Positions 1-64,000 of a stretch of DNA of 64,000 nt are shown here, piece after piece. The stretch comes from Marinicella sp. (lineage in GTDB: Bacteria; Pseudomonadota; Gammaproteobacteria; Xanthomonadales; Marinicellaceae): the NCBI GenBank assembly GCA_965230295.1, contig OZ246001.1, forward strand, positions 3,840,001-3,904,000. The letters run 5' to 3'. Positions within the stretch are counted from its first letter, which is position 1. The number at the start of each line of letters is the position of its first letter. Made by a program: the position numbers and the translations under genes. The notes under the pieces are model-generated. The model was not told the DNA's origin and made no database searches. It saw only the letters and a program-made list of their open reading frames with translations.

Positions 1-1
1 T

Positions 2-238
2 GAAATTATCATGAACAATGGATCTTTTGCATTCATTACATTACTTGACGATGAGTAAAGCTATCAGATAACAATCGATTTGCCACCTATTGATCCGATC
101 CAACCCTGTACAATCACAAATGACATTGAATTAATTGCTGGTGATGATGTAATTGATGTGGAAGTGGCTTGTGAACGAGGAGATGATTTGATTTTTAGAA
201 ATGATTTTGAAATGATGCCGCCAATTATTATGAAATAA
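2..238 (+). pseudogene. 3' fragment of a secreted repeat-domain protein with an in-frame stop and a C-terminal DDLIFRNDFE motif
   Basis: Frame 2 reads EIIMNNGSFAFITLLDDE*SYQITIDLPPIDPIQPCTITNDIELIAGDDVIDVEVACERGDDLIFRNDFEMMPPIIMK*. There is a TAA at 56-58 inside a recognisable NGxFxF..Y.....QxC....DVxVxC Ig-like repeat. The 5' part lies outside the window. Confidence 0.6.
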
Positions 239-582
239 AGATCAAATCTTTTCTAATTTTAACTCTGAAATTGGATGCTGAAGAAACTATGAGTACAGGA
301 GGTATTTTGGGTTTCTAAAGGTGATGATATCAATAGTTTTAGAATACCATGTCTTTATGGTTCTGTGGGTATGTTATGTTGTCATTAACAAATTCATTTT
401 ACCTCAAATAAATATCTCATCCTCGTCACGGTGCTAAAACTGAAGGAAAGGTCAAAAGGGTTTGGGTAAATGTAAATATTGGAAAAACAAGTTATCTAAG
501 GGTAAATAAAGAAGAATTTAAATATATATTGAATCTACTTAACATTAAGTGAGGCTTACCAAATAAAATCACATTAATTTAA

Positions 583-1833
583 TCAGTTTGAAAGTTTGTT
601 GTTTTCAATAATTTGGTCATATATATTTTCAATATCCAACTTATATTTATCGGTAAATTTGCCTGCATTTTTAGCTGAATTCACGCGATATAAAATAACT
701 GACAATGGGGCATAGTTACCAAGAGTTTTCATTGCCTCAATTGGTCTCATCGACTTATTTTCTACCTTTGCACTCCCAAATGAGTTTCTTAACCATTGAG
801 CAGTAGCCATTTGGCACTTTTCAATATCATCAATGAAATATTTTTTGTATGTGGTATTTTCATAAATAGATTGGTTCTGAATAATTATTTTGCTGATATC
901 CATTAAAGTTGATCCAACAATGGTCGAAATCTGCCTAGTTGTTATTTTCTTTAGTTTATAGGTATTTGAAACCAAAGGAATGATGACATCAGAATCAGTT
1001 TCGAAATATTCAGCCATGTAGCTTAGTTGTGAATTAATTACTTTCAACTGCTCAGAGTTCAAACTGATATAACGTTCATTTGAACCCATGATTTTAAGGA
1101 ATAATTCATTTTCTAAAGAAATTACATCTGAATTTTTCATATTGGAAAGTTCTGTTATTTTGAGCCCGAACTCTAACAAAATGTAAATGATCAAAAAAGC
1201 GCGATTGGCTTCAAAACAATCATAAGAAAAGCGATCGTAATCTGTTTCTTGTGCTAATACTGTTAATATGAACCTAGTTAGCTGGGGGTTTAAAGTTTTG
1301 CTGTTATACCGACTTTCCAATTCGCTGAGAGAATCATCTTTCATGAGATAGGCTGGTACAGGGTTCCTATATAAATAACAATTTGATTTCAAAAATCTGT
1401 AAAGAGTGTGTATTTTCCTAAGTGAGGACCTTACTGAAACCTTGGATCGAATTGATTTACGAAAGGGACGCCATTCAGGATTAATGCTATCATCGATTAA
1501 GATTTTTTTCTGATGAGTCCCCACCCATCTCTTTAAAGGTTTTGGATTGTAAAGAAATTCAGAGTAGGCCATGCAATTATCTGTCGTGAAAGCAGTAAAA
1601 GAAATGTTATTCTGCTCTAACCACAATAAAAATGTTTCAATTTCTTTGTAATAGGCACTTATGGTGTTTTTCACAGATTCCTTCATTGAAAGAAACTTCA
1701 TAATTGCATCAATATCAGTATTCACAGACAAATCGTTTTCTAAGTCTTTGCACAGGTTTTGGCCTGGAGCAAATACATCTGGCACTCTGTGCAGAATAAC
1801 TTTTGAGGATTTATATAACAGTATCGGCTCCAT
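583..1833 (-). CDS. Tyrosine recombinase family protein, catalytically degenerate
   Basis: N-terminal core-binding region (NTISAYYKEIETFLLW...PEWRPF...YLYRNP). Box I reads GLKITEL (canonical GLRxxE), box II reads AQWLRNS (HxLRH), and LGNYAPLSVILY corresponds to LGH...Y. Starts 11 bp after the tniQ stop. Confidence 0.8.
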   Translation of the reverse strand: MEPILLYKSSKVILHRVPDVFAPGQNLCKDLENDLSVNTDIDAIMKFLSMKESVKNTISAYYKEIETFLLWLEQNNISFTAFTTDNCMAYSEFLYNPKPLKRWVGTHQKKILIDDSINPEWRPFRKSIRSKVSVRSSLRKIHTLYRFLKSNCYLYRNPVPAYLMKDDSLSELESRYNSKTLNPQLTRFILTVLAQETDYDRFSYDCFEANRAFLIIYILLEFGLKITELSNMKNSDVISLENELFLKIMGSNERYISLNSEQLKVINSQLSYMAEYFETDSDVIIPLVSNTYKLKKITTRQISTIVGSTLMDISKIIIQNQSIYENTTYKKYFIDDIEKCQMATAQWLRNSFGSAKVENKSMRPIEAMKTLGNYAPLSVILYRVNSAKNAGKFTDKYKLDIENIYDQIIENNKLSN

Positions 1834-1844
1834 AATTTACACTC

Positions 1845-3203
1845 TTAGAAATATGAGTTGATTGCTTCGCCACCGAGATTAAAAATACTCAATAATTTTC
1901 TGGATTGTTTATTATCAAATTCAAAAATATCTTCAGGATAATAAACTGATAGTTTTAATTCATCTAATATGAATGTATATGGGCACCTGCATTCAAAGTT
2001 ATTTTGCAAGCCACCAACTATTTTACCATCGTCACTCTTTTTTGTTTGTTCCAAGAAAGATGACACGTACTTGAAAATACTGAGATAAGTGGTCCATAAA
2101 TCTATCTTATAAACCAACATTGATAGCTCCATAGGCATGCGATAGAACTTTAATTCTGATTTATCACAAATTACTTCATGTCTAATGAAAAACTGATGGA
2201 CTTGAGGTAGCTTAAGGCCACGACTAGTCATGTTGTTATATAAATCAGTAAAAACTGAAGCAGACCTATCTTCTGGCACATAATGACCATCATGAAGTAG
2301 CTTAATTAACTCTAGTGTGTTTGTCTTAATGTGGGCACTTGTTAAATCAGCGGTGTTGTTTTTAAGTAAGCATCTAATTTTTGATAATGATTTTTGGGTT
2401 ACTCTAACTTTTTGCTTATCTAGAGCACTCCAATAGTCATTTTCATTCACAAATCTGGACATATTGTCATCAGTTGTAACAGTATATTTTTGCTTGTTAA
2501 TTCGATAAAAAGGAACTTTTAACTCTTGAGCAAGTTGTTTCTCTGATTCAAATAAATCACCTTCCTTTGCCATTACAGATAAATTGAAAATGTGGTTATT
2601 ATTAATAACAGGCTTTGGAGTGAAAAACTGTGTATCTAAATACAGTTCAAATTTTGGCAGATACTTTTTCGAACGTCTTATGATTGAGTTTAAGAAATGG
2701 ACTTGGTCAAATTTTTCGTCACATGGTATTTTATTTGATTTGACTATTTGATTATCTAATTTTGTACCACAGGAACTACAGCCTCTTGATATTAAGTCAT
2801 GAGACATAGGCCAGTGAATTCCACATACATGACAGTTTGTTATTAAATCAGCATCATGAATAGGGCACTTTAGTAACCAAGGTTCATCAAATAGTTTTGT
2901 ATGAAACCCAATCTCAGCGCATTCTGGGCAATGCTTTAGTGGTCTATATCCTTTTTGTAATAAAAGATTCAACCTTTGATCTGATGGAATGTTTGATCTT
3001 TCATACATACTAGCAAGCAATGCAGGCTTGTATGCAATCAGTTTAGAATTAATAAATAGCTCACTTCCTTTGATGCCGACGTTCTTGAATTCTTTAATGA
3101 CTTTGCAGATAGAATTTAACCTTTGATTTGCAATAAGAAACCTGCGATAAGCGGAGTAGGGGCTTTCTCCTGGTCTTTTCAGCATTTGGCCAGTATTAAT
3201 CAT
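1845..3203 (-). CDS. tniQ: TniQ/TnsD family protein
   Basis: Zinc-binding pattern CPEC...CPIH...CHVC...CSSC typical of TniQ. ATG at 3203 overlaps the tnsC stop (TGATG). Confidence 0.75.
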   Translation of the reverse strand: MINTGQMLKRPGESPYSAYRRFLIANQRLNSICKVIKEFKNVGIKGSELFINSKLIAYKPALLASMYERSNIPSDQRLNLLLQKGYRPLKHCPECAEIGFHTKLFDEPWLLKCPIHDADLITNCHVCGIHWPMSHDLISRGCSSCGTKLDNQIVKSNKIPCDEKFDQVHFLNSIIRRSKKYLPKFELYLDTQFFTPKPVINNNHIFNLSVMAKEGDLFESEKQLAQELKVPFYRINKQKYTVTTDDNMSRFVNENDYWSALDKQKVRVTQKSLSKIRCLLKNNTADLTSAHIKTNTLELIKLLHDGHYVPEDRSASVFTDLYNNMTSRGLKLPQVHQFFIRHEVICDKSELKFYRMPMELSMLVYKIDLWTTYLSIFKYVSSFLEQTKKSDDGKIVGGLQNNFECRCPYTFILDELKLSVYYPEDIFEFDNKQSRKLLSIFNLGGEAINSYF

Positions 3204-4165
3204 CAAACTAACTCAACTTCATCAGGAATCAAGCCAGAAGCATTTATACTGGCTTCTACCATCTGGCTCATTAGAATAGGGTCATTGACTCCGTTGTTGG
3301 GAATAAAATCAAACAACAATATACGAATCATGGATAGAAAGTATTGAATGGGCCATGACTCTATTCCAGCTTCTTTACGAAAGCATTCCTCATAAACTTG
3401 CCAGATGATTTCTGTAATATCAATTAATCTCCAGTCATCAGACACTTCCTGATTCCATAGGTATTCTTTGGTATACGAGTTTTTCTTTGTAAACAAATAT
3501 TTTTGATCAATCTCACTTAAACATGCCTTCAGTTCTATTTCCTTTCTGATTCCATAGAAATTATGAAATTTCAATAAAAACCGTCCCCTTATCAATTCAT
3601 ACTGTGGGTTTTCTTTCATCTTGTCTAATAACTGTACCGAAGCAGAATGATTCCCAACAAAGAAAATCGAAAGATGAATCCCAAAATTCATCAATCCATC
3701 ATAGAGTTCAGCAAATACTTCAAACTGTTTAGGCCTAAGTCTTTGCATTTCATCAATAAAAAGAATCAGATTATGAGGAGTTTTAGAATTAGTCGCAGAC
3801 TCACCAAGAAAATAAATCAAATCATTAGCCATAATGTCTGCGCGAGTATTCTCAGTTATTGATAGTTCAGCTGAATAGCACAGCTGCCTAAGTATTCCTG
3901 TAATGGTTCCTACATCTCTTGGTGCTATAGAAGTGAAATGGCAATTAATTTTTTGATTTCTTCTTGTGTATATTCGATCTTTGACATGCTGTATTGCCGA
4001 GGTTTTTCCAATTCGGTTAGAACCAAGAATGACCCCTCCAGAGAAGCCATTCAAATGCCATTTATGGATGACCTCAGACAGTTCATCAATCATCGGAGTT
4101 GTTATAAAAAACTCCTTTAGATTCATCATCTGATCATAAATATTTGAGGAGCCATCATTACTCAT
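3203..4165 (-). CDS. tnsC: TnsC/TniB-like AAA+ ATPase transposition regulator
   Basis: Walker A GSNRIGKTS, Walker B LFIDEMQRL, arginine-finger-like IRGRF. Probable start at 4165 (ATGA overlap with the tnsB stop). Confidence 0.85.
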   Translation of the reverse strand: MSNDGSSNIYDQMMNLKEFFITTPMIDELSEVIHKWHLNGFSGGVILGSNRIGKTSAIQHVKDRIYTRRNQKINCHFTSIAPRDVGTITGILRQLCYSAELSITENTRADIMANDLIYFLGESATNSKTPHNLILFIDEMQRLRPKQFEVFAELYDGLMNFGIHLSIFFVGNHSASVQLLDKMKENPQYELIRGRFLLKFHNFYGIRKEIELKACLSEIDQKYLFTKKNSYTKEYLWNQEVSDDWRLIDITEIIWQVYEECFRKEAGIESWPIQYFLSMIRILLFDFIPNNGVNDPILMSQMVEASINASGLIPDEVELV

Positions 4166-6066
4166 CTTTTTTCTCCTTTGAATAAACCTCTGTTCCATTC
4201 GAAAGGGTTGTGTGATTTCCCGGTTTGAGTAAGATCTACTTCGTGATTGCTGTTGTTATTAAAATCATTTATTTCATCATCAGTTTTAAGGTGGTCAAAG
4301 GTGTTTATGCTTGAATTAAACTCTTTGGCCAGCCTCACTATTTCTAATGCTTCGCTAGGAAGGTGCTTGTCTCTCATGTGAATATCAAACATATTTCTGA
4401 GGGGATCTTTCAGTTTCAGGTTTTCCTTTCTGGTATATTTTGAGATTCTTTTTTTGGTTCTAAGCGAGAATGGGTGAGACTGCCAAGAAAGTGGAGCCAT
4501 CAAAGCTCCAAGAGATGTTCCATCTTCCTTAAATGCTTCAACCACTCTCAAGTCCCTTCTGTCAAAACGGATGGTTATTTTCTGATTTTCTAATTCAGAC
4601 TCGTTCAATCCTTCTCCAACATACCGAAGCCCATTAAAACTGATTTCTGGTGCTCGATTGTCACTTTTATACCAACATATTTTTCTGGTGTCTTGAGATA
4701 CAAATGGGCCTATGTTGTCTTCCCTCATTGCATAATTAATCCTTAGTGGATGACGTTCGTTTTGATATTTCAGATAATCTAATGGTGAAAGACCTCCCAA
4801 GCGCTCACGAGGCCGAGTGTTCTCAGCTGACACGACTACACTGATAACTTCTTCTAGTGTGCGCAGGGAAAAAGTAGGAACCTTCTTTGTATTAGATTTT
4901 GTTTCTTTAAGAGGATCTAAAACATGGGAGCCAGTTGTTGATGGAAAACGATGAATAATTTCATTTAATAATTTAAATGCGTACTCAATTAATTGTCTAC
5001 TCTTAGGATTTGCTGGTAAACCATAATTGAGGGTTGCTCCCAATGTAATTAAAACATAATCTTTTATACTCTTAGCCCTATGGCATTTTGCATTATCAAG
5101 TCCTACAATGCCAATTGATCGAAATTGAAACTCCTCATCCAGAGCACTTGGTAAACATGCACCCAATTGATATTCTAGCCCTGGTGTTTTCAATTCCATT
5201 GGCTCCCATTTTTCGTTTAGAAAACTGAATAAATTCAATAAGTCATCTTGATTAGGTTCTTTGGTGTAGCACAAAAAGTAAGAAAGAATACAATCAGATG
5301 CAACATCTTTCATCATAAATAAAGAAAGTCGCGAGAGCTTTAATGTTTTAATTACTCCATTATCATCAATAGCTATATTTACTTTTATATCTGTTAACTG
5401 AGAATCCAGTTGTATTTTTTGAAATGGCAGGAGGTCAATAATTTGAGTCTGGTTAATTGACCGCTGTTTTTTCTTCTTTGGCATGCGGTATTTATTAACC
5501 AATTTATGAAAATACCTTCTACAACTTTCTAATGCCTTGTTAGACTGATCGAAAGGATATTGATCATCAGGCCAGTTTAAGTCTTCCAACTCTGCTAGAA
5601 ACGCTTTATGAAAACTTTTTGGGGTCATGTTTTCTGCATTAGGATCCCTTCGCACAAACGCTTTTACTTTGTTCTTGAGTCTTTCGGTCATTTCTATGTT
5701 TTCCTCAAGAATTTTAGTAAATGAACCTCGAGCTCCTGAACATTTATGCTTACTTAAAGATTTTTTTCTTTTTCCATTATTTATTTTTTGACCTGGAATC
5801 AATGCTTTAGTTAAAGGTTGATCGTCATCCTCATAACCTGCCAATGCTCTACTCATTAAACGGCTTATTGCTGAAACCGAGATATTTTCCTCATCAGCTA
5901 TATCTTTAAACCTAATACCTAACAGTACTTTTATTACAATCCGTTGATTTCTTAAAAATTTTGTTCTTTTAACCCCCTTAAATTTCTTATGGTTTACTTT
6001 CGGCCAATTTTTATAATCTCTAAGTAGTGGAGAATACTGAAGCCGGAGTAACCATGTTAACCACAT
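4162..6066 (-). CDS. tnsB: TnsB-like DDE transposase
   Basis: N-terminal HTH (IADEENISVSAISRLM), DDE triad IQLDSQ / GLDNAKCH / QLIEYAF, and Mu-transposase-like C-terminal region (IRFDRRDLRVV). Confidence 0.85.
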   Translation of the reverse strand: MWLTWLLRLQYSPLLRDYKNWPKVNHKKFKGVKRTKFLRNQRIVIKVLLGIRFKDIADEENISVSAISRLMSRALAGYEDDDQPLTKALIPGQKINNGKRKKSLSKHKCSGARGSFTKILEENIEMTERLKNKVKAFVRRDPNAENMTPKSFHKAFLAELEDLNWPDDQYPFDQSNKALESCRRYFHKLVNKYRMPKKKKQRSINQTQIIDLLPFQKIQLDSQLTDIKVNIAIDDNGVIKTLKLSRLSLFMMKDVASDCILSYFLCYTKEPNQDDLLNLFSFLNEKWEPMELKTPGLEYQLGACLPSALDEEFQFRSIGIVGLDNAKCHRAKSIKDYVLITLGATLNYGLPANPKSRQLIEYAFKLLNEIIHRFPSTTGSHVLDPLKETKSNTKKVPTFSLRTLEEVISVVVSAENTRPRERLGGLSPLDYLKYQNERHPLRINYAMREDNIGPFVSQDTRKICWYKSDNRAPEISFNGLRYVGEGLNESELENQKITIRFDRRDLRVVEAFKEDGTSLGALMAPLSWQSHPFSLRTKKRISKYTRKENLKLKDPLRNMFDIHMRDKHLPSEALEIVRLAKEFNSSINTFDHLKTDDEINDFNNNSNHEVDLTQTGKSHNPFEWNRGLFKGEKR

Positions 6067-6722
6067 AATTTCACCTCAGTATCATATGAAAACGGCCTCT
6101 CTTCTAAATTCATGATAACCATCCCTTTATGACATAATCTATAGAAAGCAATCTCATGAGCTTTTTTATTAAACCTATCATGCTGAGAAATGATGTCACC
6201 CAACTGCTGCTCTGGTGTAATGCTTAAGGAATCTAATATCTTATATTCTTGGTTCTGTGTTTCAATGTGACTGTTTATAACAAGAGCTCTGATAATTTCG
6301 AGCCAGTTAACAGCAAATATTTCTCTATCCAACACTTCTTCATTTGAGATAACCAAGAATTCAATATTTTCTCTTTTTAGGTAGGCTTTTAATGGGATTT
6401 GTATTCTCTGACTAAATTTACCCTTAGGTTTGAGTTCAACAATATATTTCTTGCCATTTTTTACATAGTAACAATCAGGGATATATGGCCTGTTTCCTAT
6501 TAAGAATTTGTGTGATTGAGGCACAAATCTTGTTACTTCAGGATCACTTTCTAAAATTGCCGCATGAAGAAATTCGCTCTTCGAATGAAATATTCCAACT
6601 TCTGGAAATTTAATGAATATTTGATAAAAACAATTACTGCCTTCTTCTATTTTTTTCGCGTCAGCCATATGCTGGAAAGGGGTTAATGTATCTGTTTTTA
6701 CTTTTAAATTACTAGTTTTCAT
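6057..6722 (-). CDS. tnsA: TnsA-like PD-(D/E)xK endonuclease
   Basis: HSKSE...LESDPEV...PQ...YIPD...IVELKP pattern of the TnsA N-terminal domain; overlaps the tnsB start. Confidence 0.8.
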   Translation of the reverse strand: MKTSNLKVKTDTLTPFQHMADAKKIEEGSNCFYQIFIKFPEVGIFHSKSEFLHAAILESDPEVTRFVPQSHKFLIGNRPYIPDCYYVKNGKKYIVELKPKGKFSQRIQIPLKAYLKRENIEFLVISNEEVLDREIFAVNWLEIIRALVINSHIETQNQEYKILDSLSITPEQQLGDIISQHDRFNKKAHEIAFYRLCHKGMVIMNLEERPFSYDTEVKLCG

Positions 6723-6780
6723 CTCTCAATAATTAGGAATAAAACATTTTTAATTTATCAAACAACAATATTTATTGGAA

Positions 6781-6806
6781 GTAACAACAATATTTTCTGT
6801 TGTTAC
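6781..6806. promoter_or_regulatory. Perfect 9-bp inverted repeat (GTAACAACA-N8-TGTTGTTAC) between divergent tnsA and HTH genes; putative operator
   Basis: Seen directly. AACAACAATATTT also occurs as direct repeats at 6761 and 6783. Confidence 0.5.
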
Positions 6807-6890
6807 AACATTTTATTGAAAAATTTTATAGCCAATGCTATATTGATAGTTGTAATTTTTTAAACGTATTAGTCGGAGCATGAAATCTTC

Positions 6891-7361
6891 ATGGTCGAAA
6901 AACAAAATAATGTAAAAGGTTACAAACCTGGCCAGGTTTGTGAGCTTATAGGTGAGAGCTATGAAACCCTAAGATATTGGAGAGAATACCTATACCCCAA
7001 ACCTCCCCAAATTCATTTCAGTTTGAATGATATTTTCATTTACCATTTCATAAAATCTTTTATTAAAGGAAAGAGAGTAGATGTCAACGAACTTGAAAAA
7101 GTAGAATGGAGAAAAATTTTACAAAGATGTAGTAGCTTGAGTGCTGAAGAGAAAAAGTCTTGCATTGCTGTATTTGACTTTCAGAGCAGAAAATTTTCTT
7201 TTATAACATCTATCAATCAAATAGATTTAAGCGATGACAGGTACACTTTTGTTTACATGAAAACAATTTTTAATCGATTTAATTTATCATTGCGAAAATT
7301 TGGAAATGCTAGGTCAAATATTGTTCCTATAGAAACCGGCCTTTTTATTGAAGCCTCTTAA
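6891..7361 (+). CDS. MerR/Xis-like helix-turn-helix DNA-binding protein
   Basis: N-terminal YKPGQVCELIGESYETLRYWRE matches the MerR-type winged-HTH pattern; divergent from tnsA. Confidence 0.6.
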   Translation: MVEKQNNVKGYKPGQVCELIGESYETLRYWREYLYPKPPQIHFSLNDIFIYHFIKSFIKGKRVDVNELEKVEWRKILQRCSSLSAEEKKSCIAVFDFQSRKFSFITSINQIDLSDDRYTFVYMKTIFNRFNLSLRKFGNARSNIVPIETGLFIEAS

Positions 7362-7574
7362 TATTGGTTGGGTTCGGCTAATATTATTTCTTAGTGATTT
7401 AATCCTGCTGAACTGCCCAATTAAATTTCTACCACATTCCATATTATTTTTTTATTTAAATAATGTGCATCTATGTTTAGTGCTATCTGGTTATCTATGT
7501 ACAATATATTGAGAAAATTTTTTTTAAAGGGAAAAGAGTGCTAGACAAGCTACTCATAAAAATGAGTATTTATT

Positions 7575-7826
7575 TTGAATAAAAAATATCGTTTAACATT
7601 GATGGTCATATCACTAATTACGATAATAACAATAGGACGTTTATCCACAGGATCATTTGACTTTTGGAGCACTCAATTCTGGTTTGTTTCTGGGGCTTTA
7701 TTACTTATATTACTAGCATTAATTGATCAACCACATTTTTCAAAAGACGCGAACATATTTGTTAACGGTTCGACTGCTCTTATTTCATTATTCGTCGTCC
7801 AATCCAATGATAGAGATAATTTTTGG
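7575..7826 (+). pseudogene. 5' remnant of a membrane protein gene truncated at a deletion junction
   Basis: Hydrophobic helices up to ...DRDNFW, after which the frame is the out-of-frame read of the FG-GAP gene. Base composition changes at about 7826. Confidence 0.55.
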
Positions 7827-9262
7827 CCGGGGATTTTAATGGTGATGGCATCGACGACCTCATCATTGGCGCTTGCAGAGCTACCCCTGATGCTGTTAAT
7901 AATGCTGGGCGCAGCTATGTTGTTTTTGGCACACAATCTGGTTTATTTAACCCTTTGGCATTAAGCGATTTGGATGGTTCAAATGGGTTTGTCATAGATG
8001 GTCATATTCCTAATGGTTCATCAGGCAGATCGGTGGCATCCGCTGGAGATGTGAATAACGATGGCATTGATGACATTCTGATTGGTGCACCAGAAGCAAC
8101 AAATCAAGTTACACAAGCAGGCATTGTTTATTTGATTTATGGCTCAGATGAAGGTTTCTCTGCACAGCTGAACTTGAACGACCTGAATGGTATCAATGGG
8201 GCGGTCATAAACGGAAACTACATTCAAAGCCGTTTTGGCCATTCAGTGAATGCCGCCGGTGATGTCAATAACGACGGCATTGATGACATCATAATCGGTG
8301 CACCTGATGTTGATAGCAATGACGTTGTTAGATCTGGTGCTGCGTATATCATTTTTGGTCATGAGCAGGGGTTGATTCATCCTTTGGGTGTATCTGACCT
8401 GAATGGAATCAATGGTTTTGAAATTCGCGGAATAACACAAGAAAATTCAAGAATTGGATATTCAGTGGCTGAGGCTGGCGATGTCAATGCAGATGGCATC
8501 TCAGACATCATCATCGGTAGTGCCTATTTAGTAGGCCATATCGGCGATTTTAATGCCGGTCAGAGTTATGTTGTCTTTGGCAGTGATCAGCGGTTCCCAA
8601 ATCCGTTACAGTTATCTGAGTTAAGTGGAAGTAATGGGATCCAGATTTTAGGTGAACATGCAGATGATCAATCGGGATTTGCGGTGAGTGCTGCGGGAGA
8701 TATCAACCATGATGGCATTGATGATTTTGCCATCGGTGCTGTCGGTACGGATCATAATGGGTTAGAAAATTCAGGATCTGTGTATGTGATTTATGGGGGT
8801 CATTCAGAGCTTCCTCACCCTTTTAACCTGAGTTCAATCAATGGCGTTAATGGCTTTCGATTGGATGGAACTGATGCGAGAGCCAATTTTGGGAATGCAA
8901 TCAGTAAAGCACAAGACATTAACCTGGATGGCATGGATGACATCATTATTGGGGCTTTTACTGCACCTGTTCCCTCAGTGACTGATGCGGGCAAAGCATA
9001 TGTCATCTATGGCAGTGATCAACCCATAGGCCACCCCTTCAATCTTTCTGCTTTAAATGGGCTTAATGGATTTGCTGTTTTAGGGTCGGATAATGACAAT
9101 CTGGGGAGCAGCGTGAGCGGAATGGGAGATTTCAATAACGACGGAATTAGCGATCTGATTATTGGTGCTTTTAATGCGGCTGTTGAAGATCAAAGCCGTG
9201 CAGGAAAAAGTTATCTGATATTCGGTACCGAGCAGGCCCTTTTTGCCAATGGTTTTGACTGA
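7823..9262 (+). pseudogene. FG-GAP (integrin-alpha-like beta-propeller) repeat protein, 5'-truncated
   Basis: Seven AGD(V/I/F)NxDGxDD repeats. Begins abruptly at the first repeat with no signal peptide or RBS, unlike the paralog at 9736. Ends ALFANGFD. Confidence 0.7.
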
Positions 9263-9286
9263 CCCTATTAATCTATTTGCGAGCAT

Positions 9287-9363
9287 TGTGCCCGTATTGA
9301 AAGGATTACTGTGTTTCTCTCCCTCCTCTTCACAGTTAATTGACTCGATACGGGCACATTTTT
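9287..9363 (+). terminator. Long stem-loop with pyrimidine-rich loop and T-tract after the first FG-GAP gene
   Basis: TGTGCCCGTATTGA pairs with TCGATACGGGCACA (one G-U), inner stem ACTGTG/CACAGT, followed by TTTTT. Confidence 0.55.
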
Positions 9364-9686
9364 ATGATGTCTAATCACAGTGCCAAGACACATGTTATAA
9401 ACGATTAAAATATTAAATACCGATGAGCCACAACGAGATAAACGGTTGCTTCCATGCTCCAACATCATCAAAGTCGAAAACTTGCAAATAAAGACTGAGT
9501 TAATTGAGCTGCCCTGACATTACAATTAACTGGTTTGAATCATCCAAGCTCCAAAACAAGCAGTCAAAAGGCGTCCCCCAGTGAGGTCTTTTTGTATTTG
9601 CATTCAATCAGGTAACAAGTATGTAACAAAATTAATACCCATTGCATCAAGCTTGATAACCGTTTTCCTTGCTTCTGCCTAAACTC

Positions 9687-9717
9687 AAGCCCATCCATCA
9701 AAGTGATGGGCTTTTTT
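9687..9717 (+). terminator. Intrinsic terminator-like hairpin directly before the RBS of the second FG-GAP gene
   Basis: AAGCCCATC...GATGGGCTT followed by a T-run; AGGAGG at 9724-9729 and ATG at 9736. Confidence 0.5.
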
Positions 9718-9735
9718 ACAAACAGGAGGAGACAA

Positions 9736-11343
9736 ATGAAACCTCAAAAACAACTTTACTGGGCGTTGCTTACGTCTGTATTTTTTAACAACACATCACA
9801 CGCTGGCTTTGATGCCGAATTGAGCTTGAGCGAAATTGAGGGCCTGAACGGCATCGTTGTTCAAGGAGAAAACCCCCATGATATTGCTGGGTTTTCGGTC
9901 AGTCATGCGGGTGACCTCAATGGCGATGAAATTGATGATTTCGTTATTGGTGCTTATGGCGTAGATGAAGGGATTGCCCAGAATGCGGGTCGCAGCTATG
10001 TGGTGTTTGGTTCTGCCTCAGGTTTACCCAGCCCATTGAATCTCTCTACTTTGGATGGCAATAATGGTTTTACCATTCACAGTTCAGCCACCAATGGGGG
10101 CTTTGGTCATTCAGTCAGTCATGCTGGTGATGTGAATCACGATGGATTGGATGATTTAATCATAGGCGCACCTTACTCCAATGTGACCACAATATTCCAA
10201 ACTGGGGCGGCGTACGTGATTTTTGGCCAAGACGAAGGCTTTGACAATGTCATAAATGTTGAAGATTTGAATGGCGATAACGGCTTTGCTATTTTTGGTA
10301 ATCAACAACAGAGTACTTTAGGTTTTTCAGTTTCATCGGCAGGTGACATCAATGATGATGGCATTGATGATGTCATTATCAGTGCACCAAAGACCGATAA
10401 CAATGGTGTCAATGATTCAGGTGCCGCATATGTGATTTTTGGAGATGACTCTGGATTTCCTCACTCTCTTTCCATCTCTGCTTTAAACGGTCTGAACGGA
10501 TTTGAAATTCGTGGTTTTCCATTTCAGTTTAATGGCCCTGAATTAAAAGTAAGTTCGGCAGGAGATGTCAATCACGATAACATCAATGACGTTGTTATTG
10601 GAGGCCCCAGAGTTGGGATAGATGGGCAGGAAGAAGCTGGTGTCGCTGTGGTGGTCTATGGACAATCAACACGCTTTCCTAATCCTGTGCAGATGTCAGA
10701 GATAGATGGTGATAATGGCGTGCATATTTATGGCATTGCTGCATTTGATCAAACCGGTTACAGCGTCAGTGAAGCCGGTGATGTCAATGCCGATGGCATA
10801 GATGACCTGATCATTGGGGCCAGAAGAACTGATTTTAATGTCACCAATACTGGATCGGCATACGTGGTTTATGGTCAATCATCAGGGCTTGCGCATCCTC
10901 TGGATTTAAACGACATCAATGGACTCAACGGCTTTCGCATAGATGGAAACTTATTAGGTGCTGAATTAGGCACTTCTGTCCATTCAGCCGGTGATATCAA
11001 TCATGATGGTATAAACGATCTGGTTGTGGGCGCACCAGACGATTTAGTACCAGATACAAATGCAGCAGGTAAAAGTTATGTGATATATGGCTCTGATCAG
11101 GGCATTGGACATCCCATTAATGTGGCGGCTTTGGATGGCAACAATGGCTTTGCCATCGCAGGTTCGGATGACAATGGGAAATCAGGGCAGGCTGTCAGCC
11201 AGGCTGGTGATGTGAACAACGATGGCATCAGCGACTTCATCATAAGTGCCCATTTAGCTGGTGCCAATGGCATAAATGCAGCAGGAAAAACTTATGTGGT
11301 TTATGGCCGTGAAAAGCCTTTGTTTAAAGGTGGTTTTGAATGA
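9736..11343 (+). CDS. Secreted FG-GAP repeat (integrin-alpha-like) protein
   Basis: Strong SD before ATG 9736, signal peptide ending SHA, seven FG-GAP repeats, C-terminus PLFKGGFE. Confidence 0.85.
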   Translation: MKPQKQLYWALLTSVFFNNTSHAGFDAELSLSEIEGLNGIVVQGENPHDIAGFSVSHAGDLNGDEIDDFVIGAYGVDEGIAQNAGRSYVVFGSASGLPSPLNLSTLDGNNGFTIHSSATNGGFGHSVSHAGDVNHDGLDDLIIGAPYSNVTTIFQTGAAYVIFGQDEGFDNVINVEDLNGDNGFAIFGNQQQSTLGFSVSSAGDINDDGIDDVIISAPKTDNNGVNDSGAAYVIFGDDSGFPHSLSISALNGLNGFEIRGFPFQFNGPELKVSSAGDVNHDNINDVVIGGPRVGIDGQEEAGVAVVVYGQSTRFPNPVQMSEIDGDNGVHIYGIAAFDQTGYSVSEAGDVNADGIDDLIIGARRTDFNVTNTGSAYVVYGQSSGLAHPLDLNDINGLNGFRIDGNLLGAELGTSVHSAGDINHDGINDLVVGAPDDLVPDTNAAGKSYVIYGSDQGIGHPINVAALDGNNGFAIAGSDDNGKSGQAVSQAGDVNNDGISDFIISAHLAGANGINAAGKTYVVYGREKPLFKGGFE

Positions 11344-11362
11344 TGGTCAAACTTTGAGTCCA

Positions 11363-11432
11363 GTGTTTGTTTTGAACGACTTGCTTTTTCCCACCTCATT
11401 TAGCAAGTTCAGTAGGAATAGGCACATTTTTT
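11363..11432 (+). terminator. Stem-loop similar to the one at 9287, after the second FG-GAP gene
   Basis: Inner stem ACTTGCT/AGCAAGT, outer G-U-rich stem GTGTTTGTTT/GAATAGGCAC, ending GGCACATTTTTT. Confidence 0.45.
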
Positions 11433-11472
11433 AAATCTTTTCTTTTAAAATCAATGCAGATTCAGGGATAAC

Positions 11473-11829
11473 ATGATGAATTCAAAAAATATTAACTATG
11501 CGTTCAGCTTGATGTTGCTGCTGTTGGCTTTCAAGTCACTGGCTGAATCAACCACCATCGAAATTCCTGCCGAATTTCACCCAAACAATGAAGCGCTCAT
11601 CTCTGTGGTCAATGTGAATGTGCCCTTAAACGCTACGACAGCCCAGCCTGTCCCTGCTTGTATTATTGTTCATGGCTCTGGCGGGTTGTTTTCTGAAGGT
11701 GAAGTTGGCGAAGCATGTGATACTTCTCCCCATAATATGAGTGGCAATTTCGCTGATTTAATGGCTGTTTTCGAAGAATTAGGCGTGGCAACGATTGCCC
11801 CATCCAAAGAAAAAAATAGGCTGAATTAA
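11473..11829 (+). pseudogene. Truncated secreted alpha/beta-hydrolase (dienelactone-hydrolase-like N-terminus)
   Basis: Signal peptide and PACIIVHGSGG motif, then the ORF ends in AT-rich DNA before any GxSxG nucleophile motif. Confidence 0.55.
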
Positions 11830-11996
11830 TTTTAGATATCTCTTATGGATAGAAATGCATTTTGATTTACTCTCAATTATTAAATCAGGATTAAATCAGG
11901 ATTTAATAATTTAAATTCTTCATTTGAATGGAATAATACAGCCATAAATAAGTATTTTGGGTTTGAGTAAAAAAGAAATAAGCTGTATAGTTAAAC

Positions 11997-12539
11997 TTGA
12001 GATCAAGTCTTAACGACAACAATAAACTGAATAATCAAATGAACATGTTAAAAATAATTGTGACAATTACAACTCTTGTTTTATCATCAATAAGTAAGGG
12101 AGATTCCAAAGAAAGTTGTGAAGATTTATATTCAAAAAGTCTTGAAACAGACTTATACCTAACTTACGAATTATTTGATCAAACTCCAGCAAATGGATTT
12201 CGAAAACTTGCGGGTCAATGTCCAGGCGAAGCTGTTAAATTAATAAAAAACTATATTATCATTAACGAAGCAAAAGAAAGCTCCTTGAGATGGCATATTG
12301 CTCAACTGGAAGGAATGATGGGCAATTATCAGGAGGCTATTATCTTTGCAAATACTGTTCTTACTGAACAAAATACTGGACAGTTTAAATGGAATGATTT
12401 TGTTGAGGGTAAAATTGCATATTGGAAACAAGATTTCGAAACCTTAAAAGATAAGATTAAGATTCTTGAAAGTAATTTGGATCATCGGGGGAACAAGATG
12501 AATGTTGAAATTCTGAAAGGGCATCTTGCTGAAGAGTAA
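11997..12539 (+). CDS. Hypothetical secreted helical (TPR-like) protein
   Basis: Hydrophobic signal-like N-terminus from an internal Met; helical segment LRWHIAQLEGMMGNYQEAI. Confidence 0.55.
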   Translation: MRSSLNDNNKLNNQMNMLKIIVTITTLVLSSISKGDSKESCEDLYSKSLETDLYLTYELFDQTPANGFRKLAGQCPGEAVKLIKNYIIINEAKESSLRWHIAQLEGMMGNYQEAIIFANTVLTEQNTGQFKWNDFVEGKIAYWKQDFETLKDKIKILESNLDHRGNKMNVEILKGHLAEE

Positions 12540-12614
12540 ATCAATCTAAATATATAGATTTCGTAATGAAAGTAATCTTTGCATCAATAAAATTCAATAT
12601 AACTGATTGAGTCT

Positions 12615-15146
12615 ATGCACAAAGCTTTCAATGCTCTTTTAGTGCTTTTGTCTCTGTACTTATTATCTGGTGAAACAAAGTCACAGATTCTTGCTGAGTA
12701 TTTAAATAACTTTTCGAAAAACATAATACTTCAGTGTGATTCTGAAAAAAACAAGAATATAGTTCAGGAAAATTCTAACGTTGTTGGTGAATATGTCTTT
12801 CAAGAGTTTAGTTCACCATCACCATATCTTGGCAAAGAAAGCATGGATGTCTCTCATGAACTTGTTTGGACTGAGACAATTCACTCATCTGATGCCTCAT
12901 ACATTTCACCTTACTTTAGTCAATACGATATTAAGCCAGAAGACTTCTTTGTTTTAAGATCACCAGATCACACAAGATCTTGGACATATGATTTTGAAGA
13001 GTTAGCTAGTTTTAATGGCAAGGGTTTTTGGGGCATACCAATTCATGGTGATACTGCAATCGTTGAATTATATGCAGGTACAAAACAAGGTTCTGGCGGT
13101 ATAACTATTGGTAAGTTTGCAAAAGGCTTTCCTAAAGATATAGAAAAAACCCAATTCAGATCAATTTGTGGCACAGATGACAGTGAAGAAGCCGTATGTT
13201 ATCAATCAACAGAGCCAACTGTCTATGAAAAATCTCTTGCCGTTGTAAGGCTCAATATTGGTGGTGTCATAGCATGTACAGGTTGGCTCGTAGGCAATGA
13301 AGGACATGTCATTACAAATGAACATTGTATAAGCGTTCAAGCAGCTGCAGAAGTTACTTCAATTGAGTTTTTAGCTGAGGGAGCTGAGTGTTCAGATGAC
13401 TGTACATATCCATTTGGCTGTCCAGGAATCATTGAAGCAGCTTCATCACAAGTAGTAAAAATGAATGCTGATTTAGATTATGTTTTGCTCAAACCCAATA
13501 ACCCAATTAACGACCTTCCCTCGACCTATGGCTATTTACAAATGAGGGAAACCGGTGCAGAAATAAATGAACAAATATATATTCCACAACACCCTCGAGC
13601 TTGGGGCAAAAGGATTGCTTATTTTTCAACTGATACAGCTTCAGGCTTAGGAGAAGTTCACAGTTTGAACATGCCACCATGCTCCTTGGTAGGAAGCGAT
13701 GTTGGATATCTATTAGATACACAAGGTGGTTCTTCAGGGTCTCCGGTGATTTCATACGACGACCATAAAGTAGTCGCTCTTCATCATTGTGGAATATGCC
13801 CAAATCGAGGGGTTCCTATAGAAAGTATCATTGATGACTTGGGAGACGATTTACCCAATTCTGCTCTATGCGACTCACCAGAACCACCATTAAATCTAGC
13901 GGCTCAACAAAAGAATGACAATGAAATTCAGCTGACTTGGAGTCATGGTGTTGGTGCAGATTCTTACGACATATACAGATCAGTTGGTATGTGTACACAT
14001 CAATCTTTGGATTATCAACTTATTGCTTCAAAAGTGGTTGGAACCTCATTTATTGATACAACTGTCTCAGGAAATACCACATATTCTTATAAATTGAAAT
14101 CACACAATCAAACTGTTCAATGTGATTCTTTATTCACTGAATGCTCATATGCAACAGCAACAGGGTTATGTACCATGGCCCCAACTTTTGATGGTTTGGA
14201 AACGATATCCTCATCACAATCACCAATTTGTAAAACCTCTTTACAGTGGTCACAAGCGGATCAAAATTGTGGAACTAACATCAGTTACAACATTTACAGG
14301 GATACTGTTGATGATTTCCAACCATCAGTGCAAAATTTAATTTCTGCTTGTGTGGATGGTTTATCATTTAATGACTTTGACCTTCAAAGTGATGCTACAT
14401 ATTATTATTCAGTACAAGCAGAAGACAACAGTGGTAATGGATCAGGGTTGTGTGGTTTTGGTAATGAAAACACGAGCCTCACCCAATCAGGTATTAGACC
14501 AATGGGCCCTAATTCGGTTGTATTTTTTGATGAAGTTCCATCAAGCCAACCCAACGATGCATGGATCGCTGTTAATGGTTCAGGGGATGATGGATCTACC
14601 CATAATTGGTCAATCACTGATTCCCGCTCATTTTCTCCACCTTATTCTTGGTTCATTCAAGAATATTCAGGTAACAAAGAAAAGTTGTTAATTTACAATA
14701 ATTCGCTAAGTGTAAACAATGAGTTTTATATGCTTGAGTTTAACCAGTTTATGGGGCTTGAAAGACTTAAAAGTGGAGCTGTTTTAGAATACTCAACAGA
14801 CAATGGGGCTACTTGGTATGACATACTTAGAGGGAATGGAGTAACTGTGCCCGACAATTCAAGTCGTATTGAACAAACAGGTTATAATGAAAATCCTTTA
14901 ATTGGTGATGGTGTATTAGCTGGTAGATTAGCATGGACTGGTAACACTTACGACGGCTGGCAAAATGTAAAAGTCTCCTTAGCTGATTTTGATGGAACTG
15001 ACATCAAACTCAGATGGCGATATGGTTCTGATTCGAGTGGCAATAACTATGGGTGGTATGTAGATGATGTCAAAATTTACTCTACATCTTCATGTATAAA
15101 CATAGCAGATGACTTAATTTTCATTAACGGATTTGGAGAAGTTTAA
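12615..15146 (+). CDS. Secreted trypsin-like serine protease with FN3-like and C-terminal beta-sandwich domains
   Basis: Signal peptide; catalytic triad motifs TNEHC, LDYVL and DTQGGSSGSPV; FN3-like repeats; GWYVDDV; C-terminus DDLIFINGFGEV. Confidence 0.85.
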   Translation: MHKAFNALLVLLSLYLLSGETKSQILAEYLNNFSKNIILQCDSEKNKNIVQENSNVVGEYVFQEFSSPSPYLGKESMDVSHELVWTETIHSSDASYISPYFSQYDIKPEDFFVLRSPDHTRSWTYDFEELASFNGKGFWGIPIHGDTAIVELYAGTKQGSGGITIGKFAKGFPKDIEKTQFRSICGTDDSEEAVCYQSTEPTVYEKSLAVVRLNIGGVIACTGWLVGNEGHVITNEHCISVQAAAEVTSIEFLAEGAECSDDCTYPFGCPGIIEAASSQVVKMNADLDYVLLKPNNPINDLPSTYGYLQMRETGAEINEQIYIPQHPRAWGKRIAYFSTDTASGLGEVHSLNMPPCSLVGSDVGYLLDTQGGSSGSPVISYDDHKVVALHHCGICPNRGVPIESIIDDLGDDLPNSALCDSPEPPLNLAAQQKNDNEIQLTWSHGVGADSYDIYRSVGMCTHQSLDYQLIASKVVGTSFIDTTVSGNTTYSYKLKSHNQTVQCDSLFTECSYATATGLCTMAPTFDGLETISSSQSPICKTSLQWSQADQNCGTNISYNIYRDTVDDFQPSVQNLISACVDGLSFNDFDLQSDATYYYSVQAEDNSGNGSGLCGFGNENTSLTQSGIRPMGPNSVVFFDEVPSSQPNDAWIAVNGSGDDGSTHNWSITDSRSFSPPYSWFIQEYSGNKEKLLIYNNSLSVNNEFYMLEFNQFMGLERLKSGAVLEYSTDNGATWYDILRGNGVTVPDNSSRIEQTGYNENPLIGDGVLAGRLAWTGNTYDGWQNVKVSLADFDGTDIKLRWRYGSDSSGNNYGWYVDDVKIYSTSSCINIADDLIFINGFGEV

Positions 15147-15316
15147 TAAAAGTTGGCGGTTTACGTAGCTATGTGGTCACTGGGCCCTTATGGAGGTTTG
15201 ATACCCAAATTAGCCCGAATTTAGTCAATCACCCAAGAGTTGACTCAGAAAAACAAATTATCTCAATAGCTTACGTGGGTTTCATGTCCATTTTTGGTTA
15301 AATCTGGCACATCACC

Positions 15317-15913
15317 CTAAATTTGAATTCGAGGTTCCCAACGATGTGATTTATAGTGTCTGTAGCTTTCAAGAAGAGTAAAGTTGTTATTTTCTTTACT
15401 TAATAAGTTTAATGCTTTTAGATATTCATTTTGATTTGAGAAATTGAAGCCAAAGTTTTGAGGTGATTATAATCTTTTGACGACTTCTAAATATGTTAAT
15501 ACTTCTTGTTTATTATTTGGATTGAATGAATGAAAATTTGACCATACAAGTAAGCTGATTTTTTCTCTCATTAAATAAAGATTCAAAATACAAGCATCAG
15601 CATAAAAACTTACTGGTCCATATGTTTGTGAATGTGCTTGACCATCAGTAGTAACTTCTTTATATGCCAACGAGTGTGACTTCATTTTTGTGAAGCCATA
15701 AACAAGTTGATCTGCCAAATGTTTAATGTCATTTGCCCAATGGAATGTATTGAACTTCCAATGACTGTTTTGATTTTTATAAAATTTAGTTCTTAAAATA
15801 TTAAATTCAATATCTAGCTGATTAATTTCTACATGCTTACACACATCATCAGTAAGAGAGTGATAAATGTTATCCGCATTGTCAAACACGTCTTTATTCG
15901 TTAAGTTTGTCAT
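15317..15913 (-). pseudogene. HEPN-domain (Cthe_2314-like) RNase pseudogene
   Basis: Reading past the stops at 15467-15469 and 15395-15397 gives ...EVVKRL*SPQNFGFNFSNQNEYLKALNLLK*RNNNFTLLESYRHYKSHRWEPRIQI*, which contains an R-x4-H motif. Confidence 0.6.
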
Positions 15914-16029
15914 GAAACTACCAAGTTCATAGAAACTATAGATTTTACAATTAAATTATGCTCATGTATTAAAGTTAAAAAAAATCAAATTTGCGTACAT
16001 TTCATAATTTAATTTAACTGGTGTTTTAG

Positions 16030-16102
16030 TTTAGTGGGTTAGTTGTAACTTTAGTGGGTTAGTTGTGAAAAGTTTAGTGGTTTAGTTGTGCCTCCAAAAA
16101 CA
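16030..16102 (-). repeat. Probable transposon end: three 17-bp direct repeats (TnsB-site-like) plus terminal TGT/ACA
   Basis: TTTAGTGGGTTAGTTGT at 16030 and 16050, TTTAGTGGTTTAGTTGT at 16073. The minus strand reads TGTTTTTGGAGGCACAACTAAACCACTAAACT from 16102. Confidence 0.7.
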
Positions 16103-16132
16103 TGGAATAGGTTTGTTAAATGATTAATTAAA

Positions 16133-16160
16133 TATACGCATAATATATATTATGTTAAAT
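16133..16160 (+). other. dif: dif site (XerC/XerD chromosome dimer resolution site)
   Basis: TATACGCATAA-TATATA-TTATGTTAAAT versus E. coli dif GGTGCGCATAA-TGTATA-TTATGTTAAAT. The XerD arm is identical and the architecture is 11-6-11. Confidence 0.92.
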
Positions 16161-16336
16161 AATACATTAATATGTAAATACTAGAGTTGAGAAAATAATA
16201 TTATATATATTTATTTATCAATAATTTAACTATACTTTATAAAGTATATACTCATATACTCATTCATATATTGGTAAATAGAAAATCGGGAGTCTACGAT
16301 AATGGTGATTGATCTGTGTAATTCGTAGAATTTTAA

Positions 16337-16774
16337 TTATTTAAGCCTCACCACCAAAGTGTCACAAGGCGCACCATGAATGATGCTGGACGCTGTGGAT
16401 CCGAGTAACAAGCCAATACCATGCCTGCCATGGGAACCAGAAATAATCAAATCGCTGTCATTTTCGGCGGCATATTTTCTGATTTCTTTGGCGGGACTGC
16501 CAATAACTATGTGAACATGATCTTCTGAAACGCCATATTTTTCAGCGATGGCCATCATGGCGGCCTCAGCTTCTTCTTTGTCTTTACTGTGGATACCTGG
16601 AAGATCAGGTGAAGGCGGTGCCAATGAAGCACTGGGGAAAATCATCAAAACGTCCATCACATGGATCAAGTGAAATTCAGTATCGGCCTGTTTAAGTGTC
16701 ATGGCTTGATCCATGATTTGGCTGCAATCGATGAACGGGTCCAAAGCCACTGTGATTTTATTATAGTTTGACAT
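16337..16774 (-). CDS. uspA: Universal stress protein (UspA family)
   Basis: YNKITVALD start and DLIISGSHGRHGIGLLLGSTASSIIHGAPCD motif; probable ATG at 16774. Confidence 0.9.
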   Translation of the reverse strand: MSNYNKITVALDPFIDCSQIMDQAMTLKQADTEFHLIHVMDVLMIFPSASLAPPSPDLPGIHSKDKEEAEAAMMAIAEKYGVSEDHVHIVIGSPAKEIRKYAAENDSDLIISGSHGRHGIGLLLGSTASSIIHGAPCDTLVVRLK

Positions 16775-16827
16775 GATAAATACCATCAAATTAATGAATA
16801 AAATATCACAACACAAGCTCACCGTTA

Positions 16828-16841
16828 TTGATAAAAGTCAA
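16828..16841. promoter_or_regulatory. FNR/ANR-type box upstream of uspA
   Basis: TTGAT-AAAA-GTCAA versus consensus TTGAT-N4-ATCAA. Confidence 0.6.
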
Positions 16842-16931
16842 GAAGGGCACCAGAATGACCGCCCTATTTCACAACCTTTGTCAGATTGTATATCAGTAAC
16901 AAATCACTTAATATGAAATTTTTGACCATCA

Positions 16932-17831
16932 ATGCTTATGAAACATGTCAGAACCCCAGATGACCGATTTGCAAACCTGAAAGATTATCTTTTTAATCCG
17001 CATTACACTGAAGTGGCTGGTTTAAGGATGCATTATGTTGATGAAGGCGATCAGTCAGCTGATCCTGTTTTGATGTTACATGGTGAGCCCAGTTGGTCCT
17101 ATTTATACCGAAAGATGATACCCGTTTGTGCTGATGCAGGGCATCGTGTACTGGCACCAGATTTAATCGGTTTTGGTAAATCAGACAAACCCACCCGATT
17201 CAAAGATTACAGCTATGCAGCTCACTTGGCATGGTTACAAGCTTTCATGGATCAACTGTCTCTCAACAACATCACTTTGGTGTGTCAGGATTGGGGCTCT
17301 TTGTTGGGTTTGCGACTGGTCACTGCCAATCCAGATCGATTCAAGGCGGTGGTTGTAGGCAATGGCTTTTTACCATCTGGCGATCAACCTATACCCAAAG
17401 CTTTTAAACTGTGGAGAATGTTTGCTAAATACAGCCCCTGGTTTCCAATTGGCAAAATTGTCAGCTATGGCTGTCTCAGTGAACTGAGCGAAGGTGAAGT
17501 CTATGCCTATGATGCACCCTTCCCTGGTCGCAAATACAAAGCAGGTACCCGGGCATTCCCTAAATTAGTACCCACAGAATATGATGCGCCAGAGGCCATC
17601 AACAACCGCGCTGCCTGGAATATACTTGAACAATGGAACAAACCATTTCTGACCACATTCAGCAACAAAGATCCGATCATGCGTGGTGGAGAAAAATATT
17701 TACAGGAACGGGTTCCTGGTGCCAAAGATTTACCCCATGTAATTTTAAAAGGTGGTCACTTTTTGCAGGAAGACTCACCCATAGAGTTTGCACAAGCCGT
17801 GAATGAATTACTGTCGGCTATTAAAGACTGA
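16932..17831 (+). CDS. Haloalkane dehalogenase
   Basis: RTPDDRF start, HGEPSWSYLYRKM, nucleophile motif QDWG, GHFLQED. Confidence 0.9.
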   Translation: MLMKHVRTPDDRFANLKDYLFNPHYTEVAGLRMHYVDEGDQSADPVLMLHGEPSWSYLYRKMIPVCADAGHRVLAPDLIGFGKSDKPTRFKDYSYAAHLAWLQAFMDQLSLNNITLVCQDWGSLLGLRLVTANPDRFKAVVVGNGFLPSGDQPIPKAFKLWRMFAKYSPWFPIGKIVSYGCLSELSEGEVYAYDAPFPGRKYKAGTRAFPKLVPTEYDAPEAINNRAAWNILEQWNKPFLTTFSNKDPIMRGGEKYLQERVPGAKDLPHVILKGGHFLQEDSPIEFAQAVNELLSAIKD

Positions 17832-17860
17832 TTCCACCATCACCAAAATTGTAAAATAAA

Positions 17861-17886
17861 AAAGGCAGGGGTTATTCCCTGCCTTT
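17861..17886. terminator. Bidirectional intrinsic terminator between convergent genes
   Basis: AAAGGCAGGG-N6-CCCTGCCTTT with an A-run on the left. Confidence 0.8.
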
Positions 17887-17905
17887 GATTCCAAGCTTTT
17901 TTCGA

Positions 17906-20191
17906 TCACATATCTGAAGTCATCACTTTTACCCAAGCTTTGACAAAATCATTGACAAATTTCTCTTTTGAGTCATCAAACGCATAGAATTCAGCAATGG
18001 CTCTTAATTCTGAATTTGACCCGAACACCAGATCTACCGGAGTGGCTGTCCATTTGTTTTCACCGGTTTTACGATCAAAACCTTGATACAAACCGGCTTG
18101 ATCAGAAGCCTTCCATGTAGTGGACATGTCCAACAAATTCACGAAGAATTGATTGTTCAGGATGCCAGGCGTTGTTGTCAGTACACCATGCTCAGAACCA
18201 CCATGGTTGGCATTCAATGCACGCATTCCACCAACCAAAACAGTCATTTCAGGTACTGTCAGATTCAATTGATCGGCCTTATCTATCAACATTTCGGTGG
18301 GTGAGCGGTAGCTGTTGTCCACATCAAAATAGTTTCTGAAAGCATCAGCTGTAGGCCTTAACAGGTCGAATGAATGCTCGTCGGTTAACGCTTGTGTGGT
18401 ATCAGCACGACCTGCCTTGAATGGGATGTTGACATCATAACCCGCTTTTTCAGCAGCATGCTCAATGGCAGTCGAACCGGCCAATACAATTAAATCTGCC
18501 AAAGAAACCTGGCGCGCCCCTCTGGCCGACTCATTGAACTTGTCTTTGATGTTATTCAGCTTTTCCAAGACCATGGCCAATTCTTTGGGGTCATTGACGG
18601 CCCAGTTCTTTTGAGGCGCCAAGGCAATTCTGGCCCCATTGGCACCACCACGACGATCTGAAGCGCGGTAACTGGAAGCTGCACCCCAAGCCACTCGAAT
18701 CAATGCGGCATGAGGCAAGCCTGATTCTATGATGTGTTGTTTCAATTTTTTGAGGTCACGATCATTGATCATTTTATAGTCTGGTTCTGGAATCGGATCT
18801 TGCCACACCAACACATCTTCAGGCACATCTTCACCCAGGTAGCGAGACCTCGGACCCATGTCTCGATGGGTAAGTTTGTACCAAGCCTTGGCGAATGCCA
18901 GTCGATATTCTTCAGGATCATTTAAAAAGCGTTCAGCAATTTTTTTGTAAGCGGGATCAAATTTGATGGCCAGATCAGCCGTGGTCATCACCGGTGGATT
19001 GAACTTGCCTTTGACGTGTGCATCCGGCACTGATTTATGCAGTGATTCATCAGTCGGAATCCATTGTGTCGCACCACCCGGGCTTTTGCTTTGTTGCCAT
19101 TCAAAATTCAACAAGTTCTGTAAGTACAAGGTGGTCCATTGGGTCGGGGCCTGTGTCCAGGCACCTTCCAACCCACTGGTTACGGTGTCTTCGGAATGGC
19201 CTTTGCCGCATTTGTTTTTCCAACCCAGCCCCTGTTCTTCGGTACTGGCTGCGCCAGGTTCAGGACCCACACAGTCACCAGGCTTGTGGGCACCATGCAT
19301 TTTGCCAAAGGTATGGCCGCCTGCAATCAATGCCACGGTTTCTTCATCATTCATGGCCATGCGACCGAATGACAAACGGATGTTCTTCGCCGATGCGACT
19401 GGATCAGGTACGCCTCTTGGACCTTCTGGATTGACATAAATCAGCCCCATGTGCATGGCACCCAAAGGTCGCTGAAGCTTGCCATCTTTTTCAAATCGAT
19501 CGCTGGCCAGCATTTTCACTTCCGGCCCCCAATAAACCACATCAGGTTCCCAGTCATCTTCACGACCACCCGCAAATCCATAGGTTTTAAACCCCATGTT
19601 CTCTAAGGCTACGTTGCCTGCCAAAATCATCAAATCTGACCAGGACAATGCCGCACCGTATTTCTTTTTAATCGGCCACAACAACCGTTTGGCTTTATCT
19701 AAGTTACCGTTATCTGGCCAGCTATTCAAAGGATCAAAGCGCATTTGTCCGCCATCACCACCACCTCGGCCGTCTAACGTCCGGTATGTGCCGGCACTGT
19801 GCCAAGACATCCTGATAAAGAATGGACCATAATGACCCCAGTCTGCCGGCCACCAGTCTTGAGAGTCTGTAAGGACTTGGTCCAGATCTGCCTTAACTTC
19901 CTCCATGTCTAATGTATTGAAAGCATTGGCATAATCAAGTGTTTCATTGAAGTATGGACTGGACCGATCATCATGATCACGCAATGGTGATAGGTCTAAC
20001 TGATTTGGCCACCAAAATTGATTACTTTTGGTTTGGACATTTTTCATCTCATGAGTGCCTGGTTTGTTTACTTTCGTGTCATCTTTGGCATGGCTGTGAA
20101 ATGGTGCGGTAAGCATAAGGGTGCCTATATATGTACCCATTTTTATGTATTCGGTTATGTTCATAGAATCCTCCGGTTTCAGTAAAAACAA
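17906..20191 (-). CDS. katG: Catalase-peroxidase with N-terminal signal-peptide-like extension
   Basis: [46 protein letters not shown]. The true start may be an internal Met. Confidence 0.97.
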
Positions 20192-20260
20192 CTTTATGAC
20201 TAAATATCAGTTGTAATAGATTTGCAGCAATTTGCATAATCTATCGTTATATTTATATCA

Positions 20261-20275
20261 ATAGAATTTATCTAT
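20261..20275. promoter_or_regulatory. Possible OxyR half-site upstream of katG
   Basis: ATAG-N7-CTAT; the second half of the full OxyR motif is not clear. Confidence 0.35.
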
Positions 20276-20454
20276 GACCAATATTTTAAATAGATCAGAT
20301 TGATCTATTTTTACGAAGATGCAGCTAATATGTGTTCAATTTCGAACACTTTTATATTTAATAAATCTGAGTTAAGAGCTGAATATTTATGCTTTCATGA
20401 TTCTGATGACACAAATGGAGAGTACAGTGCCAAAGTAAAACTCATCTTCATTAA

Positions 20455-21678
20455 CTATGGACAGCTGGCAGACCAAGCGCTCGTGTCTCCTGACTCAAAT
20501 CCATCAGAGAATACAGCATCTACATTGACATCTCTGACATACAGATCTGTACCTGTGCTCCCTATTCTCGGTCCACCAACCACCAATCTTGTGTTGTTGG
20601 TGTAGTTACCTTTAAGCTGAACCTGGCATGTAGCAACTGGACCGCCTGTGCCATCTAATGGAAATAAGAAATCATTCATAACTGGTGTGGAAGTATCATA
20701 AGGCTTATAAGACCAGTAATCACCCCATATGGTCTTGTTCAAAACAGGCAGACCGTTGAGATCAAGAAAAGAACTGGTTGTCCCACCTTGAAAAGAAAAT
20801 TGCGAACCATTGTTAACAATCGTCCCTAAATCTCTTTGAACGGCTGCAGCAGGGTTATTTTCAGGCACTTCAACTGATCTGGCAGTACCTTCAGAGTTAT
20901 ATGTGAATGTAATGCCCGTGCCATTGAAGGACCCTGCTCCTTCTTTAACAAAAGTGAAACCACTGGGTGGTGATAAATTCTCAATCGGTGTATGGGTAAA
21001 AGATGCTGAAGAACCAACTGTACTGGTGTGTGTTACCCTGACCTGACCATTGCTCTGTTGATTCAAGCCCATCATATAGCGACCTGAAAAACTGGAGGCC
21101 AAAGGCTCTCTGATACCGCCATCAAACGGACCGGCGGATGTATAACGACCATAAAAAGTGTAATTAGACCCTCCATTGGTTGACCTGAAAATTTCTGTTT
21201 CACCGTCGGTTAAATCATGGGTAGCCACAAAAACCCCATCTTGGGTTAAAGCACAATCTGCATTGTCAAAATCATTGGTGGTGGTACCTGGCATGGTTGA
21301 TGTACTCCAGGTAGATCCATTGTATCTGGCCACTTCTAAGTTAAAGTTTTTGATGTATGGCACAATGACATTGGATCCATCCGTGCAAATATCTCCCAGC
21401 GCAAACAAAACAGATGAGCTATCCAGGGCTGACCCTGTAATACCAGTGCCATTATAAGGAGGTGGAATTCGAACGGTTTGCAGCCGGTTATTCGATCCAT
21501 CGTTCCACAAAACCACAGCCAATAAATCTGGATTGGGTCCAGACGAATATGCACCTAATTTGATTTCCAATGGTTCTTGAAAAAATACTGGGATCGTTTG
21601 CCAGTCCCCCTTAGGATCACCTTTGGCCAGAAATGGTGTAAAAACCCATACCACAAACATCAATTTTAATAATCTCAT
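20455..21678 (-). CDS. Secreted hypothetical beta-rich protein with C-terminal DAVFSDGFESGDTSAWS motif
   Basis: Signal peptide, one BNR/Asp-box-like RSTNGGSNY, and the C-terminal motif. Confidence 0.7.
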   Translation of the reverse strand: MRLLKLMFVVWVFTPFLAKGDPKGDWQTIPVFFQEPLEIKLGAYSSGPNPDLLAVVLWNDGSNNRLQTVRIPPPYNGTGITGSALDSSSVLFALGDICTDGSNVIVPYIKNFNLEVARYNGSTWSTSTMPGTTTNDFDNADCALTQDGVFVATHDLTDGETEIFRSTNGGSNYTFYGRYTSAGPFDGGIREPLASSFSGRYMMGLNQQSNGQVRVTHTSTVGSSASFTHTPIENLSPPSGFTFVKEGAGSFNGTGITFTYNSEGTARSVEVPENNPAAAVQRDLGTIVNNGSQFSFQGGTTSSFLDLNGLPVLNKTIWGDYWSYKPYDTSTPVMNDFLFPLDGTGGPVATCQVQLKGNYTNNTRLVVGGPRIGSTGTDLYVRDVNVDAVFSDGFESGDTSAWSASCP

Positions 21679-21792
21679 TATGCCACCTGATTAAACGCTG
21701 ACTTGTTAATACATGCGAATAATCAAGGCCAATCACGCCATCTATTTGACGCTATGATTAAATATAAATAATTAAGTCTGTTTTATGTACTT

Positions 21793-22689
21793 TCAATAAA
21801 CACTGTTGGCATATTTCTTTTCGCCCGCGTTGATCTCAACCCGCATGCGATTTTGCAAAGGTGGCAATGTACAGGTCGAATAGGCCGTAAAGGAACAAGG
21901 TGGGTTGTAGGACTTGTTGAAGTCAATCCTGACTGTACCCTGTTCGTTTACTTTGCCATCAGTATATAAAAATCGACCTGGACCATAGGTGGTTTTGCCG
22001 TTGGTTTTATCACCAAATATCATGTAGTAATCTTCACTTGAATCCAAGGCATCCAGACTGTAAGACACACCATCGATGCTGAATTCCAACCTACCTGGTG
22101 ACTCTTGTTCAGTGAGTATGCCTAAGACATTAACAGTGGGTATGATTTTAGCCGGTTTATACGGAATGAATTGGGCGTCAATCCGATACTTTTCATCTTC
22201 AGGAAAGTACTCCAATCCCAGAAAACCGGTGCGGGTCTCGGCCAGTGAATCCTTGATCCTGATGGCCATTTTATCACCACGTTCAATGGCATGAAAAAGA
22301 AATGAATCAACAGTAAAAATGGTGGTGTCTTCATCACTAGAATCAGCATGCACTGTCATCATTTCTATGACAGGTAACTCATCGGCCATGATCCCTGAGG
22401 CCATATTGGGTGAAAATTTAATACCTTTGTGCTGATCCAACCAAAAGCTCCCCAGGTTTTCCGGACCATGGGTTAACCTGATGTCATTGTCAGCTGCTGA
22501 ACCAATGCTATTTTCACCCACCCTGAGCCACGCTAACCCAACCAAACTTAACCAGCCATGAGGTTGTTTCAGTCTTTCAACCCGGTATTCTTTCCATTTT
22601 TGGTATTCAGATTTTTGTTCTTCTGCGGCCTGAGTGATAAAAATGAAACCTAAAGCCAATAAACAGGCAGTGATTAATTTTCGTTGCAT
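21793..22689 (-). CDS. DUF1684 family secreted protein
   Basis: PHGWLSLVGL, FGDKTNGKTTYGPGRFL, DFNKSYNPPCSFTAYSTCTLP. Confidence 0.85.
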   Translation of the reverse strand: MQRKLITACLLALGFIFITQAAEEQKSEYQKWKEYRVERLKQPHGWLSLVGLAWLRVGENSIGSAADNDIRLTHGPENLGSFWLDQHKGIKFSPNMASGIMADELPVIEMMTVHADSSDEDTTIFTVDSFLFHAIERGDKMAIRIKDSLAETRTGFLGLEYFPEDEKYRIDAQFIPYKPAKIIPTVNVLGILTEQESPGRLEFSIDGVSYSLDALDSSEDYYMIFGDKTNGKTTYGPGRFLYTDGKVNEQGTVRIDFNKSYNPPCSFTAYSTCTLPPLQNRMRVEINAGEKKYANSVY

Positions 22690-22765
22690 GGTGTTGTTCT
22701 CTGTGTCATCTGACTTAACATGTTAAATCATGCACATAGAAATTCAAGTTTTAAACGATTGATTG

Positions 22766-24913
22766 TCAGTTTTTGTGATGCAAGGCAAAACAATGGTGAA
22801 TTTTCGAACCTGAAAAATCAGGATCCAAGCTTTTCATGGTGATATTTTCAACTATATATTTATCTTTAATATCAATATTTAACGAAAACTTTCTAAAGTT
22901 ATTCGAGAAGTATAAAACACCTTTGGGTGAAAGCAATTTCATACAGGCATCAATCATTCTGGCATGGTCTTTTTGCACATCCCAATCTTCATCTCTGGAG
23001 TGGGAATTAGAAAAGGTCGGTGGATCAGCAATGATCAAATCAAATGATTCTTGGCAACGATGCAAATAACTCATCACATCTGAGCGAATGAATTGATGTC
23101 TTTGGTTGCGCAAACCATTGAGGGCAAAATTTTCTTCTGCCCACTTTAAATAGGTTTTGGACGTGTCTACGCTGGTTACTGATTTGGCTTGGCCTTGAGC
23201 GGCAGCCACTGATATGGTGCCGGTGTAACTGAATAAATTCAAAACTTTAAGGTTTTTTGATTCAGATTGAACCTGATTTCTCAACCATCGATGATCCAAG
23301 AACAAACCCGTGTCTAAGTATTGCTCAAGATCTACCAGATATTTCCTGCCATGTTCATTGATCACGAAGCGATCTTCTTGCTCGTTGAGCTTATTGTATT
23401 GTTGTTTGTCTTTCTGAATCTGCCTTGTTTTCAGGTGAATTTTTTCGACTTTAGGCTGAATAACCGACTGTACAGCCAACAGCACATGGTTTAAATGCAA
23501 CAAAGCTTTTTTGGGGTCAATGCTTTTCGGAGCCTGGTATTCCTGGATGTGAACATGATTTTGATAACAATCTATAGCCACAGCGTATTCTGGCAGATCC
23601 GCATCATACAAACGAAAGGCTTCAATGTGCTTGTCCCCAAGCCACTGACTCAATTGGTTTTTTTTCTTCTTAAGCCGATTTGCCAGCATTTGAGCAGAGG
23701 CCGGCAACGCAAACAACTGACCTTCCGGAACCTCTAATTGACTGTTTTTATTAACATCGATCAACAGCAACTGAATAGGAATGTTGCCGTTGAGTAATGC
23801 ATATGAATTCGTTGCCCTGTAACCCAACAACCACCCCTTCCCTTCATCAGGTGTTAGCACCGCTGCTCTGCCATCACTGACTTTATTTTTCAGCCAATCC
23901 CTCAATTGCACCCAGCTGGACAGGTAATTTTTTTGCAACCTCACACCATAAGGCGGGTTACAGACAATCAAGTTATTGCGTGGTGGGATTCTGAATTTAT
24001 CTAAAGTTTGGTATTGAAAACTGATGCGCTTGGTATGCGGTAGGTTAGATAAGTTTTTATTGGCCTGGTTGATGGAATCTTTGTGGTGGTCTACTCCAAT
24101 GACCTGACCTTTGTACGTTTCCATACCAACAGCAGCTCTTTGCTCGGCGGCCATGACCATTTGGCTCCACTGGTTGCTGTCGAAACCATGCCATGAAAAC
24201 AACGCATGACTCTTTAATTGACTGTTGGGTGCCATGTCACAGGCCATTTGCCAACCTTCTGTTAACAAGGTGCCAGATCCGCACATAGGATCGATTAAGT
24301 TATGATTTTCTCTGGCTGCTTCAGGCCAGCCTGCCCTGATCAGTATGGCCGCAGCCAAGTTTTCTTTCAAGGGTGCCAAGGTGTTGGTACCACGGTATCC
24401 CCTTTGGTGTAAGCTGTGTCCGGTGATGTCCTGATATATATCCAGTTGTTTGTATTTTAACCTGGCATAAACACTCAAATGACCATCAGATTTAACGACT
24501 TTGGGCCGATAACCATAAGCCTCATTCATTTGATCACAAATGGCGTCTTTGGTGACTTGGGACGAAAAATGGGTGTTCTTTAATTCTCGGTTGGTACCAT
24601 TGAATTTGATTGACAAGGTTTTGGGTATGTCATGGCACAATTTAGCCCATTCAACACCCATCACCGCATTGTATAAGTCTTTCTTGTTGCCACATTGACT
24701 GCTGGAAATTTTGATGTAAATTCGATTGGCCAACCTGGACCACATCACCGCCTGCATCCACACTTGAGCCGTTGCAGTGGCATGAACACCAGCCAAACCT
24801 TCAGCCACCTCTGAAGCACCCAATTCAAGCAACTCATCCTTCAGCAATAACTCAAGGTGTTTGGGGCAGCTGACGAAGGCTTGAAAGTCAGTCATTTCAT
24901 TCATCATGGACAT
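22766..24913 (-). CDS. rlmKL: Bifunctional 23S rRNA m2G2445/m7G2069 methyltransferase
   Basis: [50 protein letters not shown]. Confidence 0.95.
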
Positions 24914-26087
24914 GAACTTGAATGATTTCAGCCATGTCTGAAGTTTTCTTTCTGGCAGCGTTCAAAGATCTGGCTGTTGCCAAACAAACGCCCAATCTGC
25001 GTTTGCCATTGATCTCAGGTTTACCAAACAACCTGATTTGAGTGCCCTTTTGAACCAATGCTTGATCAATTTGACTGAATGTGGGGTTAACCCCGTTCCC
25101 TTCACCAATGATCACATGCGAGGCAGAAGGGCCGTTTTGTTGAATGGCCGGAATGGGCAATCCCAGGACCGCACGCACATGTAACGCGAACTGACTCAAG
25201 TCTTGTGAAATCATGGTGACCATGCCTGTGTCATGCGGGCGAGGAGACACTTCGGAAAAAATCACATCATCACCGCGGACAAACAGTTCAACGCCAAAAA
25301 TTCCGTAACCACCCAAAGCATCAGTGACTTTCTTGGCAATTTCTTTGGCTTTGGCCAAAGACACGTCGGTCATGGGCTGTGGCTGCCAAGATTCTTGATA
25401 ATCACCGCCTTCTTGACGGTGGCCTATGGGGTCACAAAACGAAGTACCATCTTTGTGTCTTACAGTGAGCAATGTGATTTCAAAATCGAATTTAACGAAC
25501 CCTTCCACAATCACACGACCCGCACCAGTTCGACCACCGCTTTGTGAATACTCCCAGGCAGCATCTACATCTTCTTCGGTCATGATCGTGGATTGGCCTT
25601 TGCCTGATGAACTCATCACCGGTTTAACCACACAGGGAATGCCTACTTGCTTGACTGCTTTGATGAATTGATCATAGTCATCAACGAAATCATACGGGCT
25701 GGTGGTCACTTCAAGTTCTTCGGCTGCCAATCTTCTGATGCCCTCACGGTCCATGGTTAACTGTGCAGCTGTGGCAGTGGGGACCACATTAAATCCTTCT
25801 TGTTCCAACTCAACCAATACATCTGTGGCAATGGCTTCAATTTCTGGCACAATTAAATCAGGCTGATGCTTTTTGATGGCTTTTTTCAACACTTTGGCAT
25901 CAGTCATGTCCAGAACGACAAAATCGTCAGCAACTTGCATGGCCGGGGCATGGTCATACCGATCTGCAGCAATGACATGAACGCCCAGTCTTTGTGCTTC
26001 GATAACCACTTCTTTACCCAGTTCACCGGAGCCTAAAAGCATCATTTTAATGGGGGTGTTGCGGTCGCTGTTGAATATTTGTTCCAT
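24897..26087 (-). CDS. purT: Formate-dependent phosphoribosylglycinamide formyltransferase
   Basis: [37 protein letters not shown]. Confidence 0.97.
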
Positions 26088-26276
26088 GCTGTTGATTTTG
26101 TAGGTTTAATGAGGCGGCATTATAGCACCAAACAAAATGAATATAGCCTGAAACCTTTGATTGAATGTACGGTCGAATTGAAGAGAAATTTCAACTTGAT
26201 TTCGAACAAACTGGCATATTTTTGCACGTCAAGTTATCATGTCGGCTGTTTCCACTTTTTGAATTTTGAGGTTTAG

Positions 26277-26870
26277 ATGAAGAAAACAATATTAGTGCTG
26301 TTAATGACCCTGTTATCCACATCAATCATGGCAGAAAACACCTTGGTTAAAATGCAAACCAGTCAAGGAGATATTTATCTCGAACTCTATAACGACAAAG
26401 CCCCTTTGTCAGTTGAAAACTTTCTGGCCTATGCCAATGAAGGATTTTATGATGGCACCATATTTCATCGAGTGATCAGTACATTCATGATTCAAGGCGG
26501 CGGTTTTACAGAAAATTTAGAACGAAAGCCCACCAAAGACCCAATCAAGAATGAAGCCAACAATGGTTTAAAAAACCTACGTGGCACCATTTCAATGGCA
26601 CGACTGCCAGATCCACATTCCGCAACTTCGCAGTTTTTCATCAATGTTCAAGACAATGCGGCTTTGAATTTCACAGGTGAACAAAACACCAACACATGGG
26701 GCTATGCTGTTTTTGGCCATGTCGTTCAAGGGATGAATGTGGTTGATGACATCAGGTTTACCCCCACTGCTGGCAAAATGCCATTCAGAAAAGATGTGCC
26801 TGTTGAAAACGTGGTGATCAAATCAATTACAGTTATAGAACAGTTGCCTGAAGCCACACCTGCTTCATGA
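26277..26870 (+). CDS. ppiA: Cyclophilin-type peptidyl-prolyl isomerase with signal peptide
   Basis: FYDGTIFHRVI, FMIQGGG, SATSQFFIN, GYAVFG. Confidence 0.9.
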   Translation: MKKTILVLLMTLLSTSIMAENTLVKMQTSQGDIYLELYNDKAPLSVENFLAYANEGFYDGTIFHRVISTFMIQGGGFTENLERKPTKDPIKNEANNGLKNLRGTISMARLPDPHSATSQFFINVQDNAALNFTGEQNTNTWGYAVFGHVVQGMNVVDDIRFTPTAGKMPFRKDVPVENVVIKSITVIEQLPEATPAS

Positions 26871-27571
26871 CCACTTATTTCATTGCTGACCTACACTTGT
26901 GTGATCAGCAACCTGACATCACCAGGTCATTCCTGAAGTTTTGTAAAGAACAAGCCCGCAATGCGCGGGCTTTGTATATATTGGGTGACTTCTTTGAATA
27001 TTGGTTAGGTGATGATGCCTTGGATAAAACAGCCACAGTGGTTCAACAGACATTGAAAGAGCTGACAGCATCCGGGGTGAATCTTTTTTTCATGGCAGGT
27101 AACAGAGATTTCTTATTGGGCCAGTCATTCGCAGACTCTTGTGGCATGCAATTGCTAGAAGAACCGACCACCATAGGCTTGTATGGTGAAACCGTATTGT
27201 TGGTTCATGGGGATGCCCAGTGTACCGATGACCTGCCCTACCAGGAAGTCAGGAAAATGTTCAGAAACAAAGCTTGGCAACAACAATTTTTAAGTATGGA
27301 CATCCAACAACGCATAGAATTTGCCCAACAAGCCAGAGCCAAGAGTCAGGAGCACACCCAAAGCAGTGACCATCAAATCATGGATGTCAATCTTAAGGAA
27401 ATTACAGCTTTGTTTGAATCACATCAAGTCAAAACCATCATTCATGGCCACACACATCGCCCTGCTGTACACCAAGACAAGGGCCGCAAGCGCATAGTCT
27501 TGGGTGATTGGCATCACCAAACCAGCTATCTGGTTGTTGATGAAAGCGGTTACAACTTAATTTCAGGCTAG
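26867..27571 (+). CDS. lpxH: UDP-2,3-diacylglucosamine diphosphatase
   Basis: DLHL, GDFFE, GNRDF, HGD, HGHTHRP, LGDW; ppi-lpxH synteny. Confidence 0.95.
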   Translation: MTTYFIADLHLCDQQPDITRSFLKFCKEQARNARALYILGDFFEYWLGDDALDKTATVVQQTLKELTASGVNLFFMAGNRDFLLGQSFADSCGMQLLEEPTTIGLYGETVLLVHGDAQCTDDLPYQEVRKMFRNKAWQQQFLSMDIQQRIEFAQQARAKSQEHTQSSDHQIMDVNLKEITALFESHQVKTIIHGHTHRPAVHQDKGRKRIVLGDWHHQTSYLVVDESGYNLISG

Positions 27572-27644
27572 GGTCTAACCTAGCCACTAAACGCCATCAA
27601 ACTATATCATCTGGGATTGATAGGTATTCAATTCACTCTTAGGA

Positions 27645-27770
27645 AAGCTGCTGAACAGTTTGACCCGCCAAGCCGGTTGGTGAGCATAGCGAATCAGAGG
27701 CGAAGAGCGCGAGGTAGCAAGTCATGTTCGCCGTGGTCGTTTTCACTTTTGTCTCGAACAAAAGTGAATG
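27645..27770. repeat. GC-rich intergenic element with a perfect 11-bp hairpin (REP/MITE-like or structured leader)
   Basis: TTCACTTTTGT-CTCGA-ACAAAAGTGAA at 27742-27768 inside a GC-richer stretch; single copy in this window. Confidence 0.35.
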
Positions 27771-27902
27771 AAGCCCCAAGAACATTCCTTAGTTTTTGTC
27801 TGTTATGGTTGTATAAATGGCTGTTAAAGCCGTCAGCTAGCAATTGGGTTTCCATGGATTTCATGATAAAATTGTCGGCTGATAAAATTACAGAGATTTA
27901 GA

Positions 27903-29402
27903 ATGACAGTATTCAATCAATTGCTTCAACTCAGAAGTGCACAAGGATCGAAATTGACTCATGGTTTGAGTGATGAGATCATTAAAAAATTCATCGCTAC
28001 GGATACGGATTTAGTGGCCGCCATTGAATTGGCCACACAAGAATTCAATCAAATCAAAACAGACTACCCTGAATTGATTGATATGGACGAAGAATCACAA
28101 TTGGCTTTCATTCACAATGATTACATCAATTTTTATGCAGCTGATGCAGTCAACCCGTATGTGGCATTGGCTGGCAAAGGCCCTTGGGTTGTGACACTGA
28201 AAGGTTCAGTTTTACACGACAGCGGCGGTTATGGGATGTTGGGTGCCGGTCATGCCGCTGAACATGTGTTGGCCACCATGGCCAAACCACACGTGATGGC
28301 CAATATCATGACGCCCAGTTATTACCAAAGACGACTGTCAGATTTATTGAAAAAAGAAATCGGTCAAGGTCGAGATGCATGCCCTTTTGTTAAATTCATC
28401 TGTATGAACTCTGGCTCTGAAGCAGTGACTGTGGCTTCCAGAATTTCCGACGTGAATGCCAAAAACCAGACCAGCATCGGTGGTGACAATTATGGTAAAA
28501 CCATCAAGATCATGGCCCTGGAAGGTGCTTTTCATGGACGTACAGATCGTCCAGCACAGTACTCTGACTCCTCTTTGAAATCTTATAAAAAGAACCTGGC
28601 TTCATTCCAAGGCCGAAATAACCTCATCACGGTACCCATCAATGATGTAGAAGCATTGAAACAAGCTTTTGATGATGCAGCCAATAACAATGAATTCATT
28701 GAATCATTCTTCATGGAGCCTGTGATGGGTGAAGGCAATCCTGGCATGGGCATCACACCAGAGTTTTATGCCACCGCCAGGGCATTGACTGAAGAAAGTG
28801 GTACCTTGTTTTTGGTCGACTCTATACAAGCTGGCCTGCGTGCACAAGGTTGCTTGTCTATTTGTGACTATCCTGGCTTTGAAAACTTGCCAGCTCCAGA
28901 TATGGAAACCTATTCAAAAGCACTGAATGCTGGACACTACCCGCTTTCGGTGTTGGCTTTGAATGAGAAAGCAGCACAATTGTACGTGGTTGGTATTTAT
29001 GGCAACACCATGACAGCTAACCCCAAAGCCCTGGATGTTGCACACACCGTGTTGACTCATTTATCTGATGAAACCCGCGAAAACATCCGTGAAAAGGGCA
29101 AATTATTTGTCACCAAACTCAAAGATCTACAAGCCAGAATGAATGGTGAGATCACCAATGTTCAGGGTACAGGCTTGTTGTTTTCTTGTGAATTAGACCC
29201 TCAATATAAAGCTTATGGCAAAAACAGCATCGAAGAATACCTGCGATACAATGGTTTGGGTGTCATTCATGGTGGAGAAAACTCACTGCGTTTCACCCCG
29301 CATTTCAACATCACAGAAGCTGAAGTTGATTTAATTGTTGAAGGCGTAGAACAAGCGCTTTTACATGGTCCTAAAGCCAATTCTTTGGATAAAGCCAGCT
29401 GA
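27903..29402 (+). CDS. lat: Class III aminotransferase, probable L-lysine 6-aminotransferase
   Basis: NFYAADAVNPYVALAGKGPWVVTLKG, DSIQAGLR and PLP lysine in TYSKALNAG; resembles the roughly 490-aa Flavobacterium lutescens-type LAT (from memory). Confidence 0.75.
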   Translation: MTVFNQLLQLRSAQGSKLTHGLSDEIIKKFIATDTDLVAAIELATQEFNQIKTDYPELIDMDEESQLAFIHNDYINFYAADAVNPYVALAGKGPWVVTLKGSVLHDSGGYGMLGAGHAAEHVLATMAKPHVMANIMTPSYYQRRLSDLLKKEIGQGRDACPFVKFICMNSGSEAVTVASRISDVNAKNQTSIGGDNYGKTIKIMALEGAFHGRTDRPAQYSDSSLKSYKKNLASFQGRNNLITVPINDVEALKQAFDDAANNNEFIESFFMEPVMGEGNPGMGITPEFYATARALTEESGTLFLVDSIQAGLRAQGCLSICDYPGFENLPAPDMETYSKALNAGHYPLSVLALNEKAAQLYVVGIYGNTMTANPKALDVAHTVLTHLSDETRENIREKGKLFVTKLKDLQARMNGEITNVQGTGLLFSCELDPQYKAYGKNSIEEYLRYNGLGVIHGGENSLRFTPHFNITEAEVDLIVEGVEQALLHGPKANSLDKAS

Positions 29403-29426
29403 ATTTAATTCTTATATCGAGTAAAT

Positions 29427-29451
29427 AAAGCCACTGTGTGTGGCTTTTTTT
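29427..29451 (+). terminator. Hairpin plus T-run between lat and asnS
   Basis: AAAGCCAC-TGTGT-GTGGCTTT followed by further T residues. Confidence 0.6.
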
Positions 29452-29464
29452 AAGGAGTATTTTG

Positions 29465-30874
29465 ATGCAAACGCATTCAATCAAAACATTACTCAATGCT
29501 GCAGAAAGCGGTATTGAAACAGGTTCTACCGTACAAATCAAAGGGTGGATCAGAACCACCAGAGACTCAAAAGGTGGATTTTCATTCTTGGTGGTTCATG
29601 ATGGTTCATGTTTCGATGGTATTCAGGTGGTGGCTAACAATGAATTGGCCAACTATGAAAATGAAGTATTGAAGTTGTTCACTGGCTGTTCTGTGATCGT
29701 AAATGGCCAATTGGTCGAATCTGGTGGTAAAGGCCAATCAGTTGAGATTCATGCCAATGTGGTTGAAGTGGTTGGCTGGGTTGAAAACCCAGACACCTAC
29801 CCTGTTCAACCCAAACGACACACCATGGAATTTTTACGTGAGGTCGCCCACTTGCGTCCGCGCACCAACACATTCAGTGCCATGCTCAGAGTGAGAAACA
29901 CCATGGCTCAGGCAGTACACCAGTACTTCAACCAACATGGCTATTTTTGGTTACACACACCCATCATCACAGCCAGTGATTGTGAAGGTGCTGGTGATTT
30001 GTTCAGGGTCTCAACTTTAGACATGATGAACTTACCCAAAGACGACAAAGGTCAGGTTGACTATGCCAAAGATTTCTTTGGAAAAGAAGCCTATTTAACT
30101 GTATCTGGCCAGCTCAACGCAGAAACTTATGCCTGTGCTTTGAGCAAGGTCTATACTTTCGGCCCCACGTTCCGTGCTGAAAATTCTCACACCCAGAGAC
30201 ATTTGGCTGAGTTCTGGATGATTGAACCTGAAGTGGCCTTTGCTGACTTGAATGATGCAGCTCAACTGGCTGAAGATTTTTTGAAATTTCTGGTCCAGCA
30301 AGTGTTGGAAAATAACATGGATGACATGAAATTTTTCAATAGTTTTGTAGATAAAACGGCCATCAATCGCTTGGAAGCCTTACTCAAAGACAGCTTTGAA
30401 CGAGTGAATTATGCCGATGCTTTGGACATCCTTAAAGATTCTGGTGAATCATTTGAATACCCGGTTGAGTGGGGGCTGGATTTACAAACAGAACATGAGC
30501 GTTATTTGACCGAAAAACACTTTAAAAAGCCCATTGTCGTGATGAACTATCCAGAAGAAATCAAACCTTTCTACATGCGATTGAATGACGATGGTAAAAC
30601 CGTCGCTGCCATGGATGTTTTGGTTCCTGGTGTGGGTGAAATCATGGGTGGTTCTCAGCGTGAAGAACGCTTGGATTACTTGCTGAATCGTATGGAACAT
30701 CATCAATTAGATCCTGAGGAATACAAATGGTACACCGATTTGCGTCGATATGGCACAGTACCCCACTCCGGATTTGGTGCTGGATTTGAGAGGTTGGTCA
30801 GCTATGTCACCGGTTTATCCAATGTCAGGGATGTGATTCCATTCCCAAGAACACCTGGAACTGCGAAATTCTGA
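29465..30874 (+). CDS. asnS: Asparagine--tRNA ligase
   Basis: [41 protein letters not shown]; AAGGAG SD before ATG 29465. Confidence 0.97.
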
Positions 30875-30897
30875 TTTTAGACCCATGAATCCTGTCT

Positions 30898-30922
30898 AAG
30901 GGCGAGCTGATCGCCCTTTTTT
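30898..30922 (+). terminator. Intrinsic terminator after asnS
   Basis: AAGGGCGA-GCTGA-TCGCCCTT followed by a T-run. Confidence 0.8.
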
Positions 30923-31013
30923 ATGAGGCGTTTTAAACCGATTTATAATTCCTTAGGTTAAATACTCTATTCACTGCATCTATAATGGCGATAAATTAAA
31001 TCACTGCTTAAAC

Positions 31014-31814
31014 ATGCAAACCATTGAAGAATTCTTTGCCAACTTGTGGCAACAATACACAGCCATCAATCCACAGGCACGTGCCATTCATTCTTTATTA
31101 GAAAAACGTGGTGAAAAGGTGGTTAACGATCATGTGGCATTAAGAACATTCAACACGGAAAAGTTGGGTATAGATAGGCTGGCAACGATCTTTGAGGACA
31201 TGGGTTATGAAAATCGTGGCCAATATGATTTCACTGCCAAACAATTAAACGCCTACCATTTTGAACACAAGAACAATCCCAATCATCCAAAAATATTCAT
31301 CAGTGAATTGATCACTGAATCATTTTCTGATGATTTACAAGACATCATAAAACGTTTGGATGATGAAGTGGCCCCGGATGAAGTTTTTGAACCCGATTTT
31401 TTGTACACTGGCAGACCCTGGAATTTGAGTTTCACTGAATACATCCAATTGTTGCAAGAAAGTGAGTACGCCGCATGGACAGCAGCTTTCGGATACCGTG
31501 CCAATCATTTCACTGTTTCAATCAATCATTTGAACACTTTTTTTGACATCGAATCTTTGAATCAGTTTATTTTAGATAATGGCTTTGCCATGAATGAATC
31601 GGGCGGATTAATCAAAGGCTCAGCAGAACAGCTATTGGAACAGTCTTCAACCATGGCACCGATGGTGAATCTAGAATTCAGTGATGTCAATCATTTGGTA
31701 CCAAGTTGTTTTTATGAGTTTGCTAAACGTTACCCCACTGAGTCTGGTCAGCTATACCAAGGATTCATTGCGGCATCGGCTGATAAAATTTTCGAAAGCA
31801 CAAACACCCAATAA
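31014..31814 (+). CDS. DUF1338 family protein (HglS-like 2-oxoadipate dioxygenase/decarboxylase)
   Basis: NDHVALRTF, PKIFISEL, ESEYAAW, NHFTVS, LLEQSST, FYEFAKRY. Confidence 0.8.
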   Translation: MQTIEEFFANLWQQYTAINPQARAIHSLLEKRGEKVVNDHVALRTFNTEKLGIDRLATIFEDMGYENRGQYDFTAKQLNAYHFEHKNNPNHPKIFISELITESFSDDLQDIIKRLDDEVAPDEVFEPDFLYTGRPWNLSFTEYIQLLQESEYAAWTAAFGYRANHFTVSINHLNTFFDIESLNQFILDNGFAMNESGGLIKGSAEQLLEQSSTMAPMVNLEFSDVNHLVPSCFYEFAKRYPTESGQLYQGFIAASADKIFESTNTQ

Positions 31815-31823
31815 TTTAAATCA

Positions 31824-33047
31824 TTACCCGGCTTGGCCATCAACCCTCGGCAACCACCAAATCGGTAGATAACGGCTGATGAACAAGCCAAAACCTAAGA
31901 CCCAAAATACCACAGACATGGTTAAGGTCCATTGGTAAGGTATCAGGTTGACCACTGGAACCAAAACCCGAGACAAGGTTGCAAACACCAGTGCCAAGAA
32001 ACTCCAAAACAAGACTTTGGGCGGTTGTTTCAAATCACGGCCCGTGTGCCCAAAACTGACCCGAGCCATCATTCCCACAGTGATCAGAGAAAACCCTCCA
32101 ATGGTTAAAAAATGTAAGGCCAAGTAATGAAAAGATTCATATACAACCGAACAAGCCAGAGACAGGAAACCTAAAACCATGAAGGCATAGCCTACATGCA
32201 GCACCCAAACCAAAGGCTTCTGCCAAATTTGCTTGTCGTACCAACCCAACAATCGCCAACCATGAAGCAATGCATTCACTAGAGCCAACGACAAGATAGG
32301 CCAGAACGACCAATTTTGATGCCTGAAAAAAGTCAGAAAGATAACCAATAATGAGTAAAATATAGGCCAGCTCAGTTCAATCCATGAATAGGTTCTGGCA
32401 TGGTACCTAACTGTCACACCATTTTGACTGAACATGGGAAAAACCCGTCCTGCCATGACACCAATTAATAAAATGATGGTAAATAAGGCCAATTGAGTGG
32501 CTTGTAACGCTTGCAAAGGGTGTTTCAACAACAAAGCCAAATGAGTCAATACATTCAAGCCCGTCAGGATTCCAATCACGCCAATCATTTTGTAATTGCG
32601 GCGGTTGTTATTTTGAATCAAGGGTTTGGCCACGTAGTAAACCAAAAAAAGTCCAAATAAATTGTCAGTTAAGGCCATTAGCCAGGGTGGCACTTCAGGA
32701 ATAAATGAACCCAATCGACCCAATAACCACAAGCCTACCAACAGCTTCAGGTGCCCCATTTGTGCAGTTTGAATGCCAGTCCAGTTCTTGATGGCCGTTA
32801 ACAAAAATCCGGCAACCACAGCCAAACCATAACCAAACACCATTTCATGAACATGCCACAATGTCAGCCCATAATAACTGAGACCTGGCAAATGCCACCC
32901 TTGCCTGATCATCAACCACAGCGGCATCACGATCAATGCATAAATGCAGGCGAAACAAAAAAATGGCCTGAAACCTGTGTGCCAGAAAGATTGATTGGGT
33001 CGCGTTTTTGGGTCAGTGTGTTGCACTTGCTTCAGCTGTATCTTCAT
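31824..33047 (-). CDS. nnrS: NnrS family heme-copper membrane protein
   Basis: GFRPFF, WHVHEMVFG, GFLLTAIKNWTG, RVSFGHTGR. Confidence 0.95.
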   Translation of the reverse strand: MKIQLKQVQHTDPKTRPNQSFWHTGFRPFFCFACIYALIVMPLWLMIRQGWHLPGLSYYGLTLWHVHEMVFGYGLAVVAGFLLTAIKNWTGIQTAQMGHLKLLVGLWLLGRLGSFIPEVPPWLMALTDNLFGLFLVYYVAKPLIQNNNRRNYKMIGVIGILTGLNVLTHLALLLKHPLQALQATQLALFTIILLIGVMAGRVFPMFSQNGVTVRYHARTYSWIELSWPIFYSLLVIFLTFFRHQNWSFWPILSLALVNALLHGWRLLGWYDKQIWQKPLVWVLHVGYAFMVLGFLSLACSVVYESFHYLALHFLTIGGFSLITVGMMARVSFGHTGRDLKQPPKVLFWSFLALVFATLSRVLVPVVNLIPYQWTLTMSVVFWVLGFGLFISRYLPIWWLPRVDGQAG

Positions 33048-33081
33048 ACAGCTAATTTATGTTGAATAATTCTCATCAGCA

Positions 33082-33095
33082 TTGATCCAGGTCAA
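33082..33095. promoter_or_regulatory. FNR/DNR-type box upstream of nnrS
   Basis: TTGAT-CCAG-GTCAA. Confidence 0.65.
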
Positions 33096-33184
33096 TTACC
33101 TTGTGCCAAACATGAAAAACCCATCACTTTGAATGAAATGACGGGTTTAAATTGACTGCATCAACAAACAATCGGCGATTGCTA

Positions 33185-34855
33185 TTAACTGGCATCTTGT
33201 TCCTGTTTGGCCCAGGAATCACGCATGGTCACCACTTGATTGAACACCGGTTTGTCCAGTTCATGTGTTTTATCTCTTTTAAAATAAGCGTTGCGTTCAA
33301 ACTGATAGACCACATCTTCATCATTCTCCACGATTCCAGGTTCTAGTAAAGCACCTGGGAGAATCTCTAAGGAAGCAGGGTTCACAGCATCCATGAAGTT
33401 TTCCATAGAAGCTGGCTTGGGGTGATTGAACAAGCGGTCATATAGACGCACCTCAATGGGTTCTGCATGAGCTGCTGAAATCCAATGGATGGTGCCTTTG
33501 ACTTTGCGTCCATCGGCGGTGCCACCTCTGCTTTCGGGGTCATAGGTACAGCGCAATTCAACCACATTGCCTGCTTCATCTTTGATGGCTTGTTGGCAGG
33601 TGATGTAATAAGCATGACGAAGACGCACTTCCCTACCCTCAGTGAGTCTGAAGAATTTGCGGTTGGCGTTTTCTTTGTAATCACTTTGCTCAACATAGAT
33701 TTCACGGCTGAAAGGTATTTCCCGAGAACCAAAACTTTTATCCTGTGGATGATTGGCACCCGTTAACATTTCTACTTGACCTTCTGGATAATTTTCAATC
33801 ACCACTTTCAATGGTTTCATCACACCCATGACTCGCGGTGCTGATTTATTCAGGTGATTCCTGATCACATCTTCCAACACGGTCATAGATATGACGGACT
33901 CTTTTTTACTGACACCCACCTGTTTGACAAAATCCCTGATCGCAGCGGCAGGATAACCTCGGCGTCTTAAGCCAGAAATGGTCGACATCCTTGGATCATC
34001 CCAGCCATCAACCACGCCATCTTGAACCAATTGATTCAAACGACGCTTTGAGGTCACCGTATAAGAAACATTCAAGCGAGAAAACTCTATTTGCTGTGGG
34101 TGACAGTCAATATCAATGTTATCCAGCACCCAATCATACAAGGGCCTGTGGTCTTCAAATTCAAGTGTACACAACGAGTGGGTGATGCCTTCAATCGCAT
34201 CAGAAATGCAATGGGTGAAATCATACATCGGATAGATACACCATTCATCACCCGTGTTGATGTGGTGTAAACGCCTGATGCGGTAAATCACAGGATCACG
34301 CATGTTGATGTTACCTGATTGCATGTCTATTTTTGCACGCAATACTTTCGCACCGTCAGCAAACTCACCTGACTTCATGGCTCTGAATAAACTCAGGTTT
34401 TCATCAACAGATCGATCTCGGTAAGGGCTGTTCACTCCTGGTCGATTGAAATCGCCCCTGGCTTCACGCATTTCCTCAGCTGTTTGGTCATCAACATAAG
34501 CCAACCCTTTTTCTATCAACTGTTCAGCATAGCCATACAGTTGGCCAAAATAGTCTGAGGCATGGAATTTATTGGTTTTCCAATCGAAACCCAACCACTT
34601 GATGTCTCGCTGAATGGCTTCGGCATATTCCTTGCTTTCTTTTTCCGGGTTGGTGTCATCAAAACGCAAATGACAAGTACCCTGATAATCGGCAGCCACT
34701 CCAAAATTCAAACAAATTGACTTGGCATGGCCAATGTGTAAGTAACCATTAGGCTCAGGTGGGAAACGGGTGATGACCTTGTCATGTTTTTTGGTTTCCA
34801 AATCTTCATCAATGATGTTGGTGATGAAGTTTTCAGTTACGTTTCTTTCTGTCAT
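33185..34855 (-). CDS. glnS: Glutamine--tRNA ligase
   Basis: [46 protein letters not shown]. Confidence 0.97.
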
Positions 34856-35002
34856 TTAAACTTCTGATTGTGTGATTAATGTAAGCGGTGTATTTTGACA
34901 GCAAAGTGATTAAAAATCGAGTCTGATTTCAAGCTATTCAATGAAACTCGGGCGAACCTGGTTTAAACTAATATGACAATAATTTTAAAAAGAGGAAATT
35001 AC

Positions 35003-37963
35003 ATGAAATCAAGAATAATAGTTTGCTTGTGTAGTGTCTTGATGTTGATGACAGCAGTCGCTGATGATGGTCAAGAACAACCCGCTGTTCAAGTAAACCC
35101 ACTTACCCCACAAATTAAAACGGTCCACAAGTTTGACATCTCATTGCCATTGAGAATGATGACACCAAAACCCATTGTTGCTCAAGATAAACGTGGTGGA
35201 TCAATGGTTGATTTTGGTCCAATCAGTAATGATGGTGATGCACCCTTCGTTCCTGACCAGGCATTGCAAAGTGAATTAGGACAACAACCAGGCCCGGTCT
35301 ATCAAAACGACTTTTTTGCTTTGGATAATATTTCTGGAGTTTCACCACCGGATCCAGCTGGAGATGTTGGCCCTAACCATTATGTGGCCATGACCAATTT
35401 ATCGTTTGTTGTGCTGGATAAGACCGGAGTCGTTCAATTTGGTCCAGCTGCTAATAACACAGTATGGACTGGCTTTGGTGGTGCCTGTGAAACTGAAAAT
35501 TCAGGAGACCCCATCGTGTTGTATGATCAAATCTCGGACCGTTGGTTGTTGTCTCAATTTACCTCGGCTGGTCCGCAATACTTTAACTGTGTGGCAGTAT
35601 CACAAACCGCCGACCCCACTGGTGCATATTACAGGTGGGCCATCCTTAACAACAATGGCCCAGGCAATGGTAACCAAGACTTGTTCCCTGACTACCCTAA
35701 ATACGGTGTATGGAGTGATGCTTTTTATATCTCTACTCGGGACTTTGATCGCAACGGTTCCGGTGCCTATGTCGGCGTGGGCGTTTACGCTTTGAATCGT
35801 GATGATTTAGTCAATGGTGTCCCTAATCCCACCACAATTTACTTCTTCGTTGACCGCTCCAGTGACCCTTGGCAAGTGGGTGATGGCTTGTTACCAGCAG
35901 ATATAGATGGGCCTACTCTACCCCCTCTTGGATCACCACAGTTTTTTGTTGGTACCATGGATGATGGTGGTCCGTATGGTGCCGCCAGTGATGCCATTTC
36001 GTTCTGGGAGTTTGATGCCGATTTTATCACGCCTGCCAACTCGTCATTTACCAGGACTGCAGTCATTCCAATGACGGCATATGATACCCAATTCCCATGT
36101 GGTGGCAGCAGGGCATGTATCGATCAACTGGGCACCAGCAATAAAATCGATATCCAGTCTTATCGCCAACGCCCATTACACCGATTGGCCTATAGAAATT
36201 TTGGCACCCATGAATCGTTGGTTACCAATCAATCAGTGGAAGCTGCTGCCGGTATTGGCGGCATTCGTTGGTGGGAAATTCGAGATCCAGATAATTCACC
36301 CAACATTTTCCAGGAAGGCACTTATGGACCTGGTGCCACCGATGGAATCAGTCGCTGGATGGGTTCAATAGCCCAAGATGCAGAAGGAAATATGGGGTTA
36401 GCCTACAGTGCATCCAGCTCAACCATCAATCCTGCCATCAGATTTACCGGACGCTTGGCTTCTGACAACTTGGGTGAAATGGATCGGACAGAAGGCACCA
36501 TCATAAATGGTACGGGTAGCCAAACCAACAGCCAAAGATGGGGTGACTACACTTCAACCAATATTGACCCAGTTGACGACTGCACATTCTGGCATGTCAA
36601 TGAATACTATGATAATAATGGCGGTGATTGGCAAATCCGTGTGGGCTCATTTAAGTTTGATGAGTGTGGTGTTCCAGGATTTCTCTTAACACCAGTGGAT
36701 CCATCAAAAGCCATTTGTGTCGGTGACGATACTTCATATGATATCAATGTCGGTTCAGTTGGCCAATACGATGGTGTTGTCACACTCAGCACGACGGGCG
36801 AGCCAGCTTCATCAACGGCTACATTCACCACCAACCCAGTACCTTCCTTACCTGGCAGTACAACCTTAAATATCACCAACACAGCCGCTGTTTCAAGCGG
36901 CGATTACATCATCAATGTATTGGGCACTTCCCCTACTGTTGATAATCAAAACACTGATTTGATGCTGAAAGTGTTTGCCACAACGCCAACGGCACCGGGA
37001 TTAGTTGCTCCAGCTGATGGCGCCATTAATCAGGACATCCAACCCAGCTTTAACTGGAGTGGCAGTGACACATTGGAATATACAGTGGAAGTGGCCACAG
37101 ACCCAGGATTTTCGAACATTGTCTTTTCAGACACCACAACAGGAACCACCATAGTACCCACCATTGAATTAGAAAATGCTACGGACTATTATTGGCGTGT
37201 AAGAGCTAACAACACTTGTGGTGATAGCACAAATTCTGATGTCTATACCTTTTCAACAATAATTGCACCTGGCGATTGTGCAGTCGATCAAGTAGCTGTT
37301 GAGCAATATGCCTACGGTTTCGAACAAGGCATTCTAGACTGGACTACTGAGAGTCTAGTGGCAGGTCCAGATGTTTGGGCCCCCAGCAGTGTCAATGTGG
37401 GATCTGGAAACACTTCCATGCTGGCAGTAGACATTTCCACAGTCACTGATCAAGTGCTGATCTCACCGCCCATTCAGTTACCAACGGATGAATTTCCAAT
37501 TTCATTGTCATTCTGGAATTTTCAAAATATCGAAGCCAACGATGGGACTGGTAGCCAAGCCTGTTGGGATGGTGGCATCCTCGAAATCAGTACCGATGGC
37601 GGTTCATCATTCAATCAAGTGCTCAGCGATTTGATTCTGACAGACCCATACAACGGTGGTGTGGTTTCTGGTCCCAACCCATTGTCTTCACTCAATGCAT
37701 GGTGTGCAGATGACATCGTACCAAGTACAGGCAATCAAGAGGATACGGTCACTGTCGATTTGAATGACTTTGCAGGTGAGACCGTACAATTCAGGTTCCG
37801 TTTAGGCACAGATGCCTTTGTAGGAGATGAAGGTTGGTATATTGATGATGTGCGTGTTCAAAGCTGTGTTCCAGATTTACCACCAGTCTGTGATCAAGCA
37901 CCACCATCCAATGATCCAGATGTAATATGGTTCAATGGGTTTCAGTGTGTAGCCGATAACTGA
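35003..37963 (+). CDS. Large secreted multidomain protein (PPD..VGPNHY / RWGDY domain, FN3-like, C-terminal beta-sandwich)
   Basis: Signal peptide from ATG 35003; motifs PPDPAGDVGPNHYV, FPDYPK, RWGDY, GWYIDDV; ends DPDVIWFNGFQ. Confidence 0.75.
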   Translation: MKSRIIVCLCSVLMLMTAVADDGQEQPAVQVNPLTPQIKTVHKFDISLPLRMMTPKPIVAQDKRGGSMVDFGPISNDGDAPFVPDQALQSELGQQPGPVYQNDFFALDNISGVSPPDPAGDVGPNHYVAMTNLSFVVLDKTGVVQFGPAANNTVWTGFGGACETENSGDPIVLYDQISDRWLLSQFTSAGPQYFNCVAVSQTADPTGAYYRWAILNNNGPGNGNQDLFPDYPKYGVWSDAFYISTRDFDRNGSGAYVGVGVYALNRDDLVNGVPNPTTIYFFVDRSSDPWQVGDGLLPADIDGPTLPPLGSPQFFVGTMDDGGPYGAASDAISFWEFDADFITPANSSFTRTAVIPMTAYDTQFPCGGSRACIDQLGTSNKIDIQSYRQRPLHRLAYRNFGTHESLVTNQSVEAAAGIGGIRWWEIRDPDNSPNIFQEGTYGPGATDGISRWMGSIAQDAEGNMGLAYSASSSTINPAIRFTGRLASDNLGEMDRTEGTIINGTGSQTNSQRWGDYTSTNIDPVDDCTFWHVNEYYDNNGGDWQIRVGSFKFDECGVPGFLLTPVDPSKAICVGDDTSYDINVGSVGQYDGVVTLSTTGEPASSTATFTTNPVPSLPGSTTLNITNTAAVSSGDYIINVLGTSPTVDNQNTDLMLKVFATTPTAPGLVAPADGAINQDIQPSFNWSGSDTLEYTVEVATDPGFSNIVFSDTTTGTTIVPTIELENATDYYWRVRANNTCGDSTNSDVYTFSTIIAPGDCAVDQVAVEQYAYGFEQGILDWTTESLVAGPDVWAPSSVNVGSGNTSMLAVDISTVTDQVLISPPIQLPTDEFPISLSFWNFQNIEANDGTGSQACWDGGILEISTDGGSSFNQVLSDLILTDPYNGGVVSGPNPLSSLNAWCADDIVPSTGNQEDTVTVDLNDFAGETVQFRFRLGTDAFVGDEGWYIDDVRVQSCVPDLPPVCDQAPPSNDPDVIWFNGFQCVADN

Positions 37964-37985
37964 ATAAATCAGTCATTGTAGAATC

Positions 37986-38017
37986 AAGGCCCTTGACAAT
38001 ATCAAGGGCCTTTTTTT
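37986..38017 (+). terminator. Intrinsic terminator
   Basis: AAGGCCCTTGA-CAATA-TCAAGGGCCTT followed by a T-run. Confidence 0.85.
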
Positions 38018-38031
38018 AACATCTAAAAATA

Positions 38032-38823
38032 TTAAATGCTGAATAACTGACGATCCTCTAGTCGCATGGCTGTCAACTGACCACCCCAAACTTTACCCGT
38101 ATCTAAACAGGTAACACGTTGGTCTTGATAGAATCCCAGTGCCGACCAGTGACCAAAAATGATGTGTTGTTTTAATTGTTTTACGGGTGCCATTTCGAAC
38201 CAAGGTTTGAGGTATTTCATTTTTGATTGGCGGCGGTTTTGAGTGAAATTCAATGAGCCATCTGCTTTGACAAATCGCATGCGGGTACTGGCATTGATCA
38301 CAAACCTTGATTTGGCTACCTTATCTAAATCTTCAGACCACCTCTTAGGTGTGTTGCCATACATGGTAGCGAAAAACCATTTTGGATTTTCTAATAAATG
38401 TTGTTGGGTTTTATCGGCCAATTCTTTAAACTGTTCAACCGTCCACCACGGGAACAAACCTGCGTGGACGATCATGTCATTGCCACTTTCCAAATACAAG
38501 GGCCTGTTCAACAACCAACTGATTAACAAAGTTACATCTGATGCTTGAAAGATGGCCTTGAATTCAGCATTGGAGACTTTTTTAGCAGTAAAATATTTGC
38601 TCAACATACTTAAGTCATGGTTGCCTAAAACAGCATCGCAACAATGCTGGTATGCATAAATCCAGCGCAAGACATCCAATGATTGTCCACCTCTATTCAC
38701 CAAATCACCACAAAAAATAATTTTATCCCTGCTGGGATCAAATGAGATGGTTTTGACCAGTTGCATCAAAGGGTCGAAACAACCCTGTACATCGCCTACG
38801 ACATAAGTCGCCATGTCAATCAA
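38032..38823 (-). CDS. apaH: Symmetrical bis(5'-nucleosyl)-tetraphosphatase
   Basis: [30 protein letters not shown]. Confidence 0.93.
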
Positions 38824-39449
38824 ACCCCATAAGTATTTCTATAAGCAGCCACTTTCGTCAAATTCTCAGTGTCGCCTTTGAGGTATTCAAACAAAGCATT
38901 CAAGTCAGCAATGCTGATTCTTGACAGGCCATGATCTTCTTGTAATTCTTGCATGGCAGACAACTCACCTTGCCCTCTTTCCTGACGATCCAATGCCACT
39001 GCTATGCCCACAGTATGCGCTCCTTCATTATTTATGATGTCGATCGACTCTCGCACGGAGGTACCAGCTGAGACCACATCATCAACGATCAGCACACGTC
39101 CCTGAACAGGCGCACCAATGAGTTGTCCTCCTTCACCATGTGACTTGGCTTCTTTGCGATTGAAAGCAACGGGTAAATTTTCAGCATACAAACGATACCA
39201 AGCTACAGCAATGGTGGTGGCCAATGGGATGCCTTTGTAAGCCGGACCATAGAGCATGTCGAACTGTAAACCTGAAGCTTTGATGGTTTTGGCATAAAAC
39301 TCTCCCAGTAATGCCAAAGACTGACCATCGTCGAACAGTCCCGCATTAAAAAAGTAAGGGCTGATGCGGCCAGATTTAAGGGTGAACTCACCAAACTTGA
39401 GTACCTGCTTGTTCACAGCTAAGGCTAAAAATTCTTGTGCAATGCTCAT
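38820..39449 (-). CDS. pyrE: Orotate phosphoribosyltransferase
   Basis: [46 protein letters not shown]. Confidence 0.97.
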
Positions 39450-39550
39450 ATAATTGTCTGCTTTATTGGTGATGTTATCTTGCGAGAACTGCTGATTTTT
39501 TTCAACCCTTGAAGTGGTATAATTTGGTGTTTTTCAGCCACTGAATAACA

Positions 39551-40318
39551 ATGAAAATAATTACTCTGAACGCCAATGGTATTCGAGCTGCCCAGAAAAA
39601 AGGCATGTTTGAATGGTTCAAGAAACAACAAGCAGATATTTTGTGTATCCAGGAAACCAAGGCCCAGTTAGACCAACTTGACCCCAAATTATTCATCCCT
39701 CAGGGTTATCACCATTACCAGGCCGATGCCAGCAAAAAGGGCTACTCTGGCGTTTCCATATACAGTAAGCACCAGCCTCGTTCAGTTCAATATGGTATTG
39801 ATTGGCATGATTTTGATGATGAAGGGCGTTGGGTACAGGTTGATTTAGGACACTTGATTGTGGCTTCATTGTATTTGCCTTCAGGCTCTTCCAAAGAAAT
39901 TCGACAAGATTTTAAATACGTCTGCATGGAAAGACTTGAGCCGATTTTGCAACAATTGATTGATGGAGATAAGCCCTTTGTCATTTGTGGTGATTGGAAC
40001 ATTGCCCATAAGAAAATTGACATCAAAAACTGGCGTGGTAATCAGAAAAACTCTGGTTTCTTACCTGAAGAACGCGACTGGATGACCAAATTATTTGATG
40101 ACATGGGATTGGTAGATGCCTTTCGGGTCGTCGAACCAGGTGAAGAACAATACTCATGGTGGTCTAACCGTGGACAGGCATGGGCCAACAACACCGGATG
40201 GCGCATCGACTATCAAATCACTTCAAAATGCCTCAAAGACAAAGTTAAATCAGCCCACATATATAAAGAAGAGCGGTTCTCTGACCACGCTCCTGTGGTA
40301 GTTGAATACGAATTGTAA
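39551..40318 (+). CDS. xth: Exodeoxyribonuclease III / AP endonuclease
   Basis: NANGIRA, QETKA, GDWNIAH, GWRIDY, SDHAP. Confidence 0.9.
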   Translation: MKIITLNANGIRAAQKKGMFEWFKKQQADILCIQETKAQLDQLDPKLFIPQGYHHYQADASKKGYSGVSIYSKHQPRSVQYGIDWHDFDDEGRWVQVDLGHLIVASLYLPSGSSKEIRQDFKYVCMERLEPILQQLIDGDKPFVICGDWNIAHKKIDIKNWRGNQKNSGFLPEERDWMTKLFDDMGLVDAFRVVEPGEEQYSWWSNRGQAWANNTGWRIDYQITSKCLKDKVKSAHIYKEERFSDHAPVVVEYEL

Positions 40319-40324
40319 ATAATA

Positions 40325-40348
40325 AAAGGGCTCTGGATAGAGCCCTTT
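40325..40348. terminator. Bidirectional terminator between convergent genes
   Basis: AAAGGGCTCT-GGAT-AGAGCCCTTT. Confidence 0.8.
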
Positions 40349-40369
40349 GTGTTGCTTTAAAAAAATACC

Positions 40370-40750
40370 TTACTTTTTAATGGTGTCAATTTCATACCAC
40401 GGTGTCGGGTTGATGGGACACCTGAACCTAAACCCGTCAGTGGTAATTTCAACCCGAGAAGTGCGTGACTGATTAGGTTCCAATGGAAACATATCCAATT
40501 GTTCACGGGTTTTGTTGTTTTGTAATTGAAAGCCTACCAGTTTATTGGTCTTATTGGTCACCACAAACTCATAAGTTCCTGGTTTCAAACTGGCCAACGT
40601 TTCTTTGGCATCAAAATAACCACCGTATTGATCCAAATGGATGGTTGTTACCCCATCAACTTGCTTGGCCAATTCTGCTTGACCAGAAGTAGAGGCAGCC
40701 AAAGCCAATAAAAAAATCAATGTGATGAATGTGTTTTTTACATGTGTCAT
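40370..40750 (-). CDS. Small secreted cupredoxin-like-fold protein
   Basis: Probable ATG at 40750 (MTHVKN...) gives a signal peptide; LKPGTYEFVVTN and C-terminal CPINPTPWY. Confidence 0.6.
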   Translation of the reverse strand: MTHVKNTFITLIFLLALAASTSGQAELAKQVDGVTTIHLDQYGGYFDAKETLASLKPGTYEFVVTNKTNKLVGFQLQNNKTREQLDMFPLEPNQSRTSRVEITTDGFRFRCPINPTPWYEIDTIKK

Positions 40751-40847
40751 GGTTTTATTCCTATTAGTTTTAGTCAGTAAGTGTATTTTAGGCTCCCGTT
40801 TGATACGATACATGTCAATTAATCTTAATAAATAGCTTATTCGTCCA

Positions 40848-41702
40848 ATAAATGTCATAGATGAGATTTTTAAGTCAATTGCCTTCGATGCCAACATATA
40901 CCTGCATTCTGAATTTTGTTCACCTTGGGGTGTATCATCCAGCAATCCCGGCCTGAGCAGCTTTCATGTCATTGCCTATGGCAATTGCCAACTGGTCATT
41001 GAAGGCAAGGAAGCCATTCATTTAAGCGCAGGGGATTTGATATTTTTTGCCAGAAATACCCCCCATCAATTAACCAATCCAGATCAACACAATCAGATAT
41101 CCACCACCCTCATCTGCGGTCAGCTGGCATTCAGTAACAATAAAAACCCCATTCTGATGGCCCTGCCCCGCATGCTGCATATCAAAGCCAATGAAATGGA
41201 TCAGGGGCTTAAAACCCTGTTTCAACAAATTGTTGCTGAAGCAGAAAGCAGTCAAGATGGCAGGCAATTGGTGTTAGATAAACTGGCAGAAATTCTGTTT
41301 ATTTACATAGTTCGGTTTTATGTTTGCTCAGATAAACTGAAATACTCCCAAAAAACCGGATTACTCAAAGGATTAACCAACCCCCATATTTCAAAAGCCT
41401 TGATTGCTTTTCACCAAAACATGGATCAACCGTGGAGCCTTGAAACGTTGGCACAACAGGCATTGATTTCCCGTTCAAAATTCGCAGCCGCATTCAATGA
41501 GTTATTGGGAGTTACACCGCTCAAATACATGACTTATTGGCGGATGCAGCAAGCCAGGCAGTTACTGAAAACCACCAAACAATCTATTTATACCATCGCT
41601 TTGGCTTGCGGATATCAGTCTGAAGCTGCCTTCATTAAGGTCTTTAAAAAGCAATTCAATGCCACACCTGGCCAGATGCGAAAGTCTTGGCAAATGATTT
41701 AA
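40848..41702 (+). CDS. AraC family regulator with N-terminal cupin domain; start codon non-canonical or mutated
   Basis: The frame is open upstream of the TTG at 41037 with cupin motifs (FCSPWG...FHVIAYGNC...LSAGDLIF). The C-terminal AraC HTH reads GYQSEAAFIKVFKK. Confidence 0.75.
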   Translation: MNVIDEIFKSIAFDANIYLHSEFCSPWGVSSSNPGLSSFHVIAYGNCQLVIEGKEAIHLSAGDLIFFARNTPHQLTNPDQHNQISTTLICGQLAFSNNKNPILMALPRMLHIKANEMDQGLKTLFQQIVAEAESSQDGRQLVLDKLAEILFIYIVRFYVCSDKLKYSQKTGLLKGLTNPHISKALIAFHQNMDQPWSLETLAQQALISRSKFAAAFNELLGVTPLKYMTYWRMQQARQLLKTTKQSIYTIALACGYQSEAAFIKVFKKQFNATPGQMRKSWQMI

Positions 41703-41709
41703 TATGTGT

Positions 41710-41723
41710 TTGACTGAAATCAA
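41710..41723. promoter_or_regulatory. FNR-type box upstream of the second usp gene
   Basis: TTGAC-TGAA-ATCAA. Confidence 0.6.
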
Positions 41724-41790
41724 TCTTTATCCCCATTTGCCCGGTTAAAATATAAGTATTACATTAATATTTTTTGGAGACTTGTTAATC

Positions 41791-42660
41791 ATGAAAATGA
41801 TCTTTATTCCTGTCAGCGACCGGCCAGAATGCGCAGCAGCATTACATCATGGATTCACTTTGGCACAGCAATTAGACGCCAGCATTGAAGGTTGCCATTT
41901 CAGGCCTCACACTGACTCAACAGTGAGCTTACCTGATGATGACGAAGATTCATTATTAATCCCTGACAGTTATGACATGGCCTGGGATGCAGCTTTAAAG
42001 GAAAATGAAGCCAACGATGGCCCAGTCAAAGCCAAGAACCTGTTTGCCAAGATGGCTGAACAGTATCAGTACCACTTAACCAAAAAAACCCAGGACCACG
42101 CAGCGGCCTTGTGGTCTGAAAAGGTTGGGTCTCCAGATCGTTTGTTTGCCATTGCTGGCCCCGTCACTGATTTGATCGTGGTTTCCAGGCCGGCAAAACC
42201 GGGTAAATCAATGGCCAAAACAATCATGATGAATGCCGTGCTCAACGCATCATCACCGGTTTTGGTATTACCACAGAATGATGTGTCAGCAGTCGGCAAG
42301 CGAATCTGTATAGCTTGGGACCAAAGTGCAGAAGCTGCTTTGGCTGTGAAAGCCGCACTGCCCTTATTACAGCAAGCCGAACATGTCTCCGTGGTGACCA
42401 GTGGTTATCCAGATAAACTGGGGCCAAAACCGAGTCACCTGGCTAAATATTTAAGTGCCTGGGGCATAGATGTCGAGTGCCAAGTGGTTAAGAAAGGAAG
42501 TGATGTTGATGCCATTACCTATGGTTTTGAACAAGCCCATGCTGATCTATTGGTTATGGGGGGTTACAGCCACAGTCGTTTGCGACAACGAATTTTCGGT
42601 GGAGTCACAGAATACATGTTGACACAAGCTGACATGCCGGTATTGTTATTGAATACCTGA
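41791..42660 (+). CDS. Tandem-domain universal stress protein
   Basis: ICIAWDQSAEAALAVKAALPLL and ADLLVMGGYSHSRLRQRIFGGVT. Confidence 0.9.
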   Translation: MKMIFIPVSDRPECAAALHHGFTLAQQLDASIEGCHFRPHTDSTVSLPDDDEDSLLIPDSYDMAWDAALKENEANDGPVKAKNLFAKMAEQYQYHLTKKTQDHAAALWSEKVGSPDRLFAIAGPVTDLIVVSRPAKPGKSMAKTIMMNAVLNASSPVLVLPQNDVSAVGKRICIAWDQSAEAALAVKAALPLLQQAEHVSVVTSGYPDKLGPKPSHLAKYLSAWGIDVECQVVKKGSDVDAITYGFEQAHADLLVMGGYSHSRLRQRIFGGVTEYMLTQADMPVLLLNT

Positions 42661-42677
42661 ACAGCAAATTGGGAAAA

Positions 42678-44597
42678 TCAGTACTGGTCTTTGTTGCCCA
42701 AATCTTCAACCAAGGTCGTGTCGTCCCAGCCTGAATCATTATTCATGCTGTATTGTTTGATGTGTTGATCATTGGCCAGTACATTTGCCAAGTTATCCAA
42801 CTGCTGTTGGACTTTCAGGACATGACCTTTCTCATCTTCGCCAAAGAATGAAGCTGCCAACTGCTTGACCAAAGCCTCGTCTTCTTGCTGGTACATCAGT
42901 TTGGCCCGTTTGGCCTGATAGGCACGCAAACCTAAATGTTTCAAGACATCTTCTCCCATAGTGGCAGATGACTCAAAGGTTTCACGATAGATATGATCAA
43001 CACCCAAATGAGACAACTCATAGGCTGTGGTTCGATCCCTGGCCCTGACAAAGAGCTCAAGATTAGGGTGGTGCTTAAGTAAGTATGCAGCCAAGTCAAC
43101 CACCTTTTGTGGGTCATCCATGGCTATCACCATGGTGGTCGCGTTATCTATTCCGGCAGCATGTAACAAGTCCATGCGAGTCGCATCACCATAGAACACC
43201 TTCCAGCCATATTTCCTTAAGGTATCGATCATGTTAGGGTCATTGTCTAAGGCTGTCACCTTGAATTCATTGTATTGCAATAAACGACCCACTATTTGAC
43301 CAAAGCGCCCTACCCCAGCAATGATGACTTTGTTTTCTTCATCAATGTCATCGGCAGCTCGTTCTTCATGTTCCGGCTCCAGCAATCGATTCAACAGAAC
43401 CCGCTCATAAAACAGGAACAACAACGGGGTGATGGCCATCGATAAGGCAACCACAATGCGTAAAGTATCAGCAATCGGGGCAGCAATGACACTTTGACCA
43501 ACCGCCAGAGTCAATAACACAAAAGCGAATTCACCACCTTGTGCCAAGGCCAAAAAGAACAAAGCATGTTCTATTTTTTGCAGCTTCAATACCTTACCAA
43601 CCACATACAGCACCAAAGCTTTCAATGCAATCAAACCCACAGTTAGCCCAATGATCATGCCAAATTGCTCAGCAAATAAGGCAAAGTTAAAAGCCGCACC
43701 TACCGTCATAAAGAACACACCTAACAACAAGCCTTTGAACGGCTCAATGTCGGCTTCTAATTCATGGCGGTATTCACTCTCGCTCAGGATCACACCTGCA
43801 ATGAACACACCCAAAGCAGGTGATAAACCGATCAAGGACATGAATGCCGCTATGGTGGTTACCAAACCCAATGCTGCAGTGGTGAACACTTCACTTTGTC
43901 TGGCACGCGCGATGTAATCAAACAAGGGGTTGATTAAAAATCGCGACAGGATATACACCAACACAATGGCACCTATTACCACAAATGGTTTCAACCAAGT
44001 GGGTAAATGACTGGTGATATCGATGCCATGACCCGCATGTTCAACCGATTCTGGTGACCCCACTGCCAACAAAGGGATCACGGCTATGATTGGAATCACT
44101 GCAATGTCCTGGAACAGCAAAGCTGAAAACGAGGCTTTGCCACCAACTGTGTTTTGCCAGCCTTTTTCATTCAAGGTTGACATGATGATGGCTGTTGATG
44201 ACAGGGCCAAGGTCAAGCCTATGGCCAATCCGACTTGCCAAGTGAGATCGAAACCATACATGGCGGCCAACATGATCAGCAAGGCCGTCAGGCTGACTTG
44301 TAGGCCTCCGGCACTCAGAATGGTGGTTTTCATGCGCCACAAATGACTGGGCTGGATTTCCAAACCAATCACGAATAACATCAACACCACACCGAATTCT
44401 GAGGCATGGTTCAATTGTTCAAGCAGGTGGGCAGAGTCCATGCCCAACAATGGCGCCACCACGGTTAAGATGGCTCCCACAATACCCCCAGCAATGAGAT
44501 AACCCAAAACTGAACCCAGGTTCAAACGGTTGGCCAATGGCACCAACAACACGGCCAAACCGAGGAACAAAGAGGCAATGATAAATGCTTCAGTCAC
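42678..44597 (-). CDS. kefC: Glutathione-regulated K+ efflux system protein (CPA2, KefB/KefC family)
   Basis: LGSVLGYL, YRHELEADIEPFKGLLLG, KTN domain AGVGRFGQ and YGDATR. KefB versus KefC is not resolvable by eye. Confidence 0.85.
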   Translation of the reverse strand: MTEAFIIASLFLGLAVLLVPLANRLNLGSVLGYLIAGGIVGAILTVVAPLLGMDSAHLLEQLNHASEFGVVLMLFVIGLEIQPSHLWRMKTTILSAGGLQVSLTALLIMLAAMYGFDLTWQVGLAIGLTLALSSTAIIMSTLNEKGWQNTVGGKASFSALLFQDIAVIPIIAVIPLLAVGSPESVEHAGHGIDITSHLPTWLKPFVVIGAIVLVYILSRFLINPLFDYIARARQSEVFTTAALGLVTTIAAFMSLIGLSPALGVFIAGVILSESEYRHELEADIEPFKGLLLGVFFMTVGAAFNFALFAEQFGMIIGLTVGLIALKALVLYVVGKVLKLQKIEHALFFLALAQGGEFAFVLLTLAVGQSVIAAPIADTLRIVVALSMAITPLLFLFYERVLLNRLLEPEHEERAADDIDEENKVIIAGVGRFGQIVGRLLQYNEFKVTALDNDPNMIDTLRKYGWKVFYGDATRMDLLHAAGIDNATTMVIAMDDPQKVVDLAAYLLKHHPNLELFVRARDRTTAYELSHLGVDHIYRETFESSATMGEDVLKHLGLRAYQAKRAKLMYQQEDEALVKQLAASFFGEDEKGHVLKVQQQLDNLANVLANDQHIKQYSMNNDSGWDDTTLVEDLGNKDQY

Positions 44598-45208
44598 TTG
44601 ACGGCTCCTGGCAAATGTTCATTCAAAGTTTGGTATTGTTCACAGTACTTGGCATCAATGCGTTCATTGATCAGATCATCCATTAATTGTAGATACACTT
44701 CAGTTTGCTCTGATAAGTAGGTGGCTGATAAGTGTTCATCGTAATTGTGGGCTTTGACCTTCAAACCACCATAGATCACAAAGGGCGGTAAAAATGACAT
44801 GTTGCACAACTTGGCTGTAAATTCAAATGGCTTCAATAAACCCCTGATGTTCCTGTCACCTTTGTAATTACATAAATCGCCACCAGAAGTGATGATTGAA
44901 ATGAATTGTTTCCCGGTCAAGGCGGTGGCATCGGTACCATAAGCAAAACCATGGGCCAACACCAAATCCATCCATTCCTTTAAGATGGCTGGTGAAGAAT
45001 ACCAATACAGAGGGTGTTGAAAAATGACCACATCATGGGCTTCGAGCAGAGCCTGTTCTTTGGCCACATCAATCATAAAGTTTGGATAGCATTCATACAA
45101 ATCATGTACTGTGACATGATCCGAGTCAGGCAAACTCTCAATCAAAGTTTTGTTCAACAAAGAAGTTTGATAAACAGGGTGGGCAAACAGAACCAGGACT
45201 TTTTTCAT
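44594..45208 (-). CDS. KefF/KefG-like NAD(P)H oxidoreductase (flavodoxin-like)
   Basis: FAHP, HDLYECYP, QHPLYWYSSPAILKEWMD; overlaps the kef gene start. Confidence 0.9.
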   Translation of the reverse strand: MKKVLVLFAHPVYQTSLLNKTLIESLPDSDHVTVHDLYECYPNFMIDVAKEQALLEAHDVVIFQHPLYWYSSPAILKEWMDLVLAHGFAYGTDATALTGKQFISIITSGGDLCNYKGDRNIRGLLKPFEFTAKLCNMSFLPPFVIYGGLKVKAHNYDEHLSATYLSEQTEVYLQLMDDLINERIDAKYCEQYQTLNEHLPGAVK

Positions 45209-45250
45209 GCCTGGCTCTGTGATTTGATTTCAATGTAATTGATTAAATAA

Positions 45251-46420
45251 TCAATCAGTTTCATTGTTGATGTCTTTGTATTTGGCCTGTGCCGATAACA
45301 AGGCTTCGCGCAATTGCTCTTCGGTTTTTTGCAATTCAATCACAGCACCTTCGCGTTTGGCTTTGCCTTCCTCTGCAATGCGCAAGCTGTCATCAATGGT
45401 TTCAATCAATTTGGCATTGGCCATCTTCACCACTTCTATATCAAACACACCTCGCTCCATTTGTTCACGAACTTTGCGGTTGGCCATTTGTAGGTTTTCA
45501 GCATTGGCTGCCAACATTTCATTGGTTAAGTCAGTGGCATCCTTGATGGTATCAGCCGCTTGCTCTGAACGCCAAATGGTCACAGTCTGAGCCAGCTGCT
45601 GACGCCACAAGGGCACCGTATTGGCTATGGTTGAATTGATCTTGTTGATCAAGCCTTTGTCATTTTCCTGTACCAATCTGATACTGGGTAAACTTTGTAG
45701 GGTAACTTGACGGGTCAAACGCAAATCATGCACCCGCCTTTCCAAGTCTGCGGTTGAAGATCTGACATCACGCAATTTCTGTGCCAATAACATGTCATCA
45801 CTGCCTTCAGCCTCTTTTTCCATGGCTGGTATGACTTCTGCATGCAATTGTTTTATTTTTTCCTCTCCGGCTTTGATGTAGTCTTCTAATGTATGAAAGT
45901 ACTCCAAATTCGCAACATACAAGCGGTCCAAACTGGTGATGTCTTTTAACAATGTGGTTTTGTGCGATTCTAACTTGTTGGTGATTTTGTCAATTTGTTT
46001 ACGCACTTCTTCATAACGCTGTAGGAATTTAACCAAAGGTTTCGCTCGACCAAATAAACGGGCAAAGAAGCCAGGTTTTTTGTTGGGGTCCAACTCATCC
46101 ACATCGAAACCACGAATGGTGGCCACCATCTCATTCAAGGCTTCTCCTGAACGGCCCAGGTCTTTGTTCTTAACACCTTCGAGCATCTTATCGGATATTT
46201 CCGTGACTTTCTCTTGGGCCTTGCTGCCAAAAAATATCACGGAGTTGGCATCGGCCATATTGATTTCTTCCATCAAAGCATCAATGCGCTGTCGTTCCTC
46301 ATCATCAACATCTTTATACTCGACCATTTCGTTCATCACGCCTGGTACGATTTCACCTTCAATGGTGCCTGTGATGGCATCTGTTTTCGTGGCTGTTTTA
46401 CTTTTATCTTCTTCGCTCAT
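45251..46420 (-). CDS. Toxic anion resistance protein (TelA/YaaN family)
   Basis: FGSKAQ, LERRVHDLRLTR, PSIRLVQEND, TVPLWRQQ. Confidence 0.9.
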   Translation of the reverse strand: MSEEDKSKTATKTDAITGTIEGEIVPGVMNEMVEYKDVDDEERQRIDALMEEINMADANSVIFFGSKAQEKVTEISDKMLEGVKNKDLGRSGEALNEMVATIRGFDVDELDPNKKPGFFARLFGRAKPLVKFLQRYEEVRKQIDKITNKLESHKTTLLKDITSLDRLYVANLEYFHTLEDYIKAGEEKIKQLHAEVIPAMEKEAEGSDDMLLAQKLRDVRSSTADLERRVHDLRLTRQVTLQSLPSIRLVQENDKGLINKINSTIANTVPLWRQQLAQTVTIWRSEQAADTIKDATDLTNEMLAANAENLQMANRKVREQMERGVFDIEVVKMANAKLIETIDDSLRIAEEGKAKREGAVIELQKTEEQLREALLSAQAKYKDINNETD

Positions 46421-46431
46421 AATTTTCTCTG

Positions 46432-47268
46432 TTAATTAATGCCTTGTTTTTCTAATAGCGTGTTCAACACTTCGATGTCCACATCCAAGTCGAATACTTT
46501 GTTTTCCAAGAGTTTCTGGTTCTGTTCAACGAATACTTGGTCAATGTTTTGTAAAACCTGTTTAAAATTTTGTTCCAATGTTACATCATCAACCAGCTTA
46601 TGGGTTTCAGCATAACGTTTAATGACGTCCTCGGTGGCGCCTAAATAGGAATGCAGAAATCGTCTGGCTTGAGGAATTTTCTCCGGGTGATTAAGTAATG
46701 TGTCAATCACTTCCCGGCTGGTTTTGACTATGCGACTGAGGTACCCTGACAATTCACGATTGGCTATGTGCTTATTCGATTGTTCGATATTGACTATTGA
46801 CTGCTCACTTAAAGCCAAAATCTGCTTTGAATCTTGATCTTGAACTTGTCCAAATGTGGGTGAACTGACCTCATCCATCCCATACCACAGCACTGATCCT
46901 ATGGCGGCACCTAAACCATAGGCCACAGATTCCAGCATGCCCATACCCGCCACAAACCAAGAACCAATGAATGAACAGGCACCCAAGGTCAGTGAAGACA
47001 GCATCATCAGTGGAAAAGGTTTTTGAATCACAAATTTTCGTTGTCTGAAATGAAATTTATTACGCAGTCCTTTACTCATCCAGGTGGCTGCCAACAGGGT
47101 GCCAAAAAACACCCCGCCACTGGTTAAAAACCTAAATAAATTACCCTGGGCCAATTGTGAAAAGGTTGAAGCCAGAAAGAACAGTGAATAGAAATACAAC
47201 AACCAGGCCGTTGATTGAAATTTTACGACGGATAATTGGGCTTTTTCGCGGTATTTAACTGGCATCAA
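46432..47268 (-). CDS. XpaC-like (5-bromo-4-chloroindolyl phosphate hydrolysis family) membrane protein
   Basis: N-terminal TM helices, ARRFLHSYL and DLDVDIEVL; directly upstream of the telA-like gene. Confidence 0.8.
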   Translation of the reverse strand: MMPVKYREKAQLSVVKFQSTAWLLYFYSLFFLASTFSQLAQGNLFRFLTSGGVFFGTLLAATWMSKGLRNKFHFRQRKFVIQKPFPLMMLSSLTLGACSFIGSWFVAGMGMLESVAYGLGAAIGSVLWYGMDEVSSPTFGQVQDQDSKQILALSEQSIVNIEQSNKHIANRELSGYLSRIVKTSREVIDTLLNHPEKIPQARRFLHSYLGATEDVIKRYAETHKLVDDVTLEQNFKQVLQNIDQVFVEQNQKLLENKVFDLDVDIEVLNTLLEKQGIN

Positions 47269-47351
47269 AACATCCTGATGGCAACGTACACCATTGACAA
47301 TGTCAACATTCCAAAACCGGCGAGTTTTCTGATAAATTCAAGCATGATCTA

Positions 47352-48257
47352 CTATTTGATGATTTTATATTGTAATAACTGGTCCATGTTAGAAAAGTCC
47401 GGCTCACCAAAAGTGATCAGGCCTTCTCCCTGTAGCAGCATGGAATCACGGTGTATACGAATCGGATCACCATTGTTTTGTTTGATCCAGGTTCCGTTGG
47501 TACTTTCGTCGCTGTATTTAAAATTACCGCCACCAAACTGAATGTCACCATGTAAACGTGAGGCCATCAACATACTGACTTGAATATCACAATCATCACC
47601 GCGTCCAATGGATTTGGTGGGTGATTGATCAGTCATGACTTGAGTTTTACCGTTCAGCTCAAGCTGTAGTTTTGATTTTGAGGTCGGTACTTTGATGTCT
47701 AGTGCCGATGTAACTCGTGTGACTTGACTGGTGTCTTGTTGCCAAAGCACTTCGATGATTTCAACCGGTAACAACTTACCCTTTACTTTGGTTTTACCCA
47801 AAGATCGGTGGCTAAGAAATGGCGGCAATAAACAAGTCTTAAAAGTGATTGAGTTGGTGATGATTTGTCCTTTTTTGGCATAACCGGTCATTCGGGCAGC
47901 CACATTGACGGCATCACCAAACACATCGCCATCTTCTTCTATCACATCACCAAAGTGAAACCCGACTCTGATGGATATGGGGTGGTTACCTAAGACAAAA
48001 TTACCACTGACTGTATTTTGCATGTCTACAGATGCCAGTAAAGCATGATTGGCTTTCGGGAAAACACACATGACTTCATCCCCAATGGTTTTAACCAATT
48101 CTCCTTGGTGCTTTTCAGCATCAGCCAACAGGACTTCCAGCACTGAGGCTATGGCATTTCTGGCTGCTTCATCCCCATGCTTTTCAAACAATGAAGTGCT
48201 GTCAGCTATATCAGCAAATAATATACAAAGTTCAGTCAATGATTTCCTCTGAAACAA
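47352..48257 (-). CDS. Class III adenylate/guanylate cyclase with C-terminal FHA domain
   Basis: LFADIADST, KTIGDEVM, GDVFGDAVNVAAR; FHA motifs IGRG..C, SRLH, STNGT. Confidence 0.9.
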   Translation of the reverse strand: MFQRKSLTELCILFADIADSTSLFEKHGDEAARNAIASVLEVLLADAEKHQGELVKTIGDEVMCVFPKANHALLASVDMQNTVSGNFVLGNHPISIRVGFHFGDVIEEDGDVFGDAVNVAARMTGYAKKGQIITNSITFKTCLLPPFLSHRSLGKTKVKGKLLPVEIIEVLWQQDTSQVTRVTSALDIKVPTSKSKLQLELNGKTQVMTDQSPTKSIGRGDDCDIQVSMLMASRLHGDIQFGGGNFKYSDESTNGTWIKQNNGDPIRIHRDSMLLQGEGLITFGEPDFSNMDQLLQYKIIK

Positions 48258-50475
48258 TCAGTTCTTTTAAAATAATATCCTTACTTGGCAACACCAAATT
48301 GGCGGCATCTGCCAATGGGGTAAAAGTATCAGCGCCAGTGATTAATTTTAGATAGCGGCACTTGATACGCTGTTCTGCCAAAATTGAGATGATGCCTTCT
48401 CCTACACAAGCAGATCGACGACCTTCATCTACAATGATTATTCTATCAAATTTTTCACATTGTTTCTTGATTGCTTTTTCATTCAAAGGTTGTAACCAAC
48501 GTAAATCCATCAGTTTGACCCGACTGTTGTATTTTTGTTCAAACTGTTTGATGGCTTGTAAACCCATCAATACGCCATTCCCATATGTGATAATGAGTAT
48601 ATCTTCGGCATTATTTTGATAGATTCTGGGAGCTCCCAGGACTGTAAATTCGCCCGGTGCGGGGTAGCTAAAATTCCATAAGCCATCACCTTCTCTGAAT
48701 AAGTCTTTTTGCATGTACAAGGCGATGGGCTCTATAAACAGTGAAACACGGCGGTTTACTTTTGACAAAGCCACCAAGGTACGCATCATATTGACGGCAT
48801 CATCGGCACGTGATGGACAAGCGACTACCACACCTGGGATGTCTCGCAAAGCGGCGATTGAATTGTCATTGTGAAAATGGCCACCAAAGCCTTTTTGGTA
48901 ACCCAATCCAGCTATCCTAACCACCATCGGGTTGTTGAATTGCCCATTTGAAAAAAATTGTAAACTTGCGGCTTCACCCCTGATTTGGTCACAAGCATTA
49001 TGAAAATAAGCCAAATATTGAATTTCCGGGATTGGCAATAAACCCAATGTCGCATAGCCTTGGGCCAAACCTAAAATGGTTTGTTCATCCAGTAAAGTGT
49101 TGAAAATCCGCTTAGGCCCAAACTTCTTCAACAATTGTTTGGTGATGGTATAGACGCCACCTTTTTGAGCGACATCCTCACCAAACAACACAGATTCAGG
49201 GTATTTCAACATCAAATCCTGTAACCCTTTATTGATCTGTACAGCCATGTGTTTAGGTGTTTGGTTTTCTGGCAGAGCCTTTTCACTGCCCATGGCTTCA
49301 ATCCGTTGTTTTTGATCAACCACCCTCGCCGCTTCTTCATGCACGGCTTGGCTGTCAAATGGTGCCAAAGGCGCCATGACTTGTTTTAAAGTTGTGAGTT
49401 TGGTGTCTTCATGGGCTTGGTTGGCTTTCTGCATACATTCAGCGAAAATGTTGTTATACATTTCGATGATCTCAGTGGGTTTCATTAGACCATGATTGAT
49501 GACAGAAGCCGCCGAGTTCAGTAACGGGTCTTGTGCCTCACAAGCTTCAAGTTCTGACAATTTACGGTAATCAACTTCGAAGTCTGTACCGGCGTGCCCC
49601 ATTAAGCGAGTGGTTTTGAGGTGTAAAAATACCGGCTTTCGTTCCTGTCGACAGTAGTCAACTGCCCTTCTCACCTGTTGATAGCCTGTTTCCAGATCTA
49701 AGCCATCAGCGTAAAAATACTGAATCCCCGGGCGGTACTTGAAGTTCTCACTGATCCAGTTCTCCGGGGTTTTGACAGAAATGCCAATCCCATTGTCTTC
49801 ACAGACAAATAAGATGGGGGTGTTCAAACCCTGAAAGGCTGACCAACTGGCCGCATTGAAAGCACCTTGAGCGGTGGAATGGTTGGTACTGGCATCACCG
49901 AAGTTGCACAATACTATAGAATCATCCGGTATCGGCATTTCAACAGCAGAACGCTGTGCCAATTCAATCCCCAGGGAACAACCCAACGCTTTTGGCAAGT
50001 GACTGGCGATGGTGCTGGTTTGTGGTATCACCCACAACGGCTTAGAACCCCAAACCTTGTGCCTGCCGCCTGATGCAGGGTCGTTTTGACTGGCTGCAAA
50101 TGACAAACAAGTATCCCATATGGGATCTATACCTGGCACTTGTCGTGATCGCTCCATCATCAAACCACCACTTCGGTAATGTAAGAATGCAGGATCGGTG
50201 TGACGCACCAAATCACCCAGCATCACATTCCCTTCGTGACCTGAAGAACCAATGGTGTAAAACACTTTATTTTCCAGCTTTAACTTTCTGGCCATCAAGT
50301 CCAACTGCCTGGATCTGACTTGTGACTCAAACAATGTGAGTAATTTTTCAGCGGTTAAGCCATTGGCTGACAAGGGTTGTTTAGGTTCTGCGGCTTGATA
50401 AGAAGCAACAAACTCGACGAAGTTCTCATCAACCACAGCAGCGCGGTTGATGACTTTACTTTGCTTGGTGCTCAT
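48232..50475 (-). CDS. Fused alpha/beta E1 component of a TPP-dependent 2-oxoacid dehydrogenase
   Basis: FGDASTNH...EDNG TPP motif, GHAGTD, FGEDVAQKGGVY, PEIQYLAY. Confidence 0.85.
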   Translation of the reverse strand: MSTKQSKVINRAAVVDENFVEFVASYQAAEPKQPLSANGLTAEKLLTLFESQVRSRQLDLMARKLKLENKVFYTIGSSGHEGNVMLGDLVRHTDPAFLHYRSGGLMMERSRQVPGIDPIWDTCLSFAASQNDPASGGRHKVWGSKPLWVIPQTSTIASHLPKALGCSLGIELAQRSAVEMPIPDDSIVLCNFGDASTNHSTAQGAFNAASWSAFQGLNTPILFVCEDNGIGISVKTPENWISENFKYRPGIQYFYADGLDLETGYQQVRRAVDYCRQERKPVFLHLKTTRLMGHAGTDFEVDYRKLSELEACEAQDPLLNSAASVINHGLMKPTEIIEMYNNIFAECMQKANQAHEDTKLTTLKQVMAPLAPFDSQAVHEEAARVVDQKQRIEAMGSEKALPENQTPKHMAVQINKGLQDLMLKYPESVLFGEDVAQKGGVYTITKQLLKKFGPKRIFNTLLDEQTILGLAQGYATLGLLPIPEIQYLAYFHNACDQIRGEAASLQFFSNGQFNNPMVVRIAGLGYQKGFGGHFHNDNSIAALRDIPGVVVACPSRADDAVNMMRTLVALSKVNRRVSLFIEPIALYMQKDLFREGDGLWNFSYPAPGEFTVLGAPRIYQNNAEDILIITYGNGVLMGLQAIKQFEQKYNSRVKLMDLRWLQPLNEKAIKKQCEKFDRIIIVDEGRRSACVGEGIISILAEQRIKCRYLKLITGADTFTPLADAANLVLPSKDIILKELIVSEEIID

Positions 50476-50477
50476 GT

Positions 50478-51656
50478 TTAAAAGGCGTTTTTACCAGTTA
50501 ATTCTCGCCCAACCACCAATTGGTGAATGGTTTCAGTGCCTTCGTAAGTAATGACACTTTCCAAATTCAGCATGTGACGAATGGCCACATGTTCAGTGGT
50601 GATTCCAGCGCCACCCAGCATGTCTCGACACTCACGTGCAATGTCCAAGGCCATTCTGACGTTGTTCCATTTAGCCATTGAAATTTGTGTCGGCTGTAGC
50701 TGGTCAGCATCTTTTAATTGACCCAACCTCACTGCCACCAATTGAGCAGTGGTGATGCGGCGAGACATGTCAGCCAGTTTTTGTTGGATGATCTGGTTTG
50801 AATTCAATGAACGATCAAATAAAATCCTTTCTTCGGTGTAATCCAACACTTCCCGTAAACATGCCTGGGCCGATCCAATGGGCCCCCATGAAATTCCATA
50901 ACGGGCATTTGACAAACAACTCAGTGGTCCCTTAAGGCCTTTCACATGAGGCAAACGATTGGCATCCGGAACCCGCACATCATCGAAGAACAGTGCTGAA
51001 GTTACTGATGCGCGTAAAGACATTTTTCTATGGATCAGTTCAGTATCAAAACCTGGCATGCCTTTTTCAAGTATAAAACCTTGTATGCCATCCTCAGTCT
51101 GGGCCCAAACGATCGCATTATCGGCTATGGAACCGTTGGTGATCCACATTTTCGAACCATTGATGATCCAATCATCACCATCTTTTTTGGCATTAGTTTT
51201 CATCGATGCCGGATCTGAACCGGCGTGCGGTTCTGTTAAACCAAAACAACCTATGACTTCGCCTTTTGCCATGGCAGGCAACCAGCGTTGCTTTTGTTCT
51301 TCGCTGCCAAAAGCATAAATGGGAAACATACACAATGAGCTTTGTACAGATGCAAAGCTGCGCAAGCCACTGTCACCACGTTCAAGTTCCTGACAAATCA
51401 AACCATAAGAGGTGTAATTCAGGCCGGCACAATCATAACCATTTATGGTGCTGCCAAACAATCCCAGCTCAGCCATTTCTGGGATCAAATCCATTGGAAA
51501 TTCATGGTTATCAAAAGCCGGGCCTATCACCGGAATGACGCGTTCGTCAACCCAGCGTCCGATTGATTCTTGCACCATCAATTCTTCTTCCGACAACAGT
51601 GCTTTGACATTAAAAATATCTAATTTGTCGATTTTTGACGACATGTGTATCCCCAT
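50478..51656 (-). CDS. Acyl-CoA dehydrogenase, glutaryl-CoA dehydrogenase-like
   Basis: ELERGDSGLRSFASVQSSL, GCFGLTEP, KMWITNG, RHMLNLESVITYEGT. Confidence 0.85.
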   Translation of the reverse strand: MGIHMSSKIDKLDIFNVKALLSEEELMVQESIGRWVDERVIPVIGPAFDNHEFPMDLIPEMAELGLFGSTINGYDCAGLNYTSYGLICQELERGDSGLRSFASVQSSLCMFPIYAFGSEEQKQRWLPAMAKGEVIGCFGLTEPHAGSDPASMKTNAKKDGDDWIINGSKMWITNGSIADNAIVWAQTEDGIQGFILEKGMPGFDTELIHRKMSLRASVTSALFFDDVRVPDANRLPHVKGLKGPLSCLSNARYGISWGPIGSAQACLREVLDYTEERILFDRSLNSNQIIQQKLADMSRRITTAQLVAVRLGQLKDADQLQPTQISMAKWNNVRMALDIARECRDMLGGAGITTEHVAIRHMLNLESVITYEGTETIHQLVVGRELTGKNAF

Positions 51657-51758
51657 ACAAAAAAGTAAAGCAACATTTTACTCGACTGTGGGGTACAGTG
51701 ATAGTGCTGAACGTTAATTTAAAACAACCGTTTCAAGCATGGGAATGTGGTCAGAAGT

Positions 51759-51797
51759 CACGCCCCAAAATGACCAAAAAAGGTCTTTTGGGGCGTG
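51759..51797. terminator. Long hairpin downstream of the DUF4124 gene
   Basis: CACGCCCCAAAA-T-GACC...GGTC-TTTTGGGGCGTG. Confidence 0.6.
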
Positions 51798-51808
51798 TAA
51801 ATAGAAGG

Positions 51809-52459
51809 TTAATTTTGCTTATCAGAACCCTGGGGATCTTCACCAGTAAACATCAAATATTTAGCCAATTCGCTGTCATACTTTTCTTGTGTTGTGGTAA
51901 TCTCTGCCGTTTTGTCAATGATGAACTGCTTTTGGTAGTCAATTTGATTTTTAACTTGAGTGATTTGATCTAAAAATACATCTGAAACCACTTCTCCACT
52001 GCGTTCCTTATCGGCAGCTCTCTTCAATAAATCCTTGTGATTTTTTTCTTGTATTAACAAATTTTCACTGGCAGTGGCAATGTTCCTTTCTAAGGCCGAT
52101 ACCCGTTCATTCTTTAACCTTTTAATTTGGTCAGCACTGGAATAAGACATCAGGATTTTATTCCGCTCGGCAGCCAATGCTTCAGCATCGCGCTGTTTTT
52201 GAGCGGCCAATTCACGCTGTCTTTTGTACTCTTCAGCCCTGGCTACTTTTTCTTCGTCAGTCAAATCTTTATCTACAGTGTCTTTGACAACACCATGTTC
52301 ATTAAGCTCTTTGTGTTCATTTCTGATCTGATCTGGAGGCACTTTGTCACTGTAATGCACTTTGCCGTTCTCATCGACCCATTTATATAACTTGGCTGCA
52401 CTGGCTGGCAATGAACTCAGCATCAACATCAAGCAAGTTATTTTCATTAAAATTTTCAT
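51809..52459 (-). CDS. DUF4124 domain secreted coiled-coil protein
   Basis: Signal peptide followed by LYKWVDENGKVHYSDKVPP. Confidence 0.85.
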   Translation of the reverse strand: MKILMKITCLMLMLSSLPASAAKLYKWVDENGKVHYSDKVPPDQIRNEHKELNEHGVVKDTVDKDLTDEEKVARAEEYKRQRELAAQKQRDAEALAAERNKILMSYSSADQIKRLKNERVSALERNIATASENLLIQEKNHKDLLKRAADKERSGEVVSDVFLDQITQVKNQIDYQKQFIIDKTAEITTTQEKYDSELAKYLMFTGEDPQGSDKQN

Positions 52460-52463
52460 ACTT

Positions 52464-53255
52464 CTAACCTTTTGTAAATAAAACCAACAAAGCCACAAAA
52501 ACCAACCACACCACCAGCATCCGTTTTAATACCGTAAAAGTAGTGATCTCAACAATTTGTTCTTTGTTTTCATCTTCTGTCTCAATTTCACAATGCTCAA
52601 CTGCGAAGTCCATAGATTTATACAGGAATAGACTGTTCATTGAAAGCAGAGTTTCACGAGTTAAATATTGTTTACAATGTTTCCAGATCCGATCAAAGTC
52701 ACTGGCCAAAGCCAATGAAACAGTCATCAATACAGTTACGGGAAACTCCAAAACCTGCAGGGCATGCTTTTCAAATTCATCATTCTCATCTTTCAAGTGG
52801 GCCAGATGACATGCAATGCGATACCCCAAGGCACCGTAAACTCCCAACAATACATACCAGAAAAACACCCCAAACCAGCGATGTAATGCGGCATCAGTGA
52901 TGGCGTAAACAACTTCTGATGGTTCAGCATCATCTGCGATACCTAATTGACTGCGTAGAGACTTACTTGCTAATTGAGACTCAATGGTACGCGGTCCCAA
53001 ACAGTAATACAATACCGCCACACTGAGTAACAAGTAACTGGCATCGTATCGATCAATATCGGCCAGCACATGAAACACAAACCAAAATCCTGTCAGAGGT
53101 AACAACACCAGCATCGCCCATTGTAATCTCACCCCTTCTACAGAATCTTTGATTTGTTCTTTCAACGCTTCCAGCCAATGAAATGAGCGCAGCCATTGCG
53201 GCTTTTCAACATAGTGATAAAGTGCAAAAGCCAAAATTATTGCCAATAATTTCAT
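52464..53255 (-). CDS. AmpE/CobD-like membrane protein
   Basis: LYYCLGPR and RWFGVFFWYVLLG..GALGYR. Confidence 0.65.
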   Translation of the reverse strand: MKLLAIILAFALYHYVEKPQWLRSFHWLEALKEQIKDSVEGVRLQWAMLVLLPLTGFWFVFHVLADIDRYDASYLLLSVAVLYYCLGPRTIESQLASKSLRSQLGIADDAEPSEVVYAITDAALHRWFGVFFWYVLLGVYGALGYRIACHLAHLKDENDEFEKHALQVLEFPVTVLMTVSLALASDFDRIWKHCKQYLTRETLLSMNSLFLYKSMDFAVEHCEIETEDENKEQIVEITTFTVLKRMLVVWLVFVALLVLFTKG

Positions 53256-53308
53256 CAGTTATTTACTCAATTCTTTATGTTTAATAATTATACCACATGA
53301 CAAATTTT

Positions 53309-54640
53309 CTAAGCCCTGACAAAGATCGCCATGGATTCCACATGTGAGGTGTGAGGGAACATGTCCATAACCCCTGCTGTTTGTAGTGTGAACCCCAATT
53401 CATTGACCAAACGATCAGTGTCTCTGGCTAAACTCGCAGGGTGGCATGAGACATAAACCAGTGTTTTGGCGGCGGTTTGTGCAATCAAAGGTAAAATCTC
53501 CCAAGCCCCACTTCTTGGCGGATCAATCAACACCTTGTTGTAGGGACGTTTGAACCAATCACTGTTGCTGTGATCATGAGTCAGATCAGCTTTATAAAAT
53601 TCAACACCGTTCAACTGGTTCAATTCAGCATTGTGTTTGGCACGGTTTACCAATTGCTCATCACCTTCCACACCAACCACTTGCTTGGCCGTTTTGGCCA
53701 TTGGCAAGGTGAAATTACCCAATCCACAGAACAAGTCCAAAACCACATCATCCGCTTTGAGCTCCATGGCAGTCAATGCCTGGGCAATCATTTTTTCATT
53801 CATGTGGCGATTCACTTGTATGAAATCATTGGGTAAAAATTCATAAGTTAAATCATGACTGTTGAGGGTGAAACTCAACGGATTGTCATATGTCTCTATG
53901 GGTTTCACCGTGTCAGGTCCTTTGGATTGTAAAAAGATTTGTAAGTTGTGCTGATCCCTGAACTTTTTAAGCAACATCAAATCATCTGTATTGAAGGGTT
54001 TCATGTGTCGGATGATCAATGAAATCTCACCATCTCCCATCGAACATTCAACTTGAGGAATGAATGCTTTGATGCTGGTTTGTGCAAATAATTCAGCCAG
54101 CGGCTGGATCAAATCAGCCAGTGGCTTTTCCAACACTTTGCAATGATTCATGTCGGCCACAAATCGGCCATTTTTTTCACGAAAGCCCACCAGCATTTTG
54201 TCTTTGGCTATCACCCACTTTGCGCTTAATCTTGCACGGCGACGGTAATTCCAATGGGTGTCTGTCAATGGTGGCAACCATTGGGCAGGCTCTATGTGAG
54301 ATATTTTATGAAAATTACTCTTTAACGTATTGAATTTAAAGTTAATTTGTTTTTGTTCCCGCAAATGCATCATCGAGCATCCGTTACAAACCGTATAAAA
54401 TTCACACTGCGGGTCAACCCGATCTTCGGAGGCTTTTAAGATCTCAGTGGCCAAAGCCTCGTTGTAATTTCTGGTTTTGCGATTCAGCTTGGCCATCACC
54501 ACCTCACCGGGTAAGGCGTTTTGGACAAAAACCACTTTGTCATTCCATTTGGCCACCCCCCTGCCATCATGACTTAAATCTTCAATGGTCATTTTTATGG
54601 GTTCTTGGGGCAGCTTATTTCTTGATCTTCTGCTCATCAA
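53309..54640 (-). CDS. rlmD: 23S rRNA m5U1939 methyltransferase
   Basis: TRAM domain, C-x5-C-x2-C Fe-S motif, LDLFCGLGNF, DPPRSG, YVSCHPASLARD, DMFPHTSHVE. Confidence 0.95.
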   Translation of the reverse strand: MMSRRSRNKLPQEPIKMTIEDLSHDGRGVAKWNDKVVFVQNALPGEVVMAKLNRKTRNYNEALATEILKASEDRVDPQCEFYTVCNGCSMMHLREQKQINFKFNTLKSNFHKISHIEPAQWLPPLTDTHWNYRRRARLSAKWVIAKDKMLVGFREKNGRFVADMNHCKVLEKPLADLIQPLAELFAQTSIKAFIPQVECSMGDGEISLIIRHMKPFNTDDLMLLKKFRDQHNLQIFLQSKGPDTVKPIETYDNPLSFTLNSHDLTYEFLPNDFIQVNRHMNEKMIAQALTAMELKADDVVLDLFCGLGNFTLPMAKTAKQVVGVEGDEQLVNRAKHNAELNQLNGVEFYKADLTHDHSNSDWFKRPYNKVLIDPPRSGAWEILPLIAQTAAKTLVYVSCHPASLARDTDRLVNELGFTLQTAGVMDMFPHTSHVESMAIFVRA

Positions 54641-54671
54641 TGCTTCCTTTTATTCTGTCTTATGGTTGTGA

Positions 54672-55274
54672 TTATTTTTTAACCCACTGCCCTTGCGTGT
54701 TTTGATATGACCAGCCAGGTTTCGCTTGATCAATCCATTCTTGTACCCAAATGTCTCTGATTTGCTTTTCCCATTCAGGATGATCATTGGCAATCGCCAA
54801 CTCCCGGTATAAGGCGTTGCGATCCCTGTTTTCATCGGCAACTAATTTTTTAGCTGCTTGGCGGTCTTTCAGGCTCAATTGAGATAAATCGACTATTTCG
54901 ACCAAACCATTCCGATTAAACCCAACTATATTGCGATTCAAGTAATCTCTCATGCCACTGTTCATTCTGTCAATCATCCGATCCTGGATGGCTTCAATGG
55001 CTGGTGAAGTTAACGTCGTATCAGGCTGGGCATGGGCGCTGCCAACAAACCAATTGATGGGGTTCATGCCAAAGGCAATAGAACGCATCACTTCAGGCTT
55101 GAAAAATTGACTTTGGCCATCATCTGCTTGATTGGGGTCTTCTCGCAACACTTCTTCAACAAACTTCTCGGCTGCCGATTCCACTTCTGCAGCAGGAAAA
55201 TAGACATTGATGGTGACACAGGCAGTAACCCACACAAAGGAAAACAGCAGCATAGATTTGGACCATTTATTCAT
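54672..55274 (-). CDS. YdbL/DUF1318 family lipoprotein
   Basis: Lipobox TACVTINVYFPAA and VADENRDRNALYRELA. Confidence 0.8.
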   Translation of the reverse strand: MNKWSKSMLLFSFVWVTACVTINVYFPAAEVESAAEKFVEEVLREDPNQADDGQSQFFKPEVMRSIAFGMNPINWFVGSAHAQPDTTLTSPAIEAIQDRMIDRMNSGMRDYLNRNIVGFNRNGLVEIVDLSQLSLKDRQAAKKLVADENRDRNALYRELAIANDHPEWEKQIRDIWVQEWIDQAKPGWSYQNTQGQWVKK

Positions 55275-55333
55275 AACTCTTTACCGATTAAAAATGGCTC
55301 CATTATACAATGTAAGAATTAATGAAATATGAA

Positions 55334-57325
55334 TCAATTACTGTAATTGGCATTGAGTAAGCGGCTGATGAACTCTTCCCAATTGATGGATCTGACAAAG
55401 CCGACAATATTGATCTTTGGAATTCCACCACCTTCAACAATAATGAATTGATTGCTTTTATTCTTCAACCCGCCAATCTCGCATACCGAGTTATGCAATT
55501 TACAACTGAGCATGATTCTTTTGTACCTGAAATCATCAAAGAACCGCAAAAATGTACTTGAAATGGCACCTTTGATGCCGCCCAGCGAAGATATATTCTC
55601 AATCGCACGCTGACTGATGATTTGTTTGATCCCTTTGGTTTTGACTGTATAAACCTGAGCATCCAGCCGATCAGTTTTCCAGTTGGTGATGCGCAATTCA
55701 TCCACCTGACCATGTAATTTTCCAGTGATCAGTCCAAAACCAAATGTTTCAGTCAGTATAGAAAGATCAAAACCAGAAAATATCACATCGCCAGCAATCA
55801 CCGGTGCAACTCCAAATAACCGTTCAATCGATAAGTTGTTGACTGTCATATCCCCATCAAAAACTTGCAATTGCAAATCACCCAAGAATTGAATCACACT
55901 GCCCTGCTTGATCATACCCGGAATGTCACCACTGATGGTACCTGACATGATCGGCCACCCCATTTTTTCAGTGATCAAACGCAAGGATATGGGCAGCACA
56001 TTGGCATCAACCTGCATGTCAACGAACTCAGAGAATAACTTTTGCACTTCAAAGGCCTTCAACTCAATGATGCCATCAAATACGGGGAAGCGATGTTCAC
56101 CCAATAGCTTCACTTCATCTTGAGAAAAATTCAATTGCACCGATGAAGGACCCACTGGTAAACCCGCAAACAACAGGCTTTCCCAGTTCAATGCAGAATC
56201 AGGAGCTTGGCTGTATTGATACCAATGAACTTTGCCATCTAATGATTGCACATCAATTTTTCGTCCTTCATTGAGGAAATAATAGTCTTTGAAATCTATT
56301 TGCCATTGATCCAATAGATCTTGCTTTGAATGCGCAGTGACAACAAACTGACCTGACATGGCATTGTCACTGACGCCGTATATACCCAGCAAACTGTTCA
56401 GAATTTGCTGATTGAAATGATGGCTGTCTGTGACTGACATACTGAAGTATGGGTCAATAACATCCAAGTTCCGGTTGATCTCCCAGTTGGCGTCCAGGTG
56501 CATTGAGGGCTGATTAACCACAGTGGTGTTGACCTGATAATAATGACCTTCGTCGAGTTGAGTTGCGGTGCTTTGAATGAACAACGGAAAACCCGAAAAA
56601 TCAATGTACAACTGCTCATAGAGCATTTCACCTGATGTCAGCTGAATGTCAGCTTCAATTTCAGTCAAGCTGAGATTAGCCTCCATGCCTAACTGGCCAG
56701 CCAAGCCTGCCACTATGATGTCTTCGGAGTGTTCGTAATTCAATCCGGTGAACTTGATAGGACCTTGGTTTTTCAATGTGCCATTGGCCAGATTCAATGT
56801 CAGCTGGCCAGACAATTCAACCTCGGGAATTTGATCAATTCCCTTCATCCCCACCATGCGCATTAACTGACTGAATTGAACACCTTGTAATCCCAAGTTG
56901 ATTATTTCACTGTCTGAACTCAACTGCGCCGTGATAAGACCTGTTGAATCAAGTAATTGCAATGACCACTCATGGTGCTCAAAATCATACAAAACATCTG
57001 CCTGGAAAACATGTTTCACACCTTCATAATCAAAAGCAATTTGGCTCCGACTACAGCGGTGAACAGGGAACACCAAAAATTCTTTTGGACATTGGTATGA
57101 AATGTGGTCAAAGATGATCGAGTCAGCATACTTCAATTGATCTATTGACAGGGTGACTTCATCGGTGGCACTGAGGCCTAAGCGTAAGCCATGCACCTGC
57201 CATTGGGTTGATGATGGTGCTTGTGCATTTGAACTGCTCCACATAATCAGCAAGAACAGGCATTTCAACCCACAAAGGACTTGCATTCTGCATGTTATGA
57301 TCTTATTCTTGAGCGACAAGGACAC
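55334..57325 (-). CDS. YdbH-like intermembrane lipid-transport (repeating beta-groove) protein
   Basis: Beta-rich exported protein with ISQRAIENISSLGG...FxYxxI..C..C; upstream of the ydbL-like gene. Confidence 0.6.
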   Translation of the reverse strand: MSLSLKNKIITCRMQVLCGLKCLFLLIMWSSSNAQAPSSTQWQVHGLRLGLSATDEVTLSIDQLKYADSIIFDHISYQCPKEFLVFPVHRCSRSQIAFDYEGVKHVFQADVLYDFEHHEWSLQLLDSTGLITAQLSSDSEIINLGLQGVQFSQLMRMVGMKGIDQIPEVELSGQLTLNLANGTLKNQGPIKFTGLNYEHSEDIIVAGLAGQLGMEANLSLTEIEADIQLTSGEMLYEQLYIDFSGFPLFIQSTATQLDEGHYYQVNTTVVNQPSMHLDANWEINRNLDVIDPYFSMSVTDSHHFNQQILNSLLGIYGVSDNAMSGQFVVTAHSKQDLLDQWQIDFKDYYFLNEGRKIDVQSLDGKVHWYQYSQAPDSALNWESLLFAGLPVGPSSVQLNFSQDEVKLLGEHRFPVFDGIIELKAFEVQKLFSEFVDMQVDANVLPISLRLITEKMGWPIMSGTISGDIPGMIKQGSVIQFLGDLQLQVFDGDMTVNNLSIERLFGVAPVIAGDVIFSGFDLSILTETFGFGLITGKLHGQVDELRITNWKTDRLDAQVYTVKTKGIKQIISQRAIENISSLGGIKGAISSTFLRFFDDFRYKRIMLSCKLHNSVCEIGGLKNKSNQFIIVEGGGIPKINIVGFVRSINWEEFISRLLNANYSN

Positions 57326-57337
57326 TGAGGGTTTAGC

Positions 57338-58021
57338 ATGGATAAAAATTTTATTTTAGTGGTTGATGACAATCACATCAATCGACTTTTCTTTGAATCT
57401 TCATTTAAGAAACATGGCTTTCAAGTCTTTTTGGCCGAAAATGGTTACCAGGCATTAGACATGTGCCAAGAAAGGGACTTTGCCATCATCTTGATGGACA
57501 TTCGCATGGATGGCATGGATGGCATCCAAGCTGCAACTGCCATCAAAAAGATCCCTGCCCAACAACTCACACCCATTATTGCCGTTTCAGCCGAACGGTT
57601 TGATTGGGAAAACCACCCTGCCTTCACCAACAGTCTGCTCAAACCCATCAGCCAAGATGACATACAACACATCATCACAACTTACGTCAACAACAATCAT
57701 GTATTCGACCACAAAAGCGCTTTGGAGATTTCTCACAATGATGAGGAAATTGTTGCCAAGCTGAGGCACATGCTGATAAATCAATTGCCTGATGATTGGC
57801 AAACAATCAAACGATTGCACCATAATAATAACTTTCTGGAATTAGATGCCACGCTGCATAAAGTGGCAGGGTCTGCCAGGGTCTGTGCTGCCAACTTATT
57901 GGTCAAACAACTGGAGCTTTATAAACAAAATTTATCGAACGATACACTCAGAGAACAGTACTACCACCAATTAAAGGCTGCCATTCACACCACCATACAA
58001 AGCGATGGCACTGACTTTTAG
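57338..58021 (+). CDS. Response regulator receiver plus Hpt domain protein
   Basis: LVVDDN, ILMDIRMDGMDG, LKP; Hpt motif LHKVAGSA. Confidence 0.85.
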   Translation: MDKNFILVVDDNHINRLFFESSFKKHGFQVFLAENGYQALDMCQERDFAIILMDIRMDGMDGIQAATAIKKIPAQQLTPIIAVSAERFDWENHPAFTNSLLKPISQDDIQHIITTYVNNNHVFDHKSALEISHNDEEIVAKLRHMLINQLPDDWQTIKRLHHNNNFLELDATLHKVAGSARVCAANLLVKQLELYKQNLSNDTLREQYYHQLKAAIHTTIQSDGTDF

Positions 58022-58052
58022 TCGATAGAAAAGACTGAAATTTGGGAAATCC

Positions 58053-58361
58053 TCAAGAACCGACTTTGTCTTTGACTTGTTCTTTTAAGTCTTTACCTGG
58101 CTTGAAATGTGGCGCATATTTGGCGCCCAATGGAACGGGTTCACCTGTTTTGGGATTGCGGCCCATTCTGGGGTTTCTTTGACGTAATGTGAAGCTACCA
58201 AAACCACGTATTTCGATGCGATCGCCGTTGGCAATGGTAGAACTCATGTGATTGATGATTTCTCTGACTGATAGACTGATGTCAGATTTTGATAATTCAC
58301 TGCCCTCGAATTGGGCTGCAAGTAAATTAATGAGTTCAGAACGTGTTATAGAATCTTTCAT
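58053..58361 (-). CDS. ihfB: Integration host factor beta subunit
   Basis: [25 protein letters not shown]; downstream of rpsA. Confidence 0.95.
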
Positions 58362-58420
58362 TGTGATTAATTATAACTAAACTATTGAAAATGAAAAGAT
58401 AATTATTTCAGAAAATAAAA

Positions 58421-58453
58421 AAAGGAACCAAACCACAACAGTTCGGTTCCTTT
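58421..58453 (-). terminator. Terminator-like hairpin after rpsA
   Basis: AAAGGAACC...GGTTCCTTT with an A-run on the left (U-tract on the minus strand). Confidence 0.65.
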
Positions 58454-58475
58454 AGAAGGTCTAAAGAGCTCCGGA

Positions 58476-60125
58476 TCAATCGTCCATTTTCTCTTTCAAC
58501 AAATCACCCAAGCTGGTGGTTCCTGAACTGCCTTTTTTGTATTCTTTCAATACATCATTCAGTTCATCACTTTCCTTGGCTTTGATAGACAACACCAACA
58601 TTTTCTTGCGGCGATCCATTGAAACAAATTTGGCTTCAACTTCATCACCTACTGACAATACAGCGCTGACATCGTCGGTGCGTTCTTTGGCCACATCAAA
58701 TGCTTTGATCAAACCATTAACACCTTCTTCCAATTCAACAACAGCTTCTTTTTCATCCACTTCAATGACTTTACCTGTCACCAATGATCCTTTCGGGTTG
58801 TTAGCCACGTATGAACCAAATGGATCTTGAGCCAATTGCTTGATACCCAATGAAACACGCTCTCTTTCAGCGTCAATGATCAATACAGTGGCTTTAACCA
58901 AATCACCTTTCTTGAAGTTCCTGATGGCTGTTTCACCAGGCTCATTCCAAGAGATGTCAGACAAGTGAACCAAACCATCAATACCACCTTCCAGACCGAT
59001 AAAGATACCGAAGTCAGTGATCGATTTGATCTTACCTTCAATCACATCACCTTTCTGGGCATTTTCAGAGAAGATCACCCAAGGGTTAGGCTTACATTGT
59101 TTCATGCCCAATGAGATGCGGCGTTTGTTCTCTTCAATTTCAAGGATACAAACTTCAACTTCATCACCAGGTTGAACCACTTTAGCCGGGTTGATGTTTT
59201 TGTTGGTCCAATCAATTTCAGAAACGTGAACCAAACCTTCAATACCGTCTTCAATTTCAACAAAACAACCATAGTCAGTGATGTTGGTCACATTACCGAA
59301 GTGACGTGAACCCACTGGGTGACGACGTGACAAGTCTTTCCAAGGATCTTCGCCCAATTGTTTCAGGCCTAAAGATACACGTTGATTTTCTTTGTCAAAT
59401 TTCAGTACACGAACTTCCAGTTCTTGACCAATTTCAACCACCTCTGAAGGGTGGTTAACGCGTTTCCATGACATGTCGGTGATGTGCAATAAGCCATCGA
59501 TACCACCCAAGTCTAAGAAAGCACCATAATCAGTTAAATTCTTAACAATACCTTTAACGATAACACCATCTTCCAATGAATCCAGTAACTTATCACGGTC
59601 TTCAGAGTAATCAGACTCAACCACTGCACGACGTGAAACCACGACATTGTTGCGTTTTTGGTCTAATTTAATGACTTTGAATTCCAAGTCTTTACCTTCC
59701 AGGTAACCAGGATCACGGACAGGTCTGACATCAACCAAAGAACCAGGCAAGAACGCTCTGATGTCTTTCAATTCAACGGTGAATCCACCGCGAACTTTAG
59801 AGGTGATTTGACCAATAACGATTTGATCGGTGTCCATAGCGATTTGTAATTGATCCCATACCAACATGCGTTTGGCTTTTTCACGAGACAATACGGTTTC
59901 GCCGAAACCATTTTCATATTTTTCCAGTGCCACTTCAACAACGTCGCCAATTTCAACTTCGTTGCCAAATTCTTCTAAAGGAATCACACCTTCAGATTTC
60001 AAACCAGCATCAACTACGGCAAAACCGTTTTCAATGTCAACTACAGTACCTTTAACAATGGTACCAGGGATGATGTTTTTACTGGACAGCTCGGATTCGA
60101 GCATTGCTTCAAAATTTTCACTCAT
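58476..60125 (-). CDS. rpsA: 30S ribosomal protein S1
   Basis: Six S1 repeats, [20 protein letters not shown]; probable ATG at 60125. Confidence 0.98.
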
Positions 60126-60219
60126 TATGTATTTCCGGTAAACCAAAGGTGGGTTTACCTAAGTCATCTGTATCAGTTTGCCTGATACTCGTTAAAAAAA
60201 GTTTAAACAACCTATTCGT

Positions 60220-62229
60220 TTAAATCTTTATGTGTTGCTCAACCAATTCAATGATTCGGGCAAATACTTCATCGATGCTTAATTCACTGGTATCAATGAC
60301 AAAAGCATCTTCTGCGGGTACCAAAGGTGCCACTTTTCGGGTCGAATCCCTGTAATCACGGGCTTCGATGTCCTTCAGAAGGTCGCGGATTTTAACATCA
60401 TCACCTTTCTCATGCAATTGTTTGTGACGTCTTTTCGCCCTTTCTTCGGCCGATGCGGTCAAAAACACCTTCAAAGGTGCATTTTTAAACACCACAGTCC
60501 CCATATCACGCCCATCAGCCACCAAGCCAGGTGCTTTTCTGAAATCCTTTTGACGTTGCATCAATGCAGCCCTAACTGCTGGTATGGGAGCCACTTTTGA
60601 GGCCATCCCCCCGCAGGCTTCACTGCGCAAATCGTTATTGACCACTTCACCATCTAATAAAATTTGGGTACCCCTTTTTGAATCAACAGAGAAATTTAAG
60701 TCAAGGTTTTGTGCCAATGAAATGAGCGCCTCATGATTTTCAGATGCAATGCCCTCTTTCATGGCTTTGAGTGCCAAAGATCGATAAATAGCACCAGAAT
60801 CCAATAAATGCCAGCCAAGTTCTTTTGCAATCAAGGCACTGGTGGTTCCTTTGCCCACTCCAGAAGGCCCATCAACGGTAATGACCGGTATGGGTTGATT
60901 GACTTGTATGCCTAAAGATTCAACCAAGCCAAAAAATTCAGGAAATGAAGTCCCAATGTTATGACAGCCCTTAACGGCAATTTCAGCTTCAGGGCTCAGT
61001 GCGCCAGCCAATAAAAAGCTCATGGCACAACGGTGATCACCATGACCATCGACAAGGCCACTGGATAATTGGCCACCTCTGATAATGGCACCATCTGGCA
61101 GCTCTTCGCAATCTACACCCAACAATGACAAACCATCCAGCATCACTGTGATGCGATCACTCTCTTTATGACGCAATTCTTCTGCACCAGTGAGTTGAGT
61201 TTGTCCGGTCGCCAATGCCGCTGCAACGAACAATATAGGAAACTCATCAATGGCGCTGGGAATCAGGTCATGAGGTATATCTATCCCCTTTAATTTTGAT
61301 GACTGAACTTGAATATCTGCCACCGGTTCACCGGCCTGATTTTTTACATTGTGTAAAGTCAAGCGCCCACCCATGGCTTGTAAGATTTTGATCACACCAT
61401 CTCGTGTCGGATTGATGCTGACATTTTGTAAGGTGAAATCGGCATTGGGGTGACATAAGCCCAAAACCATGAAAAAGGCAGCTGAAGAAATGTCTGCAGG
61501 CACCACAATGTCTTGTGCCAGTAACTGCGGCTGACCCGAAACGCTGACTGTCAGACCATCCACTGAAACCTGACAACCAAAACCTTGTAACATCGTTTCT
61601 GTGTGGTCTCTGGATTTTTTCGGTTCAGTCACTGTGGTAACGCCATTGGCATACAAACCAGCAATCATCACTGCCGATTTGACTTGAGCACTGGCGATTG
61701 GACTGTCATAACTGATGCTGTTGATGTTTTGCTGGCCAGTGAATCTCAAAGGGGCTTTGCCCTCATTGGATTCTATTTCAGCACCCATTGAAGTCAGTGG
61801 ATTAATCACCCGCCCCATAGGCCTGGCAGACAAGGACTCATCACCGACCAATGTGCTGTTGAATTTTTGTGCAGACAACAAGCCAGCCAATAATCGCATG
61901 GCTGTTCCCGCATTGCCACAATCTAAATCTTTGCCAGGCGTTTGTAAGCCATGTAAGCCGACTCCCTGGATTGTCAGGACATCGCCATGGTCTATGATGT
62001 TTACCCCCATGTCCTGGAGTATTTGCATGGTGGCCAGACAGTCTTCAGAACGCAAGAAACCTTTCACCCGGGTATCACCTTTGGCTATTGACCCAAAGAT
62101 AATGGAACGGTGTGATATGGATTTATCGCCAGGCACAGTGAATTCACCACTTAAGGCTGCTTGGTGAGACAAGCTGAACACATCGAGCGCATCGATGGTT
62201 GAATGTTTTGGGTTCATCGAATCAACCAC
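60220..62229 (-). CDS. aroA-cmk: Fused EPSP synthase / cytidylate kinase
   Basis: PGDKSISHR, KESDRI and DHRCAM (AroA), then DGPSGVGKGT and ADGRDMGT (Cmk) in one frame. Confidence 0.93.
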   Translation of the reverse strand: MVDSMNPKHSTIDALDVFSLSHQAALSGEFTVPGDKSISHRSIIFGSIAKGDTRVKGFLRSEDCLATMQILQDMGVNIIDHGDVLTIQGVGLHGLQTPGKDLDCGNAGTAMRLLAGLLSAQKFNSTLVGDESLSARPMGRVINPLTSMGAEIESNEGKAPLRFTGQQNINSISYDSPIASAQVKSAVMIAGLYANGVTTVTEPKKSRDHTETMLQGFGCQVSVDGLTVSVSGQPQLLAQDIVVPADISSAAFFMVLGLCHPNADFTLQNVSINPTRDGVIKILQAMGGRLTLHNVKNQAGEPVADIQVQSSKLKGIDIPHDLIPSAIDEFPILFVAAALATGQTQLTGAEELRHKESDRITVMLDGLSLLGVDCEELPDGAIIRGGQLSSGLVDGHGDHRCAMSFLLAGALSPEAEIAVKGCHNIGTSFPEFFGLVESLGIQVNQPIPVITVDGPSGVGKGTTSALIAKELGWHLLDSGAIYRSLALKAMKEGIASENHEALISLAQNLDLNFSVDSKRGTQILLDGEVVNNDLRSEACGGMASKVAPIPAVRAALMQRQKDFRKAPGLVADGRDMGTVVFKNAPLKVFLTASAEERAKRRHKQLHEKGDDVKIRDLLKDIEARDYRDSTRKVAPLVPAEDAFVIDTSELSIDEVFARIIELVEQHIKI

Positions 62230-63337
62230 AAACCTGTTTCATGACCTGAATCATGCGTTGCATTTCCGCCTCTGTACCAATGGTGATCCGCAAACAATTG
62301 GGTAAACCATAATTGGCCACAGGTCTGGTTATCACGCCCAGTTCCAGCATTTTTTGATAAATGGGCATGGCGTCCTGAGCGAAATCAACCAGCAGGAAGT
62401 TGCCTTTGGAAGGTACATAACGCAACCCCAATTTATCACAAGCATTCGCCAGCATGCTCATGCCGACCGCATTGACTTGCATCGATTGGTCCAAAAACGC
62501 TTCATCACCCAAAGCAGCTGTGGCAGCAGCCAAGGCCAATGAGTTGACATTGAAGGGTTGTCTGATTCGATTCAAAACATTCGCAATATCGGGGTTACTC
62601 AAGCAGTAACCCACCCTGAAACCTGCCAAGCCATAAGCCTTGGAAAAAGTTCGGGTGATCACCAAATTATCAAACTCTTTGAGCCATTCAGATCCATCCA
62701 CCCGCTCATCCTTTGGCGAATACTCTAAGTATGCCTCATCCAAAACCACAATGATGTCATTGGGTACGCTTTGGATGAAGTCATGTAATTCATCTTTACC
62801 TAAGAACGAACCCGTTGGGTTATTCGGATTGGCAATAAAAATCAAACGAGTCTTGTCGTTGATGGCGGCTTTCATGGCCGGCAAATCACAGCCCAAAGGC
62901 CGCTCTGATTCCCACGGCGTAGCCGCAATCATTTGGTGCTCAGCGCCCACGGCCTGAATCGCAATGGGATAAACAGCAAAACTGTATTGTGAGTAGATGG
63001 CACTGTGCTCAGGCGTTAAGTAAGCTTCAGCCAATAACACCAATACATCGTTTGAACCATTTCCTAGGGTGATACAGTCCATATCCACATCGTGCTTTTT
63101 GGCCAAGGCCTTTTTCAACTCAAAACCATTACCATCAGGGTACAAAGCCAGCTCACTCATTTCTTTTTCAATGGCTTGCATGGCTTTAGGACTGGGGCCC
63201 AATGGGTTTTCATTGGATGCCAGTTTGATGATGTTATCAATACCCAACTCACGTTCCAATTCAGAGATTGGTTTTCCAGGTATGTAAGGGTTGAGTTTTT
63301 GCACGCCGGGAACGGCCATTTTTTTGAAATCGGTCAT
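62222..63337 (-). CDS. hisC: Histidinol-phosphate aminotransferase
   Basis: KLASNENPLG, NPNNPTG, DEAY, RTFSKAYGLAGFRVGY. Confidence 0.95.
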   Translation of the reverse strand: MTDFKKMAVPGVQKLNPYIPGKPISELERELGIDNIIKLASNENPLGPSPKAMQAIEKEMSELALYPDGNGFELKKALAKKHDVDMDCITLGNGSNDVLVLLAEAYLTPEHSAIYSQYSFAVYPIAIQAVGAEHQMIAATPWESERPLGCDLPAMKAAINDKTRLIFIANPNNPTGSFLGKDELHDFIQSVPNDIIVVLDEAYLEYSPKDERVDGSEWLKEFDNLVITRTFSKAYGLAGFRVGYCLSNPDIANVLNRIRQPFNVNSLALAAATAALGDEAFLDQSMQVNAVGMSMLANACDKLGLRYVPSKGNFLLVDFAQDAMPIYQKMLELGVITRPVANYGLPNCLRITIGTEAEMQRMIQVMKQVCG

Positions 63338-63466
63338 GGTTTTGAGGTGTTTTTAATGAAGTCGATATTGTGCCCATTCAAGGGCTATAAAGCAAGCCAG
63401 GGGTGCTTATTATGCTTATATTTTATGTGGTATATGACATAACCATTAATCACTTTTAACCAATGT

Positions 63467-63480
63467 TTGACTGAGGTCAA
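63467..63480. promoter_or_regulatory. FNR-type box upstream of hemN
   Basis: TTGAC-TGAG-GTCAA, with symmetric half-sites. Confidence 0.65.
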
Positions 63481-63540
63481 GAACATTCGGACTGAATTCA
63501 ATACAATAAGCCTCACTGAAATAACTTTAATACCAAATTC

Positions 63541-64000
63541 ATGACCCATTCAAATGTTAGTTTTGATTTAGATTTGATTAAAAAATACAACCTGACAGGA
63601 CCCCGTTATACATCTTATCCAACAGCGGTTGTTTTCAACGATGCTTATCGTGAAGGTAATCACAAACAGAATTTACTGGACCACTTTGAGCCTTCAAAAG
63701 ATCAACCCTTGTCTTTGTATTTTCACATTCCGTTTTGTGACACCCTGTGCTTCTTTTGTGCCTGCAACAAAATTGCCACCAAGAAAAGAGACAAAGCCGA
63801 CATTTATTTGGATTACCTGGAAAAAGAAATACAAATGCAGGCCGCATTGATCCCGGAATCACGTGTGGTTGAACAAATGCACTTGGGTGGGGGCACACCC
63901 ACATTTTTAACCCACCCACAGATGAAACGCCTGATGGCAATGATCGAAAAGCATTTCAACCTGTTGCATGATGACCGACGTGATTATTCGATTGAAATTG
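63541..64000 (+). CDS. hemN: Oxygen-independent coproporphyrinogen III oxidase, partial (runs off the window; absent from the ORF track)
   Basis: ATG at 63541: MTHSNVSFDLDLIKKYNLTGPRYTSYPTA...SLYFHIPFCDTLCFFCACNK...HLGGGTPTFL. Confidence 0.95.
   Translation, partial: MTHSNVSFDLDLIKKYNLTGPRYTSYPTAVVFNDAYREGNHKQNLLDHFEPSKDQPLSLYFHIPFCDTLCFFCACNKIATKKRDKADIYLDYLEKEIQMQAALIPESRVVEQMHLGGGTPTFLTHPQMKRLMAMIEKHFNLLHDDRRDYSIEI

Follow-up and report, generated by a model that had tools for sequence, protein, structure and literature searches.

A divergent clade of Tn7-like transposons inserted at a fixed distance from the chromosomal dif site

The chromosome of Marinicella sp. carries a 73.7 kb (~74 kb) Tn7-like transposon, here E1, inserted 36 bp from an intact dif, the site at which chromosome dimers are resolved, and related elements occupy the same position in other species. 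Targeting of dif by this Tn7-like clade is well supported, and as a landing site of a Tn7-like family dif appears not to have been described before; a literature search found no paper on a dif-targeting Tn7-like element. The explanation that we consider probable as a whole is a divergent, dif-attached Tn7-like clade with TniQ as target selector, to which a degenerate Xer-like recombinase, here rec, has been added. The analysis began with a window of 64,000 nucleotides (contig OZ246001.1, positions 3,840,001 to 3,904,000), to which coordinates below refer unless genome positions are named. E1 spans genome positions 3,782,384–3,856,096; its right-hand 16 kb fall in the window (583–16096), and it extends 57.6 kb past the window's left edge.

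The element and its ends

The junction between E1 and dif comprises the following features:

16030–16089, + strand: three TnsB-site-like repeats set close together at the right end of E1 (16030–16046, 16050–16066 and 16073–16089), from a repeat search
16089–16096, + strand: E1 right terminus, 8 bp, ...TGCCTCCA-3', closing ...TCCA at 16096, from the terminal motif
16097–16101, + strand: right copy of the target-site duplication (TSD), 5 bp, AAAAC, identical to the AAAAC directly outside the left end
16097–16132, no strand: spacer from transposon terminus to dif, 36 bp, not conserved among species
16133–16160, + strand: chromosomal dif, with XerC-type arm (16133–16143), central hexamer (16144–16149) and XerD-type arm (16150–16160)

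The dif 28-mer is the sole match in the 4.0-Mb genome when up to 6 substitutions are allowed, falls in the 2-kb bin that holds the cumulative GC-skew maximum (the skew switch), and is conserved in 13 relatives. Its arms are named by analogy with E. coli dif, a correspondence that we assume. The host encodes two Xer proteins, one of them an XerD with a score above its curated cut-off.

The 17-mer TTTAGTGG(G/T)TTAGTTGT occurs three times in the window (16030, 16050 and 16073) against 0.08 expected, a count reached by none of 100 shuffles. The left end, which the earlier note had placed upstream of the window, lies 73.7 kb away at genome position 3,782,384, and carries three inverted, widely spaced TnsB-site repeats (genome 3,782,391–3,782,532). 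The adjoining AAAAC (genome 3,782,379–3,782,383) matches the right copy at 5/5 positions. The sites are spaced by 20 and 23 bp on the right and by 65 and 60 bp on the left; E1 has the asymmetric multi-TnsB-site ends and the 5-bp TSD of Tn7-like elements, and the end that the earlier note gave as 16030–16102 belongs to E1 rather than to a different element. For the right terminus, the earlier note had preferred the ACA at 16102 (a 30-bp gap) and offered the CCA at 16096 (a 36-bp gap) as a second option; the second is correct, because the AAAAC duplication matches there and the ends of relatives align with it. A terminal motif, TTT(A/G)GTTGNNNNTCCA, is common to all related ends, and the end format of the clade is 5'-TGGA-N4-CAACTAAA...TTTAGTTG-N4-TCCA-3'. 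The left terminus of E1 reads TA... where TG... is expected, and because of this E1 itself may now be immobile.

Exact matches to the terminal motif number five in the genome, all within 3,697,695–3,856,096, and delimit three abutting head-to-tail elements, ~158 kb in total, on the XerC-arm side of dif. E1 is the dif-proximal member and probably the newest. The reconstructed TSD of a second member, E2, is AAACA/AAACA; none was found for the third, element A.

Offset, side and orientation across genomes

Genomes of 185,579 species were scanned with an allowed end-to-dif offset of 33–37 bp. Thirteen loci were recovered, at offsets of 35 bp (six), 36 bp (six) and 37 bp (one). Six lie on the XerC side of dif and the other seven on the XerD side, and eight of the thirteen are in genomes beyond those already examined. 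They are distributed over Marinicella, Arenicellaceae, Methylophagaceae, Cocleimonas and other taxa, marine gammaproteobacteria among them. When the gap was freed to 21–51 nt in 401 genomes of the order, all six matches fell at a gap of 41–42 nt, and a reversed-pattern control gave none. Oriented insertion at a fixed distance beside an intact attachment site is seen in 13/13 hits of the first scan and 6/6 of the second. The spacers and outer flanks differ wholly between species, and dif alone is common to them.

Several relatives reproduce the anatomy of E1. Elements in genomes G023 and G049 are flanked by CAAAC/CAAAC and AAAAA/AAAAA (5/5 each), and one in G003 by ACGAG/ACAAG (4/5), bringing to three (E2, G023 and G049) the elements besides E1 with a perfect 5-bp duplication. 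The tnsA-side end points toward dif in each of the five cases where the end and its genes are connected (E1, E2, G023, G049 and L041), and arrays within one genome keep to one side of dif (three elements in the E1 genome, G000; at least two in G003; two in G023). Several observations count against this pattern. In G024, a terminus is inverted beside dif, and a related element on contig 34 of G023, with a TniQ of 252 aa, does not lie at dif. Homologs of TnsB were found in just 5 of 41 relatives (G000 included) and in two of nine other genomes with matches, and most dif-adjacent ends are orphans. An empty site was sought in relatives and none was recovered. The model proposed in the earlier note, a Tn7-like element placed by transposition, not Xer recombination, at a fixed offset from an intact dif, is upheld by the 36-bp gap, the 5-bp TSD and the inverted left end, and homologous elements in other species keep the same offset rather than lying at unrelated loci or variable distances.

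These data also bear on a different origin of the island, by IMEX-like XerCD integration or by generic accumulation at the terminus without site targeting. IMEX such as CTXphi, TLC and the gonococcal island integrate into dif by XerCD recombination, with dif or dif-like sites on their flanks; for them, as for the elements described here, dif is a safe harbour present in single copy. Terminus regions are variable and rich in islands, and Xer-like integrase genes are found among the cargo of elements A and E2, as this origin would lead one to expect. It is nevertheless very improbable: a search that tolerates up to 6 mismatches finds a single dif-like site in the genome, the left boundary of E1 is an inverted TnsB-site end, the junctions are transposon termini with inverted TnsB-site arrays and 5-bp TSDs, and the offset is constant to the base pair across genera.

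The tns operon and the degenerate recombinase

The coupled five-gene operon described in the earlier note is confirmed by its coordinates, shared strand and overlaps. It occupies 583–6722 on the - strand; tnsA/tnsB, tnsB/tnsC and tnsC/tniQ overlap by 10, 37 and 4 nt, and an 11-nt gap precedes rec:

6057–6722, - strand: tnsA-like endonuclease gene, 221 aa (Pfam Tn7_TnsA-like_N and invariant residues)
4162–6066, - strand: tnsB-like DDE transposase gene, 634 aa (Pfam Mu-transpos_C)
3203–4198, - strand: tnsC-like AAA+ ATPase gene, 331 aa (Pfam AAA_22)
1845–3206, - strand: tniQ/tnsD-like gene, 453 aa, the product having a Cys/His zinc-ribbon core in its N-terminal part; proposed target selector
583–1833, - strand: rec, a catalytically degenerate Xer-like tyrosine recombinase gene, 416 aa, last gene of the operon

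Tn7_TnsA-like_N (PF08722) matches all six TnsA homologs (best 1.8e-7; the window copy, at 5.3e-3, is below the cut-off), among which E50, D83 and K98 are invariant, as in the TnsA endonucleases of Tn7-like elements. TnsB reaches 22.1 bits against Mu-transpos_C (cut-off 21.7), the domain matches five of six homologs, and the invariant D221, D324 and E361 presumably form the DDE triad; the protein is a DDE transposase of the Mu/retroviral-integrase type, with no match to Pfam rve and no sequence match in the PDB. TnsC matches AAA_22 at 4.2e-9, and its Walker A G64 and K65 and Walker B D149 and E150 are invariant in six homologs, as expected of the AAA+ regulator of Tn7-like elements; PDB sequences gave no match to a solved TnsC. 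In TniQ, nine residues are invariant in six homologs (C93, C96, H102, C114, H117, C125, C128, C143 and C146). The TniQ family profile matches the PDB chain ‘TniQ.1’ at E 1.6e-4, Pfam TniQ is found in just one of six family members, weakly (0.015), and the nearest Atlas clusters carry TniQ with a score of 0.98, which serves as a lead only. The AF2 model of TniQ (pLDDT 49) is too low in confidence for use. On sequence grounds, E1 and its kin form a divergent Tn7-like clade, an assignment resting on weak HMM scores, with TnsA, TniQ and rec below curated cut-offs and TnsB and TnsC lacking PDB sequence matches.

The best NCBIfam matches of rec are XerD (1.4e-9; 37.7 bits against a cut-off of 329.6), followed by XerC, XerA and XerS. 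Its AF2 model is confident (pLDDT 91.6), and Foldseek ranks XerA, XerH-difH, lambda Int and Cre at the top. In place of the catalytic residues R-K-H-R-H-Y, rec has K-(lost)-Q-R-N-Y, with Arg I replaced by Lys, the beta-hairpin Lys lost, His I replaced by Gln and His II by Asn, whereas Arg II and the tyrosine (Tyr382) are retained. With four of six catalytic positions altered and a score far below the equivalog cut-off, rec is neither XerC nor XerD, and the label of dead recombinase given to it in the earlier note agrees with this residue pattern. The degenerate set is shared with the four closest homologs among 26 aligned sequences of a ~400-aa family, the other 22 of which retain the full catalytic set. 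Its conservation down to 33% identity argues for selection for a non-catalytic role.

TnsF of Tn6022 is a tyrosine-recombinase-derived selector for comM (PMC10293859, PMC11014353) and, according to PMC10293859, combines several zinc fingers at its N-terminus with tandem CB domains and an incomplete catalytic domain that lacks the Tyr pocket. Like rec, it is a non-catalytic derivative of a recombinase whose gene comes immediately after tniQ in a Tn7-like operon. Compared with that description alone, rec does not belong to the TnsF type: its N-terminus carries no zinc fingers, its five Cys (28, 87, 152, 206 and 340) are scattered without clusters, it has one CB domain, and it keeps a full two-domain fold with a complete catalytic fold and Tyr382. 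The two also differ in that the target of the element is dif, not comM, and that rec is dispensable in sister elements. To judge from its family, in which the other members are fully catalytic, the origin of rec is independent of TnsF.

Proposed recognition of dif and comparison with known systems

The anatomy, ends, duplications, offsets, distribution and loss of catalytic residues are observed; which protein reads dif, and how, is inferred. The earlier note had assigned this role to rec and/or TniQ. The first part does not hold across the clade: E2, the element on contig 12 of G023 and that of G049 are complete, dif-adjacent tnsABC-tniQ elements without rec, inserted 35–36 bp from dif, and because these sisters share the offset, rec is not the general selector. 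Of seven tns operons examined, only those of E1 and L054 carry rec. TniQ is the sole selector-type gene shared by the four complete dif-adjacent elements and is the better candidate. The TniQ/TnsD-like proteins of the clade are 450–530 aa long, and that of E1, at 453 aa, falls in the size class linked to direct target selection in PMC10293859. In the proposed mechanism, element-encoded TniQ would recognize the half of dif nearest the element, whether as DNA or through the Xer protein bound there, and would bring in TnsC, followed by TnsAB, at a set distance, by analogy with TnsD at attTn7. The right (tnsA-side) end lies 35–36 bp from the 28-bp core of dif, beyond either arm, with a 5-bp duplication that spares dif, and since dif is left intact, successive elements stack in tandem. 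By inference, rec is an add-on particular to the E1 lineage and not required for dif homing across the clade; most likely it has kept its DNA binding and serves to modulate or widen targeting.

A larger role for rec can be envisaged in E1-type elements, where it would be the primary reader of dif at a half-site, replacing or beside XerC/XerD, with TniQ as adaptor to TnsC, a convergent analogue of TnsF. Its place as last operon gene, 11 nt past tniQ in an order kept in L054, its best family matches to Xer recombinases, its confidently predicted complete two-domain fold, which resembles DNA-bound XerH, the selection argued above, and the TnsF precedent as described in PMC10293859 all point this way. 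We consider it unlikely nonetheless, as the rec-less elements insert at the same offset, and E1 TniQ has the same length as the TniQs of those elements and aligns with them full-length.

A second variant is that TniQ senses the host XerC/XerD-dif nucleoprotein complex rather than DNA. Tn5053/Tn402, the ‘res-site hunters’ of TniABQ type, offer a parallel in that they target a site-specific recombination site to which its own recombinase is bound; they differ in having no TnsA and in using plasmid res sites with serine resolvases, not dif. The C-terminal two thirds of TniQ share 14–19% identity between elements, E1 and E2 included, which insert at the same arm in the same host. Such divergence is odd for proteins that read one DNA site, and regions so nearly unalignable leave room for indirect recognition via host XerCD. 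The same insertion distance outside either arm is in keeping with this, and the ISAba32-group authors argue that sequence alone is not recognized at Xer sites (bioRxiv 10.1101/2022.12.17.520857). The one-sided arrays, by contrast, fit arm-specific recognition, yet XerC and XerD differ too. Overall, sensing of the complex is possible but rather doubtful. Equally tentative is the fuller scenario in which the clade senses the XerC/XerD-dif complex and, in one lineage, a captured Xer recombinase became a non-catalytic dif-binding targeting subunit, a second domestication after TnsF. TniQ as general selector, with rec as an add-on, remains the preferred reading.

Transposition beside Xer sites has a precedent. 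Insertion sequences (IS) of the ISAba32 group (IS1202 family) insert by transposition beside Xer sites, among them chromosomal dif (bioRxiv 10.1101/2022.12.17.520857), and the statement in the earlier note that known dif-exploiting elements use Xer recombination is outdated. Like the present elements, the ISAba32 subgroup consists of DDE transposons oriented beside XerCD sites, with the site left intact and tandem stacking possible. Its members are single-transposase IS of ~1.5 kb, 5–6 bp from the XerC arm only, whereas the present elements encode heteromeric, four-gene TnsABC+TniQ machinery, lie at 35–36 bp on either side of dif and, with their cargo, measure tens of kb; these differences exclude membership of the subgroup.

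Tn7 and Tn7-like elements, whose att sites (glmS, tRNA, parE, nrdB, comM and others) are TnsD/TniQ-directed, also provide a close comparison. Shared with these are the set of tnsA, tnsB, tnsC and a putative tniQ, the 5-bp TSD, asymmetric ends with three clustered right sites and three dispersed left sites, a right end that faces an intact att site some tens of bp away at constant distance, and tandem pile-up. In contrast, the att site here, dif, is non-coding and protein-bound where theirs is the end of a conserved gene, and insertion occurs beside either arm. The elements terminate in TGGA...TCCA and Tn7 in TGT...ACA, and the proteins are too divergent for sequence matches to solved Tn7/CAST structures.

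dif occurs once per chromosome in nearly all bacteria, and a family homing to it would have a near-universal safe harbour. Such homing would explain why large accessory regions build exactly at the terminus (158 kb here), and would add to Tn7 biology a class of att site that is recombinase-bound, quasi-palindromic, non-coding and two-sided. It raises the questions of how TniQ reads dif, whether insertions 35 bp away disturb FtsK/XerCD dimer resolution, and what role a domesticated dead Xer protein plays. Domestication of rec, if true, would mean that Tn7-like elements have captured a tyrosine recombinase a second time, independently of TnsF. In practice, the TnsABC-TniQ set could be of interest where one copy is to be inserted at a conserved locus in a range of hosts.

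A further difference from Tn7-like elements is that cargo flanks the tns operon on both sides. Between tnsA and the right end of E1 lie small ORFs without known identity and the following genes:

6723–16029, no strand: cargo from tnsA to the right end (Pfam)
7823–9262 and 9703–11343: two FG-GAP repeat proteins (Pfam)
12615–15146: trypsin-like/MAM protein (Pfam)

The chromosomal dif site and the transposon array beside it

The 28-bp dif-like sequence at window positions 16133–16160 (genome position 3,856,133) is the real chromosomal dif of this Marinicella genome. First, cumulative GC skew along the single 4.0-Mb contig is lowest near 1.70 Mb and peaks in the 2-kb bin that starts at 3,856,000. 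Second, the 28-mer matches nowhere else in the genome with up to six substitutions allowed. Third, the host encodes an XerD that scores over its curated cut-off and, at another locus, a second Xer protein. Near-identical dif sites are found in 13 relatives.

The right end of a Tn7-like transposon, E1, faces this site. Three copies of a 17-mer repeat occupy 16030–16089, compared with 0.08 expected, and inverted copies lie upstream of the window at genome positions 3,782,391–3,782,532. Copies are 65 and 60 bp apart at the left end and 20 and 23 bp apart at the right, the wide-left, close-right asymmetry of Tn7-type ends. A pattern search for the 17-mer allowing two mismatches gave 7 real matches versus 13 with a reversed-pattern control, and only the six clustered matches with 0–1 mismatch are counted here. 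Aligned ends from this genome and its relatives yield the terminal consensus 5'-TGGA-N4-CAACTAAA...TTTAGTTG-N4-TCCA-3', which places the right terminus of E1 at the CCA at window position 16096, 36 bp from dif; of the two gaps considered in the earlier note, the alignment thus retains 36 bp and discards 30 bp. The sequence AAAAC directly flanks both ends (genome 3,782,379–383; window 16097–16101). With this repeat outside both termini, E1 is a transposon of 73.7 kb, only the right 16 kb of which fall in the window, and the inverted repeats and matching AAAAC supply the left end that the same note proposed to find upstream.

The left terminal 8 bp of E1 are TAAAGATA; those of L054, a metagenomic relative with Tns proteins 86–89% identical to those of E1, are TGAAGGTA. 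The replacement of TG by TA may, judging from the sequence, have immobilised E1. In L054 the left end lies ~270 bp past rec, the degenerate recombinase gene that closes the tns operon, and at that place E1 carries ~58 kb of additional cargo that includes FG-GAP, CotH, LRR and DUF285 proteins. In a sequencing run possibly made from the source sample, one contig spans 15400–16375 with 0 differences, and in a marine metagenome run 15409–15967 is present at ~99% identity, followed by unlike sequence; no joints are seen in these runs, which therefore do not bear on excision of E1 either way. Surface-type or secreted repeat proteins are abundant in the E1 cargo (window 7823–15146, locus L062), with FG-GAP, LRR, CotH+LTD, DUF285 and trypsin-like/MAM representatives. 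Outside the window, the E1 stretch at genome positions 3,804,000–3,818,000 has a very strongly positive GC skew (0.19–0.33 per 2 kb) and probably holds one or more very large genes that share a strand.

E1 is the last member of a tandem array. Since the terminal motif has 88 genome matches when one mismatch is allowed, only its five exact matches are counted; all fall within 3,697,695–3,856,096 and delimit three abutting elements, A, E2 and E1, of which the two upstream are as follows.

Upstream neighbours of E1 in the array (genome coordinates)
3,697,695–3,734,462: element A, without tns genes and without a target-site duplication (TSD)
3,734,469–3,782,379: E2, with a paralogous tnsABC-tniQ set ~40% identical to that of E1

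The array is ~158 kb long and low in G+C, and every right end faces dif. The three insertions are staggered by 1 bp, with offsets of 35–36 bp, and E2 has the TSD AAACA/AAACA once the pre-E1 site is reconstructed. The cargo next to the E2 right end (locus L063, genome 3,770,000–3,782,500) includes an AcrB-family RND efflux pump, an HTH-IrrE/M78 regulator, two seemingly ordinary integrases of 413 and 316 aa, the latter Xer-like, and a GmrSD and RiboL-PSP HEPN pair that resembles a defence module.

Transposon ends beside dif in other genomes

Ends of the E1 type recur at the dif loci of the 13 relatives. Six (G001, G002, G003, G008, G011 and G022) have such an end 34–36 bp from the XerC arm, G023 has one 35 bp from the XerD arm, five have none, and G024 is anomalous. 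The G023 element bears tns genes and is flanked by CAAAC/CAAAC. G003 carries two tns-less elements of ~5 kb each in tandem, with a junction of ACGAG versus ACAAG; the cargo of a tns-less G003 element (L032) is likewise rich in secreted or surface-type repeat proteins. A complete element of ~41 kb with the TSD AAAAA/AAAAA is present in a further genome, G049 (locus L053), in the order left end, tniQ-tnsC-tnsB-tnsA, cargo, right end, 36 bp, XerD arm of dif.

A scan for the terminal motif 39–43 nt from the palindromic dif core, run over 185,579 species' genomes, identified 13 loci, five of them contigs already in our genome set. Offsets to the 28-bp dif are 35 bp (six loci), 36 bp (six) and 37 bp (one), and the end lies on the XerC side in six and on the XerD side in seven. 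The loci belong to Marinicella (4), Arenicella/Arenicellaceae (3), Methylophagaceae, Cocleimonas, Candidatus Poriferihabitaceae, Pseudomonadales and two unclassified MAGs. Because the gap range was preset, the scan was rerun with gaps of 21–51 nt on 401 genomes of the order; all six matches fell at 41–42 nt, and the reversed-pattern control gave 0. The pattern alone cannot tell which end faces dif, as the terminal 16 nt are common to left and right ends; in all five cases with tns genes linked to the end (E1, E2, G023, G049 and locus L041), the tnsA side faces dif. By eye, ~10 of the 13 loci show clustered right-end repeats, and three retain the terminal site only. For most of the species compared, neither the spacers nor the outer flanks are related, leaving dif as the one shared feature. 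The constant offset anticipated for homologous elements is therefore found, at 35–37 bp over 13 loci and with TSDs in G023 and G049, and the core proposal of the earlier note holds up well: dif is very probably the attachment site of this Tn7-like clade.

Two of these loci have unusual features. In a Methylophagaceae chromosome (L042), the 36-nt spacer that separates the right terminus from the canonical dif holds a second, inverted dif-like site starting 2 nt from that terminus. On G023 contig 12 (L036; L038 2286–2322), two near-identical right ends stand in tandem with CAAAC after each, which is unexpected if target immunity works as in Tn7.

Several results fit a tidy picture less well. TnsB homologs are present in only five of 41 relatives, this genome included, and in two of nine further genomes with an end at dif, one of the nine, a chromosome-level record, having none at all. 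Most ends beside dif are thus orphans or belong to non-autonomous elements. On the XerC side of dif in G024 (L013/L035), the 35 nt next to dif open with an inverted terminus, TGGATGCCCAACTAAAC..., that points away from dif, and a further end-like remnant stands ahead of this terminus; the XerD side has an end-like ...GGGTGTCCA at a distance of 45 nt from dif. No tns genes occur within 20 kb of the G024 dif. A related third Tn7-like element of ~16.4 kb, on G023 contig 34 (L039, 35,940–52,358), is not beside dif; it has a short TniQ of 252 aa and the terminus ...GTCCCA. When the 5.7 kb to the left of the array and the 3.8 kb to the right of dif were compared by tblastx with 21 dif loci from relatives, nothing matched at 1e-8, and hence no empty site was obtained.

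Full-text searches of openly licensed PMC papers and bioRxiv found no report of a Tn7-like element targeting dif; the supplementary att-site and locus tables of PMC10293859 and PMC8649781 may contain such elements unnoticed. The whole word 'dif' is absent from the main text of PMC10293859, and the accessible part of PMC8649781 has no 'Xer' and has 'dif...' as a word-start only. The att sites given in the accessible part of PMC11014353 are comM, glmS, parE and nrdB. According to the same part, Tn6022 contains a dif-like site used by a XerC-like cargo recombinase; that site is inside the element, unlike the chromosomal dif to which the E1 clade appears to home. DDE transposition next to dif has precedent, as insertion sequences of the ISAba32 group (IS1202 family) are shown to insert beside Xer sites, among them chromosomal dif, at 5–6 bp from the XerC arm (bioRxiv 10.1101/2022.12.17.520857).

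The tns operon, rec and the choice of dif

Five tightly packed ORFs occupy window positions 583–6722 on the minus strand, with overlaps of 10, 37 and 4 nt and an 11-nt gap ahead of rec.

Genes of the E1 tns operon (window coordinates)
6057–6722, minus strand: tnsA
4162–6066, minus strand: tnsB
3203–4198, minus strand: tnsC
1845–3206, minus strand: tniQ
583–1833, minus strand: recombinase-like gene rec

Family evidence for the Tns proteins is modest because they are divergent. TnsC matches AAA_22 (Pfam, 4.2e-9), and TnsB matches Mu-transpos_C barely over the Pfam cut-off. All six aligned TnsA homologs match TnsA-like_N, the window's own copy reaching only 5.3e-3, and E50, D83 and K98 are invariant among them. 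A profile built from six TniQ homologs finds the solved chain 'TniQ.1' at 1.6e-4; the AF2 model of TniQ, built on an alignment of eight rows, is too poor to use (mean pLDDT 49). Against PDB sequences, neither phmmer nor profile searches matched TnsA, TnsB or TnsC to any solved Tn7 or CAST protein. A homologous-protein search returned only four proteins for TniQ and three for rec, counting the window's own.

The product of rec is a true tyrosine recombinase, though a degenerate one. In NCBIfam it is closest to XerD (1.4e-9), XerC, XerA and XerS, in each case far under the cut-off, and its AF2 model (pLDDT 91.6) superposes on entire two-domain recombinases, with XerA, XerH-difH, lambda Int and Cre at the top. 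Among 1.84 billion representatives, it has 780 relatives at E<=1e-3 and only three at E<=1e-30. In an alignment of 26 sequences, the four closest (P0001–P0004, down to 33% identity) all have Lys for Arg I, Gln/Lys for His I and Asn/Ile for His II, lack the hairpin Lys, and retain Arg II and Tyr; the other 22 keep the canonical catalytic set. These features make rec a domesticated and probably non-catalytic member of an active family of ~400-aa proteins. The accessible part of PMC10293859 describes TnsF as having zinc fingers, tandem CB domains and a partial catalytic domain, a description that sets rec apart from it.

The earlier note had cast the dead recombinase, TniQ or both as the reader of dif. 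Of seven tns operons examined, only those of E1 and L054 include rec, and L054 is its one metagenomic locus in a single scan; it is absent from E2, G023 contigs 12 and 34, G049 and G043. Because E2, G023 contig 12 and G049 sit at the same offset without it, rec cannot be the general selector, and the role proposed for it is not borne out as a general mechanism. For the same reason, a role for rec as primary selector within the E1-type elements that carry it seems unlikely.

We lean towards TniQ as the element-encoded selector. At 450–530 aa, it is the only selector-type protein common to E1, E2, G023 contig 12 and G049. Its zinc-ribbon core is conserved, but its C-terminal two thirds are only 14–19% identical from one element to another, the same-arm pair E1 and E2 included. 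E2 and G023, which use opposite arms, have cores 58–61% identical and TniQs 25% identical. This divergence fits two readings alike: the TniQs may be fast-evolving direct readers of a dif half-site, or they may recognise dif indirectly through bound Xer proteins. The idea that TniQ divergence explains arm choice is weakened by the equally divergent C-termini (14–19%) of same-arm elements.

Other rec-like genes were also observed. A pseudogene fragment with two stops in the E1 cargo (genome 3,837,036–3,837,418; L062 ~11037–11419), beside an FG-GAP gene and 3 kb beyond the left edge of the window, aligns with ~85 C-terminal residues of rec at 31–36% identity and may be a relic of an older element that carried rec. 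In G033 and G043, the rec-like genes are active-type and unlinked to tns. That of G033 (L061, contig 25) encodes 430 aa with the full catalytic set and lies ~5 kb from the G033 dif, which has a partial dif-like half-site ~12 nt away; the L061 arrangement may represent an Xer-type integrative element.
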